Origin: Thalia democratica
Lineage: Eukaryota
Assembly: GCA_965202585.1 (NCBI GenBank)
Contig: OZ241834.1
Coordinates: 8,122,001 to 8,186,000, forward strand
Length of the DNA: 64,000 bases
Direction: 5' to 3'
The notes under the pieces were generated by a model that worked only from the letters and a program-made list of their open reading frames with translations, did not search any database and had not been told where the DNA came from. Below, in pieces: positions 1 to 64,000 of this stretch. The position numbers were made by a program, and so were the translations under genes. The first letter of the stretch is position 1. Every line of letters begins with the position of its first letter.

Positions 1-2789
1 TTAAATAAAAAAACGCTTAACATCAACAAAGTTAATCTTTTAAAGTTCAGACAACAATAGCAGTTTTAAAGAATTTTCAATATATTAAATTTTTTATTAC
101 CTGCAGATATACACTATATAAATATAATCTTGTATTATATATTGTACATTAAATTTCAGTATTCTAAGTAAAAAAAAAGTATTAAATAAAAGACATGTAA
201 ACTAAGCTCTTCAGACACACAAGTATATGCATAAAAAAATTTTTTCTGAAAGTATTCCTAAAATAATAACTTGAAAACCTCATTGTATATTTTGCCTTTG
301 TAAAAAAACACATTAAGTATGTATAAATTTTTTAATATGCATATTGTAAAGAAACGTTCTTTTTAAAGTTATAATACAAATTATTCAGATACTTGATTTA
401 AGAACTAATGGTTATGAAACAACATATTTTTTAAGAAAACATTTGAAACAAGCTTTGTTGAAATTTTTATTTAAGGACAAACACACAAATAACTTCACAT
501 CAGTAATGCATCCAATTAAAATTTTAGGCAACAATACGTACATAAACAATCTTTGTTTATAATTTTATTGTTAAATGCTTTGAACAACCTGTTTACTTTG
601 ATTTAAGCTGGTTTTAACTTTTTTTTTAGAGAGTGTTTTAGTTTTTTAATTGCTGAAGAAAGAAATTAAATTAGAAAAAATAGCTTAAAATTTTACATAT
701 GTACATTGCATAAAGTTATACAGTGTAATCAAAATTTTTGGATGTTATAAAATAGTTTCTTAAAACAATAAAATATATCTTATTATACTGTTATAAGTTC
801 ATAAACAAACAAAAAATTCTATTTTTGTTCACCGTCCATACAAGAAAATCTCTACCTTCTGCGTCTCTTTTTCTTCTTCTCTCTTCTATTCGGCTTCCCA
901 TCTGATGAGCGCTCATTACAATTTCATTAAGCCGATGATGAGGCTGTAAAATGGCGATGTCTAAACACTTTTCTTAAGTAAACTGCTCATTACAACTTCA
1001 GTTAGGTTACGTTTGTTGCTTTTTGCTTGTTTTAATATTTTGAAGTTTTTTATGAACCTTGTGATTTTTTAAGTGATTAAAAAATAGTGGTCAAGGTTTG
1101 AATTTTTAGGTTTTTTAAGGTATTTAAAATTTGATTTTGTATAGACTTGTTTTCATCTAAGTATATTTAGAAGAGTACAAAATTCTAAGCATTTTGAAAA
1201 TATTTCGTTTTTAAAATAATTTAAACTATTTAGTTTTTTCGGTAATTTTTTTCTTAACACAACTTTTTGGGTATTTATACATACATTTGAATTTTATATA
1301 TCAGTGTAACCTAAAACTTTAATAATATTTTTAGTTATGTTTTCACTTTTATTAACCCTTATGATAAAAACCAACTTGGCATGAGCAAAATCTTTAAGAT
1401 TAATATTTGTTCAAAAACAAAGACGAGTCTTGTAGTTTACCTGAAAGAACCTGCAGCTGTAGGAAACTTACTGATTATTTGAAAATATTTAGTTTTAAAT
1501 ATATAAAAAAAGTGTTTTATTTTTGAGTTTTTATGTCTAAACATTTGTTAAATACATTTTTTAAGAAGTTATCTAATAGTAAAAACCTTTTATAAAAATA
1601 AAAATAAGTTTTTAGTGCATAATTGTTAGTTAAACATAAAAAAAAGATTTATTAAAATAAATTTTTAACTCTAAAAGAGTTGCAAAAAACAAAAATACTC
1701 TGAGTATATTACAAAGTTATATTGCTTAAATATATCTTTTGAATACAAAACATAAGTACTATAAATAAAACTGACAATCGTTGTTATTAACACTGATTAA
1801 TAAGTTTTCGCAAACACAAGCAATTCATGCTAGTTTGAATCGTTTACAAACTTGTACAGTAACTATTGCAAGCAAGTTCAAAATATTAAGTTCAAAAGCT
1901 TTAAGTAAAGTGAAAACAAGTTTATATAACGTTAGATATCCAATAAAAATTATCTACTTTACTCTATTGCAAAGTTATGACGCGCAGAGTTTAGATTGGA
2001 GATAAATGGCTTTTATCGATATTTGCTCGTAATAACTTCACCTAAACTATAACTTGTCTACTCTACCACCGTGGTCTTTGATTGTATCGTGGTAGGACAC
2101 TTTCAGTAATAATTTTTTTTTACAAAAAACTGTAAATACCAATGATTATTTTAATTTTAAGAGTTTAGAAGTTGAAATAAAATACTATTTACAAAAAAAA
2201 ATCTGCTGCTTTTATGATTGCTTATCCGTCTCTTTATGTAACGTTTTTATCAAAATTTAATATATAAAAATAAATTTAAATTGAATTTAATTTGTAATGA
2301 AATTAGTATACAAACCTTCAAAAAAATCACTGTAAAAGTTTTACAAAGGTTTTAATATAACTATAGCTCTAAAAACTTAGGAATCAAGTTTTTTATTTTA
2401 TATATTTTTTATACAGTTATAAAACACAATGCAAAAGATAAATGTAATACTCATTAATTTTTTTTTAATAATATTAAAGTAATAAATTTAGAAGAAAAAA
2501 AATATATATGACTAACTTATGTCTTCGTTTGTATATTACTATTAAAGTTCAACTTAAATAGTTGTTAGTGATTTATAACTTAATTTTTTTGTCGTGATGA
2601 AACTTTTTTAACTAAAAAATTAAAAAAACAATTAAGTTAAAAAAAATTATGTTTACAAAAAACGTACCAACTATACAACAATGTTTTTAACGGAAAAATG
2701 ACGATCTAAAAATAACCGCAGAAAAGTGATTCACTTATTTCAATTGTTAATCTTATTTACGTAGCTTCATTATTTACAACTTTTGCGTT

Positions 2790-3720
2790 TAAATATATCT
2801 ATGAAAATTCAAGTAAGTTTGGTGCGCAGTATTTTGTTGCAAAGTTTTGACAAAGCTTGAGAGTTGTTTTGTTTGCGCAAAGTATTTAAAAAATGCTTCT
2901 CACTTAAGCGAACTTTTAAGTGAGCTACACAAGTAAGCGTTGGACTGTTGCGCTAATAGCAGAAAATTACGCTTAAAACCGATATTAATTTACATGCTTT
3001 TAAGTCAGATTAGCTCAAGCGGATAAGTACAAGAAAATTTTAAACAAAAAACTCAGATAAATCTCAAGTGCAACAAGTAGCACGTCAGGTGGTGAAAGAT
3101 GTACGAGAAATATCAGGCAGCTTGTTCGACACGAATTTACAAATTTATCGAGATGAAAATAATCCGATACCGGCCAATTACCCACGGATTTTCATTAGAT
3201 CTCGTTTACCGCTGCTCAACGTTTAGATAAGTTTGCGAGATATCTCAATAATATTTCGCCAACATGCTTGCCTCTGCAAACTAAACGCATTCGCTAAGCG
3301 CGATTTGATTGGCGTTGCGAGTCTTTATCTAGATTTTGATTGGCTGATAATGCACAGGTGCTCGCTTGGCTTCAAAACACGTCGATAAGCCGGAATCTCA
3401 AAAAGACGAATTCGTCGCGAACAAAGCAAGGTTAATGGTGATTTTAGGGGTGGCGTTTTAAGCCGATGTTTTACACTGAATGAACAGATACACGTTTGAC
3501 AGGCAGCTTTTGTCGCCTTTTTACACATCAGCTACCTCGCAAACACTGAACTGTTGAATAAAAAGTGTCAAGATGACACGTTAAAATGGTTTCCGTCCGC
3601 TACTAAGGCTTCTGCTTATCTACAGATGCGCTTTTTTGTTCAGATTTATGTTATCTGAAAATAAATGTTAGCTTGATGGCCATTTGTGTGCATTATCGCA
3701 AGTTAAACTATCACAAATAC
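2790..3720 (+). promoter_or_regulatory. Conserved CpG-rich block upstream of Fezf-A (likely promoter/enhancer); paralogues ~31090-32040 and ~62400-63340
   Basis: Higher GC and identity than flanks in all three copies; TAATCC 3160, TAAGCC 3386 and 3459, ATTGG 3308 and 3339, CAGGTG 3355. Confidence 0.6.
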
Positions 3721-4890
3721 AATAAGATAAATTTTTACATCATTTTCTTCAACTTAGTATTTGTTAAAAAAAGTTGCTAGTGTAAGATTGGAATAAAAGT
3801 TTCTATGTAGTAAGTAGACTATGTAAAAAACAAATTTTTGAGAAAATAACTACTATTTAGTTGTTTTTTTTGTTAAATACATCCTTTTGTTTTAACACTA
3901 CCTTTTACTACATATAATTGAAAAAAGTTGTAAAAATAGAGTAGATCGGAGGTTATAAAATAGCTGCTAATAAAACATAAATTTATACAAGTGTAGTAAT
4001 AAAACTTTAAATTTTCAACTAAGTTATCCTAACAAAATATAGTTTTTGTTATATTTGAAAGATATAGAAGTTGAATATTAGAATTTTTTTGTAGTAGTTT
4101 TTTCAAAAGTAAACGTTTGTACAAAAGTTATTTGATAGCTCTAAATTTAAATAAAATTTAAAAACAATCGTTTTATTATTACTTGTAGTATAAAAAACAT
4201 TTAGTAAAAAAATAACAAAAATAATAATATTTCAATTTCATGGTTTTTAAGTATACACTACAAAATAAAACTTATGTTTTCTAAATTTTGCAAAACTCTA
4301 GAACAAAAATTAAAAGCAACACTTACTTGTAACTTTGTAATAACTTAATGATTTTTACTGACCAAACTGACTTAACTTACTGATTTCAATCGTTAACTTA
4401 TAATGTTACTATAGTTCACTTATTAAAATATAACTAAAGTTTCAAATGAAAGTGTTCGTTTGTTTTCTAAAGTTAAAATATTACGGTTATTTATCTAAGA
4501 CTTGCAAATATTTAGCATTGATAGCAGAAGCATAACATTTAAACATTTATTTAGTATCACTTAAGCATTGTACTAAAATAAAATTTTCAAACATAAAATA
4601 AAACGTAAAAACTAAATATACGTTATCTTACTTTGGTCGGTAGTAAAAGCTCAATAAACCTAAATTTTGTTGAATTCAGTTTCATTAACTAATGAATATC
4701 TTTTTAGTATGACAAAAAAATAAAGCATACTTCTTGCTTTGTTTTTAATATCTCCTTAGTTTCTGTTTGCTTCAACTATGTATTTTAAACAGTTTGTGTT
4801 TTGATTTTTATCCTTTTTTAATTAAAAAAAAATTAAATTAACAATTTTTTTACATATACGTAGTAGTAAGAATCATTTAACACATTCACC

Positions 4891-4913
4891 AGTTTCTTTT
4901 TATTTTTTTACAG
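4891..4913 (+). other. Conserved splice acceptor 28 nt upstream of the Fezf ATG (5'UTR intron or trans-splice acceptor)
   Basis: tttctttttattttttta-CAG at 4913, 33224 and 61321 (minus strand); 28-nt spacing to the ATG in all three copies. Confidence 0.6.
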
Positions 4914-4941
4914 ATATATTTATTAATTTAACAAAGTTATA

Positions 4942-5481
4942 ATGTTTCCAAACCTGCAAAATCCCTACTTCTACCTATCAAACGTCGCAAAACCACCAAA
5001 CATCAACCTTCCTTCAACACTTAACCCTCCCGGATTAGGGAGTTCCCCTTTTACGAGCTCCCTAAACTTTCCCCTGCGCAACCCGTTGTTCTTCCAGCCT
5101 CAGGTAATTCCCCCGTTGTGGAACAGCGCCCTGCACAAGTACAACCAGCTGGTGGCGCAACAGAGGAAGGCGCAGGAGGCGGTGCTGAGAAGTTTGTATT
5201 ATGACGTCACACAGCGTAATATTATGCAGCGCAGCGGTTTCGCTCCGAGGCTGAAGAAGTTCAGCCCAGTGCAATTGAGACCGGTCTTTGGCCGACCGAG
5301 GCTTCCCTGCAAGGTTCCCGCGCAATTGTTTCAAAACCGGGGATTTTCCGAATCTTCGCCTACCTCTTCTTCAGTTTCGTCGAAAGCGACAAGTGTTGAT
5401 GTTTCAAGCGGTAAACTGCAAAAGGTGAAGATTGTCGGGAGGAGAACGAAGCAGAAGCAAAACACTCCGTGCAAGTGCAAG
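4942..5481 (+). CDS. Fezf: Fezf-A coding exon 1 (180 codons, Pro/Ser-rich N-terminus to first Cys of finger 1)
   Basis: ATG 4942; ends TGC AAG|gtaaaa; 540 nt, same length as in copy B. Confidence 0.9.
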
Positions 5482-8400
5482 GTAAAAACAAAAATTATAA
5501 TAAAAATACACAGATTTATTCAAAATAGTATAAAACACCTTAAAATAAATCAAAACAATAAACAATATATGAATGCACTATTGTTTTAGTTTGAATGAAA
5601 TGTAAATAATTTCAGGTGCAAAAAAAATATCTCAAATGTCACACAAAAAAGCGATTAAACGTTGATTAATGATGTTTTTGGTGAAACTTTTAACGGGCGT
5701 GCGAAGAAAATTAAAACAAAAGCAAAAGCCTTTTGTAAATACTTTACACTTCTGTGTTTTGCGGTCGCTACTACTTTCGTGCCAGTGATGCTGATTGTGA
5801 CGCATTGTGACGTAACAAACGTTTTGTGAGCTGAGCACCGGCTGGCACGCACCTTTGTTCTTTAATATAATTATAAATTGTCAGACATAGTTTGATCATG
5901 GCCGTGGTTTCAGACAAAAGTTTATATGGTCTAGAAATATTTATGAAAAAAACTATTAAGTTCACAAGATTCAAATAAATATTGCTTTAAATTGTCTTAA
6001 AAAAAAGTTCTAAAGTACAAGTTTGTTTTTTAATACACTACTTTTTGATAGTAACAGTTTGCAAAGTACTTTAGAAAAAAAAACTTTTTACTCCAACGAG
6101 ATCGTGTTGTTCGGATATCTATAAACAAACATCATTGGAAAATTATAACTTCTAAACTATTTGTTTTTCAAAAAACTTCAGTTTACGACCATAACTTAAC
6201 TATCATTTTAAACATTTTCTGTATGTATTCGTGTAGTTTTTTAAAAAACATTTTTATCATAATTTCAAGATATGCGGAAAGGAGTTCAAGGCGCAGTACA
6301 ATCTGACCAGACACATGCCAGTCCACACTGGAGCACGACCTTTCAAGTGCAAGATATGCGGGAAGGGATTCAAGCAGGCCAGCACATTATGTCGTCATAA
6401 AGTCATCCATTCCAAGGTGAATATTTATTTTAAGTTATATGATTTGTATAATATTATGTCGTCATAAGGTCATCCATTCTATGGTTGTAGTAAGTTGTAT
6501 GGTTTACTTGTATGATAACTTGAAAAGTTTTTAAAAAAGTAAAAAATAGTGTTAAATTAGTTATTAATTTGGTACATTGTAAGAGTATTGATAGTTTTAA
6601 AACGTTTGATAAAGTTGTAGCGAAGTAAAATTTTTAACAAATTTAAAGTTTTTGAGTTAACTTAAGTATATCTTGATGACTTGCATGTTATCTTGAGTTT
6701 TAATAACCTTAATTAAACATTAATTTAACTTTGATTGGCAGTTGAAGTTAATGATATTTAGGAAGACAAACACTGTTTTGCATTATCGATTTTTTTATAA
6801 ATAGCTTAAGTGTGCGATATTACAGTGTCCGAAATTATATTACAGCGGTAGTTTTAAACGGTATTTTAAAGTTTTTAGCAAGTTTGCATTGTCAAAGCAA
6901 ACATTAAAATAATATAGCAAACAGCTTAAACCCATCATAAAAAAAAGATCACAACTTATTTTTTAAGATACGAAAAAAAAACGTGAGATTTAAAAACAAA
7001 TTAGTGTGCTTGTTCGCAAGCCGATAAATAATTCTTAAGTGAGAACGGACTTTGGCGATATAAGTATGCGATATAAGTATGCCTTTTAAACTCCCGTGTG
7101 TTTGTTGTGAATCGAAAACACTTGTACATCGGATTACTCCATAAAACACCACTTTACACTGAAGGTGTAAGAAATCAATCGCAATTTCAGCGGACAGATT
7201 GAGCGCCATTGTAAGCCAATCACAGTTGCGATAATTCATTGTAAACCAATCACGTTCCGCGTTAAGCCGCTTTGCCACTAAAGTTCTCGTCCATCTAAGT
7301 GCTTCTGGCTTCCCCTTCAGAGCGCGTTTATGGTAAATTAATCTTCAGTGAAAAGTGATTGCTTTTAAAGTGCGATTCCGTTTTATTTTTTCTATAATTA
7401 TGCAGCAAACGGCAAAGCTGATTTAAAATTCTCTTGATCCGCGTGAAGGTTTCAATTGTGTTTGCAGTTTAAGAAAGCTTTTTGTTTCAAAAATAACTGC
7501 TTGATTGAATGTCGATCTTAAACGCAAAACAAACAGCTTTAAAATCTGAAGCAAGTTTTATCAGGGGTTTTTCTCACGGACAGAAGTGTATAGATACCAC
7601 AAAACACCTGTTTGTATTGAACTTTTAGTTTTTAAGGAGTCAGGTAGTGCATTAAGTAGATTGATTTAAGAAAACTACAAATAAAATTAATGTTAAAAAA
7701 AAACAATAAATCTAATCTACTACTTTGTTATTTTTTTTCGTAAGTGTTTAACTAGCAGCTTTGTTTAAATAAGTATTTACGTCTGCTTACAGGAGATTAA
7801 AATAAAGCCGCTGAACGTTTTTTGAACGCTTTTCTAACTAAAAAATTTTCAACTGAGAATTGTTGTTTACTAACTGTAACACATAACACTTTCTTTATAA
7901 ATTAGATACAAATTTGAAATACTTAAGTATGTAGTTCATAGCTGTTTAAGCACTTTAGCAGACATGTTTTATAGTATTTACTTAACTAATTTTTTAATTG
8001 AACGGAGAATTATTCTAAAGTTATTCTAGCTTATTTAGAAGTACTTTAGTAGTTAGAAAATTAGTGTTTAAAAACCGAAAACATTTTTGTGAAAAAAATA
8101 GTCTTTTATAAACATTTCTAGACAAGTTTGAAAATATTTCATAGAAGTTGACTTTGTATTTAAGTTAAAGATTTAACAACTTAAAAAAAAAGACACTAAA
8201 GAAGAAACTTGTTATAAAACAGTATTTTAAAATACCTAATCAAAGTGTTTTATATAATACTTTATTATACAGGCATTTTTGACTTGTTTATAAAACTCGT
8301 AGATTTATATCAACTTTGGCCTTCATAGCTTGTCATTAGAGAAAAATGAAAAGAATACTTCCAATTCATTACATAAAACCATATGGCGATAATTTATGAG

Positions 8401-11400
8401 CATTCCAAGTATTTATAAAAATGGCGAATTGATCAGTTTCAAAATACTGTATACAATAACAGAGCAATAAAACACCTGATGTAAGATACACCTATATAAC
8501 TCGCAGACTTTACAACTACATTTTATTGCTCTTATTTCATAACTTAAATAATATCTCATTAGTTTTTATTGCTTAGATCCAATAATACTAATCAATAATT
8601 TATTATTTTCTGTCTTAACATACGAGTTAAAGTTTAATTAAAATCGATGTACTGTTCTTCAAGTAGTATAACACAGTTATAAAACACCAAATAAATGATC
8701 AATATATTTTAAATACTACTCATTCAAAATTTAATATTACGATTGATTAATGAACTTAATCTAGTTGTTACGTAATTAGACTTTTTAAACTGTAGAAATC
8801 AATGTAAAGTTAAAAGTAGTATGTATTATAAAAAACAGCTGAAATAAAAATAAAAGGTTTAAAATTTTACACTGAAATACATTTCGAAAAAGTAAAACTA
8901 TTTAGTACAACTTAACAGCTTTTGAAAAGATTGAAGCATTTAAATTTGATTGTTTATAATAAAAATAAGAAACATTAAAAGATACAAAAACTTTTTTTAT
9001 CGCGTTTTAACATTTCAAATAGCAGAATAAAAACTCACTAGCTATTTATTGAAACATATTTTTAGTCTAACATAAATAGTAAAAAAATAAATCTCTCAAA
9101 AATTAAAAAGTATAAGTTTAATCAAAAAATTAAACAATAGAACATGTAATACGGATAACATTTTCAGTACATAATACAATTACTTAATAATCTCAGACAG
9201 TTTATTTTCATTAAAAAAGTAAAAATTGCCCACTTTGTGAATAATAGATAAATACTTTTCAAATTTATATTAATATGTTAATAACTAAAATAAAATAATA
9301 TATTTTGTAAAACTAGTCTAATCGATTGTTTGTACATAAATTTTAGTTGTAAGCTAATTAGAATAAAGAATCTTTTAGATAACCTTATAGAAAGAATTGC
9401 ATTTTCACAATTTATGGAGGTGTTAAATAAACTGTTTATCTAAATAATATTCGAGACTTATTTAGTTAAGATATATACAAAAGTTTTAAATTTAGGTTGA
9501 TGTTAAAGAAAAATTTAGTAAAAAATAAATGTCAGGTCAACCTAATTTGTCGAGTGTTACTTGTTACATTAGCTTATTGTTGATAAACTAAGTCAGTTAG
9601 AAACAGCATTTAGGTAAACTATTTCTTAGTTTAAAATCAAGAACTATATTTTCATTTAAACTTCACAATAACTAGAAACAATTTACAATAAAACAAATCG
9701 ATGAATGAAAAAGTTGTTCTGTTTTCCTCATAGCATAAAACAGTTGTACATATCATCACTTTTACTAAAAAACATATATGATTTAGCAAGGCTTGATCGG
9801 GATTTTACTATGAAATTTATAGCTGAGTTTAACTTCAAAACAAGTGCTTGGTAACGGGTCGGATTTTTAACGGGTTGGCTGCAGTATTAAAGTTTTAGAA
9901 ACTTTTTTAAACGTTATGTTATGCTACTGAGGTAAGGTAACAATACAGTAGTACATTAATAACATTTATACCCTGTCTATAACCCATTTTACCAAAATTT
10001 TTAAACCTTATTTATTGCCCTTAACGAACCATACTCAAAGAAAAATTGAATTAAAAAAAAGTTTCATCAATTATAACTTGAAATTAACAGAAGTTTTTTA
10101 GGAAATCAGATCGCCTTGCTTTTTAAGCCGAAAGCTTTAACGGTTGGAAAAAGTAAATTGCGTTTTGTCGTATAACGTTTACTAAAAATAACAGCTGTAA
10201 ACATAAATTCAAATAATTTTATTATTTAGTTAGCGTGTTTGCTTTTTAACGATTAAATTAATAGCATATTGGTAAAATTTTAACATATAATCATTGATTT
10301 TTGCGTCTCACTAGCAGTTGATCTACTATAATATACTCAGCATAGCTTGCCGACCCATTGTCTAAGACAACTAAATAAAGAAAATATTTTAGTAGTAAAA
10401 ACACATAAAAGTGTTTATCTTTATAAATACCATTTACCTTACCAATATGTATTACGTTATTACGTATTATAATATGTTTACTTACTAACTAACATATACA
10501 CGTAGGAGAGACCTCACAAATGCAAGGTGTGCGGGAAGGCGTTCAACCGTAGCAGCACTTTGAACACTCACATGCGTATTCACACTGGGGACCGCCCCTA
10601 CCAGTGTCAGGTGTGCGGGAAGCGGTTCCACCAGAAGGGCAACTACAAGAACCACTGTTTGACCCACAAAAAGGAAAAAGACTTCAAGTGCAAGATCTGC
10701 GGGAAGGCCTTCCATCAAGTCAGTATTACGTTTTTTTTTTATTAGAATTTTGAAATAAGGCGTTTTGTCAGGTAAAAAAAGTGTTCTGCTTTGTATTCTG
10801 GCTGTTTAAACCTTTTTTATTCCATTAAATTTTGTTCTAGCTTTTTAATTTAAGTTTCCTATGAGCATATGTTAGGACTTGCAATTCAAAAAATAAGCAA
10901 TGATAATTAAAAACTTTGTCTGTCAAAAAATACAATTTTTATGTAGTTTTGTCATGTTTTAGTATGATTAGAACGTAGCCATGCTATTAAATGATGTTTT
11001 TAATAAAAAAGTAAAAAATAAACGGTTAATACTTATACAATATTTATAAAATTATCTTAAATTTTCAACTATAAACTTAAATAACAAACTAACTGAAAAA
11101 ATGTACAATTTATAATATTTATTTTTTTATAAATGCAAAAAATGTAAAAATTGTTAAAATAATACCGCAAATGTTTTTAAATTTAGACAATAAGGAAAAA
11201 ATCACCAGCACTACTAATCTGGTTTGTTAAAAAACGCAAATTACAGATTGTTTCACAAACACAATCGGTCTTTCAAAGTTCCATTTGATTTGTTTGGCAT
11301 GTAACAATAAAAATTTCAAAGCTTGTTTTCATAATAACTAAGAAAGTAAATTAAGATTTATACTGTAGCACCTGGTTTTACAGGTGTTTTAACAAGTCCG

Positions 11401-12119
11401 GTAGTATGATTTTTTTTTTCCAATACTTTTATATAAAGCGTTACCAACTCAACAAAATCTTAAGATTAGATGTAGTTATCAATATAGTTATATTCCTTTA
11501 ATATACCTTTGTGAATTAGTTTTTTAATACTTTGATACTTTTAAAAGTCTTAAAATTAAAGTAGTACTTAGAAATAGAGTTTTTCTTCAAGAAGGTACAA
11601 AATAAATTTTAAGTTGTTAGTGACAATTTTATGTTAAATAACACATATGAAAAATATTTGAAAACGTTAGTTTCATATGTGTTTTCTATCAACGTATTTA
11701 CAAAAGCTTTTGTATCAAACAATAAATCTTTGAACTGAAGTTTTTATTTGCAATAGCCTAAGTTGTTTAAGTAATTTGTACTAAATACGTAAACAAGTAC
11801 TATATAAATTAGTATATATATTTAAGTATTTTATAATCTAATTAACTATATATGAAATTTGATAAACAAAATCAAAACAATTAAGATGTGGAATTAGCTC
11901 AGGTCTTTCGAATAAAATATGAAAACTATGTAAACTTGTATCTAATAAAAACTCACAAAATTTTAGATGTCGAACCTTGGTTTCCACATAAACACTCACC
12001 TTGCAGTTAAACCCTTCAACTGCCACATTTGCGGGAAGGGATTCTGCAGGAACTTCGACCTGAAGAAGCACATTAGAAAGCTACACAAGGATCATGTTGA
12101 GAAGAACCCTTCATCTTGA
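4942..12119 (+). CDS. Fezf: Fezf (Fez/earmuff family) C2H2 zinc-finger transcription factor, copy A, 350 aa; join(4942..5481,6270..6416,10506..10718,11967..12119)
   Basis: All introns are GT-AG phase 0 and the spliced frame is open. Six fingers carry the diagnostic Fezf motifs [45 protein letters not shown] and [15 protein letters not shown]. Confidence 0.95.
5600..5930 (+). promoter_or_regulatory. Conserved non-coding block in Fezf intron 1 (paralogues ~33940-34270, ~60570-60880)
   Basis: GC-rich, retained in all copies; tandem TGACG half-sites (tgacgcattgtgacgtaac). Confidence 0.45.
6270..6416 (+). CDS. Fezf: Fezf-A coding exon 2 (fingers 1-2)
   Basis: tttcaag|ATA TGC GGA ... CAT TCC AAG|gtgaat; [49 protein letters not shown]. 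Confidence 0.95.
6930..7620 (+). promoter_or_regulatory. Conserved non-coding block in Fezf intron 2 (paralogues ~35280-35990, ~58910-59620)
   Basis: High identity in three copies; GGATTA 7131, TAAGCC 7212 and 7263, CCAAT 7216 and 7246. Confidence 0.55.
10506..10718 (+). CDS. Fezf: Fezf-A coding exon 3 (fingers 3-4, start of 5)
   Basis: cgtag|GAG AGA CCT ... CAT CAA|gtcagt; TACTAAC branch-point-like motif just upstream. Confidence 0.95.
11967..12119 (+). CDS. Fezf: Fezf-A coding exon 4 (end of finger 5, finger 6, stop)
   Basis: ttttag|ATG TCG AAC ... TCA TCT TGA; [50 protein letters not shown]. Confidence 0.95.
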
Positions 12120-12856
12120 ATTAACAAACGCAATCCTTGTAAACAAGGATCACAATTTAAGTAAGTAGTCCTGATTTTTCCTGAAGAATGCGTTTAGATA
12201 TTTATATGTAAATCTTTAGTATTTGACATGCTCGAATATTTATGAAGTTCAAAGTTTGAAAAAACTACTTCAATTTAATTTTTTCTGATCAACCCAACTA
12301 CGCAACCCTGACCTCTAAAACAGAGTGTTTGAGTTCTTAAATGTAAGTGTGAATTAAGTTTAGTCCTGAATTTTAAAGTTGATAAATTTAAATGTTTTTA
12401 TATACTTTCCTTTAAAAATGTTTAAAATTAACAAATACAAACAACTTTTTATACTGCTTTAAACTCCGCGTGATTACTAAAAACGAGCAGTTAGTATATT
12501 TTTACAATTCTTTTGTGAAGAACTCATGCAAAAACTAAAATGCATATTTACCATCAAAAAGTTTAGTTCTTTTGGTACAGATTCTAAATTTATAACGATT
12601 ATATTCTATATATGAGCTATACATATAAAACTGTCACTTTTTTGTTTTATTGCATTTTTATTTTTAATGTACTTAGTGTTGTACTTGCTCAATATTTTTA
12701 TATTGAAACTCTTTTTAACAAGCGTAGTTTGTATCTAATGATTTTTTTTAAAACTATTTTCAATGCTTTGCTACTTTTTAACTTTTACAAAAATTACAGA
12801 CGCAGTAGCGTTGTCACATACAAATTCAAATAACAAAACTTTCTTTAAGTTGAAAA

Positions 12857-12862
12857 AATAAA
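12857..12862 (+). terminator. Candidate Fezf-A polyadenylation signal (also 41301-41306 in B and 53481-53486 minus in C)
   Basis: AATAAA followed by tttcgaaac, conserved in all three copies ~740 nt after the stop in A; weak evidence in such AT-rich DNA. Confidence 0.35.
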
Positions 12863-12879
12863 TTTCGAAACAACTAAAT

Positions 12880-13210
12880 ATAGACCGCAATCAAGTTCAA
12901 TTTTCCGCCCCATCAAAAATAAACCAACACGAAAAACCAAAAAACAAAAGAAGGCAGGTGTTTAATTAAATGTCGTTATCTCCCCTGTCGCTCCGATGCA
13001 GCCGACCCGGTGTAATCGCGTTTCACGGCACCCCCACGACGTTTCCGTGGTAACAGGTGCGCGGGTTGACAGGGTTGACGAGGTTTCTTTGGGGCCCCGA
13101 GATGATCAGTCAGATGCGAGACCTGCCCGTGAAATCCGTGCAAAATTTCTGTCGCTTGACGGTTTTGACTTTTGTGCTTTTTGTTTCATCTCGTTCAATG
13201 ATGTGCGATT
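12880..13210 (+). promoter_or_regulatory. GC-rich conserved block downstream of Fezf (paralogues ~41325-41650, ~53140-53465) with X-box, GC box and E-boxes
   Basis: Most CpG-rich non-coding stretch; indels between copies break any reading frame; CCGCCCC, CAGGTG twice, GTTTCCGTGG(T/C)AAC. Confidence 0.6.
13041..13054. promoter_or_regulatory. RFX X-box-like site, copy A
   Basis: GTTTCCGTGGTAAC versus consensus GTTNCCATGGNAAC. Confidence 0.55.
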
Positions 13211-13695
13211 AAGCTATTGTTTTATTTTCTTTGAAAATCTTTTGTTTAAACTATTTTCTCCTTATATTTTTGATCATTGATTAAAGTTAAACAGTTTGTA
13301 AAAATTAGAATTAACTACAATTTAACATCCAAATTAACGTTTAACGCAATTAACATTTAAACTTATAACATATTAGGTATAAATTATGTATTTTTAAATT
13401 ATAAATTTTTAAATAATTTACTTTTTTCGTTTAAAAAGTTCTAAGCTGTAATTTAAGATATGCTCTTTTAGTAATTAGTACCATTTATCACTACCTAAAT
13501 AATAAATATTCAAGTTGTTGACAAATATTTAAATTTGAAATTAAAAACATAATCTAGTGATATTAAATAAACATAGTTATATTAAATATTTTTCACTTTA
13601 ACTAATTAAATTATTACTCCAGGATCCATTAGCATAAAAAAAATAATCGTACGAATTTTACTAAACGATTATTAAACTATGTTCACACTTTCTAG

Positions 13696-16600
13696 GGCCA
13701 CAGCAAGTTGTTGGAGCTCCTCATATCAAATGGGGCGGATGTGAATGGGATGGTTTCGGTGCTTCCCCTATTTTCACTGCTGCCACTTGTGGGCGCAATA
13801 AGTGCTTGAGAATACTTATTGATAATGGTAATAACTACTATTAAATGAATGGAATTAGACATAATAACAAAAGTTGATAAAATAACTTTGACTTAACAAC
13901 TTGGTTATACATTCAATAAAAACTTAAGCTATTTAAATTTAACTCAAGGTGTTTATTGTAGACATTAAATTATGCTTTTCAATTATAAAAAAAAAGGAAA
14001 TCTTTATTTTTTAACAGATTATATAGTATAATGTAAACCATGACATAATAATAATAATACATAACGAAACACATAAACCAAAAATCTATCTACCATTTAA
14101 TTTTCAACAGACAGAGACTTTATTAGCAGTCGAAAAGTAAAAGTGCCACCCCATTGTACGAAGCTAGCAAGGAGGGACACTCTGATTGTGTGAAAACTCT
14201 TCTCGCAAGAGGGGCTGACCCCCACACCGAGAACTGCGACGGGGTTCTCCCTATACACGTTGCAGTTCTCTACGGACATCAAAGGTTAGTAACACATTTA
14301 AGACTTAGTTTTCACAGCAAAATAAGTAAAAGTATTATTGTTTTCTATCTAAATAGTGTTGAGAAAAGGTGAAGTAACAATAAAGTAAATTTTGAATTAA
14401 AGCAAATAGATGAGTTTGTTGTTATTTTTTGAGTTTAATTAATTCATCATTTTAATAATTATTGACTATTCCGTAAAAAGTTGGTTAAGTTTCTAGTAAA
14501 AAAGATAAAGTTTACTAATTGAACTAGTTCGTTAACTACTGAAAAATATAATTTAGCACACAAACTTGTATTTAAAGTGTTTAACTTTGAGTTTAGTAGC
14601 ATATTTGTAACACCTTTTTAACGAAATTAAAATTGTACAGAATACAGATGATTCTACAAAAAGTGACAGAAATCAACATAGCGGAACAGTGTGGAGTTTT
14701 CGCACTGAAATTTGCCGCGCAAAACGATCACGTGGAAATAATAGAGAATCTGCTTGATGCCGAATATGACGTCAATCACAAGATGATAACTGATAAAGTA
14801 ATTTACATGTTTGTTTGCTTTACTGATTTTTTTCAACCATGAGCATAAAACATCAATAAAAAAAAGGTGCATTAGTTAACAAATCACAACAAATGCTAAC
14901 ACGGCTTAACTAAACCCACGGTTAAAAACAAACTACTGAAACATACATGTCTTTGCTAATCATACATCGAAAAACAAGCCAACTAAAGAAAAGCAGTAAA
15001 CTGCTAAAACTTGGCTGAACAAAAACAAGAACAAGTATACCTTAAGCAAGTGGATCGTTTATAAACACAAAAGTCACTGAGAGAAGAGAACAAATAAAAA
15101 GCTGCATATTGCAGCTTAATAGCGCTGACTGTGGTCGGCTGTTACAGATCACTTTCTCCAAAGCTTGGCTTCATGCGACTCCTGACCACCATGGTAATCT
15201 TAATACTAATTATCGAAATAGGTGTTTGCTAAAGCAAGTATTAGAAAAGTATAGTGAATAAAACAAACATGTTGAAAAAAGAAAAGTGTTTAAAACTAAA
15301 ATTGGTGTTAATCTTTAATTAGATACTTACATGTCATTATTCTTCTGTAATTAATCTTTTTGAATAACGCTAGGTTTAAAATTGCTATTTGTTATAATTA
15401 TTGTACACTTTTATATTTATAGATACAGTCTTAAAAGTTTCTTACGTTTAAAACTAAACTTGTTATTTTATAAACGTATAAAAAAGATAGTTGTTCATTT
15501 TACTATTAACACAAAAAACAAAAACACACAAAATAGCTTGTCGTTTTAAAATTTAAAGCTAGCAATAAAGTAAACTTTATTTCTGCAATGCATTTAAATA
15601 AAAAAAGAATAGAAAAGTAGGTGAACAAAGTATTTTACAAACAGCTAAAACGTAAAATACTGACTTACACTACAGTAAAATTTATGGTAGTTTAACAAAC
15701 AACTTTTGACTTTAGTATATTTTTAGAAAAAATCTTTACAAACTGTAAAAACAATACTCAAACTTAAACTAATGAAGTATATTTTAAAGGATAAGAAATT
15801 AGTAGCAAAGGATAGAGCTGATGTGAATAATTGTTTAGATTGTGTGATGGGATTACATGAACACCAATTTGATCTGGACACCATAAGAAAATCTGTAAGT
15901 TAATAAATCTTTATAGTAAATTTATTTACTAATATAAAGTATTTCAGTTTATGATTAACTTAGTCGGAGTTTCTTAAACACCATTTTTAAGTTTATAAAA
16001 ATTTTGTGTACTAAAATAAATTATGACAGTTTAATTGGAGTTTCTTGAATAACTTCAGATTTAGTTAACTTATAAAAACTTATCGTTTTAAATAACTCTA
16101 TAAACATTGACGTTATAAATCTTATTAAAATAACACAATGTCAAGAAAAAAATAATGTTAATAGAAAAATAAGTAATAAAAAATCATACAGTTCTGCAAC
16201 TACCTGATAAACTATGATGAACTTTCTCGAGATTGGAGGGGAGCTGCGATTGCGTTCCTCCTAAATTTTGTTGGGAATCCTGTGAATTTATGCAGGAGTT
16301 TGTTGGAATCCGTGCATAACACTGATGAGTGGGATTACATCATCAATAAAACTGGTTTGAAACAATAACATAAAGTAATATTATAGTTTTAAAATAAAAG
16401 CACTTTTCTATTAAGTACTATAAATTAAGTTGCCGCATAAAGTAGTCATAATAAAAGCTGATATTTTCAGTAAAAAATTAAATAAGTCATTAACAAAAAC
16501 TGGTCAGTTGTCACATACTAGGTTTAAAAAAATCGATGTCAGTATGTTAGTGACATAATTGTGTAATTAAAACAACTTATTTGTAATATTATGTTTGTTT

Positions 16601-17062
16601 ACTACAATTGTGATATTCTTTTAAGAAGAAAATGACAAAAGCAAATTTGATTTTGCAAAATTTTAAAACATAAGAACAAAAGAATAAAAGGGCTTACAAA
16701 AACTTGTTTTACTTCTAGCATTCAAAAATATTTTTTAAGGATTTCTTGCTTTGAAAGCTTACAAATTAAATAATACTATTAGTGAGTTATTTTTACTAAA
16801 TTTAACTTAAGCTTTGTCTTCGGTCACTTTTAAGTTTTCATAAAATATATCTATCTACTTAGATTGAACGATTTTTTACTACTGATTCTTATTTTAGTTA
16901 CGGCTTGAAACTTTCAACGGTATACAAAAAAAACTTTTTTAGCATTTATGCAGATTGAAAATAAGAGAAGCGATAGGATACAAGAACTTATCTAAAAACA
17001 ACATGATTTTGATGAGCATGCAATTACCTGATCTTGTTAAAAGTTTTCTCGATTATCAGTAA
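13696..17062 (+). pseudogene. Asb2/14/15: Ankyrin-repeat and SOCS-box (ASB2/14/15-like) gene fragment, 5'-truncated and frameshifted; exons ~13696..13827, 14111..14284, 14641..14797, ~14920..15194 (decayed), ~15790..15894, 16192..16354, 16943..17062
   Basis: Peptides GHSKLLELLISNGADVN, ATPLYEASKEGHSDCVKTLLARGADPHTENCDGVLPIHVA, FAAQNDHVEIIENLLDAEYDVN, ADVNNCLDC, FCNYL...LLNFVGNPVNLCRSLLESVHNTDEWDYI and HLCRLKIREAIG...QLPDLVKSFLDYQ* follow the order of the recalled ASB2 C-terminal half. Lesions: 4-nt deletion in the first exon, 1-nt deletion in the second, start of the SOCS exon missing. Confidence 0.85.
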
Positions 17063-18049
17063 ACTTAAATTGTTTGAACAAGTTTTAAACTACTTAGTAA
17101 CCTGATTATATCTTTCGTGTACAAGTTATGCAGAATGATTTTCTAAAATTTATGTCATTGTGCTTTGTATAGTTTTTATACTTTAAGTAGTTAAGTTGAA
17201 AAAAAAGTCAAACTGATTACAAAAACGAAAAAGATGAAGTGATTTTTGTAATTAATTTTACAAGACTTTAGTTTATTCACAGTTGTACAGTCACTTTGTA
17301 TTTTTTATTTACTTAAGTTTATTTGATATTTTGTAAATAAAATTTGAAGTTGTATTATAACTTACTTACTTACTTATAACTTACTTAATTACTTGTTTAA
17401 TTACAAAAGTTTTGTTAATAAACTAAAAAAGCGTAGTAAAATTAATTTACATTGCATTCAACTTATAATTATTTATAAGATAGTGTTAATTAGTGTTTGA
17501 AAACGTAATTTTAATTTTTTATTTTTATGCTAAAATAGTAAGTACTAATATGTGATAGTAATTATTAAAACTGTTTTTATAATTTGCGTAAAAAAGTTTA
17601 CACTTTTTATTTAGAAGTAAAAAGGACATTGTTTTTATGATAAAAGGTTCCAACTCTTTTTAAAAGTTTTAGAATAAAAAATTATTTTCGATTAAGATAA
17701 AAAAACAAGTTTTTGATTAGTTTTTGTACTAGATTATGTGTTTTTAACAAAATAAAGTTTAAACTAACTTTAAAAGTTATTCTGTGTATAAACTGCTAAG
17801 TTCATAAAAAAAAGTTTATGTATAGTTACAAAATAATTTCAATTTGAACATACAATAATGTTTTAAATTTAATCAGATTAGACTTTTAATTTCTAGTTAC
17901 AATTTAGTCTATGTAAACACGAGTTATTAATTCTAGGAGCATACAACTCTTTAGAATTTTTAAAAACGATTTATTTTGTAGTTTCCAAATTTATTATTGT
18001 TTCTTGGCTTTGCAAAAAAAAGCTTTGAACTATTTTTTAATAATACAAA

Positions 18050-18424
18050 CAGCGATTCGTAACCTGGGGTAAACTTACCCCTAAGAATAAAATCCCTTGT
18101 TTTAGGGGGTAATTTTTTTGTATTAAAAATTATGTAAATTAATGTTTATTAGTTGTCTTTTCAATTTCTAAGTTAGTATCTAGTTGTTTTTTTGATTTAT
18201 AAGTTAGTATCTAATTGTTTTTTTTATTTTAAATAAACTCTTAAAAATTTACGTTTTTTCTATTTAAAAAGGTTAAGTTCAAAAAAGATATTGTTTCCCC
18301 TAAACTTAACACTATTTTGTACATTGGGAGTAAGTTTGGTTATTACCTTCTAAAAAGAGGTAAATTTGTTATTAACTTTACAAAAAGGGGTAAAACATGA
18401 AAAAAAAAAGGTTAAGAACCGCTG
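18050..18424. mobile_element. Non-autonomous hAT-type element (MITE), ~375 bp
   Basis: Terminal inverted repeats CAGCGATTCGTAACCT ... AGGTTAAGAACCGCTG; repeated GGGGTAA subterminal motifs; target-site duplication not recognisable. Confidence 0.7.
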
Positions 18425-18601
18425 ATCTAGCTTAAAAAAGATGATTTAAATTAGCAATTTAGAAACTAGCTTTTTTACTGTGATAAAAAAATCAGCTTTG
18501 ATTATGAACTTTATAAAATACACAATAAATAAAGATTGCCTATTAACAAAACAAGAAATAAAAACTGGTTATTTTAAAGAATAAAAAACTAAAGAATTTA
18601 C

Positions 18602-20053
18602 ATTTTAAAAGCACGAACGTATTCGGAAGTGTCAAAAATATGTAGCAAGTTTAAACTTAAACCTTGAATTAATATTTGAAAAGCCCTATTATCACATTAG
18701 TTATCCTGCAGCCTTGTTTAATACAAATTTACAATGAAAGTAAAAACTTTGATTAAAACTTTATATAAATAAGTAACTAGTTTCAAACACAAAACGAAAC
18801 CTTTGAATTTTTACATAAAGTTTTGAGAGTTAAAAAAATATATTATTTTAAGTTCAAAATATTTAAAAAATTATTTATAAATTTTTGAATTATGTTCTAC
18901 TGTATGAATAAATACTTAAAATACTTAAAAAACAATTGATTTTAATGCAAAAATATGCGGCAAGTCACTGTGTCACAAAAGTTTATGTACTGTATTATTA
19001 TTTTGTAAAGGTATTTGTCATAGTTAACTGAACATTTTTGGCATCCCAGATTCTTGCATTAAACCATTCGTCTGGACTCGATACTGTTTGTGTTTTCCAA
19101 TTTTTTTTATTAGAATACTTGTGTGTGTTTTATGATAAAAATGAATTTAGTTTTCTTACATAAACACAAGTGTTTAAATAATTTAAATTCATCACTTGAT
19201 AACGCACTAATTTTTGTAAACTTAAACATAATTTAAACCTTTTTTAATATAACAGTTTTAGGAATTTAAAGTAAAACATAATTATTAAATAAGTTAATCT
19301 AACTTCCTTTAGAAGATCCACAATTTGAATAATATTTTGAAGTTCCAAACTGAAAACCTTCTTCTAATATTATTTCGCTATTAAGGGGGAGATACTTGAA
19401 ATGTTATTATATATAGTACATATACAATTGCTCTACAGTTATTTTAATAACAATAACAATATTTTTAAGATCAGTAATGAGTTTTTTCATAGCTTTTGAA
19501 ATAATTTAAATTTTAAAACATCGTTAAAATTGTTGTAATGTTTATTTTTGTTACATAATGACCTTTTATCGTCGGCTTATGTACTTCGAACTTTTTACAA
19601 CATAAATTATTATTAGTTCAAATAAATTGTAAATTTTATACAGTTTTAAAAATGTCTAGTCAATGACAAAAATACATTACTCTAACAATTTAGCCAAGAT
19701 TTAAAAAAAGAACTCGAACAAAAAAGTTTCTTAATGCACTTACTTTACACATTAATAGATTATAATTTAAAATAAAACAAATCAAACCAATTTATTTATT
19801 GTTGCGCTGGTTGAAATATTTAATGAAAGTCGCTAGTAAAAATTATTTGAAATTAATATTTGTGATAAACAACAGATACTATTTAAATAGTTACCTAAAC
19901 CTATCAATTAATTCAAGTAAGATAAAAATACCTGGTTCGCATCAAACTGGATATCATCTTTTGAGCAAGGCAGTTTTCCGTTCTTCCAACGCAAAACGTC
20001 TTCGAACTCAAAAGTTTATTAAAACTTGTTTTTAGTTAAAATTTAAACATATA
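18602..20053 (-). pseudogene. AMN: Amnionless (AMN)-like gene fragment, decayed; exon-like pieces 19932..20053, ~19545..19590, 19307..19394, ~18960..19100, ~18602..18712
   Basis: Minus-strand peptides in AMN order: FEDVLRWKNGKLPCSKDDIQFDANQ|gtattt, GHYVTKI, ag|YLPLNSEIILEEGFQFGTSKYYSNCGSSK (88 nt), DEWFNARIW and IFDTSEYVRAFK. These resemble recalled human AMN [49 protein letters not shown]...DCG and SWHDPHLW. In-frame stops and broken splice sites are present. Confidence 0.7.
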
Positions 20054-21453
20054 CTAAACTTTATCTAAACTTTATGCGTTTTAAAAAATAAATTTACATT
20101 TTTTGTAGCATAACTAAAATATTGTTAACTAATAAATTAAGAATAGTAAAATGCAATGTTTAGAATAAATAAACAAACTGTTCTCAATAAAATATAATTT
20201 ATAAGCAAAAGTTAAAAACGCTATAACTAATGTTCTGTAAAGTCTATTTTTTTGTAATATTTTGTGAAGTTGATATTCAAAGAAAAATTATTACTTCTAT
20301 AAAAAAATTATCTAAATAACACAAATTAAGTCATTTTCTAAGCTGTTAGCTCGTAAGTTTGTGTGAATAGATAGACAACATATTCATAAAATTTATGATT
20401 AAAACTCGAGTATTTATGTTACTTTGACTTGGTAGACTAAAAAATAAATTTATAAAAAGTAGTATTAAATTTGCTTCAAGAGGAACTTTAGTCAAATTTT
20501 CTTTCTTAAATATATACTAAAAAATTCATTTATTACAAACGATAACAAAAACTAAACAATTTTAGAATGAATAGCTTTCATAGAATTTTATTCATTAAAT
20601 AAGGTTTACTCTAGTTGTTGTATAAAAAAGTTAAAACTACTATAAACAAGTACAAACTATAAGCGAATAATTGCATCTGTAATAAATATATAAATGTAGT
20701 AAACTTACTTAGCGAAAATAAAACACTTAAGATAAAAACGTTAAGCATCGTAGTATATAAAATATGAAATAAAAATTAAAATTTAGAAAAAATTAAAGTT
20801 TTTATTAAACATGCTTTATCAAAAATTAAAACAAAAGTATATATTATGTGAGCATCTAGCCTAAATAGTTAAGCGTTGTCATAATATTTGGTAAATAATT
20901 AAAACATAGTAATTGTGTTTTTATTTTGTAAACAAAGCAAAATAGTTTTACAGTTTAAATAAATAAAATTTATTTTGTCAGTATTTTACTGTTGTTATTG
21001 TTGGTGTTGTTTTTTATTCGCATATATGCGTAACACATTTGTTTAACTATATAAAACTAATACCAATTTTTTTTAATATTCTACAGCATTTACTTGTTAT
21101 CTTTTTAAATTTTCAGACAGATTAACTTTTTTCAATTTAACTTAAGAAAAATTTTTCACTTTATAAGGATTTTGTAATATTTAAATTCTTGAAATTAAAT
21201 TCTACCTGTTACTTAAAGTATAAGTTCAACGTTTTAGTATTTGTAAAAGTTTGAGCACTGTTGAAAATATTAACGAAACTAGTTGTATTAAAATAGTTTT
21301 GAATTATTTTAAACAAGTAAAAGTGTTACCACTTTAACAAATAAAGATATTCTTCTGAATAATGAAAGAAATTTAAAAAACTGCTAGTTGTAGCATTTGT
21401 AACATTAAAAAAAGTTATAACTGTTTGAACAAAGCCTTAAACGTTATATAGTT

Positions 21454-22467
21454 GGAACGGGTCGGAAAAGCACGGGCGTCACTTTAGCACATAGTGACAC
21501 TTTAGCACGGGGTGATACTTTAGCACTGAGTGACACTTTAGCACAGTATGACACTTAAGCACGGATTGACACTTTAGCACAGAGTGACACTTGAGCACGG
21601 AATGACACTTTAGCACGGCGTATTTTTAGCACGAAGTGAAAATTTAGCACGGAGTCACACTTTAGCACAGAGTGACTTTTTAGCAAGGCATAAATTTAGC
21701 ACATGGCAACACTTTAGCACGGCGTCACTTTAGCATGGACTGCAACTGTTTTTTATGCTTACATAACATTGTTAGTGTTATGTTTAAATATATAAAACAA
21801 TCTATGCAACATGTATACTAAAAGTTAACGAGCTTTAAATATGTTACAAGCTAAAGCTTTGTCTTACAATTTACTCCTTACTTAACTATAATTTTAAATA
21901 AAAACAACTTTGGTAGATATACTTCCCGTTAAATTAACAGTTAGTTTAAAGTGCCAAAAATGCGTAATCAACATGATGCTGACCTAATAAAGTTATATTT
22001 TAAACAGTTTAATAAATATACTCTTAATTAGTATTTAATTTAATTACTTAGTAGTATCAAACGTGCTAAAGTGTAACTCCGTGCTAAAGTGACGCTGTGC
22101 TAAAGTGTCACCCCGTGCGAAAGTGTCACTCCGTGCTTAAATGACGCCGTGCGAAAGTGTCTAGCCGTGCTAAAATGATGCCGTGCTAAAGTGTCACGTC
22201 GTGCTAAAGTGTCACTCCGTGCTTAAGATACGCCGTGCTAAAGTGTCACTCTGTGCTAAACTGTCACTCCGTGCTTAAGTGACACTGTGCTAAAGTGTCA
22301 TTCTGTGCTTAAGTGTCACTCTGTTCTTTAGTGTCACTCTGTGCTTTAGTGTCAATTTGTACCAAAGTGTCACTCTGTGCTAAAGTTTCACTGCGTGCTA
22401 AAGTGTCAACCCGTGCTAAAGTGTCGACCCGTACTAAAGTGACGCTGTGCTTTTCTGACACATACCC
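21454..22467. mobile_element. Foldback-type element: outer TIRs plus inverted arrays of a ~17-bp unit around an AT-rich loop
   Basis: Left end GGAACGGGTCGGAAAAGCACGGGCGTCACTTTAG mirrors right end CTAAAGTGACGCTGTGCTTTTCTGACACATACC. GTGACACTTTAGCACGG-like units run at ~21477-21745 and their complement at ~22062-22450. Flanks ttatatagtt / ttttatagta may be a degenerate 9-10-bp TSD. Confidence 0.8.
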
Positions 22468-25400
22468 TTTTATAGTATTTACTTTTTGATATAAAAAATT
22501 TAAGTTTGTTAATTTTGCTTTTGTACTGATATTACAGATTTCAAGAATTAGTCAGTTATTGTATGTCATTCTTGTAGTTTTGATAGGTAGAAAAATACTG
22601 ACAATGTTAAAGAAAACTAGTAATTGTGTTAATAGTTTAAGGCAATATTTAATGAATTTTTTAAGTGAGATAACAAAAAACGAAAAACTTTTTTCTTTTT
22701 ATTTCTAATAAGTTACTAAATAAAGTTTATATGTTTTAATAAACCATATACGAGGATCATACAATAATAAATTTTTGCTATATATAGTTAGAATAAGAAC
22801 TTATATAAAAAATATAGAAATCTGTCAATTTATAAGTACTTATACTTTAGAAAATAAAGTTTTAATAAATTTAAGTATTACCACAAAACTACTTGATTTT
22901 ATAAGATTTTTCTAAATTATACGAGTACATAAATAGTTTTCTAATTAATAATAAAATGTTCTCAGTGTGATGGAACTACTACAAAATAAATTACAAACTA
23001 ACTTAAAGCTTTTATAAAGTTACTTAACTCAAAACTTTCTTAAGTAGACCTACTTCAATAAAAAAGTTTTTTTGCACTTCGTATCCATTCAAAGAAAAAC
23101 AAAAATCGGTAAACTTTTAAAACTGTTTTTTTTTTATATATAAGCTGCAATTGTTTTTTGGTGACCAAGTAAAACAAATTTTTTTAAATATCATATGTTT
23201 AAATTTAAGTGTACATTTCAAGAAATTATTATTAAATGAGTACGTTTTACGATTAATATTAGGTAACTGTTAATAGTTTAGTTGAATATAACTTTAAAAG
23301 ATGCTTACTTCAAGTAAAAACTGTGGTAAAATCTTTTGAATCACAATATAACAGTCAAAATTTGGATTTTAAAGTTATAATTATTATTTATACTAATACC
23401 TACAGAAAATAAAGTTTTCAGAAGTTCTAATAAGGAGTATCAAATGTTTAAGTAAACATTAGCTTGTATAATCATATACAAGTCTTAAGTTTTAAAATTC
23501 ATAAAAACGTATTCAATTTTAAGTTTTTGCTGTGAGAAAAGTTTAGTTTTTCATTCTATACGTTAAAAAAAAGACTTTAAGTATATTAAGGAAACGTATA
23601 TAAAGATGCACGTTTTTCAACTAGAAAAATTTATTGTTTTAAACGAACTCAAAAGTCAGTTTGAACTTGACTGATACTTAACGGTTAGTTTAAACAATAG
23701 AAAAATTCTCAGAATTTTTTGTCAAAACTGTTGATTTATGATTAAAATTTGAGTTTATCACGTTTTTTATAAGCTATAAAAAAACGCGTAGGCTAATTAG
23801 CAGATGCTATTTTATTTCTATCTTGATATACTTTTAAATCTTTGTTATTATAAGTGTGTTTAAAACAAACTTAACAAGCAAATAATTGTATGAAGCCCTC
23901 TCTAACATTTATTTAAATTACGCTAAGTTGCCAAGTACATCCATATATATAAAGTTGCCTTTAAAAACGCAGTTTAAATTGATACCAACTGATAAATTGC
24001 ATACCCACACTGATTTTAATGTAGTGATATAAAAAACTTTTAACTAGTAGTATGTCCAAAATACGGCGATTGTTCTAAATATTGTTTACTTTTAATAGAC
24101 TCTAAATTGATTTTAATACAAAAAGCATTTAAACTGCAGACAAATCTAGCAAAAAATGTAATTTATTTTACAAATACTTTTAAATACTTCCTTTTTTAAT
24201 CCAAAGTACAATATGAAATTTTTAACTTACTTAAAAAATATTTTATATCAATTTTCTTACTATTTTAAATCTTTTTATACTTAAAGTATTACTCAATAAT
24301 TAATACTATATCTATTTAAATAAAATAAATGAGCTTAGTTATACTTTTATTACAAAGTAAGTACAAAAATTTAATTACATCTATCAGAATAGGAGCAAAT
24401 AGCAAGAAAAGTTAATACAAATTACAACTTTAAAATAGTATAAGTAAAACAAAAGTTTCTAAAACTTATTCTTATGTTGCAAATGTTTTTGGTCCGCTTT
24501 AAATCTGAAATTATTATGAAAAATTTAAACTTACAGCTATTATACAACGGTTAGTTAATTTCATTAATACATTTAACTAAAATTTTGAAACAAAATTTAA
24601 TTTTACATCAACTTTATTATGCTTAAATTTCGGGTACTCCCTTAAAAAATTGCACACTTTGTAAATACAAGCTAGGAGTTCTACAAATAGTATTATTTAA
24701 ATTATCTTAGTATTTTTGGTTGGTAAATATAAATACTTTTCATAGTAAGTTTTTATTTTATTTAGTAAAGTAAACTTTAAGGTAGCACTGCCTTTTTTGT
24801 ATGATTAACAAAAACAATGTCAGACTTATTTTTCTTAACTTATTAACGTTTTACTTTATAAAAGTTTAGATAGAAAGAAAATACTTGTTTTTTATTAATT
24901 TAACTAGAAATTAAAGTTTGATTGGAAAATTTAAGAACAAAAGCTATTTTGTTCTTGAGTTACCTTGCTACTTAAATAACAACTCTTATGACTTTTCAAC
25001 AATGGTATAGTACTCTAAAAAAGAGTAGCGTAAATACAAAATAGTTTCTATTAACACCTTTAATAGATTAAGTTAAACATTTTTAAGAAGATATATACAA
25101 TATTTAAAACCATCAACATCTTATAATTATTTACTAGTTTAAATTTACAGTAATTACCTTTATTCTTTAAAAAAGCATTCAACTTAAATATGTCAAAACA
25201 ATATTTTAAGTTATTTAACGATTTGGTATAAAGTTGTTTCTTATGTAATACAAGTTATGATTATAACTAAATAATCAAGAATGAAAAACAAGGGTAAAAT
25301 AGATGCTTCACTTTAAAATAGCAACAAATTTTTTTCAGAAAGTTAAATGTTGTAAACTATTTGTCATACATCCTGTGATTGTTTTTTATACTGAAAAACC

Positions 25401-25725
25401 GCTGTGTTTTTCAAGCCATTCAGTTTATTAACAACAACACTTTTAAAACGTGGTGAAATAAGTTTTAGTATTTTTTAGAGCTTGAATAAAACGCGTATTT
25501 GTTTTTAATTGATTTATTAGCTTTTTTAGTTTTAAGTTAATATGAAAAAAATACATTTTATTTCGTTAATTTTAGTACTACTTACCAAATACAATTTAAC
25601 AACTATTTCAAATCTAAAATTTCATAAACTAAATATAAATGTAAGTAAAATGTAGTTTATATTTTGTTATATATTAGCAAATCTTGTCACAAGCAGTTTT
25701 AAGATTAGGTAAGAACTATGTAAAG

Positions 25726-25881
25726 CAGTGCTACTGAACCTATTCTAGTGGCGGAACCCTTTTCCAAAGTTCAACTTTTCCGCGGAACCCCTAATTTTAA
25801 TTTTACATAAAATGTTTAATTAAATAAATATTCTTTTTTAAGTTTCGAAAGGCTTTGCGGAACCCCATTTCAGAAGCACTA
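25726..25881. mobile_element. Small hAT-type MITE, 156 bp, 8-bp TSD
   Basis: Ends CAGTGCTACTGAA ... TTCAGAAGCACTA; flanks ATGTAAAG (25718-25725) and ACGTAAAG (25882-25889); GCGGAACCC three times internally. Confidence 0.8.
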
Positions 25882-26099
25882 ACGTAAAGTGTACAAATGG
25901 AAGTGAAATTTTTGTTATTTTCTTGCTGATCAAGTCACAAACAGTTTTTACATCAAATAAGAAATCAAATAAAACAAACAATATTAGAAATATTTTTTAC
26001 ACTAATAAACTAATAAGTTTATAAAATTTAAAATTTAATTCTTGAGCTAAAAAACCTGTGAAACAGTTTAATAATAAACTTTGAATAATTAACAAGTTC

Positions 26100-27010
26100 A
26101 TACAAAAAACCCACAAAACAATTTACGATCCGTTTTAAAGCCCGTCAAAAGGTGATCTTGCCTGCAACCTTTTCATATAGAAATTGGAAGCAAATTTATT
26201 TTCACAACAATCCGAAGCTAATTAGCTCGCGCGCGCGACACAAGTAAACAAACGCAAAAGCGCAAGAAACAAAAGGTGAACTTTTGCTTCGTTTTTAAGA
26301 GTCTCGGGTTTTAATTGCTCTCTAATGACCTGTATGCTGAAAGTTTAAAGAAATACTTTCCTTCCGATTTTCACGTTTTGGTATTCTGCAATATACACTT
26401 GTCTCCTGTTGGGTGGCCTTCAACGGCAAAAATAAATTGAGTATTTTTTGTTTATGCTTTTTGTCACTTTAAATTAAATTGGCAAGGAGCAGTGTTGTGT
26501 GATGAGACAAAAATACAGCTAATCCTTGCTCGTCATGGTTTAAAAATAAAAATTTTGAAAATGTTTCTACACTACTTATTTTTTAAGTTTTCTTCACCAG
26601 CGGCGAGTCTTTAAAACGCTTTAAGTAAAGTGATGCACTTAAATTAAACTCTCGTCTCTGTGACGTAATAGCGCAGATAAAAAAAGGCGAGAGGTGCTCT
26701 TAAGCGACAAGATATACCGATTGGTTTTTGGCAGCGCGTCGAATCGGATTTGTGCTTATGCTTGTGAGATCCACAAGTTTGCAGGTAGCATATAATGTGG
26801 GTGGTCCAAATCACCTGAGAAGTTGAACACACTGAAGTGAGAAGTTGAAAGGGAATTGAATGCCGACTTTTGTTATTCGCCGCTAATTTTGATCGGCCCG
26901 AACGATACGTCGCTCAAAATTTTTTGCTGAAAAACCACCCAAGGTGGTAATCTTGTGAATAAAGATGCTCGGTTGTTATTTTTGTGCGTGTATCAATTGT
27001 GAGTCTTTTT
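26100..27010. promoter_or_regulatory. CpG-rich non-coding island upstream of copy B
   Basis: Local GC/CpG rise, (CG)n run at ~26227, GTAAACAAAC, CAAAAGGTGA twice; no convincing ORF. Confidence 0.3.
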
Positions 27011-27909
27011 GTATTTTGCATTTTATAGTTTGAAGAAAAAGTAGTTTTCTGCAGAGTTCACATGTTGGTTTTACACCAATGGTGTTTTTGTTGATCTGAT
27101 TAAGCATTTGTCACAGACTTAAATGATGTTTAATTATTTTAATACCGCTTATGCAAATTAATTTCATTTTTTTAACTTAAACTGTATTTCTAAGCTTTTT
27201 TTTTTAATAACTTTAAAATAAACTGCTCAAAACATAAACTTTTAAAACTCTAAAACAATTTTTCTCATGAAAATTTAAAAAAATTAGTAGCAAGTTTTTT
27301 GTACAAATTGAAATCGCAAATGATCAAACTCGCATCAAAAAGAACTTATTTAGAATAAGATCGTAAACTGTATATTAATCTGCAAAAAAACAGCGATAAG
27401 GACATTCTAAACATGTTTTAATACTTTTACAACTTATATCTAACCAAAAATTGTTTTTAAAACTTCAAAACATCTAAAAAACTAAATTTCATAAAATATT
27501 TTCAAAAGTTCAAGGCTTTTTGATAATCTATAAATGCATTGAAATTATTTTTCATAAAGCTAAAACATTTTTGTTTCTAAACAACCATAATTATTTTTTT
27601 TATAAAGTTTTATTTAAAAAATTTATGTATTGACTTTATTTTTTGTATATAATTGACTATATTTTTACTCATTGAAAGTCTTGAAGTTAAAAATTTATCT
27701 CACATCACTACCTATAACTCATTAACGAGCTTTTAATATTGAACTAAGTTATTTTTTCAACTAAAGTTTCAGCTTTTTTCTATTAGTTTTATTTTCAATG
27801 TAGTTTTTTTATTATTATAACGTATTAATTTTTGCACTGTAGTTAATTAACATAAACAACTAAAATATCACTTATGATTAAAGTGTTTAATTATTTTTTA
27901 ATTAATTAT

Positions 27910-28141
27910 TTAAATACCAATTCAGCAAGAAACACATTCTACGTTTAAAATTTATTCGCATGACGACGTTTCGATTTTCAATAAGTCATTATCAACAAAA
28001 TACTCTGCAAAAATAAATAAAATTAGTGATAAACAACTAAGTATACAAAAAAAATTTCTAAGTGACTTATTGAAAGTCGAAACGTCGTCATGCGAATAAA
28101 TTTTAAACGTAGAATGTGTTTCTTACTGAACTGGTATTTAA
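27910..28141. repeat. Near-perfect inverted repeat (79-bp arms, 74-bp loop); MITE-like hairpin
   Basis: 27910-27988 versus the reverse complement of 28063-28141 differ at 3 positions; both ends are TTAA. Confidence 0.85.
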
Positions 28142-31089
28142 AAACTCCAGTATCCCCACCTGTTTTTTAATTAATAATTTGTTTTAAATTAAAGAATTTT
28201 TTTAGTTTATTCTTATTGTGAAGCTTTATATACTTTTGGTTTTTTAAATCATTCATTAAAAAAAAAGACATTTCAACTGCAAAATTGTTATTTCAGTTAG
28301 GGAATATTTGAAATACTTAAGAACAGTTTAAATAAAAAAAACGCTTAACATCAACAAAGTTAATCTTTTAAAGTTCAGACAACAATAGCAGTTTTAAAGA
28401 ATTTTCAATATATTAAATTTTCTATTACCTGCAGATATACACTATATAAATATAATCGTATATTATATATTGTACATTAAATTTCAGTATCCTAAGTAAA
28501 AAAAAATATTAAATAAAAGACATGTAAACTAAGCTCTTCAGACACATAAGTATATGCATAAACAATTTTTTTCTGAAAGTATTCCTAAAACATTAACTTG
28601 AAAACCTCATTGTATATTTTGCCTTTGTAAAAAAACACATTAAGTATGTATAAATCTTTTAATATGCATATTGTAAAGAAACGTTCTTTTTAAAGTTAGA
28701 ATACGAATTATTCAGATACTTGATTTAAGAACTAATGGTTACGAAACAACATATTTTTTAAGAAAACATTTGAAACAAGCTTTGTTGAAATGTTTATTTA
28801 AAGACAAACACACAAATAACTTCACATCAGTAATGCATCCTATTAAAATTTTAGGCAACAATACGTACATAAACAATCTTTGTTTATAACTTTATTGTTA
28901 AATGCTTTGAACAACTTGTTTACTTTGATTTAAGCTGGTTTTAATTTATTTTTTAGTGAGTGTTTTAATTTTTTAATTGCTGAAGAAAGAAATTAAATTA
29001 GAAAAAATAGCTTAAAATTTTACATATTTACATTGCATAAAGTTATACAGTGTAATCAAAATTTTTGGATGTTATAAAATAGTTTCTTAAAACAATAAAA
29101 TATATCTTATTATACTGTTATAAATTCATAAACAAACAAAAAATTCTATTTTTGTTCACCGTCCATACAAGGAAATCTCTACCTTCTGCCGTCTTTTTCT
29201 TCTTCTCTCTTCTATTCGGCTTCCCATCTGATGAGCGCTCATTACAATTTCATTAAGCCGATGATGAGGCTGTAAAATGGCGATATCTAAACACTTTTCT
29301 TAAGTAGACTGCTCATTACAGCTTCAGTTAGGTTACGTTTGTTGCTTTTTGCTTGTTTTAATATTTTGAAGTTTTTTATGAACCTTATGATTTTTTAAGT
29401 GATTAAAAAATAGTGGTCAAGGTTTGCATTTTTAGGTTTTTTAAGGTATTTAAAATTTGATTTAGTATAGACTTGTTTTCATCTAATTAAATTTAGAAGG
29501 GTACAAAATTCTAAGCATTTTGAAAACATTACGATTTTAAACTAATTTAAACTATTTAGTTTTTTCAGTAATTTTTTCTTAACACAACTTTTTGGGTATT
29601 AATACATAAAACAATGTCTTTGATTTATCAGTGTAACCTGAAACTTTAGTAGTGTTAATTAGTTATGTTTTCACTTTTATGAAACTTTATAAAAAAGGGG
29701 TATGAACAAAATATTTAAGATTAATCTTTGTTCAAAAACAAAGACGAATCTTATAGTTTACCTAAAAGAACCTGCAGCTGTAGGAAACTTGCTGATTATT
29801 TGAAGATATTCAGGTTTAAATATATCAAACTAGTATTTTGTTTTTTTGTCTAAACATTATTTAATACATTTTTTAACATGTTGTCTAATAAAAAGAAAAT
29901 TATAAAAGTAAAAATAAGTTTTTAGTACATAATTGTTAGTTTAAAATAAAAAAAAGTAAAATAATTTCTAACTCTAAAAGAGTAGCAGAAAACAATAGTA
30001 ACACAAAAATCAAAAACGCTCTGAGTATGTTATAAAGTTATAGTGCTAAATGCATCTTTTGAGTATATAGTATAAGTACTATAAATAAAAATGACAGTCG
30101 TTGAAGTTAATACTGATTAATATGTTTTCGTAAACACAAGCAATTCATGCTAGTTTAAATCGTTTACAAATTTGTACAGTAATTATTACAAGCAAGTTCA
30201 AAATGTAAAGTTCAAAAGCTATAAGTAAAGTGTAAACAAGTTTATATAACGTTAGATATCCAATAAAAATTATCTACTTTACTCTATTGCAAAATTGTGA
30301 CGCGCAGAGTTTAGATTGGAGATAAATGGCTTTTATCGATATTTGCTCGTAATAACTTCACCTAAACTATAACTTGTCTACTCTACCACCGTGGTCTTCA
30401 ATTGTATCGTGGTAGGACACTTTCAGTAATAATTTGTTTTACAAAATACTGTAAATACCAATGATTATTTTAATTTTAAGAGTTTAGAAGTTGAAATAAA
30501 GTACTATTTAAAAAAAAAATCTGCTGCTTTTATGATTGCATATGCGTCTCTTTATGTAACGTTTTAATTAAAAATATTAAAAATAAATTTAAGTCAGCAT
30601 CTACATTGAATTTAATTTGTAATGAAATTAGTATACAAACCTTCAAAAAAATCAATGTAAAAGTTTTAACAAAGGTTTTAATATAACTATAGCTCTAAAA
30701 ACTTAGGAATCAAGTTTTTTATTTTATATATTTTTTATACAGTTATAAAATACAATGCAAAAGATAAATATATTACTCATTAATTTTTTTTTTATAATAT
30801 TAAAGTAATAAATTTAGAACAAAAAAAAGTATATAAATAACTTATGTCTTCGTTTGTACTTTAATATTAAAGTTCAACTTAAATAGTTGTTAGTGATTTA
30901 TAACTTAATTTTTTTGTCGTGATGAAAATTTTTTAACTAAAAAAATAAAAAAACAATTAAGTTAAAAAAAAATTTTGTTTACAAAAAACGTACCAACTAT
31001 ACAATATTGTTTTTAACGGAAAAATGACGATCTAAAAAGTAACCGCAGAAAAGTGATTCACTCAATTCAATTGTTAATCTATTTTACGT

Positions 31090-32040
31090 AGCTTCATTAT
31101 TTACAACTTTTGCGTTTAAATATATCTATGATAATTCAAGTAAGTTTGGTGCGCAGTATTTTGTTGCAAAGTTTTGATAGAGCTTGAGAGTTGTTTTGTT
31201 TGCGCAAAGTATTTAGAATAAGCTTCTCACTTAAGCGAGTTTTTAAGTGAGCTACGCAAGTAAGCGTTGGACTGTTGCGCTAATAGCAGAAAATTACGCT
31301 TAAAACCGATATTAATTTACATGCTTTCAAGTCAGATTAGCTCAAGCGGATAAGTAAGTACAAGAAAATTTTAAACAAAAACTCAGATAAATCTCAAGTG
31401 CAACAAGTAGCACGTCGGGTGGTGAGAGATGTACGAGAAATATCAGGCAGCTTGTTCGACACGAATTTAGAAATTTATCGAGATGAAAATAATCCGATAC
31501 CGGCCAATTACCCACGGATTTCCATTAGATCTCGTTTACCGCTGCTCAACGTTTAGATAAGTTTGCGAGATATCTCATTAATATTTCGCAAACATGCTTG
31601 CCTCTATCTGCAAACTAAACGCATCCGCTAAGCGTGATTTGATTGGCGTTGCGAGTCTTTATCTAGATTTTGATGGGCTGATAATGCGCAGGTGCTCGCT
31701 TGGCTTCAAAATGCGTCGATAAGCCGGAATCGCAAAAAGACGAATTTGTCGCGAACAAAGCAAGGTTAATGGTGCTTTTAGGGGTGGCGCTTTAAGCCGA
31801 TGTTTTTACACTGAATGAACAGATACAGCTTTTGTCGCTTTTTTACACATCAGCTACCTCGCAAACACAAGTTTATTGAATAAAAAGTGTCAAGCTGACA
31901 CGTTAAAATGGTTTCCGTCCGCTACTAAGGCTTCTGCTTATCTACAGATGCGCTTTTGTGTTCAGATTTATGTGATCTGAAAAAAAATGATAGCTTGATG
32001 GCCATTTGTGTGCATTATCGCAAGTTAAACTATCACAAAT
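31090..32040 (+). promoter_or_regulatory. Conserved upstream block of Fezf-B
   Basis: Paralogue of 2790-3720; second ATTGG mutated (gatggg) and a 13-nt deletion. Confidence 0.55.
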
Positions 32041-33252
32041 ACAATAAGATAAATTTTTACATCATTTTCTTCAACTTAGTATTTATTAACAAAAGTTGTT
32101 AGTGTAAGCTTGGAATAAAAGTTTCTATGTAGTAAGTAGACTATGTCAAAAACAAATTTTTGAGAAAATAACTACTATTTTGTTGTTTTTTTTTTTGTTA
32201 AATACATCCTTTTGTTTTAACACTACCTTTTACTACATATAATTGAAAAAAGTTGTAAAAATAGAGTAGATCGGAGGTTATAAAATAGCTGCTAATAAAA
32301 CATAAATTTATACAAGTGAAGTAATAAAACTTTAAATTTTCAACTAAGTTGTCCTAACAAAATATAGTTTTTGTTATATTTGAAAGATATAGAAGTTGAA
32401 TATTAGAATTTTTTTGTAATAGTTTTTTCAAATGTAAATGTTTGTACAAAAGTTATTTAATAGCTCTAAATTTAAACAAAATTTAAAAACAATCGTTTTA
32501 TTATTACTTGTAGTATAAAAAACATTTAGTAAAAAATTAACAAAAATAATAATATTTTAATTTCATGGTTTTTAAGTATACACTACAAAATAAAACTTAT
32601 GTTTTCTAAATTTTGCAAAACTCTAGAATTAAAATTAAAAGCAACACTTACTTTTAACTTTGTAATAACTTAATGATTTTTACTAACCAAACTGACTTAA
32701 CTTACTGATTTCAATCGTTAACTTATAATGTTACTAAGGTTCACTTATTAAAATATAAATAAAGTTTCAAATGAAAGTGTTTGTTTGTTTTCTACAGTTA
32801 AAATATTACGGTTATTTATCTAAGACTTGCAAATATTTAGCATTGATAGCAGAAGCATAACATTTAAACATTTATTTAGTATCACTGAAGCATTGTACTA
32901 AAATAAAATTTTCAAACATAAAATAAATATACGTTATCTTACTTTGGTAGGTAGTAAAAGCTCAATAAAACTAAAATTTTGTTGAATTCAGTTTCATTAA
33001 CTAATGAATATCTTTTTAGTATGACAAAAAAAAAAGCATACTTCTTGCTTTGTTTTTATTAACTCCTTAGTTTCTGTTTGCTTCAACTATGTATTTTAAA
33101 CAGTTTGTGTTTTGATTTTTATCCTGTTTTAATTAAAAACAAATTAAGTTAACAATTTTTTTACATCTTCGTAGTAGTAAGATACATTTAAAACATTTAC
33201 CAGTTTCTTTTTATTTTTTTACAGATAAATTTATTAGTTTTACAAAGTTATA

Positions 33253-33792
33253 ATGTTTCCAAACCTGCAAAATCCCTACTTCTACCTGTCAAACGTCGCA
33301 AAGCCACCAAACATCAATCTTCCTTCAACACTGAATCCTCCCGTATTAGGTAGTTCCCCTTTTACGAGCTCCCTAAACTTTCCCCTGCGCAACCCGTTGT
33401 TCTTCCAGCCTCAGGTAATTCCCCCGTTGTGGAACAGCGCCCTGCACAAGTACAACCAGCTGGTGGCGCAACAGAGGAAGGCGCAGGAGGCGGTGCTGAG
33501 GAGTTTGTACTATGACGTCACACAGCGTAACATTATGCAGCGCAGTGGTTTTGCTCCGAGGCTGAAGAAGTTCAGTCCCGTGCAATTGAGACCGGTCATG
33601 GGCCGACCGAGGCTTCCCTGCAAGGTTCCCGCGCAATTGTTTCAGAATCGGGGATTTTCCGAATCTTCATCCACCTCTTCTTCAGTTTCGTCGAAAGCAA
33701 CAAGTGTTGATGTTTCGAGCGGCAAACTGCAAAAGGTGAAGATTGCCGGAAGGAGAACGAAGCAGAAGCAAAACACTCCGTGCAAGTGCAAG
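33253..33792 (+). CDS. Fezf: Fezf-B coding exon 1
   Basis: ATG 33253; ends TGC AAG|gtaaaa. Confidence 0.9.
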
Positions 33793-36700
33793 GTAAAAAC
33801 AATAATTATAATAAAAAGCACAAATTTATTCAAAATAGTATAAAATCAGTACGGTTACAGCTTATGCTTAAAATTAATCAAAACAACAAACAACATACGA
33901 ATGCATTTTTGTTTTGGTTTGAAAGAAATGCAAATAACTTCAGGTGCAAAAAAAAAGTACTCCATATCTCAAATGTCACACAGAAAAGCGATTAAACGTT
34001 AATTAATGATGTTTTTGGTGAAACTTTTAACGGGCGTGCGAAGAAAAATAAAACAAAAGCAAAAGCCTTTTGTAAACACCTCACACTTCTGTGTTTTGCG
34101 GTCGCTACTGCTTTTGTGCCAGTGATGCTGATTGTGACGCATTGTGACGTAACAAACGTTTTGTGAGCTGAGCACCGGTTGGCACGCATCTTTGTTCTTT
34201 AATATAATAGTAAATTTTCAGACATAGTTTGATCACGGCCGTGGTTTCAGACAAAAGTTATGTGGTCTTAAATATTTTTGAAAAAAACTTTTAAGTTCAC
34301 AACAGTCAAACAAATATTGCTTTAAAATGCCTTAAAAAGAAAAAGTTCTAAAGTACAAATTTGTTTTTAAATACACTACTTTTTGATAGAAACAGTTTGC
34401 TAAGTAATTTAGAAAAAAAAAACTATTTACTCCAACGAGATCGTTTCGTTCGACTAGCAGATTAAATAAACATCTTTGGCAATTTATAACTTTTGAATAA
34501 TTTTTTTAAGAAGCTTCTGTTTACGACCATATCTTAAATTTTATTCTAAAAACTTTCTGTACATATGAATGCAATTTTTTAATAATTTTTTTTATCATAA
34601 TTTCCAGATATGTGGAAAGGAGTTCAAGGCGCAGTACAATCTGACCAGACACATGCCAGTCCACACTGGAGCACGACCTTTCAAGTGCAAGATATGCGGG
34701 AAGGGATTCAAGCAGGCCAGCACATTATGTCGTCATAAAGTTATCCATTCCAAGGTAACTATTTATTTTAAGTTAAATGATTTGTATAATATTATGTCGT
34801 CATAAGGTCATCGTTGTAATGCTAAACTAAGGTTGTAGTAATTTGTATGGTTTACGTGTATGATAATTTGAAAAGTTTTAAATATATTACAGAGTTAACT
34901 TAGTGTTAAATTAATTATTAGTGTGATATATTATACAATAATTGATAGCTTCAAAAAGTTTGATGAGTTGTAGCAAAGTAAAATTGTTAATAAAACTAAA
35001 GGTATTAAGTTACCTTAGTGTACATCTTGATGATTTGCATGTAATCTGTTGTTTTAATAACCTTTATTAAACATTAATTTAACTTTGATTAGCAGTTTAA
35101 GTTTATGCTTTTTGGTAGACAAACACTGTTTTGCGTTATCGTTGTTTTTTTAAATAGCTCAAGTCTACGATATTACAGTGTTTTAAATTATATTACAGCG
35201 GTAGTTTTAACGGTATTTTAAAGTATTAAGCAAGTTTGCACTGTCAAAAAAAAAACATTAAAATAACATAGCAAACAGCTTAAACCCATCATAAAAAAAA
35301 AGATCACAACTTATTTTTTAAGATACGAAAAAAAACGTGAGATTTAAAAACAAATTAGTGTGCTTGTTCGCAAGCCAATAAATAATTCTTAAGTGAGAAC
35401 GGACTTCGGCGATATAAATGTGCGGCGGATTTACATAATGCCCGCCTTTTAAACTCCCGTGTGTTTGTTGTGAATCGAAAACACTTGTGCATCGGATTAC
35501 TCCATAAAACACCACTTTACACTGAAGGCGTAAGAAATCAATCGCAATTTCAGCGGACAGATTGAGCGCCATTGTAAGCCAATCACAGTTGCGATAATTC
35601 ACTGTAAGCCAATCACGTTCCGCGATAAGCCGCTTTGCCACGAAAGTTCTCGTCCATCTAAGTGCTTCTGGCTTGCCCTTCAGAGCGCATTTATAGCAAA
35701 TTAATCTTCAGTGAAAAGTGATTTCTTTTAAAGTGCGATTCCGTTTTATTTTTTTCTATAATTGCACAGCAATCGGCAAAGCTGATTTAAAATTCTCTTG
35801 ATCTGCGTGAAGGTCTCAATTGTGTTTGCAGTTTAAGAAAGCTTTTTGTTTCAAAAATAACTGTTTGATTGAATGTCGACCTTTAACACAAAACAAACAG
35901 CTTTGAAATCTGAAGCAAGTTTAATCAGGGGTTTTTCTCACGGACAGAATTGTATAAATACCACAAAAAATCTGTTTGTATTGAATTTTCAGTTTTTAAG
36001 GGGTCAGGTAGTCCATTAAATAGACTGATTTAACAGAACTAAAAAAACAATTAAAGTTAAAAAAAAAGTAATTAATCTAATCTACTACTTTGTTATTTTT
36101 TTCATAAGTGTTCAACTAGCAGTTTTGTTTAAATTAGTATTTACGTCAGCTTACAGCAGATAAAAATAAAGCCGCTGAATATTTTTTTAACTAAAAATCT
36201 TTTAAATGAGAATTGATATTTATTAATTGTAACACATAACACTTTCTTTATAAATAAGATAGAAATTTAAAGTACAAAAAGTGTATAGTTCATAGCTGTT
36301 TAAGCACTTTAGCAAACATGTTTTGAAGTATTTATTTAGATTTATTTTTTAATTGAACGGGGAATTATTCTAAAGTTATTCTAGCCTATTTGGAACTACG
36401 TTAGTACACTAATAAGAAAATTAATGTTTAAACAACGAAAATGTAAGCTAGCGTGTGATTTAAAAACCGGAAAAATCTTAGTAAAAAATTAGGCTTTTAC
36501 AAATATTTCTAGACCTTTAATTTTTTCTAAACAAGCTTGAAAAAATTTCATAGAAGTTGACTTTGTATTCAAGTCAGAAATATATCAACTTTAAAAAAAA
36601 TAGCTAAAAAAGAAGAAAATTGTTATAAAATCATCTCATTAGATATCGAATTGAAAATTCTATTAAACAGACTTTTTTTTACTTGCTTGTAAAACTCGTA

Positions 36701-39700
36701 GATTTATATCAACTTTGACCTTTATAGCTTGTCATTATAGCAAAATGAAAGGAATACTTCAAATTTATTACATAAAACCATATGGCGATAATTTATGAGC
36801 ATTCCAAGTATTTATAAAAATGGCGAATTGATCAGTTTCATAATACTGTATACAATAACAGAGCAATAAAACACCTGGTGTAAGATACACCTATATAACT
36901 CGCAGACTTTACAACTGTATTTTATTGCTTTTATTTCATAACTGAAATAATAATTCATTATTTTTTACTGCATTAGACCCAATAATACTAATCAATAATT
37001 TATTATTTTCTGTCTTAACATACGAGTTAAAGTTTAATTAAAATCGATGTACTGTTCTTAAAGTAGTACAAAACAGTTATAAAACATCAGATAAATAACC
37101 AATATATTTTAAATGCTACTCATTTAAAATTTAATATTACTATTGATTAATGAACTAAATCTAGTTGTTACGTAATTAGACTTTTTAAACTGTAGAAATC
37201 AATGTAAAGTTAAAAATAGTATGTATTATAAAAAAACAGTTGAAATAAAAAAAAGGTTTAAAATTTTACACTGAAATACATTTCGAAAAAGTAAAACTAT
37301 TTAGTACAACTTAACAGCTTTTGAAAAGTTTGAAGCGTTTAAATTTGATTGTTAATATTTAAAAATACAAAACATTAAAAGATACAACAAATTTATTTTA
37401 TCGCGTTTTAACATTTAAAATAGCAGAATAAAAATTTATTAGGTGTTTATCGAGACATATTTTTAGTCAAACGAAAATAGTGAAAAAATAAATCTCTGAA
37501 ACGTTAAAAAGTACAAGTTTTAATTAGGCAAATAAACAATAGAACATGTAATACGGATAATGTTTTCAGTAGAATACAATTACTTAATAATCTCAGACAG
37601 TTTAATTTTATCAAATAAGTAAAAATTGCCCACTTTGTGAACATTAGATAAACAATTTTCAAAATTTTATTAATATATCAATAACTAATAAGAAATGATA
37701 TGTTTTGTAAAACTAGTCTAATCGATTATTTGTATATAAATTTTAGTTGTAAGCTAATTAGAATAAAGAAGTTTTTAGATAACTCTATAGCAAGAATTGC
37801 ATTTTCACAATTTATGGAGGTGTTAAATAAACTGTTTATTTAAATAATATTCGAGGCTTATTTAGTTAAGAAATATACAAAAACTTTAAATTTAGGTTGA
37901 TAAAATTAGTAAAGAAAATAATGTCAACTCAAACTAATTTATCGATTAATTCTTGTTACATTAGCTTATTGTTAATAAACTAAGTCAGTCAGAAACAACA
38001 TTTAGGTAAACTATTTATTATTTTAAAATCAAGAAGTATATTTTCATTTAAACTTTACAATAACTAGAAACAATTTACAATAAAACAAATCGATGAATGA
38101 AAAAGTTGTTCTGTTTTCCTCATAGCATAAAACAATTGTACATATCATCACTTTTACTAAAAAACATATATGGTTTAGCAATGTTTTAAAGCTTGATCGG
38201 GATTTTACTAAGTCTTTTGTAGCTAAGCTAAATTTCAAAACAAGGGCTTGGTAACGGGTCGGGTTTTTAACGGGTTGGTTGCAGTATTAAAGTTTTAGAA
38301 ACTTTTTTATACGTTATGTTATGCTACTGAGGTAAGGTAACAATACAGTAGTACATTAATAACATTTAAACGCTATCTATAATCCATTTTACCAAAATTT
38401 TTAAACTTTATCTATTGCCCTTAACCAACCATACCCAAAGAAAAATTGAATAAAAAAAAAGTTTCATTAATTATAAATTAAAATAAACAGAACTTTCTTA
38501 GGAAATTCGCCTTGATTTTTAAGTCAAAAGCTTTAACGGTTGGAAAAAGTACATTGCGTTTTGTCGTATAATGTTTACTAAAAATAACAGCTGTAAACAT
38601 AAATTCAAATAATTTATTATTTAGTTAGTGTGATTGGTTTTTAACAACTAAATTAATCTTGCATATTGGTAAAAATTTTAACAAATAATCATTGTATTTT
38701 GCGTCTCACTAACAGCTAATCTACTATAATATACTCAACATAGCTTGCCGACCCATGGTCTAAGACAACTAAATAAAGGAAAAAATTTGATAGTAAAATT
38801 CGCATAAAATTATTTACTTTTTATAAATCAAATTTACTTACTAACCAATACGTATTACGTAGGAGAGACCTCACAAATGCAAGGTGTGCGGGAAGGCGTT
38901 CAACCGTAGCAGCACTTTGAACACTCACATGCGTATTCACACTGGGGACCGCCCCTACCAGTGCCAGGTGTGCGGGAAGCGGTTCCACCAGAAGGGCAAC
39001 TACAAGAACCACTGTTTGACCCACAAGAAGGAAAAGGACTTCAAGTGCAAGATCTGCGGGAAGGCCTTCCATCAGGTCAGTATTACTGTTTAATTCTTTT
39101 GACTAAAATTTTAAATTAAGGCGTTTTTTCAGGTAAAAAAAAGTGTTCTGGTTTGTATTCTGGCAGTTTAAATATTTTATATTCCAAGTTAGTTGTACTA
39201 GCTTTTTAATTTAAGTAACCTATGACCATATGTTAGGACTCGCAATTAACAAAGCATAAGCAATGATAATTAAAAATTTTGTCAGTCGATAAATACGATT
39301 TTTATGTAGTTTTGTCATGTTTTAGTATGATTGGAACGCAGCCATGCTGTAAAACGACGTTTACAAATTAAATTTAAATATACGTTTATTACTAATACAA
39401 TACTTATAAAATTATCTTAAATTTCCAACTATAAACTTAAATAACAAACTAAACAATAGAAATGTCAAATTTCTCATATTTGTTATTTTATATGTGTAAA
39501 AACAGTAAAATTGTACTGCAAATGTTTTGAAATTTAGACAACAAAAAAAAACTCACAGGCGCTACTAATCTGGTTTTTTAATAAAATTACAGATTGTTTC
39601 ACAAACACAAGCGGCCTTTCAAAGTTCCATTTGATTTGTTTGGCATGTAACAATAAACAAACTTGTTTTCATAATAACTAAGAAAGTAAATTTAGATTTA

Positions 39701-40483
39701 TACTGTAGCACCTGCATTTACAGGTGTTTTAACAAGTCCGGTAGTTTTTTGAGTATTATTTTTCCAATACTTTTATATAAAGCAATACCTTACTCAACAA
39801 AATATTAAGATTAGATGTAGTTATCAATATAGTTATATTCCTTTAATATAACTTTCTGATTAGTTTTTTTATACTTTTGATACTTTTAAAAGTCTTAAAA
39901 TTAAAGTAGTAATTAGAAATAGAGTTTTTCTTCAAGAAGGTACAAAATAAATTTTAAGTTGTTGGTGACAACTTTATGTTAAATAACCCATATAAAAAAT
40001 ATTTGAAAACGTTAATTTCATATGTGTTTCCTATCAAAGCATTTACAAAAGCTTTTGTATCAAACAGTAAACCTTTGAACTGAACTTTTTATTTGCAATA
40101 GCCTAAGTGGTTTAAGTAATTTGTACTAAATACGTAAACAAGTACTACTTATAATTATTAATTAAATTTTTAATAACCTATATATTTAATTTTTTTTAAT
40201 CTTATTAATTATATATGAAATATGATAATAAAAATCAAAATAGTTTAGATGTGGAATTAGCTCAGGTATTTCGAATAAAATATGAAAACTATGTAAACTT
40301 AATACCTAATAAAACATCATAAAACTTTAGATGTCGAACCTTGGTTTCCACATGAACACTCACCTTGCGGTGAAACCCTTCAACTGCCACATCTGCGGAA
40401 AGGGATTCTGCAGGAACTTCGACCTGAAGAAGCACATCAGAAAGCTACACAAGGATCATGTTGAGAAGAAATCTTCGTCTTGA
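33253..40483 (+). CDS. Fezf: Fezf copy B, intact, 350 aa; join(33253..33792,34608..34754,38863..39075,40331..40483)
   Basis: Exon sizes match copy A (540/147/213/153) with GT-AG junctions. Only 7 amino-acid differences from A (G31V, F116M, P140S, V165A, I308M, N347K, P348S) against many synonymous changes. Confidence 0.95.
34608..34754 (+). CDS. Fezf: Fezf-B coding exon 2
   Basis: tttccag|ATA TGT ... TCC AAG|gtaact. Confidence 0.95.
38863..39075 (+). CDS. Fezf: Fezf-B coding exon 3
   Basis: cgtag|GAG AGA ... CAT CAG|gtcagt. Confidence 0.95.
40331..40483 (+). CDS. Fezf: Fezf-B coding exon 4
   Basis: ctttag|ATG TCG ... TCG TCT TGA. Confidence 0.95.
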
Positions 40484-41488
40484 ATCAACAAACGCAATCC
40501 TGGTAAACAAGGATCACAATTTAACTCAGTAGTCCTGATTTTTCCTGAAGAACGCGTCTAGATATTTATGTGTAAATCTTTAATATTTGGCATGCTCGAT
40601 TGTTTATGAGGTTCAAAGTTTGAACAAACTACTTCAATTTAATTTTTTCTAATCAACCCAACTACGCAACCCTGACCTCTAAAACAATATGTTTGAGTTC
40701 TTGAATGTAAGTGTGAAGCGTAAAAATAAAAGCATTCAAATTTTGACAAGCGTTTAATGTTATTACGTAAGTAGTTTTCCGACGAATTCTCAAGTGCAGT
40801 CCCTAATTTTAAACTTTATGAGTTTGAATTATTTTATATACTTTCCTTTAAAAATGTTTGAAATTAACAAATACAAACAACTTTTTATACTGCTTTAAAC
40901 TCCGCGTGATTACTAAAAACGAGCAGTTAGTATATTTTTACCATTCTTTTGTGAAGAACTCATGCAAAAACTAAAATGCATATTTACCATCAAAAAGTTT
41001 AGTTCTTTTGGTACAGATTCTAAATTTATAACGATTATATTTTATATATGAGCTATACATATAAAACTGTCACTTTTTTGTGTTATTGCATTTTAATTTT
41101 TAATGTACTTAGTATTGTACTTGCCCAATCTTTTTATATTGAAACTTTTTTTTAACAAGCTGTTTTGTATCTAATGAATTTTTTTTTAAAACTCTTTTTC
41201 AATGCGTTTGCTACTTTTTAACTTTTACAAAAATTACAGACACAGTAGCGTTGAAACATACATATTCAAATAACAATTCTTTCTTTAAATTAAAAAAAAT
41301 AATAAATTTCGAAACAACTAAATATAGACCGCAATCAAGTTCAATTTTCCGCCCCATCACAAAAATAAAAAAAACCATAAAAAATCAAAACACAAAAGAA
41401 GGCAGGTGTTTGATTAAATGTCGTTATCTCCCCTGTAGCTCCGATGCAGCCGACCCGGTGTAATCGCGTTTCACGGCACCCCCGCGAC

Positions 41489-41502
41489 GTTTCCGTGGCA
41501 AC
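41489..41502. promoter_or_regulatory. RFX X-box-like site, copy B
   Basis: GTTTCCGTGGCAAC. Confidence 0.55.
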
Positions 41503-42641
41503 AGGTGCGCGGGTTGACAGGGTTGACGAGGTTTTTTCGCGGGGCCCCGATATGATCAGTCAGATGCGAGACCTGCCCGTGAAATCCACGCGACGTTTCT
41601 GTCGCTTGACGGTTTTGACTTTTGTGCTTTTTGTTTCATCTCGTTCAATAATGTCTACTCTTTCGTTTTTACGTTAAATTAATTCTTTAAGCTTTTCTTT
41701 AATACTACTTTATTCTTAATTATATGGTTTTTTCTCCTTTTGATTTAAGATTACGTATTTTTCTAAAATGTCATAGTTAAATATAATAAAAAATGTAAAA
41801 GAATTCAATGTTTCTCAGTTTTAAAAATAAACTATTTTATTAAAATAATTTTTTCAGCTCCAGTTGTTAAAAAAACGTATACTCTTATTTTACACTCGTT
41901 TTGCTGCTAAACGTTTACAATTTGTTTTTTAATTGTTATTTATGTGCATTCTTTGAGTTTTAGTACTAACAGTGTTTATTTGTTTTTTATTTTATTACTT
42001 TTTAATAAAGTACTAATATAAAAATTTTGTTATAATTAAAAGTTGTTTCAAAACTGTCTATTAATAAAAATTATGTTTGTATTATAAGGAGACTCCTTAA
42101 AGGTGTTGTTGAAATTTTATTAACCAGTTCAGATTCTGAGTCAAATTTAACTAAGTATGTATTAAAAAGCTTACTCTTTGCAACAATGGAGGCTTTAGTT
42201 TAAATCATTTAAAAGTATGTACTTAGCTATAAACTCATCTTTTAAACAGATTGAACATCATATAAGTTGCTTGATGTAACAATAAAAGCTTTTAAAAAGT
42301 TAAAAATAAGTTCGTTATCTAAATGAGAAGTCATAACATTATTTAAATATTTCATTACAAAAATACTTTTTTTTATGCTTAAATATGAATAACAAATTTT
42401 AGCAATAGTTTTTGTTATAACAAGTACGTAAATTTTAAATCAAAACATAACTTTTTCGATAAAACTAACCGATCTTAATTTGATCTGTAATCAATTATAT
42501 TTGTTTAATAACTTTTGCAATAAATTTATTAAAATGTTGCATTGATTAGTCTGACTGAACAATAAGTTGAATTAAGTTTTAATTTTACACTTGTTAATGT
42601 AAAGTATATTATTTAGTTTTAGTTTCTTTATCCCTTTAAAC

Positions 42642-43076
42642 CAGGATTTCCCAAAAAAAAAAGCCAAAGTGGCCCATTGGGAGCCATTACAGAAATTTAA
42701 GGGGCAATTAGCAGCAAAGGGGCTAGCTAAAAGGGGCCATGGGGTCATAATTTGAAACTTACACTAAATATTCTGGAGTTGATAAGGAAGAGCAAAAATG
42801 GAAAAAAGTTTTTGGCAATTTTAATGGTAGTTTTGAACTATACTAGATGTTATGAAAAAAGTTTAAACATTTTAGGGGGCCACAAGCTGTAAAATAGGAG
42901 CCACAAAGCCAAAATTTGTAACTTACACTACAAGGTTCTGGATTTGATGATGAAGAGTAAATTAAAAAGGTCTTAGGCAATTTTAAGTGTTGTTTTTTGA
43001 GCAACCTTGTTGGAGGGGGCCAAAGTTTTTCAATTTCTTTTAAGGGAGCCTTTTGAAAAAAGTTTGAGATACCCTG
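42642..43076. mobile_element. Non-autonomous hAT-type element, 435 bp, 8-bp TSD
   Basis: Ends CAGGATTTCCCAAA ... TTTGAGATACCCTG; flanks CTTTAAAC (42634-42641) and CTTAAAAC (43077-43084); GGGGCC motifs and an internal ~190-bp duplication. Confidence 0.75.
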
Positions 43077-44598
43077 CTTAAAACTATATGAAGTTTACGC
43101 GTTTTTATTAAACGACCGTTTTTATTGTATCACTTAGTTTGAATTTTGATTTACGTTTTGTTTTTGTATACGAAAAATTTTGGTACGTTGTTCCAAAATT
43201 TAATTAGTGCTAGACTCTAGTTGTGTATAAAAAAAATTAAAAGTAGTTTACTTAAACATCTTAAAATATTTATATCAATATAAGATATTTTTAAGTTACA
43301 AACTTAAGGTCTGATATGTGAAAATACTTATTCTCACAAATTTATAAACTGTTATGTCTATAATTCATTATTCACTTCAAAATTATGAAAAAAATAATAC
43401 GAAAAAAAAAATTAATGGTACAAACTAGCAACAGAAAAATATACCAAGTTTACAGTTATATATTTAAATCTAACAGTTTCGTTTTTTTCTTATAAATATT
43501 GAAAGTTGTGAAGAACATTTAAATATTTATAATTTAGTTGAACATAAAATCTTGTTACGACTCTATGCTAGCTTAAATTGAAACTTTGTTTATTTAGCGT
43601 TAAAAATTAAATTAAACTTTAACTTTAGTAAAGTACATTTACTTACACTTGTATTATAAGTAAAATACAAATATTGAAAACCTAATGAAATCGTATATCT
43701 GGTTCAAAAAGTTTCCAAAAATACAAATATTTTAATGTCGGTAACAAATCTTTCCTTTTAAAACATTTTGTGCTTTACTTTTACACAAAACATGCTCTTA
43801 GCTTTTTTTAGTTTTAATCTTTTGTTACTGAAAAAGGTAGAATGTAATATTTGAGATGTAGATTTGACCATAATTAAAAACTTTATTTTTAACAGTGATT
43901 TCACTGTGACCAGTTAGTAAATGGTAAAAAAAAACTATCCTCAACGGAATTTTTTCTTAGATTTATTTTTAAGAAAACCAATATGTTATAATTTTTTTAT
44001 TTATTAGTAAAGAGTAAATAAAAGTTTCTAGAAACAATAAAATATGTAACAAATACATTTTTTGGTAAATTGTATAGAATTCACAAATTTTTGTACTATT
44101 TAAATTTATTCTCTCACTTTATGTTTGTAAAATAATTAAAATTTGAACACGAGAAAATAACAAACTGTTTCAAATTTTGTTATCAAGCATTTTTTATATT
44201 TATTTTGAGCGCCTAAATTGCAGTATGCTTAAAAACTTAGTATTTATTTGCTATTAATTATTAATTGTAATAAACAAGGTTTTTTCAAAAAATAATTGCT
44301 TAAAAACAAATTATGAAGTGTAAGAAAAGATGAAAGAGTCATGACGGATAAAAGTCTTAATTCGAAAACAAAAAAGTAGATTGATTTGTATAACTTGAAC
44401 TGAATGAGATGTGTAGTTTTAGGCAAAAACATTACTAGTGGTTGATATTAGTGGTAACTTTATTTTATTATATCAGTCTAGAATTAAGTTATTAAGCATT
44501 TAGTATGGTAATCATCAGAATTAAGTTTAGTATTTTATCGTATCAAATGTTTAAACTATTATACGAACAAAAATTTGAAATGATTTTTTTTAACACTA

Positions 44599-44915
44599 CA
44601 GGTGATCAGCATTTTACATTAAGGGGCCAACTTAAAAATGATTTGCTGGCCTCTATGTATGGAAAACAATCATCTGCGGGCTGCAAATAGTTAAGACTAA
44701 TTGAACTGATCAATTTAAAAACATTAATTCAAAGTAAAATTGTTTGGAAGTCAGCAACAATTTAACACTAGCAGATAGTTATTATTAAACTAAGAGCCTG
44801 TATGTAAGTTTTCATAAAAAACTCTGTTTTTGTTGTTTCAATAAAGTTTTTATTTACCTGTAAAGTATTTTGCGGGCCGCAAGTTTTTGCTTTTAAGAAC
44901 GCAGTTTACCGACTG
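44599..44915. mobile_element. Possible decayed hAT-type MITE
   Basis: CAGGTGATCAGCA ... TTTACCGACTG ends with GCGGGCTGCA / GCGGGCCGCA subterminal motifs; TIR match is poor and there is no TSD. Confidence 0.35.
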
Positions 44916-45249
44916 ACAACAAGCAAAATGCGTCATATAAAACATACTAAAATAAATAATGTTTAGACGACGTTTCTAAAACTATTAAGATCAAAATGTA
45001 ACTGTTTTAATTTTTTTTCTCTTAAGTTTAAACCTAAGTGAGTATTTTTTATATAGTTTAAAATGTTTTATGTAGTCTAGTTTTAAAACATTGTAACATC
45101 TTTGCTGAGACATATTTCACAATAAAGTAAACATTATTAAATTCTAAATTTATCTTTATTTTGTTATATCATACTACTTATCTCGCTTTAAGTTTACGCT
45201 GTTTCAAGAGACTATTTAAATTTTAAGAGAAAACTGTAAAAGCTACGAT

Positions 45250-45720
45250 AAACGTAATAAAAGAAGTTATGTTTATATAACACAAAAAACAAATGCGATC
45301 ACAATACTCTAACAATGCACAATGCTCAATTTACTTGCTAAGAGTTTGTTAGTACATATCCTAATGAAGCAAGTTTGTTTGAATAAATAATAGTTAATAA
45401 CAACAATTTGTGCATAGCAACAACTTTTGAAATTTTATAGTCTGCAAAAAAACAACATATGTTTAAACAAAAAAAGTTTTATTTTTTGTATATTAAAATA
45501 AGCTATTAAAAGTATAAGTAGGTAAGTCATAATATTCACATTGTATCTAAAGTATATATTGTAAAAATTAAATACAAAGATGTGAAAGCATTTTACATTG
45601 AATGTAAGTTTGTATTGAATTAAGATACAAGATAAACTTATATTATAACCTTTTAAATATTGATCTAAAGTCGAAGTTTAAAGATGCCACAGTTTTTCGA
45701 AACTTCTGTCTTTTAACTTA
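45250..45720 (+). pseudogene. Heavily decayed AMN-like relic in copy C
   Basis: 45620-45710 aligns by eye to the reverse complement of 18615-18705; 45280-45420 aligns only faintly to 18960-19100. Confidence 0.35.
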
Positions 45721-46792
45721 AACTTTATACGTTAACTTTGTTTAAATGTTCTAAGTACGCAGCAAATAAATATATTTTATAGTAAAGATTAAGAACTGTA
45801 ACTACTTATTTTTGTTTAGCCTATAGCATATATATAACAAGTTTATATTTAATAATCATTATTTAGGCAGGTGTTTCTTTGATATGCAGTCTATATTATG
45901 AATGCATTTAAAACACCAAAGTTGATACTAAAATTTTTTGTTTCAAAAGTATTTAGTTTAAACTAATCTTATCTAAATAAGTAAATAATTTTTCGACTAA
46001 ATTATTTTTTTACACATTTCAACCGTTTAGTAATCTGTTTTATTTTTTAGCATAACTTTAATTTTCTTAATAGTCTGAAAGTTTTCAAAAAGTTTTGTTA
46101 TTGTTAAACTAATTTGATACAAAACCTTAGAATTTTTTTTTTTACTTCATAATTTTTTTTCAAATTTTGAAGCAATCAAAGTAGTTATTGAGTTTGACAC
46201 TTATTTTAAATTCGTACTCGTTAAATTCTTATGGAGTTTATAATAAAACATAACTTGTTTTACATAAACTACCTATCAAATAAAATCATGTCTTATTTAT
46301 TGAAAAACAAACCAAAATAAAGTATGATGCTCTTGAAATAAAATCATTATCTTATGGTTTTATATAAACTTTTGCTGATTTTCTATCAAGTTTATAGTCA
46401 GAAAAACTATTAAGTCCATTAAAAAGTAAATTTATTATAAATGCACAACTACTACAAAAACTAGTTTAAAGTTATTTGTGTCGAAAATTTTTTCTAAAGT
46501 TAGTCGAAATAAAATTTTACTTTTCAAATTATCTAAAATAAAACGTAGTACTTTTGAGTATGTATTCATCAAAGAATACCCTTTATACTTCTTCAAAAAA
46601 GTTGTAAATAGAATAACAAAACTTTTAAAAAGTTTCACAAATAAGTAACATACCTAATTTATTACCAAGTTAGTTGAAAAAATAATATCAAGTTCAAACT
46701 TTTAGAAGTCGACTAAAACTGATTTTTGTATACGATTATAAAATTTTTGCTACGTAAAATTGATTTTGCATATAATCTATAGTAAACTTTGT

Positions 46793-46849
46793 AGTCTATG
46801 AACAAAAATTTTAATGAAAAAGAGTCTATGAACAAAAAATTTAATGAAA
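46793..46849. repeat. 30-bp tandem duplication
   Basis: agtctatgaacaaaaa(t/a)tttaatgaaa twice with period 30. Confidence 0.8.
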
Positions 46850-47127
46850 GCAGTTTTTTAAAAGAAAACATTAAATAAGTTTAAATAAGCATTAAATTTG
46901 ATAAGTATGACTGTCATAAAACAAATTTCTTAGAAATTTACCAACAAAATTAGTTTGATTTTTTTTGTAAGTTTTATTTCATCATTAACTTACTTATTTG
47001 AAGTACAAAAACAAGCCTTAAACACAATGACATAACTAAATAAAAAACTATCATTCTCTAGAATTCTTATGAAAAAGCTTTAAAGATAAGTTACACAGCT
47101 AACAAGTAATTTTTAAGTTATAATAAC

Positions 47128-50100
47128 TTAAATGTACTGATAACCAAGAAAACTTTTTACAAGACCTTTAATGCTCATTAATATCATGTTGTTTTTAGAT
47201 AAGTTCTTGTAACTTATTGCTTCTGGTATTTTCAACCTGCACAATTGTTTCAAAATCCTTGGGTTTCCTAAGAGTAAAAAAAAACTGATTGGTTTTTCTA
47301 TCTTTTTTTAATTACAAGTTATGAGCCTAAATTAAGATAAACCAGTTGTAGCTAGTTAAAATTAATTAAAAAAAAAAAAGTTTATAATAGTTTTAGAGGC
47401 CGACAATGAGTCTTTAGCATTACTTAGTAAAAGTACTTTACTAATATTATTAATATTTTAATATTGATGTTAAGTAATCCTTAAAATGTAACTATATTAT
47501 ATTGAAACTAAAATAAGCTTTGAAAATATTTCTTTTTTAATTCTTATATTTCAAAGTCTTATCAAAAATAACCTCACTTTTGTTTAACATCTTCTTAAAC
47601 TAACACTTCAATATTATGTGTTAGACAGGTTTTAAAAACATTTAAAAAAGATAAACTAATAAGTATTGCAGACATATAGAATTAAGAATACATATAGTTA
47701 CTAGTGTCAATAAGGTATTTACTTTAAAGGTTTTTTTAAACCTCGTATACGACAGTTTGAATACAAGTTTTTCCTAGTTACTTGAAAAGAAAACAGATTT
47801 TAATATATAAACTACTTTAAGTGTTGGGCTAAGTTTCTAACGCTTAAGAAAACAAAACCGCTGTTATTTAAAAATTGATATTATCTGAATATATTCAAAA
47901 CAAACCAGTTTTATTGATGATGTAATCCCACTCATCAGTGTTATGTACGGATTCCAACAAACTCCTGCATAATTTCACAGGATTTCCAACAAAATTGAGG
48001 AGAAACGCGATCGCTGCTCCCCTCCAATCTCGAGAAAACTCATCATCGTTTGACAGGTAGTTGCAAAACTGTATGAGGTTTTATTAAATTTCATTTAGGT
48101 TTTAGAATAATTGTAATAATGATTTTTATAGAAATAAATTAAACAATTGTTGAATTAAGTTTCGATTAAATTTATCAAATTTAATTACTCAAATCGAATT
48201 GACTAACAACGGTAATGACACAATTCAATTTATTAAAACTGCTACAAAAGTTTGTAAATACTTTGCTCACAGATTTTCTATGTAAAACTAGAGGTTTTTA
48301 TTACTTCTCTAAAATTTTGAGTATACTTATACTATTTGTATTTATATAAGTAGATGATTTTTTTTATAAATGACTTTTTGTCTAGTGTTATTTAAGTACC
48401 TTTAGTGAAAACAACTATCAACTAAATGTATATATTTTATAAAGACATTTCTTATATTTTTAATAATGTTGTTTATAGAACTGTATATAAAGTATTCTTA
48501 ATTAAGATTTATTAAATGGTTTCCGAGAAACTTTAACTATTTTGATTAACTATGAAAATTATATATTTTAGTAAAAAAAATTACAATAAAGATTTTCTTC
48601 TGATGTGCAGATCAAAATCCTTATGTTCATGTAATCCCATTCCACAATCAAAACAGTTTTTCACGTCGGCTCCTGCCTTTGCTAGTACTATCAACATAAC
48701 ATTCTTTAGAATATTATTTTAAATTGAATAAGAGTATGCTTTTGCTTTTAAAGTTTATAGTATTTTTTTTAATGCTCAAATTAAAATGTTTTTGTAAAAG
48801 CTACACATATGCTTTAACTAAACTTTTACTCGATATATAACGCTTAAGCTGTTTGCAAAAGGACTAGCAACTTTTTGTAAAAGTATTATAATAAAAGTAC
48901 TAAATTGTACATTTTTTTAACGTTTATAATTAGGTTTTAACCTGACTTATATTGTTTTTTTTTTTAAGGTTTATAATTATAAATTTTGCATCTAAAAAAA
49001 TACCGTCTATAGCGAAACTTATTACATGAAACTAATTTATAACAGCATGAATATAAATAATTTAAAAAGAGTAAATATCTGATATATAATCAATAAACTT
49101 TAGTTGAACAAGACTTTTAAAGATACAAGTTTAAGTGATTTGAAATATCCAAAAAACCAAATTTGTTTGAGTTAATTTAGTGTTAGTAAAATTTAAGAAT
49201 TTAAAATAGTATTTAGATTTATTTTTAAAATATTTAACGTTTTCGTTTTATACTTGTTAACAATACAATATTTTAATCTATTTAAAAATAAAATTCTTTA
49301 TTTATTTCAAAAACATGTCAGTATGTGCTTAAGTTTTTTTAATTAAACGTTTTTAAATTTAGTTATATCTAGTTGTAACTTTTGGTCAAGATGTTCTTGT
49401 GCTTTTATTCATTTCGTCTTGTAAAAAAGTAAACTAAAATGATTTAAATAAATGTTGCAAACTCAAGTTAAACGAGTCATTTTAACAAATCTCGTTTCGG
49501 GTTACTTGTATTGGCTGAGTCTTGGGCATTCATGGGCATGCAAGAGACGTGTAAAAATTTATTAAGCTCGATGTAACTTCACTTTTTGCAGTGTGTAAAG
49601 TCGAACGTGAGGTAATGTTTTAGCAAATTAATGATTTTGTACGAGCATTTTTGCGGCTATTTTGTCAAATAGTGCTGTAGTTTGCTATATTTGTTATGAT
49701 TTAAGCTCACTGCATACAACGTAATGAGTTTGCTACTTTCGGTTTTAATCTTTTTTATTTTTTTTACAACTATTTATTAATTAACTGTACGTTGTAATTA
49801 AAAGTATAAAGTATGTTTTAACTTGTAACGATAATACTTTAGATGTATAGTTTAAGAAAAACTGGTTTTAAAGTAAATCAATGTTAATTGTATTCATTTA
49901 ACATGTATACGTTTTTTGAACAAAAATATAGCTTTAACAAATACTCAGAAAACTAACATTAAAATAATATCTTGAATTTTTTTTACTTTATTTAAAAATC
50001 AAACCAATTTAAGATCGCGCAATGCAAATGCAATGGAAGGAGAAAAATTAGTTTGTTTGTCACCAAATGAAGTATTTACATCAGCTCCATTAATTAAAAA

Positions 50101-52639
50101 TTCTTCAATAATGTCAACTAATTATTGCTAACCATATGACCTAGAAAGATTTAACTATATATGTTATGTAATCTAAATTAAAAAGAAAAGTTTAAAATGT
50201 ATAAAAAGTTAGACTATGTTCATGTGAAAAATTTGATTCTTTAAGCCAAGCATTTTTTAAATAAATAAATTAAAAAAGAACGATCACATATAAATAATTA
50301 GTTAAAGATTAACGTTAGTTTTAGTTTGACACACTACTCTTTTTTCAACTTGATTTTTTTAATCACTACATTTTTCTAGTACTTGCTTAAGCCAATTTGC
50401 TAGTTTTTTTCACACATAAGTATCAAAAGTATCATGATGGTCAGGAGTCGTGTGGGGTGCAGTTTTGGAGCAAATTCTCTGTAACAGCTGACCACAGTCG
50501 GCGCTATTAAACTGCAATTGGCATCTTTTTATTCGTTCTCTTCTCTCAATGACTTTTGTGTTTATAAACGCTCCATTCCTTTAAGATGCTTGCTCGTGCT
50601 TGCTATTGTTAAGCCAAGTTGTAGCAGTTTTAAGTTTTTCTATTGTTTGATTAGCAATGCCATGTATATTTTAGCAGTTGGCTTTTAACCGTGGGTTTAC
50701 TTAAGTCGTGTTAGCACTTGTTGTGATTAGTTAATTAAAGCAACTTGTTTTATTAGTTATTTATGGCCATGGTTTCATTTTATTGTGAGTTTCTATGCTC
50801 ACATTTTAATGTCAATACACTTTTCATTAACAGACTCGATTTACGTTTAAAAGAAATATAAACTAGTTGTTAAGTTCTTAAGTACTTAGTAACAAGTAAG
50901 TAAAGTATAGTTAATTGTAAATAAGTTAACATAAGTATATAAGTATATAAGTAAGTAATTAACGCAGTGTAGAGTTATAAGCAAACACTGGACGCGCGTT
51001 AGTAATAGCTCAACCTAAAAAATATAAATCTTTTTATAATGTTATAAAACAGTTAAAAATATTATATTTCAAATTTAATTTCATTAACAAACAATTTGTT
51101 GTAATTGTAATGTTTTTATTTTTTAAATTTAGTTTTAAAAGATATAAAATTAAGGGTTTATAAAATATTATTAAAGTTTCCGCACTTCCTAAAAAACATA
51201 CCATGCGTCGTCACAGGAAGTCAAAAATTTTCAAACATACTACGTAGATACGTACGTTTTCAAATAGCCTCTTTTAGGTTTAATTAATTTAAATTTTCTT
51301 TTTCTTCTATAAAGAACAATATCGGTCATTTATATTTTCATCTCTTATCTTCTTAAACCTACGATATACGATATACTTTCTATTAAAAAAATATGAAATT
51401 CTCAAAAACGCACAATAAATCAAATACAATTAAAACAAACATGTAGAGCATTTTATCAGGTATCGTCTTGTTATTGACGTCATATCCGGCATCGAGCAGA
51501 TTCTCAATTGTTTCCACGTGATCGTTTTTCGCGGCAAAATGTAATGGAGAAACACCGCAATGTTCCGCTATGTTGATTTTCTTCATTCTCAGCAGAATCA
51601 TCACTACCCTGTAAAAATTTGACTTTATTCAAACGGTGTTACAATTATGATACCAAATTAAAAGTTAAACACTATAAGTACATAGTATTGTACTAAATTT
51701 TATTTTTACAAGTTAATATACTAGTTCAATTTGTAAACTTAATTTTTGTTATAGAGCAACTTAATTAACTTTTTACGAAAAAAGTTAATTTTTATCAAAA
51801 AGATAAAACATTAAATTAAACTCATAAATAACAACAAACTTATCTATTTGCTTCAATTTAAAATTTGCTTTTTTGTTACTTCAACCTTTCCTAAAACAAT
51901 TTAAAAAGAAAACAATAATAATTTTACTTATTCACCTGTGAGAACAAGGTCTTTAATGTAATACAAACCTCTGATGTCCATGGGAGACGGCGACGTGTAT
52001 AGGGAGAACCCCGTCGCAGTTCTCGGTGTGGGGGTCAGCCCCTCTTGCGAGAAGAGTTTTCACACAATCAGAGTGTCCCTCCTTGCTAGCTTCGTACAAT
52101 GGGGTGGCACTCTTGGTCTTTGACTGCACATTGAAGTCTCCGTCTGTTTGAAAAACTAAGTAGTAAATAAATTCTTGGTTTATGTATTTCATAGCTGTTT
52201 CATTAACAAAAATCACTTTGAATGAATAAAACAAAAAGTTTGCGAACTAAAAAATTGTTCTTTAAATTATTTATATTAAACTATAAAACCTCTTACAAAA
52301 CATAAAAAAAAACTTAAAATTTAAATCAAGATTTTTGTTTACCTTAAGCATTTTAGTTCAAATTAGATAGAATATTTTAATATCCTCAATAAATATCTTT
52401 AAAATCTTCTTTAAATCTTTTAAGTTTTGGCTCAATGTAAAATCAAATATCTTAGTCAAAAGTATTTTATTAAATTTTATTATTATATCTACTTCTATCC
52501 ATTCAATAGTAACTGTTACTATTATCAATTGATTGTTCATTGTGCCCACAAGTGGCAGCAGTTAAAATAAGGGAAGCACCGAAACCATCCCGTGCATTCA
52601 CACCCATCCCATTTGACATGAGAAACTCCAACAGTAACC
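47128..52639 (-). pseudogene. Asb2/14/15: ASB2/14/15-like gene fragment, copy C; exons 52520..52639, 51969..52143, 51452..51608, ~50436..50700 (decayed), 50005..50140, ~48590..48700, 47906..48068, 47128..47267
   Basis: Same exons as copy A plus VDIIEEFLINGADVNTSFGDKQTNFSPSIAFALRDLKL, and a SOCS exon GNPRILKQLCRLKIPEAIS...FLGYQYI*. Lesions: 7-nt deletion in the first exon, donor GT>AT at 51451, 1-nt deletion in the 50005-50140 exon, lost donor at ~48590. Confidence 0.85.
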
Positions 52640-53288
52640 CTGAGAAAAAAAAAGGTTAATTAATTATTTTTTGACTAAAAGTCTATACTTTATTAAAACA
52701 ATACTTATTTAAATTATGGAGCATTACTTAATAAAAACAAATACTTCGGCTTGACAGAAAAGTATCTGAAGATCGTTTGAACTATATTTGTTTACAAAAA
52801 TTCATTAGATTAAATTTTCTAATTTTGATTTAGATACTTGTCAACAAAATATTTATAATTTAAGTAGCGATAATAAATAGTTAATGTATGTTAATAATTA
52901 CTAGTAGAGTAAATCTTAAATCATAGCTAATATGTTTTTTAAAGAAAAAAGTAAAGTTCTTTTAAATTTCTATTTAGAGGAAAACATAACCTATGCGTGA
53001 CATTGTTTATGTTTAAATTTTGTAGTTGAGTTTATTTTTTACAAACTGTTTAACTCTATGTGATAATCAATAACGAAAGGAGAAAAAAATTTAAAGAAAG
53101 ATATAATCAAAGAAAATAAAACAATAGCTTTATCGCACATCATCGAACGAGATGAAACAAAAAGCACAAAAGTCAAAACCGTCAAGCGACAGAAACGTCG
53201 CACGGATTTCACGGGCAGGTCTCGCATCTGACTGATCATCTCGGGGTCCCGCGAAGAAACCTCGTCAACCCTGTCAACCCGCGCACCT

Positions 53289-53302
53289 GTTGCCACGGAA
53301 AC
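53289..53302. promoter_or_regulatory. RFX X-box-like site, copy C
   Basis: GTTGCCACGGAAAC (reverse complement of GTTTCCGTGGCAAC). Confidence 0.55.
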
Positions 53303-53740
53303 GTCGCGGGGGTGCCGTGAAACGCGATTACACCGGGTCGGCTGCATCGGAGCTACAGGGGAGATAACGACATTTAATCAAACACCTGCCTTCTTTTGTG
53401 TTATGATTGTTTATGTTTTTTTTTTTGTGATGGGGCGGAAAATTGAAATTGATTACGGTCTATATTTAGTTGTTTCGAAATTTATTTATTTTTAATTTAA
53501 AGAAAGTTTTGTTATTTGTTAATTTATATGAAAACGCTACTGTGTCTCTTATTTTTGTAAAAGTTAAAAAGAAGCAAACGTAATGAAAAAGAGTTTAAAA
53601 AAATATCATTAGATACAAAATATGGTTGTTAAAAAAAAGTTTCAACATAAAAAGAATGGGCAAAATATCTAAACGCGTTCGTCAGGAAAAATCAGGACTA
53701 CTGAGTTAAATTCTTGTTAACCAGGATTGCGTTAGTTGAT

Positions 53741-53893
53741 TCAAGATGAAGGGTTCTTCTCAACATGATCCTTGTGTAGCTTCCTGATGTGCTTCTTCAG
53801 GTCGAAGTTCTTGCAGAATCCCTTGCCGCAAATGTGGCAGTTGAAGGGCTTCACCGCAAGGTGAGTGTTCATGTGGAAACCAAGGTTCGACAT
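53741..53893 (-). CDS. Fezf: Fezf-C exon 4 (intact, R328K in finger 6)
   Basis: ttttag|ATG TCG ... TGC AAG AAC TTC ... TCT TGA. Confidence 0.9.
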
Positions 53894-55138
53894 CTAAAAT
53901 TTTGTGATTTTTTATTAGGTACAAGTTTACGTAGTTTTCATATTTTATTTAAAAGAGCTGAGCTAATTCCACATCTCAAATTTTATGATTTTTCCTATTA
54001 AATTTAAAATATAACTAATGATAATTTAAAATAATTTCAATATATATATTAATTTATATTATACTTGTTTATGTATTTATCAAAAATTACTTAAACCAAT
54101 TAGGCTATTGCAAGTAATAATATTAGTTCAAATGTTTATTGTTTGATACGAAAGCTTTTGTAAATACTTTGATATAAAACATATATGAAATTAACGTTTT
54201 CAAATATTTTTTATATGTGTTATTTAACATTAAATTTTCACCAACAACTAAAGAACTATTTTGTACCTTTTTGAAAAAAACTCTATTCCTAAGTACTACT
54301 TTGATTTTATGACTTTTAAAAGTATCAAATGCATTAAAAAAGTTAAATCACAAAGGTATATTAAAAAAATGTATTGATACCTATATCTAGTCTTAAGATT
54401 TTGTTGAGTAAGGTAACGCTTTATATGAAAGAATTGGAAAAAATAACACTCAACAATTTACCGGACACCACCTGTAAAACCAGGTGCTCCAGTAGAATCT
54501 AAATTTACTTTCTTAGTTGTTATGAAAACAAGTTTGTTTTTTGTTACATGCCAAACAAATCAAATGGAACTTTGAAAGGCCGCTTGTGTTTGTGAAACAA
54601 TCTGTAATTTTGCGTTTTATTAAAAAGCCAGATTAGTAGCGCCTGTGAGTTTTTCCTGTTGTCTAAACTTCAAAACATTTGCGGTATAATTTTAACTGTA
54701 TTTACATAGTATAAAAAAATTAATATGAGAAATTTTACAATTTTATCAGTTAGTTTGTTTTTAAAGTTTATAGTTGGAAATTTAAACAAATTTTATAAAT
54801 ATTGTATAAGTATTAACCGTTTATTTAGATTTTATATACTTTTTATTTGTAAACATCGTTTAATAGCATAGCTACGTTCTAATCACACTAAAACATGACA
54901 AAACTACATAAAAATCGTACTTTTCTACCAACAAAGTCTTTTAATTATCATTGCTCATTGCTTTGTTAATTGCGAGTTCTAAAATATGCTGATAGGAAAC
55001 TTAAATTAAAAAGCTAGTAAAAATTTTCTTGGAATAAAAAAGATTTAAACAGCCAAAATACAAACCGCTACACTTTTTTTACCTGATGAAACGCCTTAGT
55101 TTAAAATTCTAGTCAAGAAAAAAAACAGTAATACTGAC

Positions 55139-55351
55139 CTGATGGAAGGCCTTCCCGCAGATCTTGCACTTGAAGTCCTTTTCCTTCTTGTGGGTCAAAC
55201 AGTGGTTCTTGTAGTTGCCCTTCTGGTGGAACCGCTTCCCGCACACCTGACACTGGTAGGGGCGGTCCCCAGTGTGAATACGCATGTGAGTGTTCAAAGT
55301 GCTGCTACGGTTGAACGCCTTCCCGCACACCTTACATTTGTGAGGTCTCTC
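55139..55351 (-). CDS. Fezf: Fezf-C exon 3 (intact)
   Basis: cgtag|GAG AGA ... CAT CAG|gtcagt; protein identical to A and B. Confidence 0.9.
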
Positions 55352-55456
55352 CTACGTAATACATATTGGTTAGTAAGTAAATTTGATTTATAAAAAGGTA
55401 ATAATTTTATGCAAATTTTACTATCAAAATGTTTCCTTTATTTAGTTGTCTTAAAC

Positions 55457-56180
55457 TAGGGGTGGGCAACGTACGGCCGGCGGGCTGAATCCGGCCCGCA
55501 GAGTAAAAATGACCGGCCCCTTGACCGTTTTTTTTTAAATTAAAGGGATCGGGGACGCAAATGAAAACGACCGGCCCGCGAGCAAAGTTTCAGGCCCGCA
55601 AAGGGTCAATATTACAAAATTCCTTCAAAAGTTTTTATAAACTTTTACAAACCAAAACTGTATGAGTTTGACTTTAAAAAATGCTTAAAATGACTTTATA
55701 AATTAATATGTACTAATACACCATTTTGTCCTAATATTTTGTGTAGTTCTAACTTAGTTGGAATATCTTTTTGTCAAATTACCCCAAGCAAAGTGTTTTT
55801 TTTTAAGTTCGATATTTTACATACCTACCTTTGTCAATTTCAATATCAATTCTAGTTATAGACATCATTTAAACATTTGACACGTTTCAATCTACATTTC
55901 TAAGTTGTAAAACTTGAGAAAGTTTTGTGAGCTTGAAGGACTCAAAAAAATGATCAACTGTATCCATAAAATTAGATTCCGGCCGGATCCAAAACTTTTA
56001 TTTAATTTAGAATCCGACGAGATCTGGTTCTCGACTTAAAATTATTATCCAGTCGGATTCGAATCTAAAAATCCATTTTTTTGCTAAACCCGGTAAATCA
56101 CTAATTTGAAATGCTCCGGCCCGCAAAAGACTAAATTTTCCGGATCCGTCTCGTTGATTGAAAAAAGTTGCCCACCCGTA
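55457..56180. mobile_element. Non-autonomous hAT-type element, 724 bp, inserted in Fezf-C intron 2
   Basis: TIRs TAGGGGTGGGCAAC ... GTTGCCCACCCGTA; TSD TCTTAAAC (55449-55456) / TCTTAGAC (56181-56188). Copies A (~10360) and B (~38760) have the single empty site gtctaaga. Repeated CCGGCCCGC motifs inside. Confidence 0.92.
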
Positions 56181-59100
56181 TCTTAGACCATTTGTCGGCA
56201 ATCTATGTTGAGTATATTATAGCAGATCAGCTGCTACTGAGACGCAAAATACAATAATTGTATGTTAAAATTTTACCAATATGCTATTAATTTAATCGTT
56301 AAAAAGCAATCACGCTAACTTATTAATAAAATTATTTAAATTTATGTTTACAGCTGTTATTTTTAGTATACATTATACGGCAAAACGCAATTTACTTTTT
56401 CCAACCGTTAAAGCTTTCGGCTTAAAAAGCTAGGCAATCTGGTTTCCTAAAAAAGTACTGTTTATTTTAAGTTATAATTGATGAAAGTTATTTTTTTATT
56501 GAATTTTCTTTGGGTATAGTTGGTTAAGGGTAACAGTTCAGGTTTAAAAATTTCGGTAAAATGGGTTATAGATAGGGTTTTAATGTTATTGATGTACGAC
56601 TGTATTGTTACCTTACCTCAATAGCCTAACATAACGTATAAAAAAGTTTCCAAAATTTTAATACTGTAGCTAATCCGTTAAAAATCCGACCCGTTTCCAA
56701 GCCCTTGTTTTGAAATTTAGCTTAGCTACAAAAGCCTTAGTAAAATCCCGATCAAGTTTTAAAACATTGCTAAATCATATATGTTTTTTAGTAAAAGTGA
56801 TGATATGTACAGCTGTTTTATGCTATGAGGAAAACAAAACAATTTTTGTATTCATCAATTTTTTTCACACATAGCTAGTAAATTGTTTCTAGTTATTTTA
56901 AATTTTAAATATATAAATAGTTCTTGATTTCAAACTAAGAATAGTATACCTAAAAGCTGTTTCTAACTGACTTTGTTTATCAACAATAAGCTAATGTAAC
57001 AAGTAATACTCGACAAATTAATTTGAGTTGTCATTACTTTTTCACTAAATTTTTAAAAATTAATCAGCCTAAATATAAAGTTTTTGTATAAACATAAAAG
57101 TAAATAAGTCTCGAATATGATTTAAACAAACAGTTTATTTAGGACCTCAATAGATTATGAAAATGCAATTCTTTCTATAAGGTTATCTAAAAAAATATTT
57201 ATTCTAATTAGCTTACAACTAAAATTTATGTACAAACAATCGTTTAGACTTGACATACTAATATAAATTTAGAAAGTATTTATCTAATATTCACAAAGTA
57301 GGCAATTTTTACCTATTTGATAAAATTAAACTGTCTGAGATTATTAAGTAATTGTATTATGTACTGAAAATGTTATCCGTATTACACGTTATATTGTTTT
57401 TTTTTAATAAAACTTGTACTTCTTAAGTTTTCAGAAGTTAACTTTTTCAGTTTTTTCGTTTGACTAAAAATATGTCACGACAAATACCTTGTAAGTTTTT
57501 ATTCTGCTTGTTGAAGTTTTAAAACGCGATAAAAAAAAGTTGTTGTATCTTTTAGTGTTTCGTATTTTTGAATATAAATAATCAAATTTAAATGCTTCAA
57601 TCTTTTCAAAAGCTTTTAAGTTGTACTTTTTTTTTTACTTTATTTAAATGTATTTCAGTGTAAATTTTTAAGTCTTTATTTTTATTAAACTGTTTTTTAT
57701 ATTACATACTACTTTTAACTTTACGTTGATTTCTACAGTTTGAAAAATCTAATTACGTAACAACTAGGTTAAGTTCATTAATCAATCGTCATATTAAATT
57801 TTAAATGAGTAGCAGTTAAAATATATTGATCATTTATTTGATGTTTTATAACTGTGTTATATTACTTAGCTAACAGTACATCGATTTTAATTAAAATCTA
57901 ACTCGTATGTTAAGACAGAAACTAATAAATTATTGATAATTATTCCTGGATCTAATGGAACAAAAACTAATAAAATATTATTTTAGTTATGAAATAAAAG
58001 CAATAAAATGCAGTTGTAAAGTCTGCGAGTTGTATAGGTGTATCTTACATCAGGTGTTTTATTGCTCTGTTATTGTATACAGTATTATGAAACTGATCAA
58101 TTCGCCATTTTTATAAATACTTGGAATGCTCATAAATTATCGCCATATGGTTTTATGTAATAAATTTGAAGTATTCTTTTCATTTTGCTATAATGACAAG
58201 CTATAAAGGCCAAAGTTGATATAAATCTACGAGTTTTATAAGCAAGTCATAAAAGCCTGTATAATAAAGTATTGTATAAAACATTTTGATTCGGTATTTT
58301 AAAATACTGTTTTATAACAAGTTTCTTCTTTATTGTCTTTTTTTTAAAGTTGATAAAGTTTTGACTTGAATACAAAGTCAACTTCTATGAAATATTTTCA
58401 AACTTGTCTAGAAAATTTTATAAACGACTATTTTTTTACCAAAATTTTTCCGGTTTTTAAACACTAATTTTCTACCTACTAACGTACTTCTAAATAAGCT
58501 AGACTTACTTTAGAATAATTCTCCGTTCAATTAAAAAAATAATTAATCAAATACTATAAAAAATGTTTGCTAAAGTGCTTAAACAGCTATGAACTACATA
58601 CTTTAGTATATCAAATTTATATCTAATTTATAAAGAAAGAGTTATGTGTTACAGCTAATAAGCAACCATTCTCATTTGAAAAAATTTTTAGTTAGTAAAG
58701 CGTTCAAAAAACGTTCAGCGGCTTTGTTTTTATCTCCTGTAAGCTGACGTAAATACTAACAAAAACAAAACTGTTAGTTAAACATTTAAGAAAAAAATAA
58801 CAAAATAGTAGATTAGATTAATTACTCTTTTAAAACTTTAATTTTTTTTGTAGTTCTGTTAAATCAATCTACTTAATGCACTAAATGACCCCTTAAAAAC
58901 TAAAAATTCAACACAAACAGGTGTTTTGTGGTATCTATACACTTCTGTCCGTGAGAAAAACCCCTGATAAAACTTGCTTCAGATTTTAAAGCTGTTTGTT
59001 TTGTGTTTAAGGTCGACATTCAATCAAGAAGTTATTTTTGAAACAAAAAGCTTTCTTTAAACTGCAAACACAATTAAAACATTCACGCTGATCAAGAGAA

Positions 59101-60020
59101 TTGTAGAGTAATCAGCTTTGCCGATTACTGTGCAATTATAAAAAAAAATAAAACAGAATCGCACTTTAAAAGCAATCACTTTTCACTGAAGATTAATTTG
59201 CTATAAACGCGCTCTGAAGGGGAAGCCAGAAGCACTTAGATGGACGAGAACTTTCGTGGCAAAGCGGCTTATCGCGGAACGTGATTGGCTTACAATGAAT
59301 TATCGCAACTGTGATTGGCTTACAATGGCGCTCAATCTGTCCGCTGAAATTGCGATTGATTTCTTACGCCTTCAGTGTAAAGTGGTGTTTTATGGAGTAA
59401 TCCGATGTACAAGTGTTTTCGATTCAAAACAAACACACGGGAGTTTAAAAGGCGGGCGTTATGTAAATCCGCCGCATATTTATATTGCCAAAGTCCGTTC
59501 TCACTTAACAATTATTTATCGCCTTTGCGTACAAGCACACTAATTTGTTTTTAAATCTCACGTTTTTTTTCGTATCTTAAAAAATAAGTTGTGATCTTTT
59601 TTTTATGATGGGTTTAAGCTGTTTGCTATATTATTTTAATGTTCGTTATCGACAGTGCAAACTTGCTTAATACTTTAAAATACCGTTTAAAACTACCGCT
59701 GTAATATAATTTCGGACACTGTAATATCGCAGACTTAAGCTATTTATAAAAACTTCGATAAAGCAAAACAGTGTTTGTCTTCCTCAATATCATAAACTTC
59801 AACTGGCAACCAAAGTTAAATTAATGTTTAATAAAGGTTGTTAAAACACAAGATTACATACAAATCATCAAGATATATATTATACATTAAGTTAACTCAA
59901 AAACTTTATATTTATTGACAAATTTACCTTGCTACAACTTTATCAAACGTTTTGAAACTATCAATAATCTTACAATGTACCAAAGTAATAATTAATTTAA
60001 CACTATTTTTTACTTTTTTA

Positions 60021-60209
<189 letters not shown>

Positions 60210-60893
60210 CTAGAAATTATGATAAAAATGTTTGTTAAAAAAATTACACGAATACATACAGAAAATGTTTAAAATGTTTGATAGTTAAGTTATGGTCGTA
60301 AACAGTAGTTTATGAAAAAAAAATAGTTCTGAAGTTATTAATTGCCAATGATGTTAGTTTATAGATATCCGAACGAAACGATCTTGTTGGAGTAAATATT
60401 TTATTTTTCTAGAGTACTTTGTAAACTGTTTCTATCAAAACATAGTGTATTAAAAAACAAACTTGTACTTTAGAACTTTTTCTTTTTAAGACATTTCAAA
60501 GCAATATTTATTTGACTCTTGTGAACTTAAAAATTTTGTTCAAAAATATTTCTAGACCACATAAACTTTTGTCTGAAACCACGACCATGATCAAACTGTG
60601 TCTGACAATTTATTATTATATTAGAGAACAAAGGTGCGTGCCAGCCGGTGCTCAGCTCACAAAACATTTGTTACGTCACAAAGTGTCACAATCAGCATCA
60701 CTGGCACGAAAGCAGTAGCAGCCGTAAAACACAGAAGTGTGAGGTGTTTACAAAAGGCTTTAGCTTTTGTTTTTTTTTTCTTCGCACGCCCTTAAAAGTT
60801 TCACCCAAAACATCATTAATCGCTTTTCTGTGTGACATTTGAGATATGAAGTACTTTTTTTTTGCACCTGAAGTTATTTGCATTTCTTTCAAA

Positions 60894-61292
60894 CTAAAAC
60901 AATAGTGCATTCGTATGTTGTTTGTTGTTTTGAGTTATTTTAAGCAAGACCGGTCTCAATTGCACGGAACTGAACTTCTTCAGCCTCGGAGCAAAACCAC
61001 TGCGCTGCATAATATTACGCTGTGTGACGTCATAATACAAACTTCTCAGCACCGCCTCCTGCGCCTTCCTCTGTTGCGCCACCAGCTGGTTGTACTTGTG
61101 CAGGGCGCTGTTCCACAACGGGGGAATTACCTGAGGCTGGAAGAACAACGGGTTGCGCAGAGGGAAGTTTAGGGAGCTCGTAAAAGGGGAACTCCCTAAT
61201 CCGGAAGGATTCAGTGTTGAAGGAAGGTTGATGTTTGGTGGCTTTGCGACGTTTGACAGGTAGAAGTAGGGATTTTGCAGGTTTGGAAACAT
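60894..61292 (-). CDS. Fezf: Fezf-C truncated exon 1 (codons 1-116 fused to intron-derived tail)
   Basis: Junction gagaccggtcTTG|cttaaaataactc at 60945/60944 joins exon-1 sequence to intron-1 sequence. Confidence 0.85.
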   Translation of the reverse strand: MFPNLQNPYFYLSNVAKPPNINLPSTLNPSGLGSSPFTSSLNFPLRNPLFFQPQVIPPLWNSALHKYNQLVAQQRKAQEAVLRSLYYDVTQRNIMQRSGFAPRLKKFSSVQLRPVLLKITQNNKQHTNALLF

Positions 61293-62399
61293 TATAAATT
61301 TATTAAATTAATAAATATATCTGTAAAAAAATAAAAAGAAACTGGTAAATGTTTTAAATGTATCTTACTACTACAAAGATCTAAAGAAAATAGTTAATTT
61401 AATTTGTTTTCAATTAAAAATAGATAAAAATCAAAATAAAAACTATTTAAAATACATAGTTTAAGCAAACAGAAACTAAGGAGAAAACAAAATGAAGTAC
61501 GTTTTAGTTTTTTAGTCATGATGAAAATATAACAATTAGTTAATAAAACTGAATTTATTAAATTGTTAGTTTTATTGAGCTTTTACTACCGACCGAAGTA
61601 AGATAACGTATATTTATTTTTACGTTTAATTTAGTAGTTTAAAATTCTATTTTAGTAAAATGCTTCAGTGATACTAAATAAATGTTTTAAGTTTATGCTT
61701 CTGCTATCAATGCTCAATATTTGCAAGTCTTAGATAAATAACCGTAGTATTTTAACTGTAGAAAAACAAACATTTTCATTTAAAACTTTAGTTATATTTT
61801 AATAAGTGAACTTTAGAAACATTATAAGTTAACGATTGAAATCAGTAAGTTAAGTCAGTTTGGTCAGAAGAAATCAGTAAAATATTACAAAGTTACAATT
61901 AAGTGTTGCTTTTAATTTTAGTTCTACAGTTCTGTAAAATATAAAAAACTTAATTTTTTTTTGTAGTGTATACTTAAAAACCATGAAACTGAAAATACTT
62001 TTACAGAAAAATTCTAATTTTCAACTTCTCTTTTTTCAAATATAACAAAAACTATCTTTTGTTAGGACAAATTAGTTGAAATATTGAAGTTTTATTACTA
62101 TGTTTATATAAATTTATGTTTTATTAGCAGCTATTTTATAACCTCCTATCTACTCAAGTTTAACAATTTTTTTCAGTTATATGTAGTAAACGTTGGAGTT
62201 AAAACAAAGGGATGTATTCAACATAAAAAATAAATAAATAATATTTTGTTCTCAAAAATTTGCTTTTTATATAGTCTACTTACAACATAAAAACTTTTAT
62301 TCCAAGCTTACACTAACAACTTTTTCTAAATAAATATTAAATTGATAAAAATGATGGGAAAATCTATCTTGTTGTATTTTTAAACTTATGACAAATTTG

Positions 62400-63340
62400 C
62401 GATGATGCACACAAATGGCCATCAAGCTAACATTTATTTTTAGATCACATAAATCTGAACACAAAAGCGCATCTGTAGATAAGCAGAAGCCTTAGTAGCG
62501 GACGGAAACCATTTTAACGTGTCATCTTGACACTTTTTATTCAACAGTTCAGTGTTTGCGAGGTAGCTGATGTGTGAAAAGGCGACAAAAGCTGCCTGTC
62601 AAACGTGTATCTGTTCATTCAGTGTAAAACATCGGCTTAAAACGCTACCCCTAAAATCACCATTAACATTGCTTTGTTCGCGAAGAATTCGTCTTTTTGC
62701 GATTCCGGCTTATCGACGCGTTTTGAAGCCAAGCGAGCACCTGTGCACTATCAGCCAATCAAAATCTAGATAAAGACTCGCAATGCCAATCAAATCGCGC
62801 TTAGCGGATGCGTTTAGTTTTCATATAGAGGCAAGCATGTTGGCGAAATAATATTGAGATATCTCGCAAACTTATCTAAATTTTGAGCAGTGGTAACCGA
62901 GATCTAATGGAAATCCGTGGATAATTGACCGGTATCGGATTATTTTCATCTCGATAAATTTCTAAATTCGTATCGAACAAGCTGCCTGATATTTCTCGTA
63001 CATCTCTCACCACCTGACGTGCTACTTGTTGCACTTGAGATTTATCTGAGTTTTTGTTTAAAATTTTCTTGTACTTACTTATCCGCTTGAGCTAATCTGA
63101 CTTGAAAGCATGTAAATTTATATCGGTTTTAAGAGTAATTTTCTGCTATTAGCGCTACAGTCAAACGCTTACTTGTGTAGCTCACTTAAAAACTCGCTTA
63201 AGTGAGATGCTTTTTCTAAATACTTTGCGCAAACAAAACAACTCTCAAGCTCTGTCAAAACTTTGCAACAAAATACTGCGCACCAAACTTACTTGAATTT
63301 TCATAGATATATTTAAACGCAAAAGTTGTAAATAATGAAG
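62400..63340 (-). promoter_or_regulatory. Conserved upstream block of Fezf-C
   Basis: Inverted paralogue of 2790-3720; both CCAAT boxes retained. Confidence 0.55.
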
Positions 63341-64000
63341 CTACGTAAATAAGATAAACAATTAAAATGGGTGAATCACTCTACTGCGGTTACTTTTTAG
63401 ATCGTCATTTTTCCGTTAAAAACATTGTTGCATAGTTGGTACGTTTTTTTGTAAACAAATTACTTTTTTTTTAACATAATTGTTTTTCATTTTTTAGTTA
63501 AAAACGTTTCATCACGACCAAAAATAAGTTACTAAATCACTAACAACTATTTAAACTATTTAAATTGAAATTTAATAGTAAAGTACAAACGAAGACGCAG
63601 TTTATTCATGTACTTTTTTTTTTAAATTTATTCCTTTAAAATAATAAAAAACCATTCTTTCTTAAGTAATACATTTCTGCTTCGCATTGTATTTTATAAA
63701 TGTATAAAATAAATTTGAAATTTAACACTTGATTCTGAAGTTTTAAGAGCTATAGTTTTATTAAAAACCTTTGTTAACATATGTCTTTAACTTTTACAGT
63801 GATTTTTGTCAGTTTGTATACTAATTTTCTTACAAATTTAACTCACTGTAGATGCTGACTTAACTTTTTCAAAATACTTTTAATAATAACGCTACATAAA
63901 GACACGCATATGCAATCATAAAAACAGAACTTTTTTTTTTAAAGTACTTCATTTATACCTCTAAACTGCTAAAATTGAAAAAATCATTGGTATTTACAGT

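What the first reader, a model, noticed from the sequence alone, without database searches (positions are those of the whole stretch)
4942..61292. Local cluster of three Fezf genes (two intact, one altered) in a direct-plus-inverted arrangement
Seen: three complete zinc-finger exon sets at 4.9-12.1 kb (+), 33.3-40.5 kb (+) and 61.3-53.7 kb (-). A and B differ at only 7 of 350 residues, with a clear synonymous excess. Established: Fezf is usually single-copy in invertebrates, and the two vertebrate genes are unlinked paralogues. Inference: a lineage-specific tandem expansion of an anterior-neural patterning factor, with both full copies under purifying selection.
Basis: partly seen in the sequence, partly recalled or inferred. 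Interest (0 to 1): 0.75.

Follow-up and report, generated by a model that had tools for sequence, protein, structure and literature searches.

The report
Eleven-copy tandem array of Fezf genes
The three Fezf brain-patterning genes in this window are the last three units of a roughly 300-kb row of eleven copies in a marine planktonic animal, a gene that is normally single-copy in invertebrates; at least six copies still look functional.

Summary
The window holds three four-exon, six-zinc-finger genes: A and B (+) and C (-). A and B are intact and differ at 7 of 350 residues (33 synonymous and 8 non-synonymous differences, dN/dS 0.06). C has lost 250 bp, including the end of exon 1 and its splice donor.

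The window shows only the end of a larger structure. The same contig carries 11 units with a 26-29 kb period, ten direct and one inverted, over about 299 kb. These are the genome's only Fezf-type genes.
- Six copies are intact.
- One has ATG changed to ATA at the start codon.
- Four are broken.

The Fezf assignment rests on fingers 3-5. They are 73-75% identical to FEZF1, FEZF2 and fly erm, against 61% to Gfi and 58% or less to other zinc-finger proteins. No N-terminal "Fezf box" was found.

Identity between copies is mosaic (99.7% in some stretches, about 85% in others), which points to ongoing sequence exchange. Short-read k-mer depth from two samples is 7-12 times single-copy depth over a conserved block of the unit, which argues against an assembly artefact. 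Expression and long-range read support could not be tested.

This is a real lineage-specific expansion of a known gene, larger than reported.

The parts
1..13204 (+). Repeat unit 9 (copy A): the segment shared with units B and C, made up of upstream region, gene and 3' flank. The full unit runs on to about 28327.
   Evidence: Self-blast and unit-versus-array blast.
4942..5481 (+). Copy A (F9) exon 1: N-terminal 180 aa, ending inside finger 1.
   Evidence: ORF and GT donor. No homolog elsewhere in the genome outside the array.
6270..6416 (+). Copy A exon 2: rest of finger 1 plus finger 2.
   Evidence: AG/GT boundaries and zf-C2H2 match.
10506..10718 (+). Copy A exon 3: fingers 3 and 4 and the first half of finger 5.
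   Evidence: 73-75% identical to FEZF1, FEZF2 and erm.
11967..12119 (+). Copy A exon 4: rest of finger 5, finger 6 and the stop codon.
28328..41654 (+). Repeat unit 10 (copy B). It is cut short at 41654, 849 bp into the 3' flank.
   Evidence: The conserved 3' block is truncated at 265 of 311 nt.
33253..33792 (+). Copy B (F10) exon 1.
34608..34754 (+). Copy B exon 2.
38863..39075 (+). Copy B exon 3.
40331..40483 (+). Copy B exon 4.
41655..46961 (.). Unique 5.3-kb junction spacer between truncated unit B and the inverted unit C.
   Evidence: No match elsewhere in the array. Covered by unitigs at single-copy-like depth of 33-55 in three runs from two samples.
46962..64000 (-). Repeat unit 11 (copy C), inverted. 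It continues beyond the window end to at least contig position 8,192,700.
60946..61292 (-). Copy C (F11) exon 1, truncated. The first 347 nt are present; a 250-bp deletion then removes the last 193 nt of exon 1, the donor and 57 nt of intron. Read-through meets a stop after 17 further codons.
   Evidence: Three-way alignment and translation.
60063..60209 (-). Copy C exon 2, intact.
55139..55351 (-). Copy C exon 3, intact.
53741..53893 (-). Copy C exon 4, intact, with one private R-to-K change in finger 6.
12940..13250 (+). GC-rich conserved block about 0.8 kb downstream of the stop codon. It occurs once per unit and nowhere else in the genome, at 94-100% identity. The other copies in the window are at 41388-41654 (+) and 53090-53402 (-).
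   Evidence: No Rfam match and fold z-score -1.7.
2742..3641 (+). Non-coding block upstream of copy A that is conserved among paralogs as strongly as the exons (mean pairwise identity 0.94-0.97, against 0.85-0.90 around it). It is a candidate promoter or enhancer.
   Evidence: Conservation profile over 10 copies. No open frame in the block.
6842..7641 (+). Conserved block inside intron 2 of copy A (0.94-0.98), a candidate intronic enhancer.

Best explanation
The window holds the distal end of a real tandem array of about 299 kb. Eleven units of 26-29 kb lie on one contig, ten head-to-tail and the last inverted. Each unit carries one four-exon gene for a six-finger C2H2 transcription factor of the Fezf type, and these are the genome's only Fezf-type genes. 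The array most likely grew by repeated unequal crossing-over between units, with an inverted duplication at the distal end. It now evolves by birth and death: six copies are intact, one has lost its start codon and four are broken. It also shows continuing gene conversion or unequal exchange between non-adjacent units. The zinc-finger domains of the intact copies are almost identical, so they should bind the same DNA motif. Copies A and B (and F4, F5, F9 and F10 generally) are held by purifying selection. The expansion therefore most likely acts through dosage, or through division of expression among copies whose flanking DNA has diverged by 10-15% outside a few conserved blocks. Shown here: the structure, the copy states, the mosaic identity, the selection signal and the Fezf-type fingers. 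Inferred: the mechanism of growth, the function of the multiple copies and the neural role.
For: - Eleven exon-3 matches at 97-100% aa identity lie every 26-29 kb on one contig. The next-best hits in the genome are 57% or lower.
- Exon 1 and the 3' conserved block occur only in these 11 units.
- All four exons were mapped in every unit.
- Lesions: F2 has a TAG stop plus a 1-nt insertion; F7 has a TAG stop plus a 1-nt insertion; F8 has a 23-nt deletion; F11 (copy C) has the 250-bp deletion; F3 has ATG changed to ATA.
- The whole unit is repeated, not just the gene. The array reaches from 7,893,800 to 8,192,700.
- Mosaic identity: A is 99.3-99.8% identical to F4, F5 and F6 from +2.1 to +6.1 kb, but 85-88% identical just upstream, where B is the closest copy at 96%.
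- Selection: intact pairs have mean dN 0.018 and dS 0.125. A versus B gives 33 synonymous and 8 non-synonymous differences. Private changes in intact copies total 22 synonymous and 18 non-synonymous, against about 1:3.7 expected under neutrality.
- Fezf type: the top nine Swiss-Prot hits for exon 3 are all FEZF1, FEZF2 or erm at 73-75% identity over 71 of 71 residues, aligned to the same fingers. Gfi scores 61% and other zinc-finger proteins 58% or lower. The protein has six C2H2 fingers.
- Reads: unitigs of the conserved unit block have k-mer depth 300-620, against 33-55 for the unique spacer, in three runs from two samples.
- No gap characters occur in the window or in the 200 kb fetched.
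Against: - No long reads were available, so the order and orientation of units, and the B-C inversion joint in particular, rest on the assembly alone (one search returned only 300-670 bp unitigs).
- No RNA run holds the locus, so it is not shown that any copy is expressed.
- Broken copies also give low pairwise dN/dS (0.04-0.28), because conversion and recent breakage blur the signal. An intact ORF therefore does not prove function. F6 has 2 synonymous and 8 non-synonymous private changes, which looks neutral.
- No Fezf-box or Eh1-like motif was found.
- About 20 kb of units 8 and 9 and both flanks of the array could not be read.
Confidence: 0.75

Rival explanations
1. The array is real, but only one or two copies do the job. 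The other 'intact' copies are young, effectively neutral duplicates (a copy-number-variable array) that have not yet acquired disabling mutations and are kept similar by gene conversion from the working copy.
For: - Four or five of the 11 copies are already dead.
- F6 has 2 synonymous and 8 non-synonymous private changes, including changes at conserved finger positions. F1 has C327F and N329S in finger 6.
- Conversion tracts at 99.7% identity are as young as the allelic difference seen between samples (roughly 0.2-1.7% over the X3 pieces).
- Metagenomic exon-1 contigs at 95-97% identity match none of the 11 copies as an allele would, which hints that the repertoire varies.
Against: - Private changes in A, B, F4 and F5 taken together are 16 synonymous and 6 non-synonymous, far from the neutral ratio of about 1:3.7.
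- Six ORFs of 350-359 aa stay open although dS among them reaches 0.16.
- Non-coding blocks are conserved in all units.
Confidence: 0.2
2. Assembly artefact: two haplotypes, or a collapsed and re-expanded repeat, were laid out in tandem, so the true locus has one or two genes.
For: - The finding comes from a single assembly.
- No spanning long reads could be examined.
- Some units are 96-99% alike over 17-22 kb.
Against: - There are eleven distinct sequences, each with its own lesions and indels. Divergence of 1-15% in a mosaic pattern cannot come from two haplotypes.
- Unitig depth over the conserved block is 7-12 times that of the adjacent unique spacer in three runs, including a second sample.
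- There are no gaps.
Confidence: 0.04
3. These genes descend from Fezf but no longer act as Fezf. Having lost the N-terminal co-repressor motif, the family has taken on a new lineage-specific role, and the array reflects that new role rather than brain patterning.
For: - No Fezf-box or Eh1-like motif occurs in exon 1, in the 5 kb upstream or anywhere in the intergenic unit.
- All metagenomic relatives share the [12 protein letters not shown] start (one carries a 10-residue N-terminal extension), and this genome has a stop five codons upstream.
- Identity to Fezf is at the low end of the more-than-75% reported for the family (PMC2942887).
- According to another agent's note, this genome also holds a very large fast-evolving zinc-finger array.
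Against: - The fingers are nearly invariant among copies rather than diversifying.
- No other Fezf candidate exists in the genome to carry the ancestral role.
- The motif consensus was recalled from memory, and a far-upstream or trans-spliced 5' exon cannot be excluded without RNA.
Confidence: 0.15

Closest known systems
Fez family zinc-finger proteins (vertebrate FEZF1 and FEZF2, Drosophila erm/earmuff, amphioxus Fezf)
   Same: Both have six C-terminal C2H2 fingers. Fingers 3-5 are 73-75% identical and aligned residue for residue. This is the only such locus in the genome. There are introns inside the finger domain, a feature reported only for vertebrates and Ciona (PMC2942887).
   Different: Here there are eleven linked copies, against one in the invertebrates surveyed, including amphioxus, and two unlinked genes in vertebrates (PMC2942887 and general knowledge). 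No N-terminal Fezf box was found. The protein is short at 350 aa, against 429-611 aa for the Swiss-Prot entries.
Gfi-1, Gfi-1b and pag-3 (the SNAG-domain zinc-finger family related to Fezf)
   Same: Six C2H2 fingers, and the next-best family in the fold and sequence search.
   Different: Identity is only 56-61% over the same 71 residues. No SNAG motif (MPRSFLV-type, recalled from memory) is present at the N-terminus, which reads [10 protein letters not shown].
Lineage-specific tandem arrays of developmental transcription factors that evolve by birth-and-death and gene conversion (for example the rodent Rhox and Obox clusters and the DUX4 array; from general knowledge)
   Same: A multi-copy head-to-tail array of a regulator gene, a mix of intact and dead copies, and sequence exchange between units.
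   Different: Those arrays are homeobox genes with reproductive or early-embryo roles in mammals. Here the gene is a deeply conserved neural zinc-finger gene, and its DNA-binding domain stays essentially unchanged.
Other tandem arrays noted in this same genome by the scan (a row of four EVI1-like genes; an array of about 460 seven-finger genes)
   Same: Same genome and the same style of local head-to-tail gene amplification (notes not checked here, apart from the many C2H2 hits on contigs C7 and C9).
   Different: The Fezf copies keep theirs.

Membership tests
Fezf (Fez family zinc-finger transcription factors) | Six C2H2 zinc fingers at the C-terminus | tested here: met
   Six C-x2-C...H-x3/4-H units can be read in the 350-aa products of A and B. 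Pfam zf-C2H2 matches exons 2, 3 and 4.
Fezf (Fez family zinc-finger transcription factors) | Finger domain highly similar to Fezf orthologs (typically more than 75% aa identity, PMC2942887) and closer to Fezf than to any other family | tested here: met
   Only exon 3 (71 aa, fingers 3-5) was tested. It is 73-75% identical to FEZF1, FEZF2 and erm at the homologous fingers; Gfi scores 61% and other zinc-finger proteins 58% or lower. This is borderline on the 75% figure, and no full-domain tree was built.
Fezf (Fez family zinc-finger transcription factors) | N-terminal 'Fezf box' co-repressor motif, reported in all bilaterian Fezf studied (PMC2942887) | tested here: inconclusive
   No FSIxxI[LM]-like motif occurs in exon 1, in the 5 kb upstream or in the 21-kb intergenic part of the unit on the gene's strand. 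Relatives share the same MFPNL start. The consensus was recalled from memory, and an unseen 5' exon cannot be excluded without RNA. Non-bilaterian Fezf genes also lack the box.
Fezf (Fez family zinc-finger transcription factors) | Orthology supported by a phylogeny of the finger domain | not tested
   No named full-length Fezf sequences could be obtained. The representative search was swamped by poly-zinc-finger proteins, and the word-index search returned only unnamed metagenomic exon-1 fragments.
Fezf (Fez family zinc-finger transcription factors) | Expression in the anterior neural territory | not testable with these tools
   No RNA run holds the locus.
Tandem gene array maintained by unequal exchange and gene conversion | Head-to-tail units of regular period on one uninterrupted sequence | tested here: met
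   Exon-1 starts are spaced 25.6-29.1 kb apart across ten direct units. The whole unit is repeated. No N occurs in the DNA that was read.
Tandem gene array maintained by unequal exchange and gene conversion | Mosaic similarity between non-adjacent units (a different nearest relative along the unit) | tested here: met
   In the sliding-window identity profile, A is nearest to B upstream (96%) and nearest to F4, F5 and F6 within the gene (99.3-99.8%), while A-B identity there is 90%.
Tandem gene array maintained by unequal exchange and gene conversion | Copy number supported by raw reads independent of the assembly | tested here: inconclusive
   Unitig k-mer depth is 300-620 over the conserved block against 33-55 over the unique spacer, in three runs from two samples. 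This fits about 7-12 copies. The tool warns that summed contig depth is not a copy number, and no spanning reads were available.

The most novel reading that the evidence does not exclude
A pelagic tunicate has turned its single, deeply conserved Fezf gene into a copy-number-variable array that evolves in concert. The proteins lack the Fezf box, and several intact copies carry diverged regulatory DNA and are expressed in different cell types or life-cycle stages (for example the solitary and aggregate generations). A related species, represented by the 16-member metagenomic cluster with at least two forms 8-10% apart, would carry a parallel array. That would make this a recurrent, selected amplification of a brain-patterning factor rather than a one-off duplication.
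Probability: 0.15. Interest if true: 0.7.

Novelty: new variant of a known kind. Interest (0 to 1): 0.5.

Why it matters
Fezf is one of the most conserved anterior-brain regulators in animals. It is treated as single-copy outside vertebrates, and its abutting expression domain with Irx is used to argue homology of brain regions across phyla (PMC2942887, PMC3856589). As of 2013 its expression in tunicates was described as unknown (PMC3856589). An 11-copy array with six or more intact genes, nearly identical DNA-binding domains, diverged flanks and apparently no co-repressor box is a natural test case. It can show how a dosage-sensitive developmental regulator tolerates amplification, and whether copies divide up expression. 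It also warns anyone annotating this genome or its relatives that 'the' Fezf gene is a family of near-identical paralogs and pseudogenes, which short reads and probes will confuse. The surprise is tempered because other agents' notes report further tandem arrays in this genome.

Tried and rejected
- A full-library HMMER search with exon 3 was useless for naming the family. The ranking sums over many fingers, so long poly-zinc-finger proteins filled all 150 rows.
- A word-index protein search with the exon-1 open frame found only four unnamed clusters of short ENA metagenome contigs. No annotated ortholog was found, so no named full-length Fezf could be aligned and no family tree was built.
About 20 kb of units 8-9 and both flanks of the array were therefore not read. 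F8's exons were recovered from loci returned by the genome search.
- An upstream coding exon and a Fezf-box or Eh1 motif were sought in open frames and by motif scan and not found.
- Rfam found nothing in the window. The GC-rich 3' block folds no better than shuffled sequence (z = -1.68), so an RNA-gene reading was dropped.
- Read laying on the B-C junction returned only short unitigs. It cannot show that any molecule crosses 41654 or 46962, and it gives no genome-wide depth baseline.
- No RNA runs were listed, so expression, the true 5' end and any use of a cryptic donor in copy C are untested.
- I checked whether the 16-member metagenomic cluster proves an array in a relative. The five contigs fetched each come from a different sample, so two forms 8-10% apart suggest paralogs but are not proof.
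- I rejected the idea that metagenomic P0151 is an intact allele of broken F7. Its best match is B, at only 96.5%.
Full report
**1. What the window shows**

The window is AT-rich (23-32% GC) and has no gaps. A self-comparison finds one long segment three times:
- 1-13204 (+);
- 28328-41654 (+), about 90% identical to the first;
- 64000-52361 (-), 87-90% identical, with weaker similarity continuing to 46962.

Each copy carries the same four-exon gene, and every junction is GT-AG.
- Copy A: 4942-5481, 6270-6416, 10506-10718, 11967-12119.
- Copy B: 33253-33792, 34608-34754, 38863-39075, 40331-40483.
- Both encode 350 aa with six C2H2 fingers (Pfam).
- They differ at 7 residues and 41 of 1053 nt. 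That is 33 synonymous and 8 non-synonymous differences, dS 0.165, dN 0.0097.
- Copy C (-) keeps exons 2-4 intact but has a 250-bp deletion. It removes the last 193 nt of exon 1, the donor and 57 nt of intron 1, and read-through stops after 17 codons.

**2. The window is only the end of the structure**

The window is contig C10:8,122,001-8,186,000 of an 802-Mb assembly. Searching the whole genome with exon 3 gives 11 matches at 97-100% aa identity, all on C10 between 7.912 and 8.177 Mb and spaced 26-29 kb apart. Ten are on the + strand and the last is on the - strand. The next-best hits are ordinary C2H2 genes at 57% or lower. Exon 1 and a GC-rich block downstream of the stop codon also occur once per unit and nowhere else.

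I fetched 200 kb of the array and mapped all four exons in every unit. I number the copies F1 to F11, with A = F9, B = F10 and C = F11.

| Copy | State |
|---|---|
| F1 | Intact; 359 aa, with a 27-nt in-frame tandem insertion |
| F4, F5, F6 | Intact |
| F9 (A), F10 (B) | Intact |
| F3 | Start codon ATG changed to ATA; an R-to-C change in finger 3 |
| F2 | TAG at the last codon of exon 3; 1-nt insertion in exon 4 |
| F7 | TAG stop and 1-nt insertion in exon 1 |
| F8 | 23-nt deletion in exon 1 |
| F11 (C) | The 250-bp deletion |

The lesions are documented. The whole 26-29 kb unit is repeated, not only the gene. Unit-derived sequence reaches from 7,893,800 to 8,192,700, about 299 kb. Unit B is cut short at window 41654. 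A unique 5.3-kb spacer (41655-46961) separates it from the inverted unit C.

**3. Is the gene Fezf?**

No annotated ortholog could be retrieved by sequence search. I therefore folded exon 3 (71 aa, fingers 3-5) and searched Swiss-Prot models with Foldseek. Because this is a rigid, repetitive domain, the sequence-identity column is the informative part of the result.
- The top nine hits are all FEZF1, FEZF2 or Drosophila erm. They are 73-75% identical over all 71 residues and aligned to the homologous fingers.
- Gfi-1 and Gfi-1b reach 61%.
- Other zinc-finger proteins reach 58% or lower.

Irimia et al. 2010 (PMC2942887) define the family by two features: six fingers with typically more than 75% identity, and, in bilaterians, an N-terminal "Fezf box". 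The fingers fit that definition at the low end of the range. The box was not found:
- Exon 1 starts [12 protein letters not shown], with a stop five codons upstream.
- The metagenomic relatives share the same MFPNL start; one has a 10-residue extension before it.
- No FSIxxI[LM]-like motif exists in the 5 kb upstream or anywhere in the intergenic part of the unit.

The motif consensus is from my memory, and an unseen 5' exon cannot be excluded without RNA, so I score this feature as inconclusive. Because the genome has no other candidate, these genes are best read as its Fezf co-orthologs, apparently without the box.

**4. How the array evolves**

Among the six intact copies, mean dN is 0.018 and mean dS is 0.125, a ratio of 0.14. 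The finger exons are the more constrained part (dN 0.011).

Changes private to one copy are the cleaner signal. The neutral expectation is about 1 synonymous to 3.7 non-synonymous.

| Copies | Synonymous | Non-synonymous |
|---|---|---|
| Intact (all six) | 22 | 18 |
| A | 6 | 1 |
| B | 6 | 2 |
| F6 | 2 | 8 |
| Broken (four) | 14 | 20 |

F6 looks neutral, so an open frame alone does not prove function.

Identity between units is strongly mosaic. A is 99.3-99.8% identical to F4, F5 and F6 from +2.1 to +6.1 kb of the gene, yet only 85-88% identical to them just upstream, where its nearest relative is B at 96%. That is the signature of gene conversion or unequal exchange between non-adjacent units. 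The youngest tracts (about 0.3% divergence) are no older than the difference seen between two sequenced samples in the unique spacer, roughly 0.2-1.7%. Pairwise divergence therefore does not date the duplications.

Several non-coding blocks are as conserved among paralogs as the exons. They are candidate shared regulatory elements:
- 2742-3641, upstream of the gene;
- 6842-7641, inside intron 2;
- 12940-13250, downstream of the stop codon.

**5. Relatives**

Exon-1 homologs exist only as short marine-metagenome contigs.
- One cluster (P0151, three members) is 95-97% identical at the nt level but is not an allele of any of the 11 copies. Its best match is B at 96.5%.
- A second cluster (P0152, 16 distinct members) is 85-89% identical at the nt level in gapped alignment (about 91% ignoring gaps). 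Its members share three small indels that none of this genome's copies has.
- That second cluster contains at least two forms that are 8-10% apart, including in the upstream DNA.

In an exon-1 tree, the second cluster groups apart from this genome's copies, which form a poorly resolved bush. Within that bush, F5+F6 and F1+F4+F11 are supported groups. This fits expansion or homogenisation after the species split. It also hints, without proving it, that a relative has several copies too.

**6. Is it an assembly artefact?**

Eleven sequences, each with its own lesions and with 1-15% mosaic divergence, cannot be two haplotypes. Public runs holding the locus are short-read DNA kept as unitigs.
- The unique spacer is covered at depth 33-55 in three runs from two samples.
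- Unitigs of the conserved unit block have depth 300-620, about 7-12 times higher.

This agrees with about 11 copies, although the tool warns that such depths are not copy numbers. Long-range order and the inversion joint remain supported by the assembly only.

**7. Context and limits**

Another agent's note calls this genome a salp-like pelagic tunicate and reports other tandem arrays of regulator genes. I did not verify the taxon. The marine-metagenome holders are consistent with a planktonic animal.

Literature searches found no report of a multi-copy Fezf array. A 2013 review states that Fezf expression in ascidians was unknown (PMC3856589).

Expression, the true 5' end and the function of the multiple copies are untested.

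**Verdict**

This is a real, lineage-specific tandem expansion of a known gene family.

Noticed in passing
window 14127-14369, 14600-14839, 16180-16365 (+); 51956-52246, 51386-51628, 47898-48080 (-): Exons of an ankyrin-repeat gene lie downstream of Fezf on the same strand and were duplicated along with it. The first exon is found in 7 of the units that were read. The copy in inverted unit C scores better against Pfam Ank than the copy in unit A, so C's may be the working gene and the others decaying fragments.
   Followed up: partly
window 6453-6479 (and the same place in F8, L041): The last 27 nt of exon 2 (ATTATGTCGTCATAA[A/G]GTCATCCATTC) are repeated 37 nt into the following intron at 96% identity. 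This resembles the 'exon-echo' copies of splice junctions that another agent noted elsewhere in this genome.
   Followed up: no
window 21454-22474: A dispersed repeat of about 1 kb with internal inverted repeats (21461-21738 against 22459-22181) has dozens of copies on many contigs at 75-85% identity. It is a foldback or MITE-like element inserted in the intergenic part of units F3, F5, F6 and A.
   Followed up: partly
window 12940-13250; 41388-41654; 53090-53402: A GC-rich block (45-56% GC in a 27% GC region) occurs once per unit and nowhere else in the genome, at 94-100% identity among units. It has no Pfam or Rfam match and no significant RNA fold. It is possibly a 3'-UTR or enhancer element of the Fezf genes.
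   Followed up: partly
window 60946-60950 (-), copy C: After the deletion, an in-frame GT (CCG|GTCTTG) at codon 114 could in principle splice to exon 2. That would give a protein lacking residues 115-180 and the first cysteine of finger 1. The donor is weak and there is no RNA evidence.
   Followed up: no
L044, L049-L052 (ENA marine metagenome contigs): A related taxon's Fezf exon 1 occurs as 16 distinct protein variants in metagenomes. At least two DNA forms are 8-10% apart, including the upstream sequence, which is possibly a parallel multi-copy locus in another species.
   Followed up: partly
genome contigs C7 at about 62-66 Mb, and C9 at about 2-3 Mb and 38-39 Mb: The exon-3 search hit well over a hundred C2H2 zinc-finger ORFs clustered in a few megabase-scale regions. 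This is consistent with very large zinc-finger gene arrays elsewhere in this genome.
   Followed up: no

Follow-up and report, generated by a model that had tools for sequence, protein, structure and literature searches.

Does the genome of Thalia democratica hold a second amnionless (AMN) gene, hidden among the zinc-finger genes of contig C10, or only what is left of one? The question is raised by short exon-like pieces on the minus strand of a 64-kb stretch of this contig (C10:8122001-8186000, hereafter the window; positions given without a contig name are counted from its first letter). The DNA is AT-rich, with 23-32% GC, and contains no N. A preliminary description had read four peptide pieces, placed between 18602 and 20053, as a decayed AMN relic carried by a duplicated unit, and suggested looking for an intact parent in the rest of the genome.

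An apparently complete parent was found. The Pfam Amnionless profile (PF14828) was searched in six frames across the whole 802-Mb genome, and a cluster of matches, ordered as in the profile, was obtained at C10:7892197-7894813. The gene to which they belong extends over C10:7.890-7.8956 Mb, on the same contig and the same strand, about 247 kb upstream of the window. Its exons are collinear with the profile: exon A matches profile positions 4-36, exon E 121-157, exon F 162-209, exon G 204-260 (52.3 bits, versus a cut-off of 30.4, together with a weak VWC match) and exon I, which encodes the transmembrane region, 312-364. Exons B, C, D and H, each scanned against Pfam, gave no match. Exon G was also similar to human AMN in the PDB (6gje_A, E=7.9e-6), in an alignment that covers the CC..CG motif.

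Splice sites of the parent were read off the sequence, by canonical AG/GT and by phase. The gene predicted in this way has 11 exons (1, A of 125 nt, B of 36 nt, C of 91 nt, D, E, F, G, H, I and J), with canonical AG/GT at every exon boundary, consistent phases and no internal stop. Exon 1 is 40 nt long (MLKVFILSVLFSL) and ends on the donor AA/gtaagt in phase 1, which fits the phase-1 acceptor of exon A; exon J carries the stop codon after ..SFPNISYHEEDL. The exon lengths sum arithmetically to about 439 codons. A cysteine-rich VWC-like module, the CC..CG region, is encoded by exons F-G, and exons I and J are present as well. The sole other Amnionless-like match in the genome (27.9 bits, under the cut-off) lies at C2:40004311-40005763 (L014:4311-5763), in a gene with several VWC (chordin-like) repeats that is not AMN. 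This leaves the gene on C10 as the only complete AMN gene of the genome.

Compared with this parent, the AMN sequence of the window occupies positions 20748-19029 of the minus strand. By blastn, window 19029-20017 aligns to positions 7800-8806 of the parent locus (L009) with 84% identity, and the window is collinear with the parent locus from 15779 to 29493. Alignments with the parent and with the sister copies described below place the introns of the relic at the parental positions.

Five exons are represented. Exon 1 (20748-20709) begins with an ATG at 20748 and the start of a signal peptide, MLNVFILSVLFSL plus 1 nt, in phase 1. It shows a single difference over 40 nt (K>N) in the alignment with parent and sisters, and its predicted donor, AA/gtaagt, is unbroken at 20708-20707. 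Exon A is reduced to 86 of its 125 nt (20017-19932, coding ..TFEFEDVLRWKNGKLPCSKDDIQFDANQ), with an unbroken donor CAG/gtattt. One of these 86 nt is mismatched to the parent exon, to which 31 aa align at 97% identity in tblastn (E=1.3e-17). The same remnant matches positions 10-33 of the Pfam Amnionless profile with E=0.006 and 15.9 bits, under the 30.4-bit cut-off. Exon B (19590-19555, 36 nt, FEVHKPTIKGHY, phase 0 to 0, putative acceptor aaaaag/ and donor /gtaaca) matches the parent exon at all 36 nt (tblastn E=6.6e-13); its limits were set by the sole canonical in-frame GT. Exon C (19394-19304, 91 nt, YLPLNSEIILEEGFQFGTSKYYSNCGSSKG plus 1 nt, phase 0 to 1, putative acceptor ttcaag/ and donor GAA/gttaga) is the homologue of human AMN exon 4, which we take to begin with LLPL at the very place where exon C begins with YLPL. 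It is 79% identical to the parent over 34 aa (tblastn E=3.7e-14), and its 11 mismatches over 91 nt are mostly non-synonymous. Finally, the first 55 nt of exon D are found at 19083-19029 (..SSPDEWFNARIWDAKNVQ, putative acceptor aaacag/, tblastn E=9.9e-8), where a 12-nt indel at the acceptor, relative to the parent, keeps phase 1. The relic thus retains about 308 of about 1320 coding nt.

All four peptide pieces named earlier are contained in these exons, on the minus strand and in the order first given, and they are the segments to which the above tblastn values for exons A to D apply. They are FEDVLRWKNGKLPCSKDDIQFDANQ/gt at 20006-19932, ..KGHYVTKI.. at about 19566-19543, ag/YLPLNSEIILEEGFQFGTSKYYSNCG.. 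(YLPLNSEI..SNCG) from 19394, and ..SSPDEWFNARIW.., which includes DEWFNARIW, at about 19071-19045. Their amnionless origin is upheld by the paralogy to the C10 AMN gene; piece 1 is also the only one that matches the Pfam profile. The span had been set with an offset, for 18602-19028 is non-coding 3' flank, and exon 1, at 20748-20709, had been missed.

Several details of the exon boundaries had to be revised. In the second piece, the peptide VTKI can be read in the sequence, but its coding status was not borne out: GHY/gtaaca is the only canonical in-frame donor of exon B, so that VTKI is probably intron. Four codons past the exon B donor (19543-19554; parent L009 about 8330), it resembles the motif GHAVSDM, which is presumably that of human AMN; the likeness may reflect a 12-nt ancestral shift of the donor, or coincidence. 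The donor of exon C had been considered broken (g/gaagtt at 19306). The exon in fact ends 3 nt further, at GAA/gttaga, as it does in the parent (AGAA/gttaga), and three sisters read gtaaga; the misreading came from forcing 88 nt onto a 91-nt exon. The length of 88 nt is correct for human AMN, in which exon 4 (88 bp) is skipped, with a frameshift, as a result of the c.208-2A>G change in intron 3 (PMC3226546). Exon C starts at the same residue as human exon 4 and has the same phases, 0 to 1, but it is 91 nt long.

The window copy differs from the parent by two deletions. The first, of 3.8 kb, has its junction at 19028/19029. By blastn, window 18810-19027 corresponds to parent 3790-4013 and window 19029-20017 to parent 7800-8806, and what is missing is parent L009 4014-7799, that is, the rest of exon D and exons E-J. 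With these exons went the sequence for the cysteine-rich VWC-like module, for the transmembrane helix and for the tail. When parent exon segments were searched by tblastn over the whole 64-kb window, none of exons E-J was found: the window contains no homologue of exon I or J (transmembrane helix, cytoplasmic tail), nor does it contain the cysteine-rich VWC-like module. Next to the junction lies a non-coding flank (18473-19027, minus strand) whose homologue lies downstream of AMN at the parent locus (blastn, 71% to L009 3561-4013), and the frame of exon D continues into this foreign sequence up to a TAA at 19000-18998.

The second deletion, of 64 nt (69 nt versus the parent; L009 8806/8876), has its junction at 20017/20018. 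It took away 25 nt from the end of intron 1, and with them the CAG acceptor, as well as 39 nt from the start of exon A. The sequence TAATAA at 20021-20016 arises at this junction. These two stops had already been seen, and they had been attributed to decay of a Trp codon; they are indeed present, but they are a product of the junction, and the parent reads ..GRTFTKTFEFEDV.. (TFTKTFEFEDV), with no Trp.

The consequences for expression can be predicted. If the phase-1 donor of exon 1 were spliced to the nearest AG ahead of the exon A remnant, the product would be out of frame and would then meet a stop. There is no continuous open frame across the canonical splice sites of the window copy. As it lacks the membrane anchor and the endocytic tail as well as the cysteine-rich module, this copy cannot make AMN, and for want of a membrane anchor it is implausible that it would bind cubilin or transport it to the membrane.

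The A-D fragment is present in eight copies genome-wide, all of them on C10: the parent (84% identity) and seven relics (95-100%). The relics are located at C10 positions 7947834, 7974949, 8031757, 8059434, 8087573, 8114047 and 8141029, the last being the window copy. They are interleaved with 11 plus-strand copies of a C2H2 zinc-finger gene, the last of which is inverted. The zinc fingers resemble those of Fezf. The array covers C10:7.89-8.20 Mb, with a unit of about 27-28 kb, and the window is its right end; on the left, the array is adjoined by the complete AMN gene, just left of the first Fezf copy. Spacing between relics is 26.5-28.1 kb, except for 56.8 kb where a unit of another type, described below, intervenes. 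Part of the array is a higher-order repeat of three units, about 84 kb long (7922106 = 8006002, 7947834 = 8031757, 7974949 = 8059434). The idea of a decayed AMN relic carried by a duplicated unit was thus supported, both by the collinearity of window 15779-29493 with the parent locus and by the seven relics, one per unit. It did not hold for a second site that had been suspected at 43500-46000, where tblastn found no AMN exon. There, the inverted unit has only faint flank homology, down to about 45591, and the direct second unit shows no homology past about 43076, short of the position of the relic.

The intervening type of unit carries the other end of the gene. At C10:7.921-7.923 and 8.005-8.007 Mb (L011:3591-6034 and L012:3835-5880), exons G, H, I and J are present, and exons 1-C are not. 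The four exons are 82-92% identical to the parent at the amino-acid level. In these 3' relics there is an in-frame stop inside the transmembrane stretch of exon I, and another in frame just past the coding part of exon H. They also hold a 435-nt piece of the 5'-relic unit, consisting of flank, 3.8-kb junction and start of exon D, which looks like the outcome of illegitimate recombination between the two unit types. In addition, an old inverted remnant of exons I-J was found at C10:8194133-8195134, beyond the window and to the right of the array. Two units keep exons G-J instead of the 5' exons, which makes it most likely that AMN was duplicated as a whole and was then trimmed in different ways by deletions. 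The earlier wording, that the duplicated unit had captured part of AMN, is probably inexact.

Comparison of the window unit with the parent unit also brought up two features outside the relic. About 0.7 kb upstream of relic exon 1 lies an inverted pair of arrays of an 18-nt minisatellite (21469-21739 and 22062-22451, about 15 and 22 copies); this block of about 1 kb is missing from the parent unit, in which position 10322 joins 10343. Further on, window 25886-27112 is 93% identical to the parent unit, versus 83-86% in the neighbouring blocks. It contains no long ORF, and might correspond to conserved non-coding DNA or to the small exons of a different gene.

Taken together, we consider that window 20748-19029 is very probably an unprocessed, truncated AMN pseudogene. 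The following order of events is proposed. The first duplication of the Fezf unit would have taken the adjoining AMN gene along, and the 3.8-kb deletion would then have stripped the extra AMN copy of exons E-J and of the latter half of exon D. What remained at the 5' end (exon 1, A, B, C and the start of D) would have been passively amplified with the Fezf units, giving rise to the seven relics, which are 95-99% alike. The junction of the 3.8-kb deletion is common to all seven, as is the 12-nt indel at the acceptor of exon D, which indicates that the truncation is older than the amplification. In a sub-lineage that includes the window copy, the later 64-nt deletion would have removed the acceptor of exon A together with 39 coding nt. 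This deletion is found in the window copy and in the copies at C10:7.9478 and 8.0318 Mb only; the segment is kept in three sisters and in the parent. In exon C, the window sub-lineage reads AAA TAT TAT and the other relics GAA TAT TTG.

The sisters have lesions of their own. In the copies at 7.9749, 8.0876 and 8.1140 Mb, a CAG codon of exon A is changed into TAG, and the 8.0876 Mb copy has an additional, different rearrangement at the 5' end of exon A. Among the 5' relics, only the copy at 8.0594 Mb (L018 = C10:8058934-8061414; L013:4340-6200) is open from exon 1 to the 5' part of exon D, with canonical splice sites, over a stretch that amounts arithmetically to about 125 codons. It invites the hypothesis that the 5' relics form a young family encoding, at least in the 8.0594 Mb copy, a short secreted N-terminal AMN fragment, made of the signal peptide and about 110 residues. 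In a variant of this hypothesis, the relics would be kept as transcribed non-coding or regulatory elements of the Fezf array, and the window copy would have been disabled recently. Even when the two are taken jointly, we regard them as improbable, for reasons that come from the lesions and from the pattern of substitutions.

Between parent and relics, mismatches amount to 5-6% in exons and 20% in introns. Some of the substitution data favour these two hypotheses. Over the 122 nt of exons A and B there is one mismatch to the parent, against 8-26% in the introns beside them. Among six relics, compared over window 18530-20748, 13 of 305 exon columns are variable, versus 131 of 1388 intron columns, so that exons are about half as variable as introns (Fisher test, p=0.002). 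Preservation of the phase by the 12-nt indel at the exon D acceptor points in the same direction. Lower variability of exon columns is not obviously expected of a strictly neutral pseudogene family, although this is a minor point.

Other data do not fit with a maintained product. Disabling lesions occurred independently and affect six of the seven copies (the 64-nt deletion in three and the nonsense change in three, one of which is also rearranged), and exon 1 of the window copy is not predicted to be spliceable in frame to exon A. The exon changes among relics are mostly non-synonymous (about 3 synonymous, 9 non-synonymous and 1 nonsense). Moreover, variability in intron B (7.8%) and intron C (6.4%) is about as low as in exon C (5.5%); low variability is therefore not specific to exons. 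The parent-relic pN/pS ratio is about 0.5-0.7, which would be the value expected if one lineage were constrained and the other neutral. GC content is 32-43% in exons A-D, 23% in exon 1 and 18-20% in introns, and the lower exon variability is possibly due to composition, to heterogeneity of mutation or of alignment, to copying between units, or to weak constraint.

We find it very unlikely that the truncations are artefacts of assembly in a repetitive array, and that the window truly contains a complete second AMN gene. The deletion junctions do depend on the assembly, and units that are 90-99% alike over about 28 kb are hard to assemble. Among public runs, none of RNA was found to contain the stretch; the short contigs of three DNA-type runs cover the region, show no exon-exon joints and, with a break at 20016 beside the 64-nt junction, leave the deletion junctions unbridged. 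However, an identical 3.8-kb junction recurs in seven copies that are otherwise 2.5-5% different from each other, and the 64-nt junction recurs in three. Genome-wide, nothing but the parent and the diverged 3' relics (68-84%) was found to contain the deleted 3.8 kb, and there is no unplaced copy of matching age.

As for a chance likeness of short AT-rich open frames to AMN, pieces B, C and D taken alone do lack any Pfam match, and phmmer of the window pieces against the PDB gave no AMN match, but this idea is refuted by tblastn E values down to 1e-17 and by DNA paralogy (84% over 1 kb, with collinear flanks) to a locus that scores above the Pfam Amnionless cut-off. The window pieces are too short and too diverged for a PDB match, and the case for AMN rests on the paralogy to the parent.

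The truncated pseudogene that we favour can be compared with the functional family. Like Amnionless proteins (AMN; PF14828), of which human AMN in the cubam complex (PDB 6GJE) is an example, it keeps a signal-peptide exon and N-terminal exons, in the parental order. It differs in having lost the acceptor of the second exon, so that the frame is not maintainable; the signal-peptide exon can still be recognised by its sequence, and no in-frame splice onward from it is predicted. As judged from its sequence, the window copy is derived from AMN by clear paralogy, and it is not a functional member of the Amnionless family.

In all essential respects, it behaves as other unprocessed (duplicated) pseudogenes do. 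It has introns, the tandem duplication in which it sits takes in the parent locus as well, it was truncated by deletion and amplified with the unit, its sisters carry independent lesions, and the parent-relic pN/pS is intermediate. It is unusual among duplicated pseudogenes in that seven 5' relics, two complementary 3' relics and one old inverted remnant are found in one array, and in that exon columns are somewhat less variable. Neither AMN pseudogenes nor an invertebrate Fezf array turned up in our search of the literature. It is well known that tandem arrays can contain partial copies of genes, and the relic is best regarded as an ordinary by-product of tandem duplication.

For annotation, the pieces in the window should be marked as AMN pseudogene fragments and not as a gene, the sole AMN gene being the one at C10:7.890-7.8956 Mb. 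The relics are also markers for the history of growth of the 11-copy Fezf array, in which shared deletions delimit sub-lineages.
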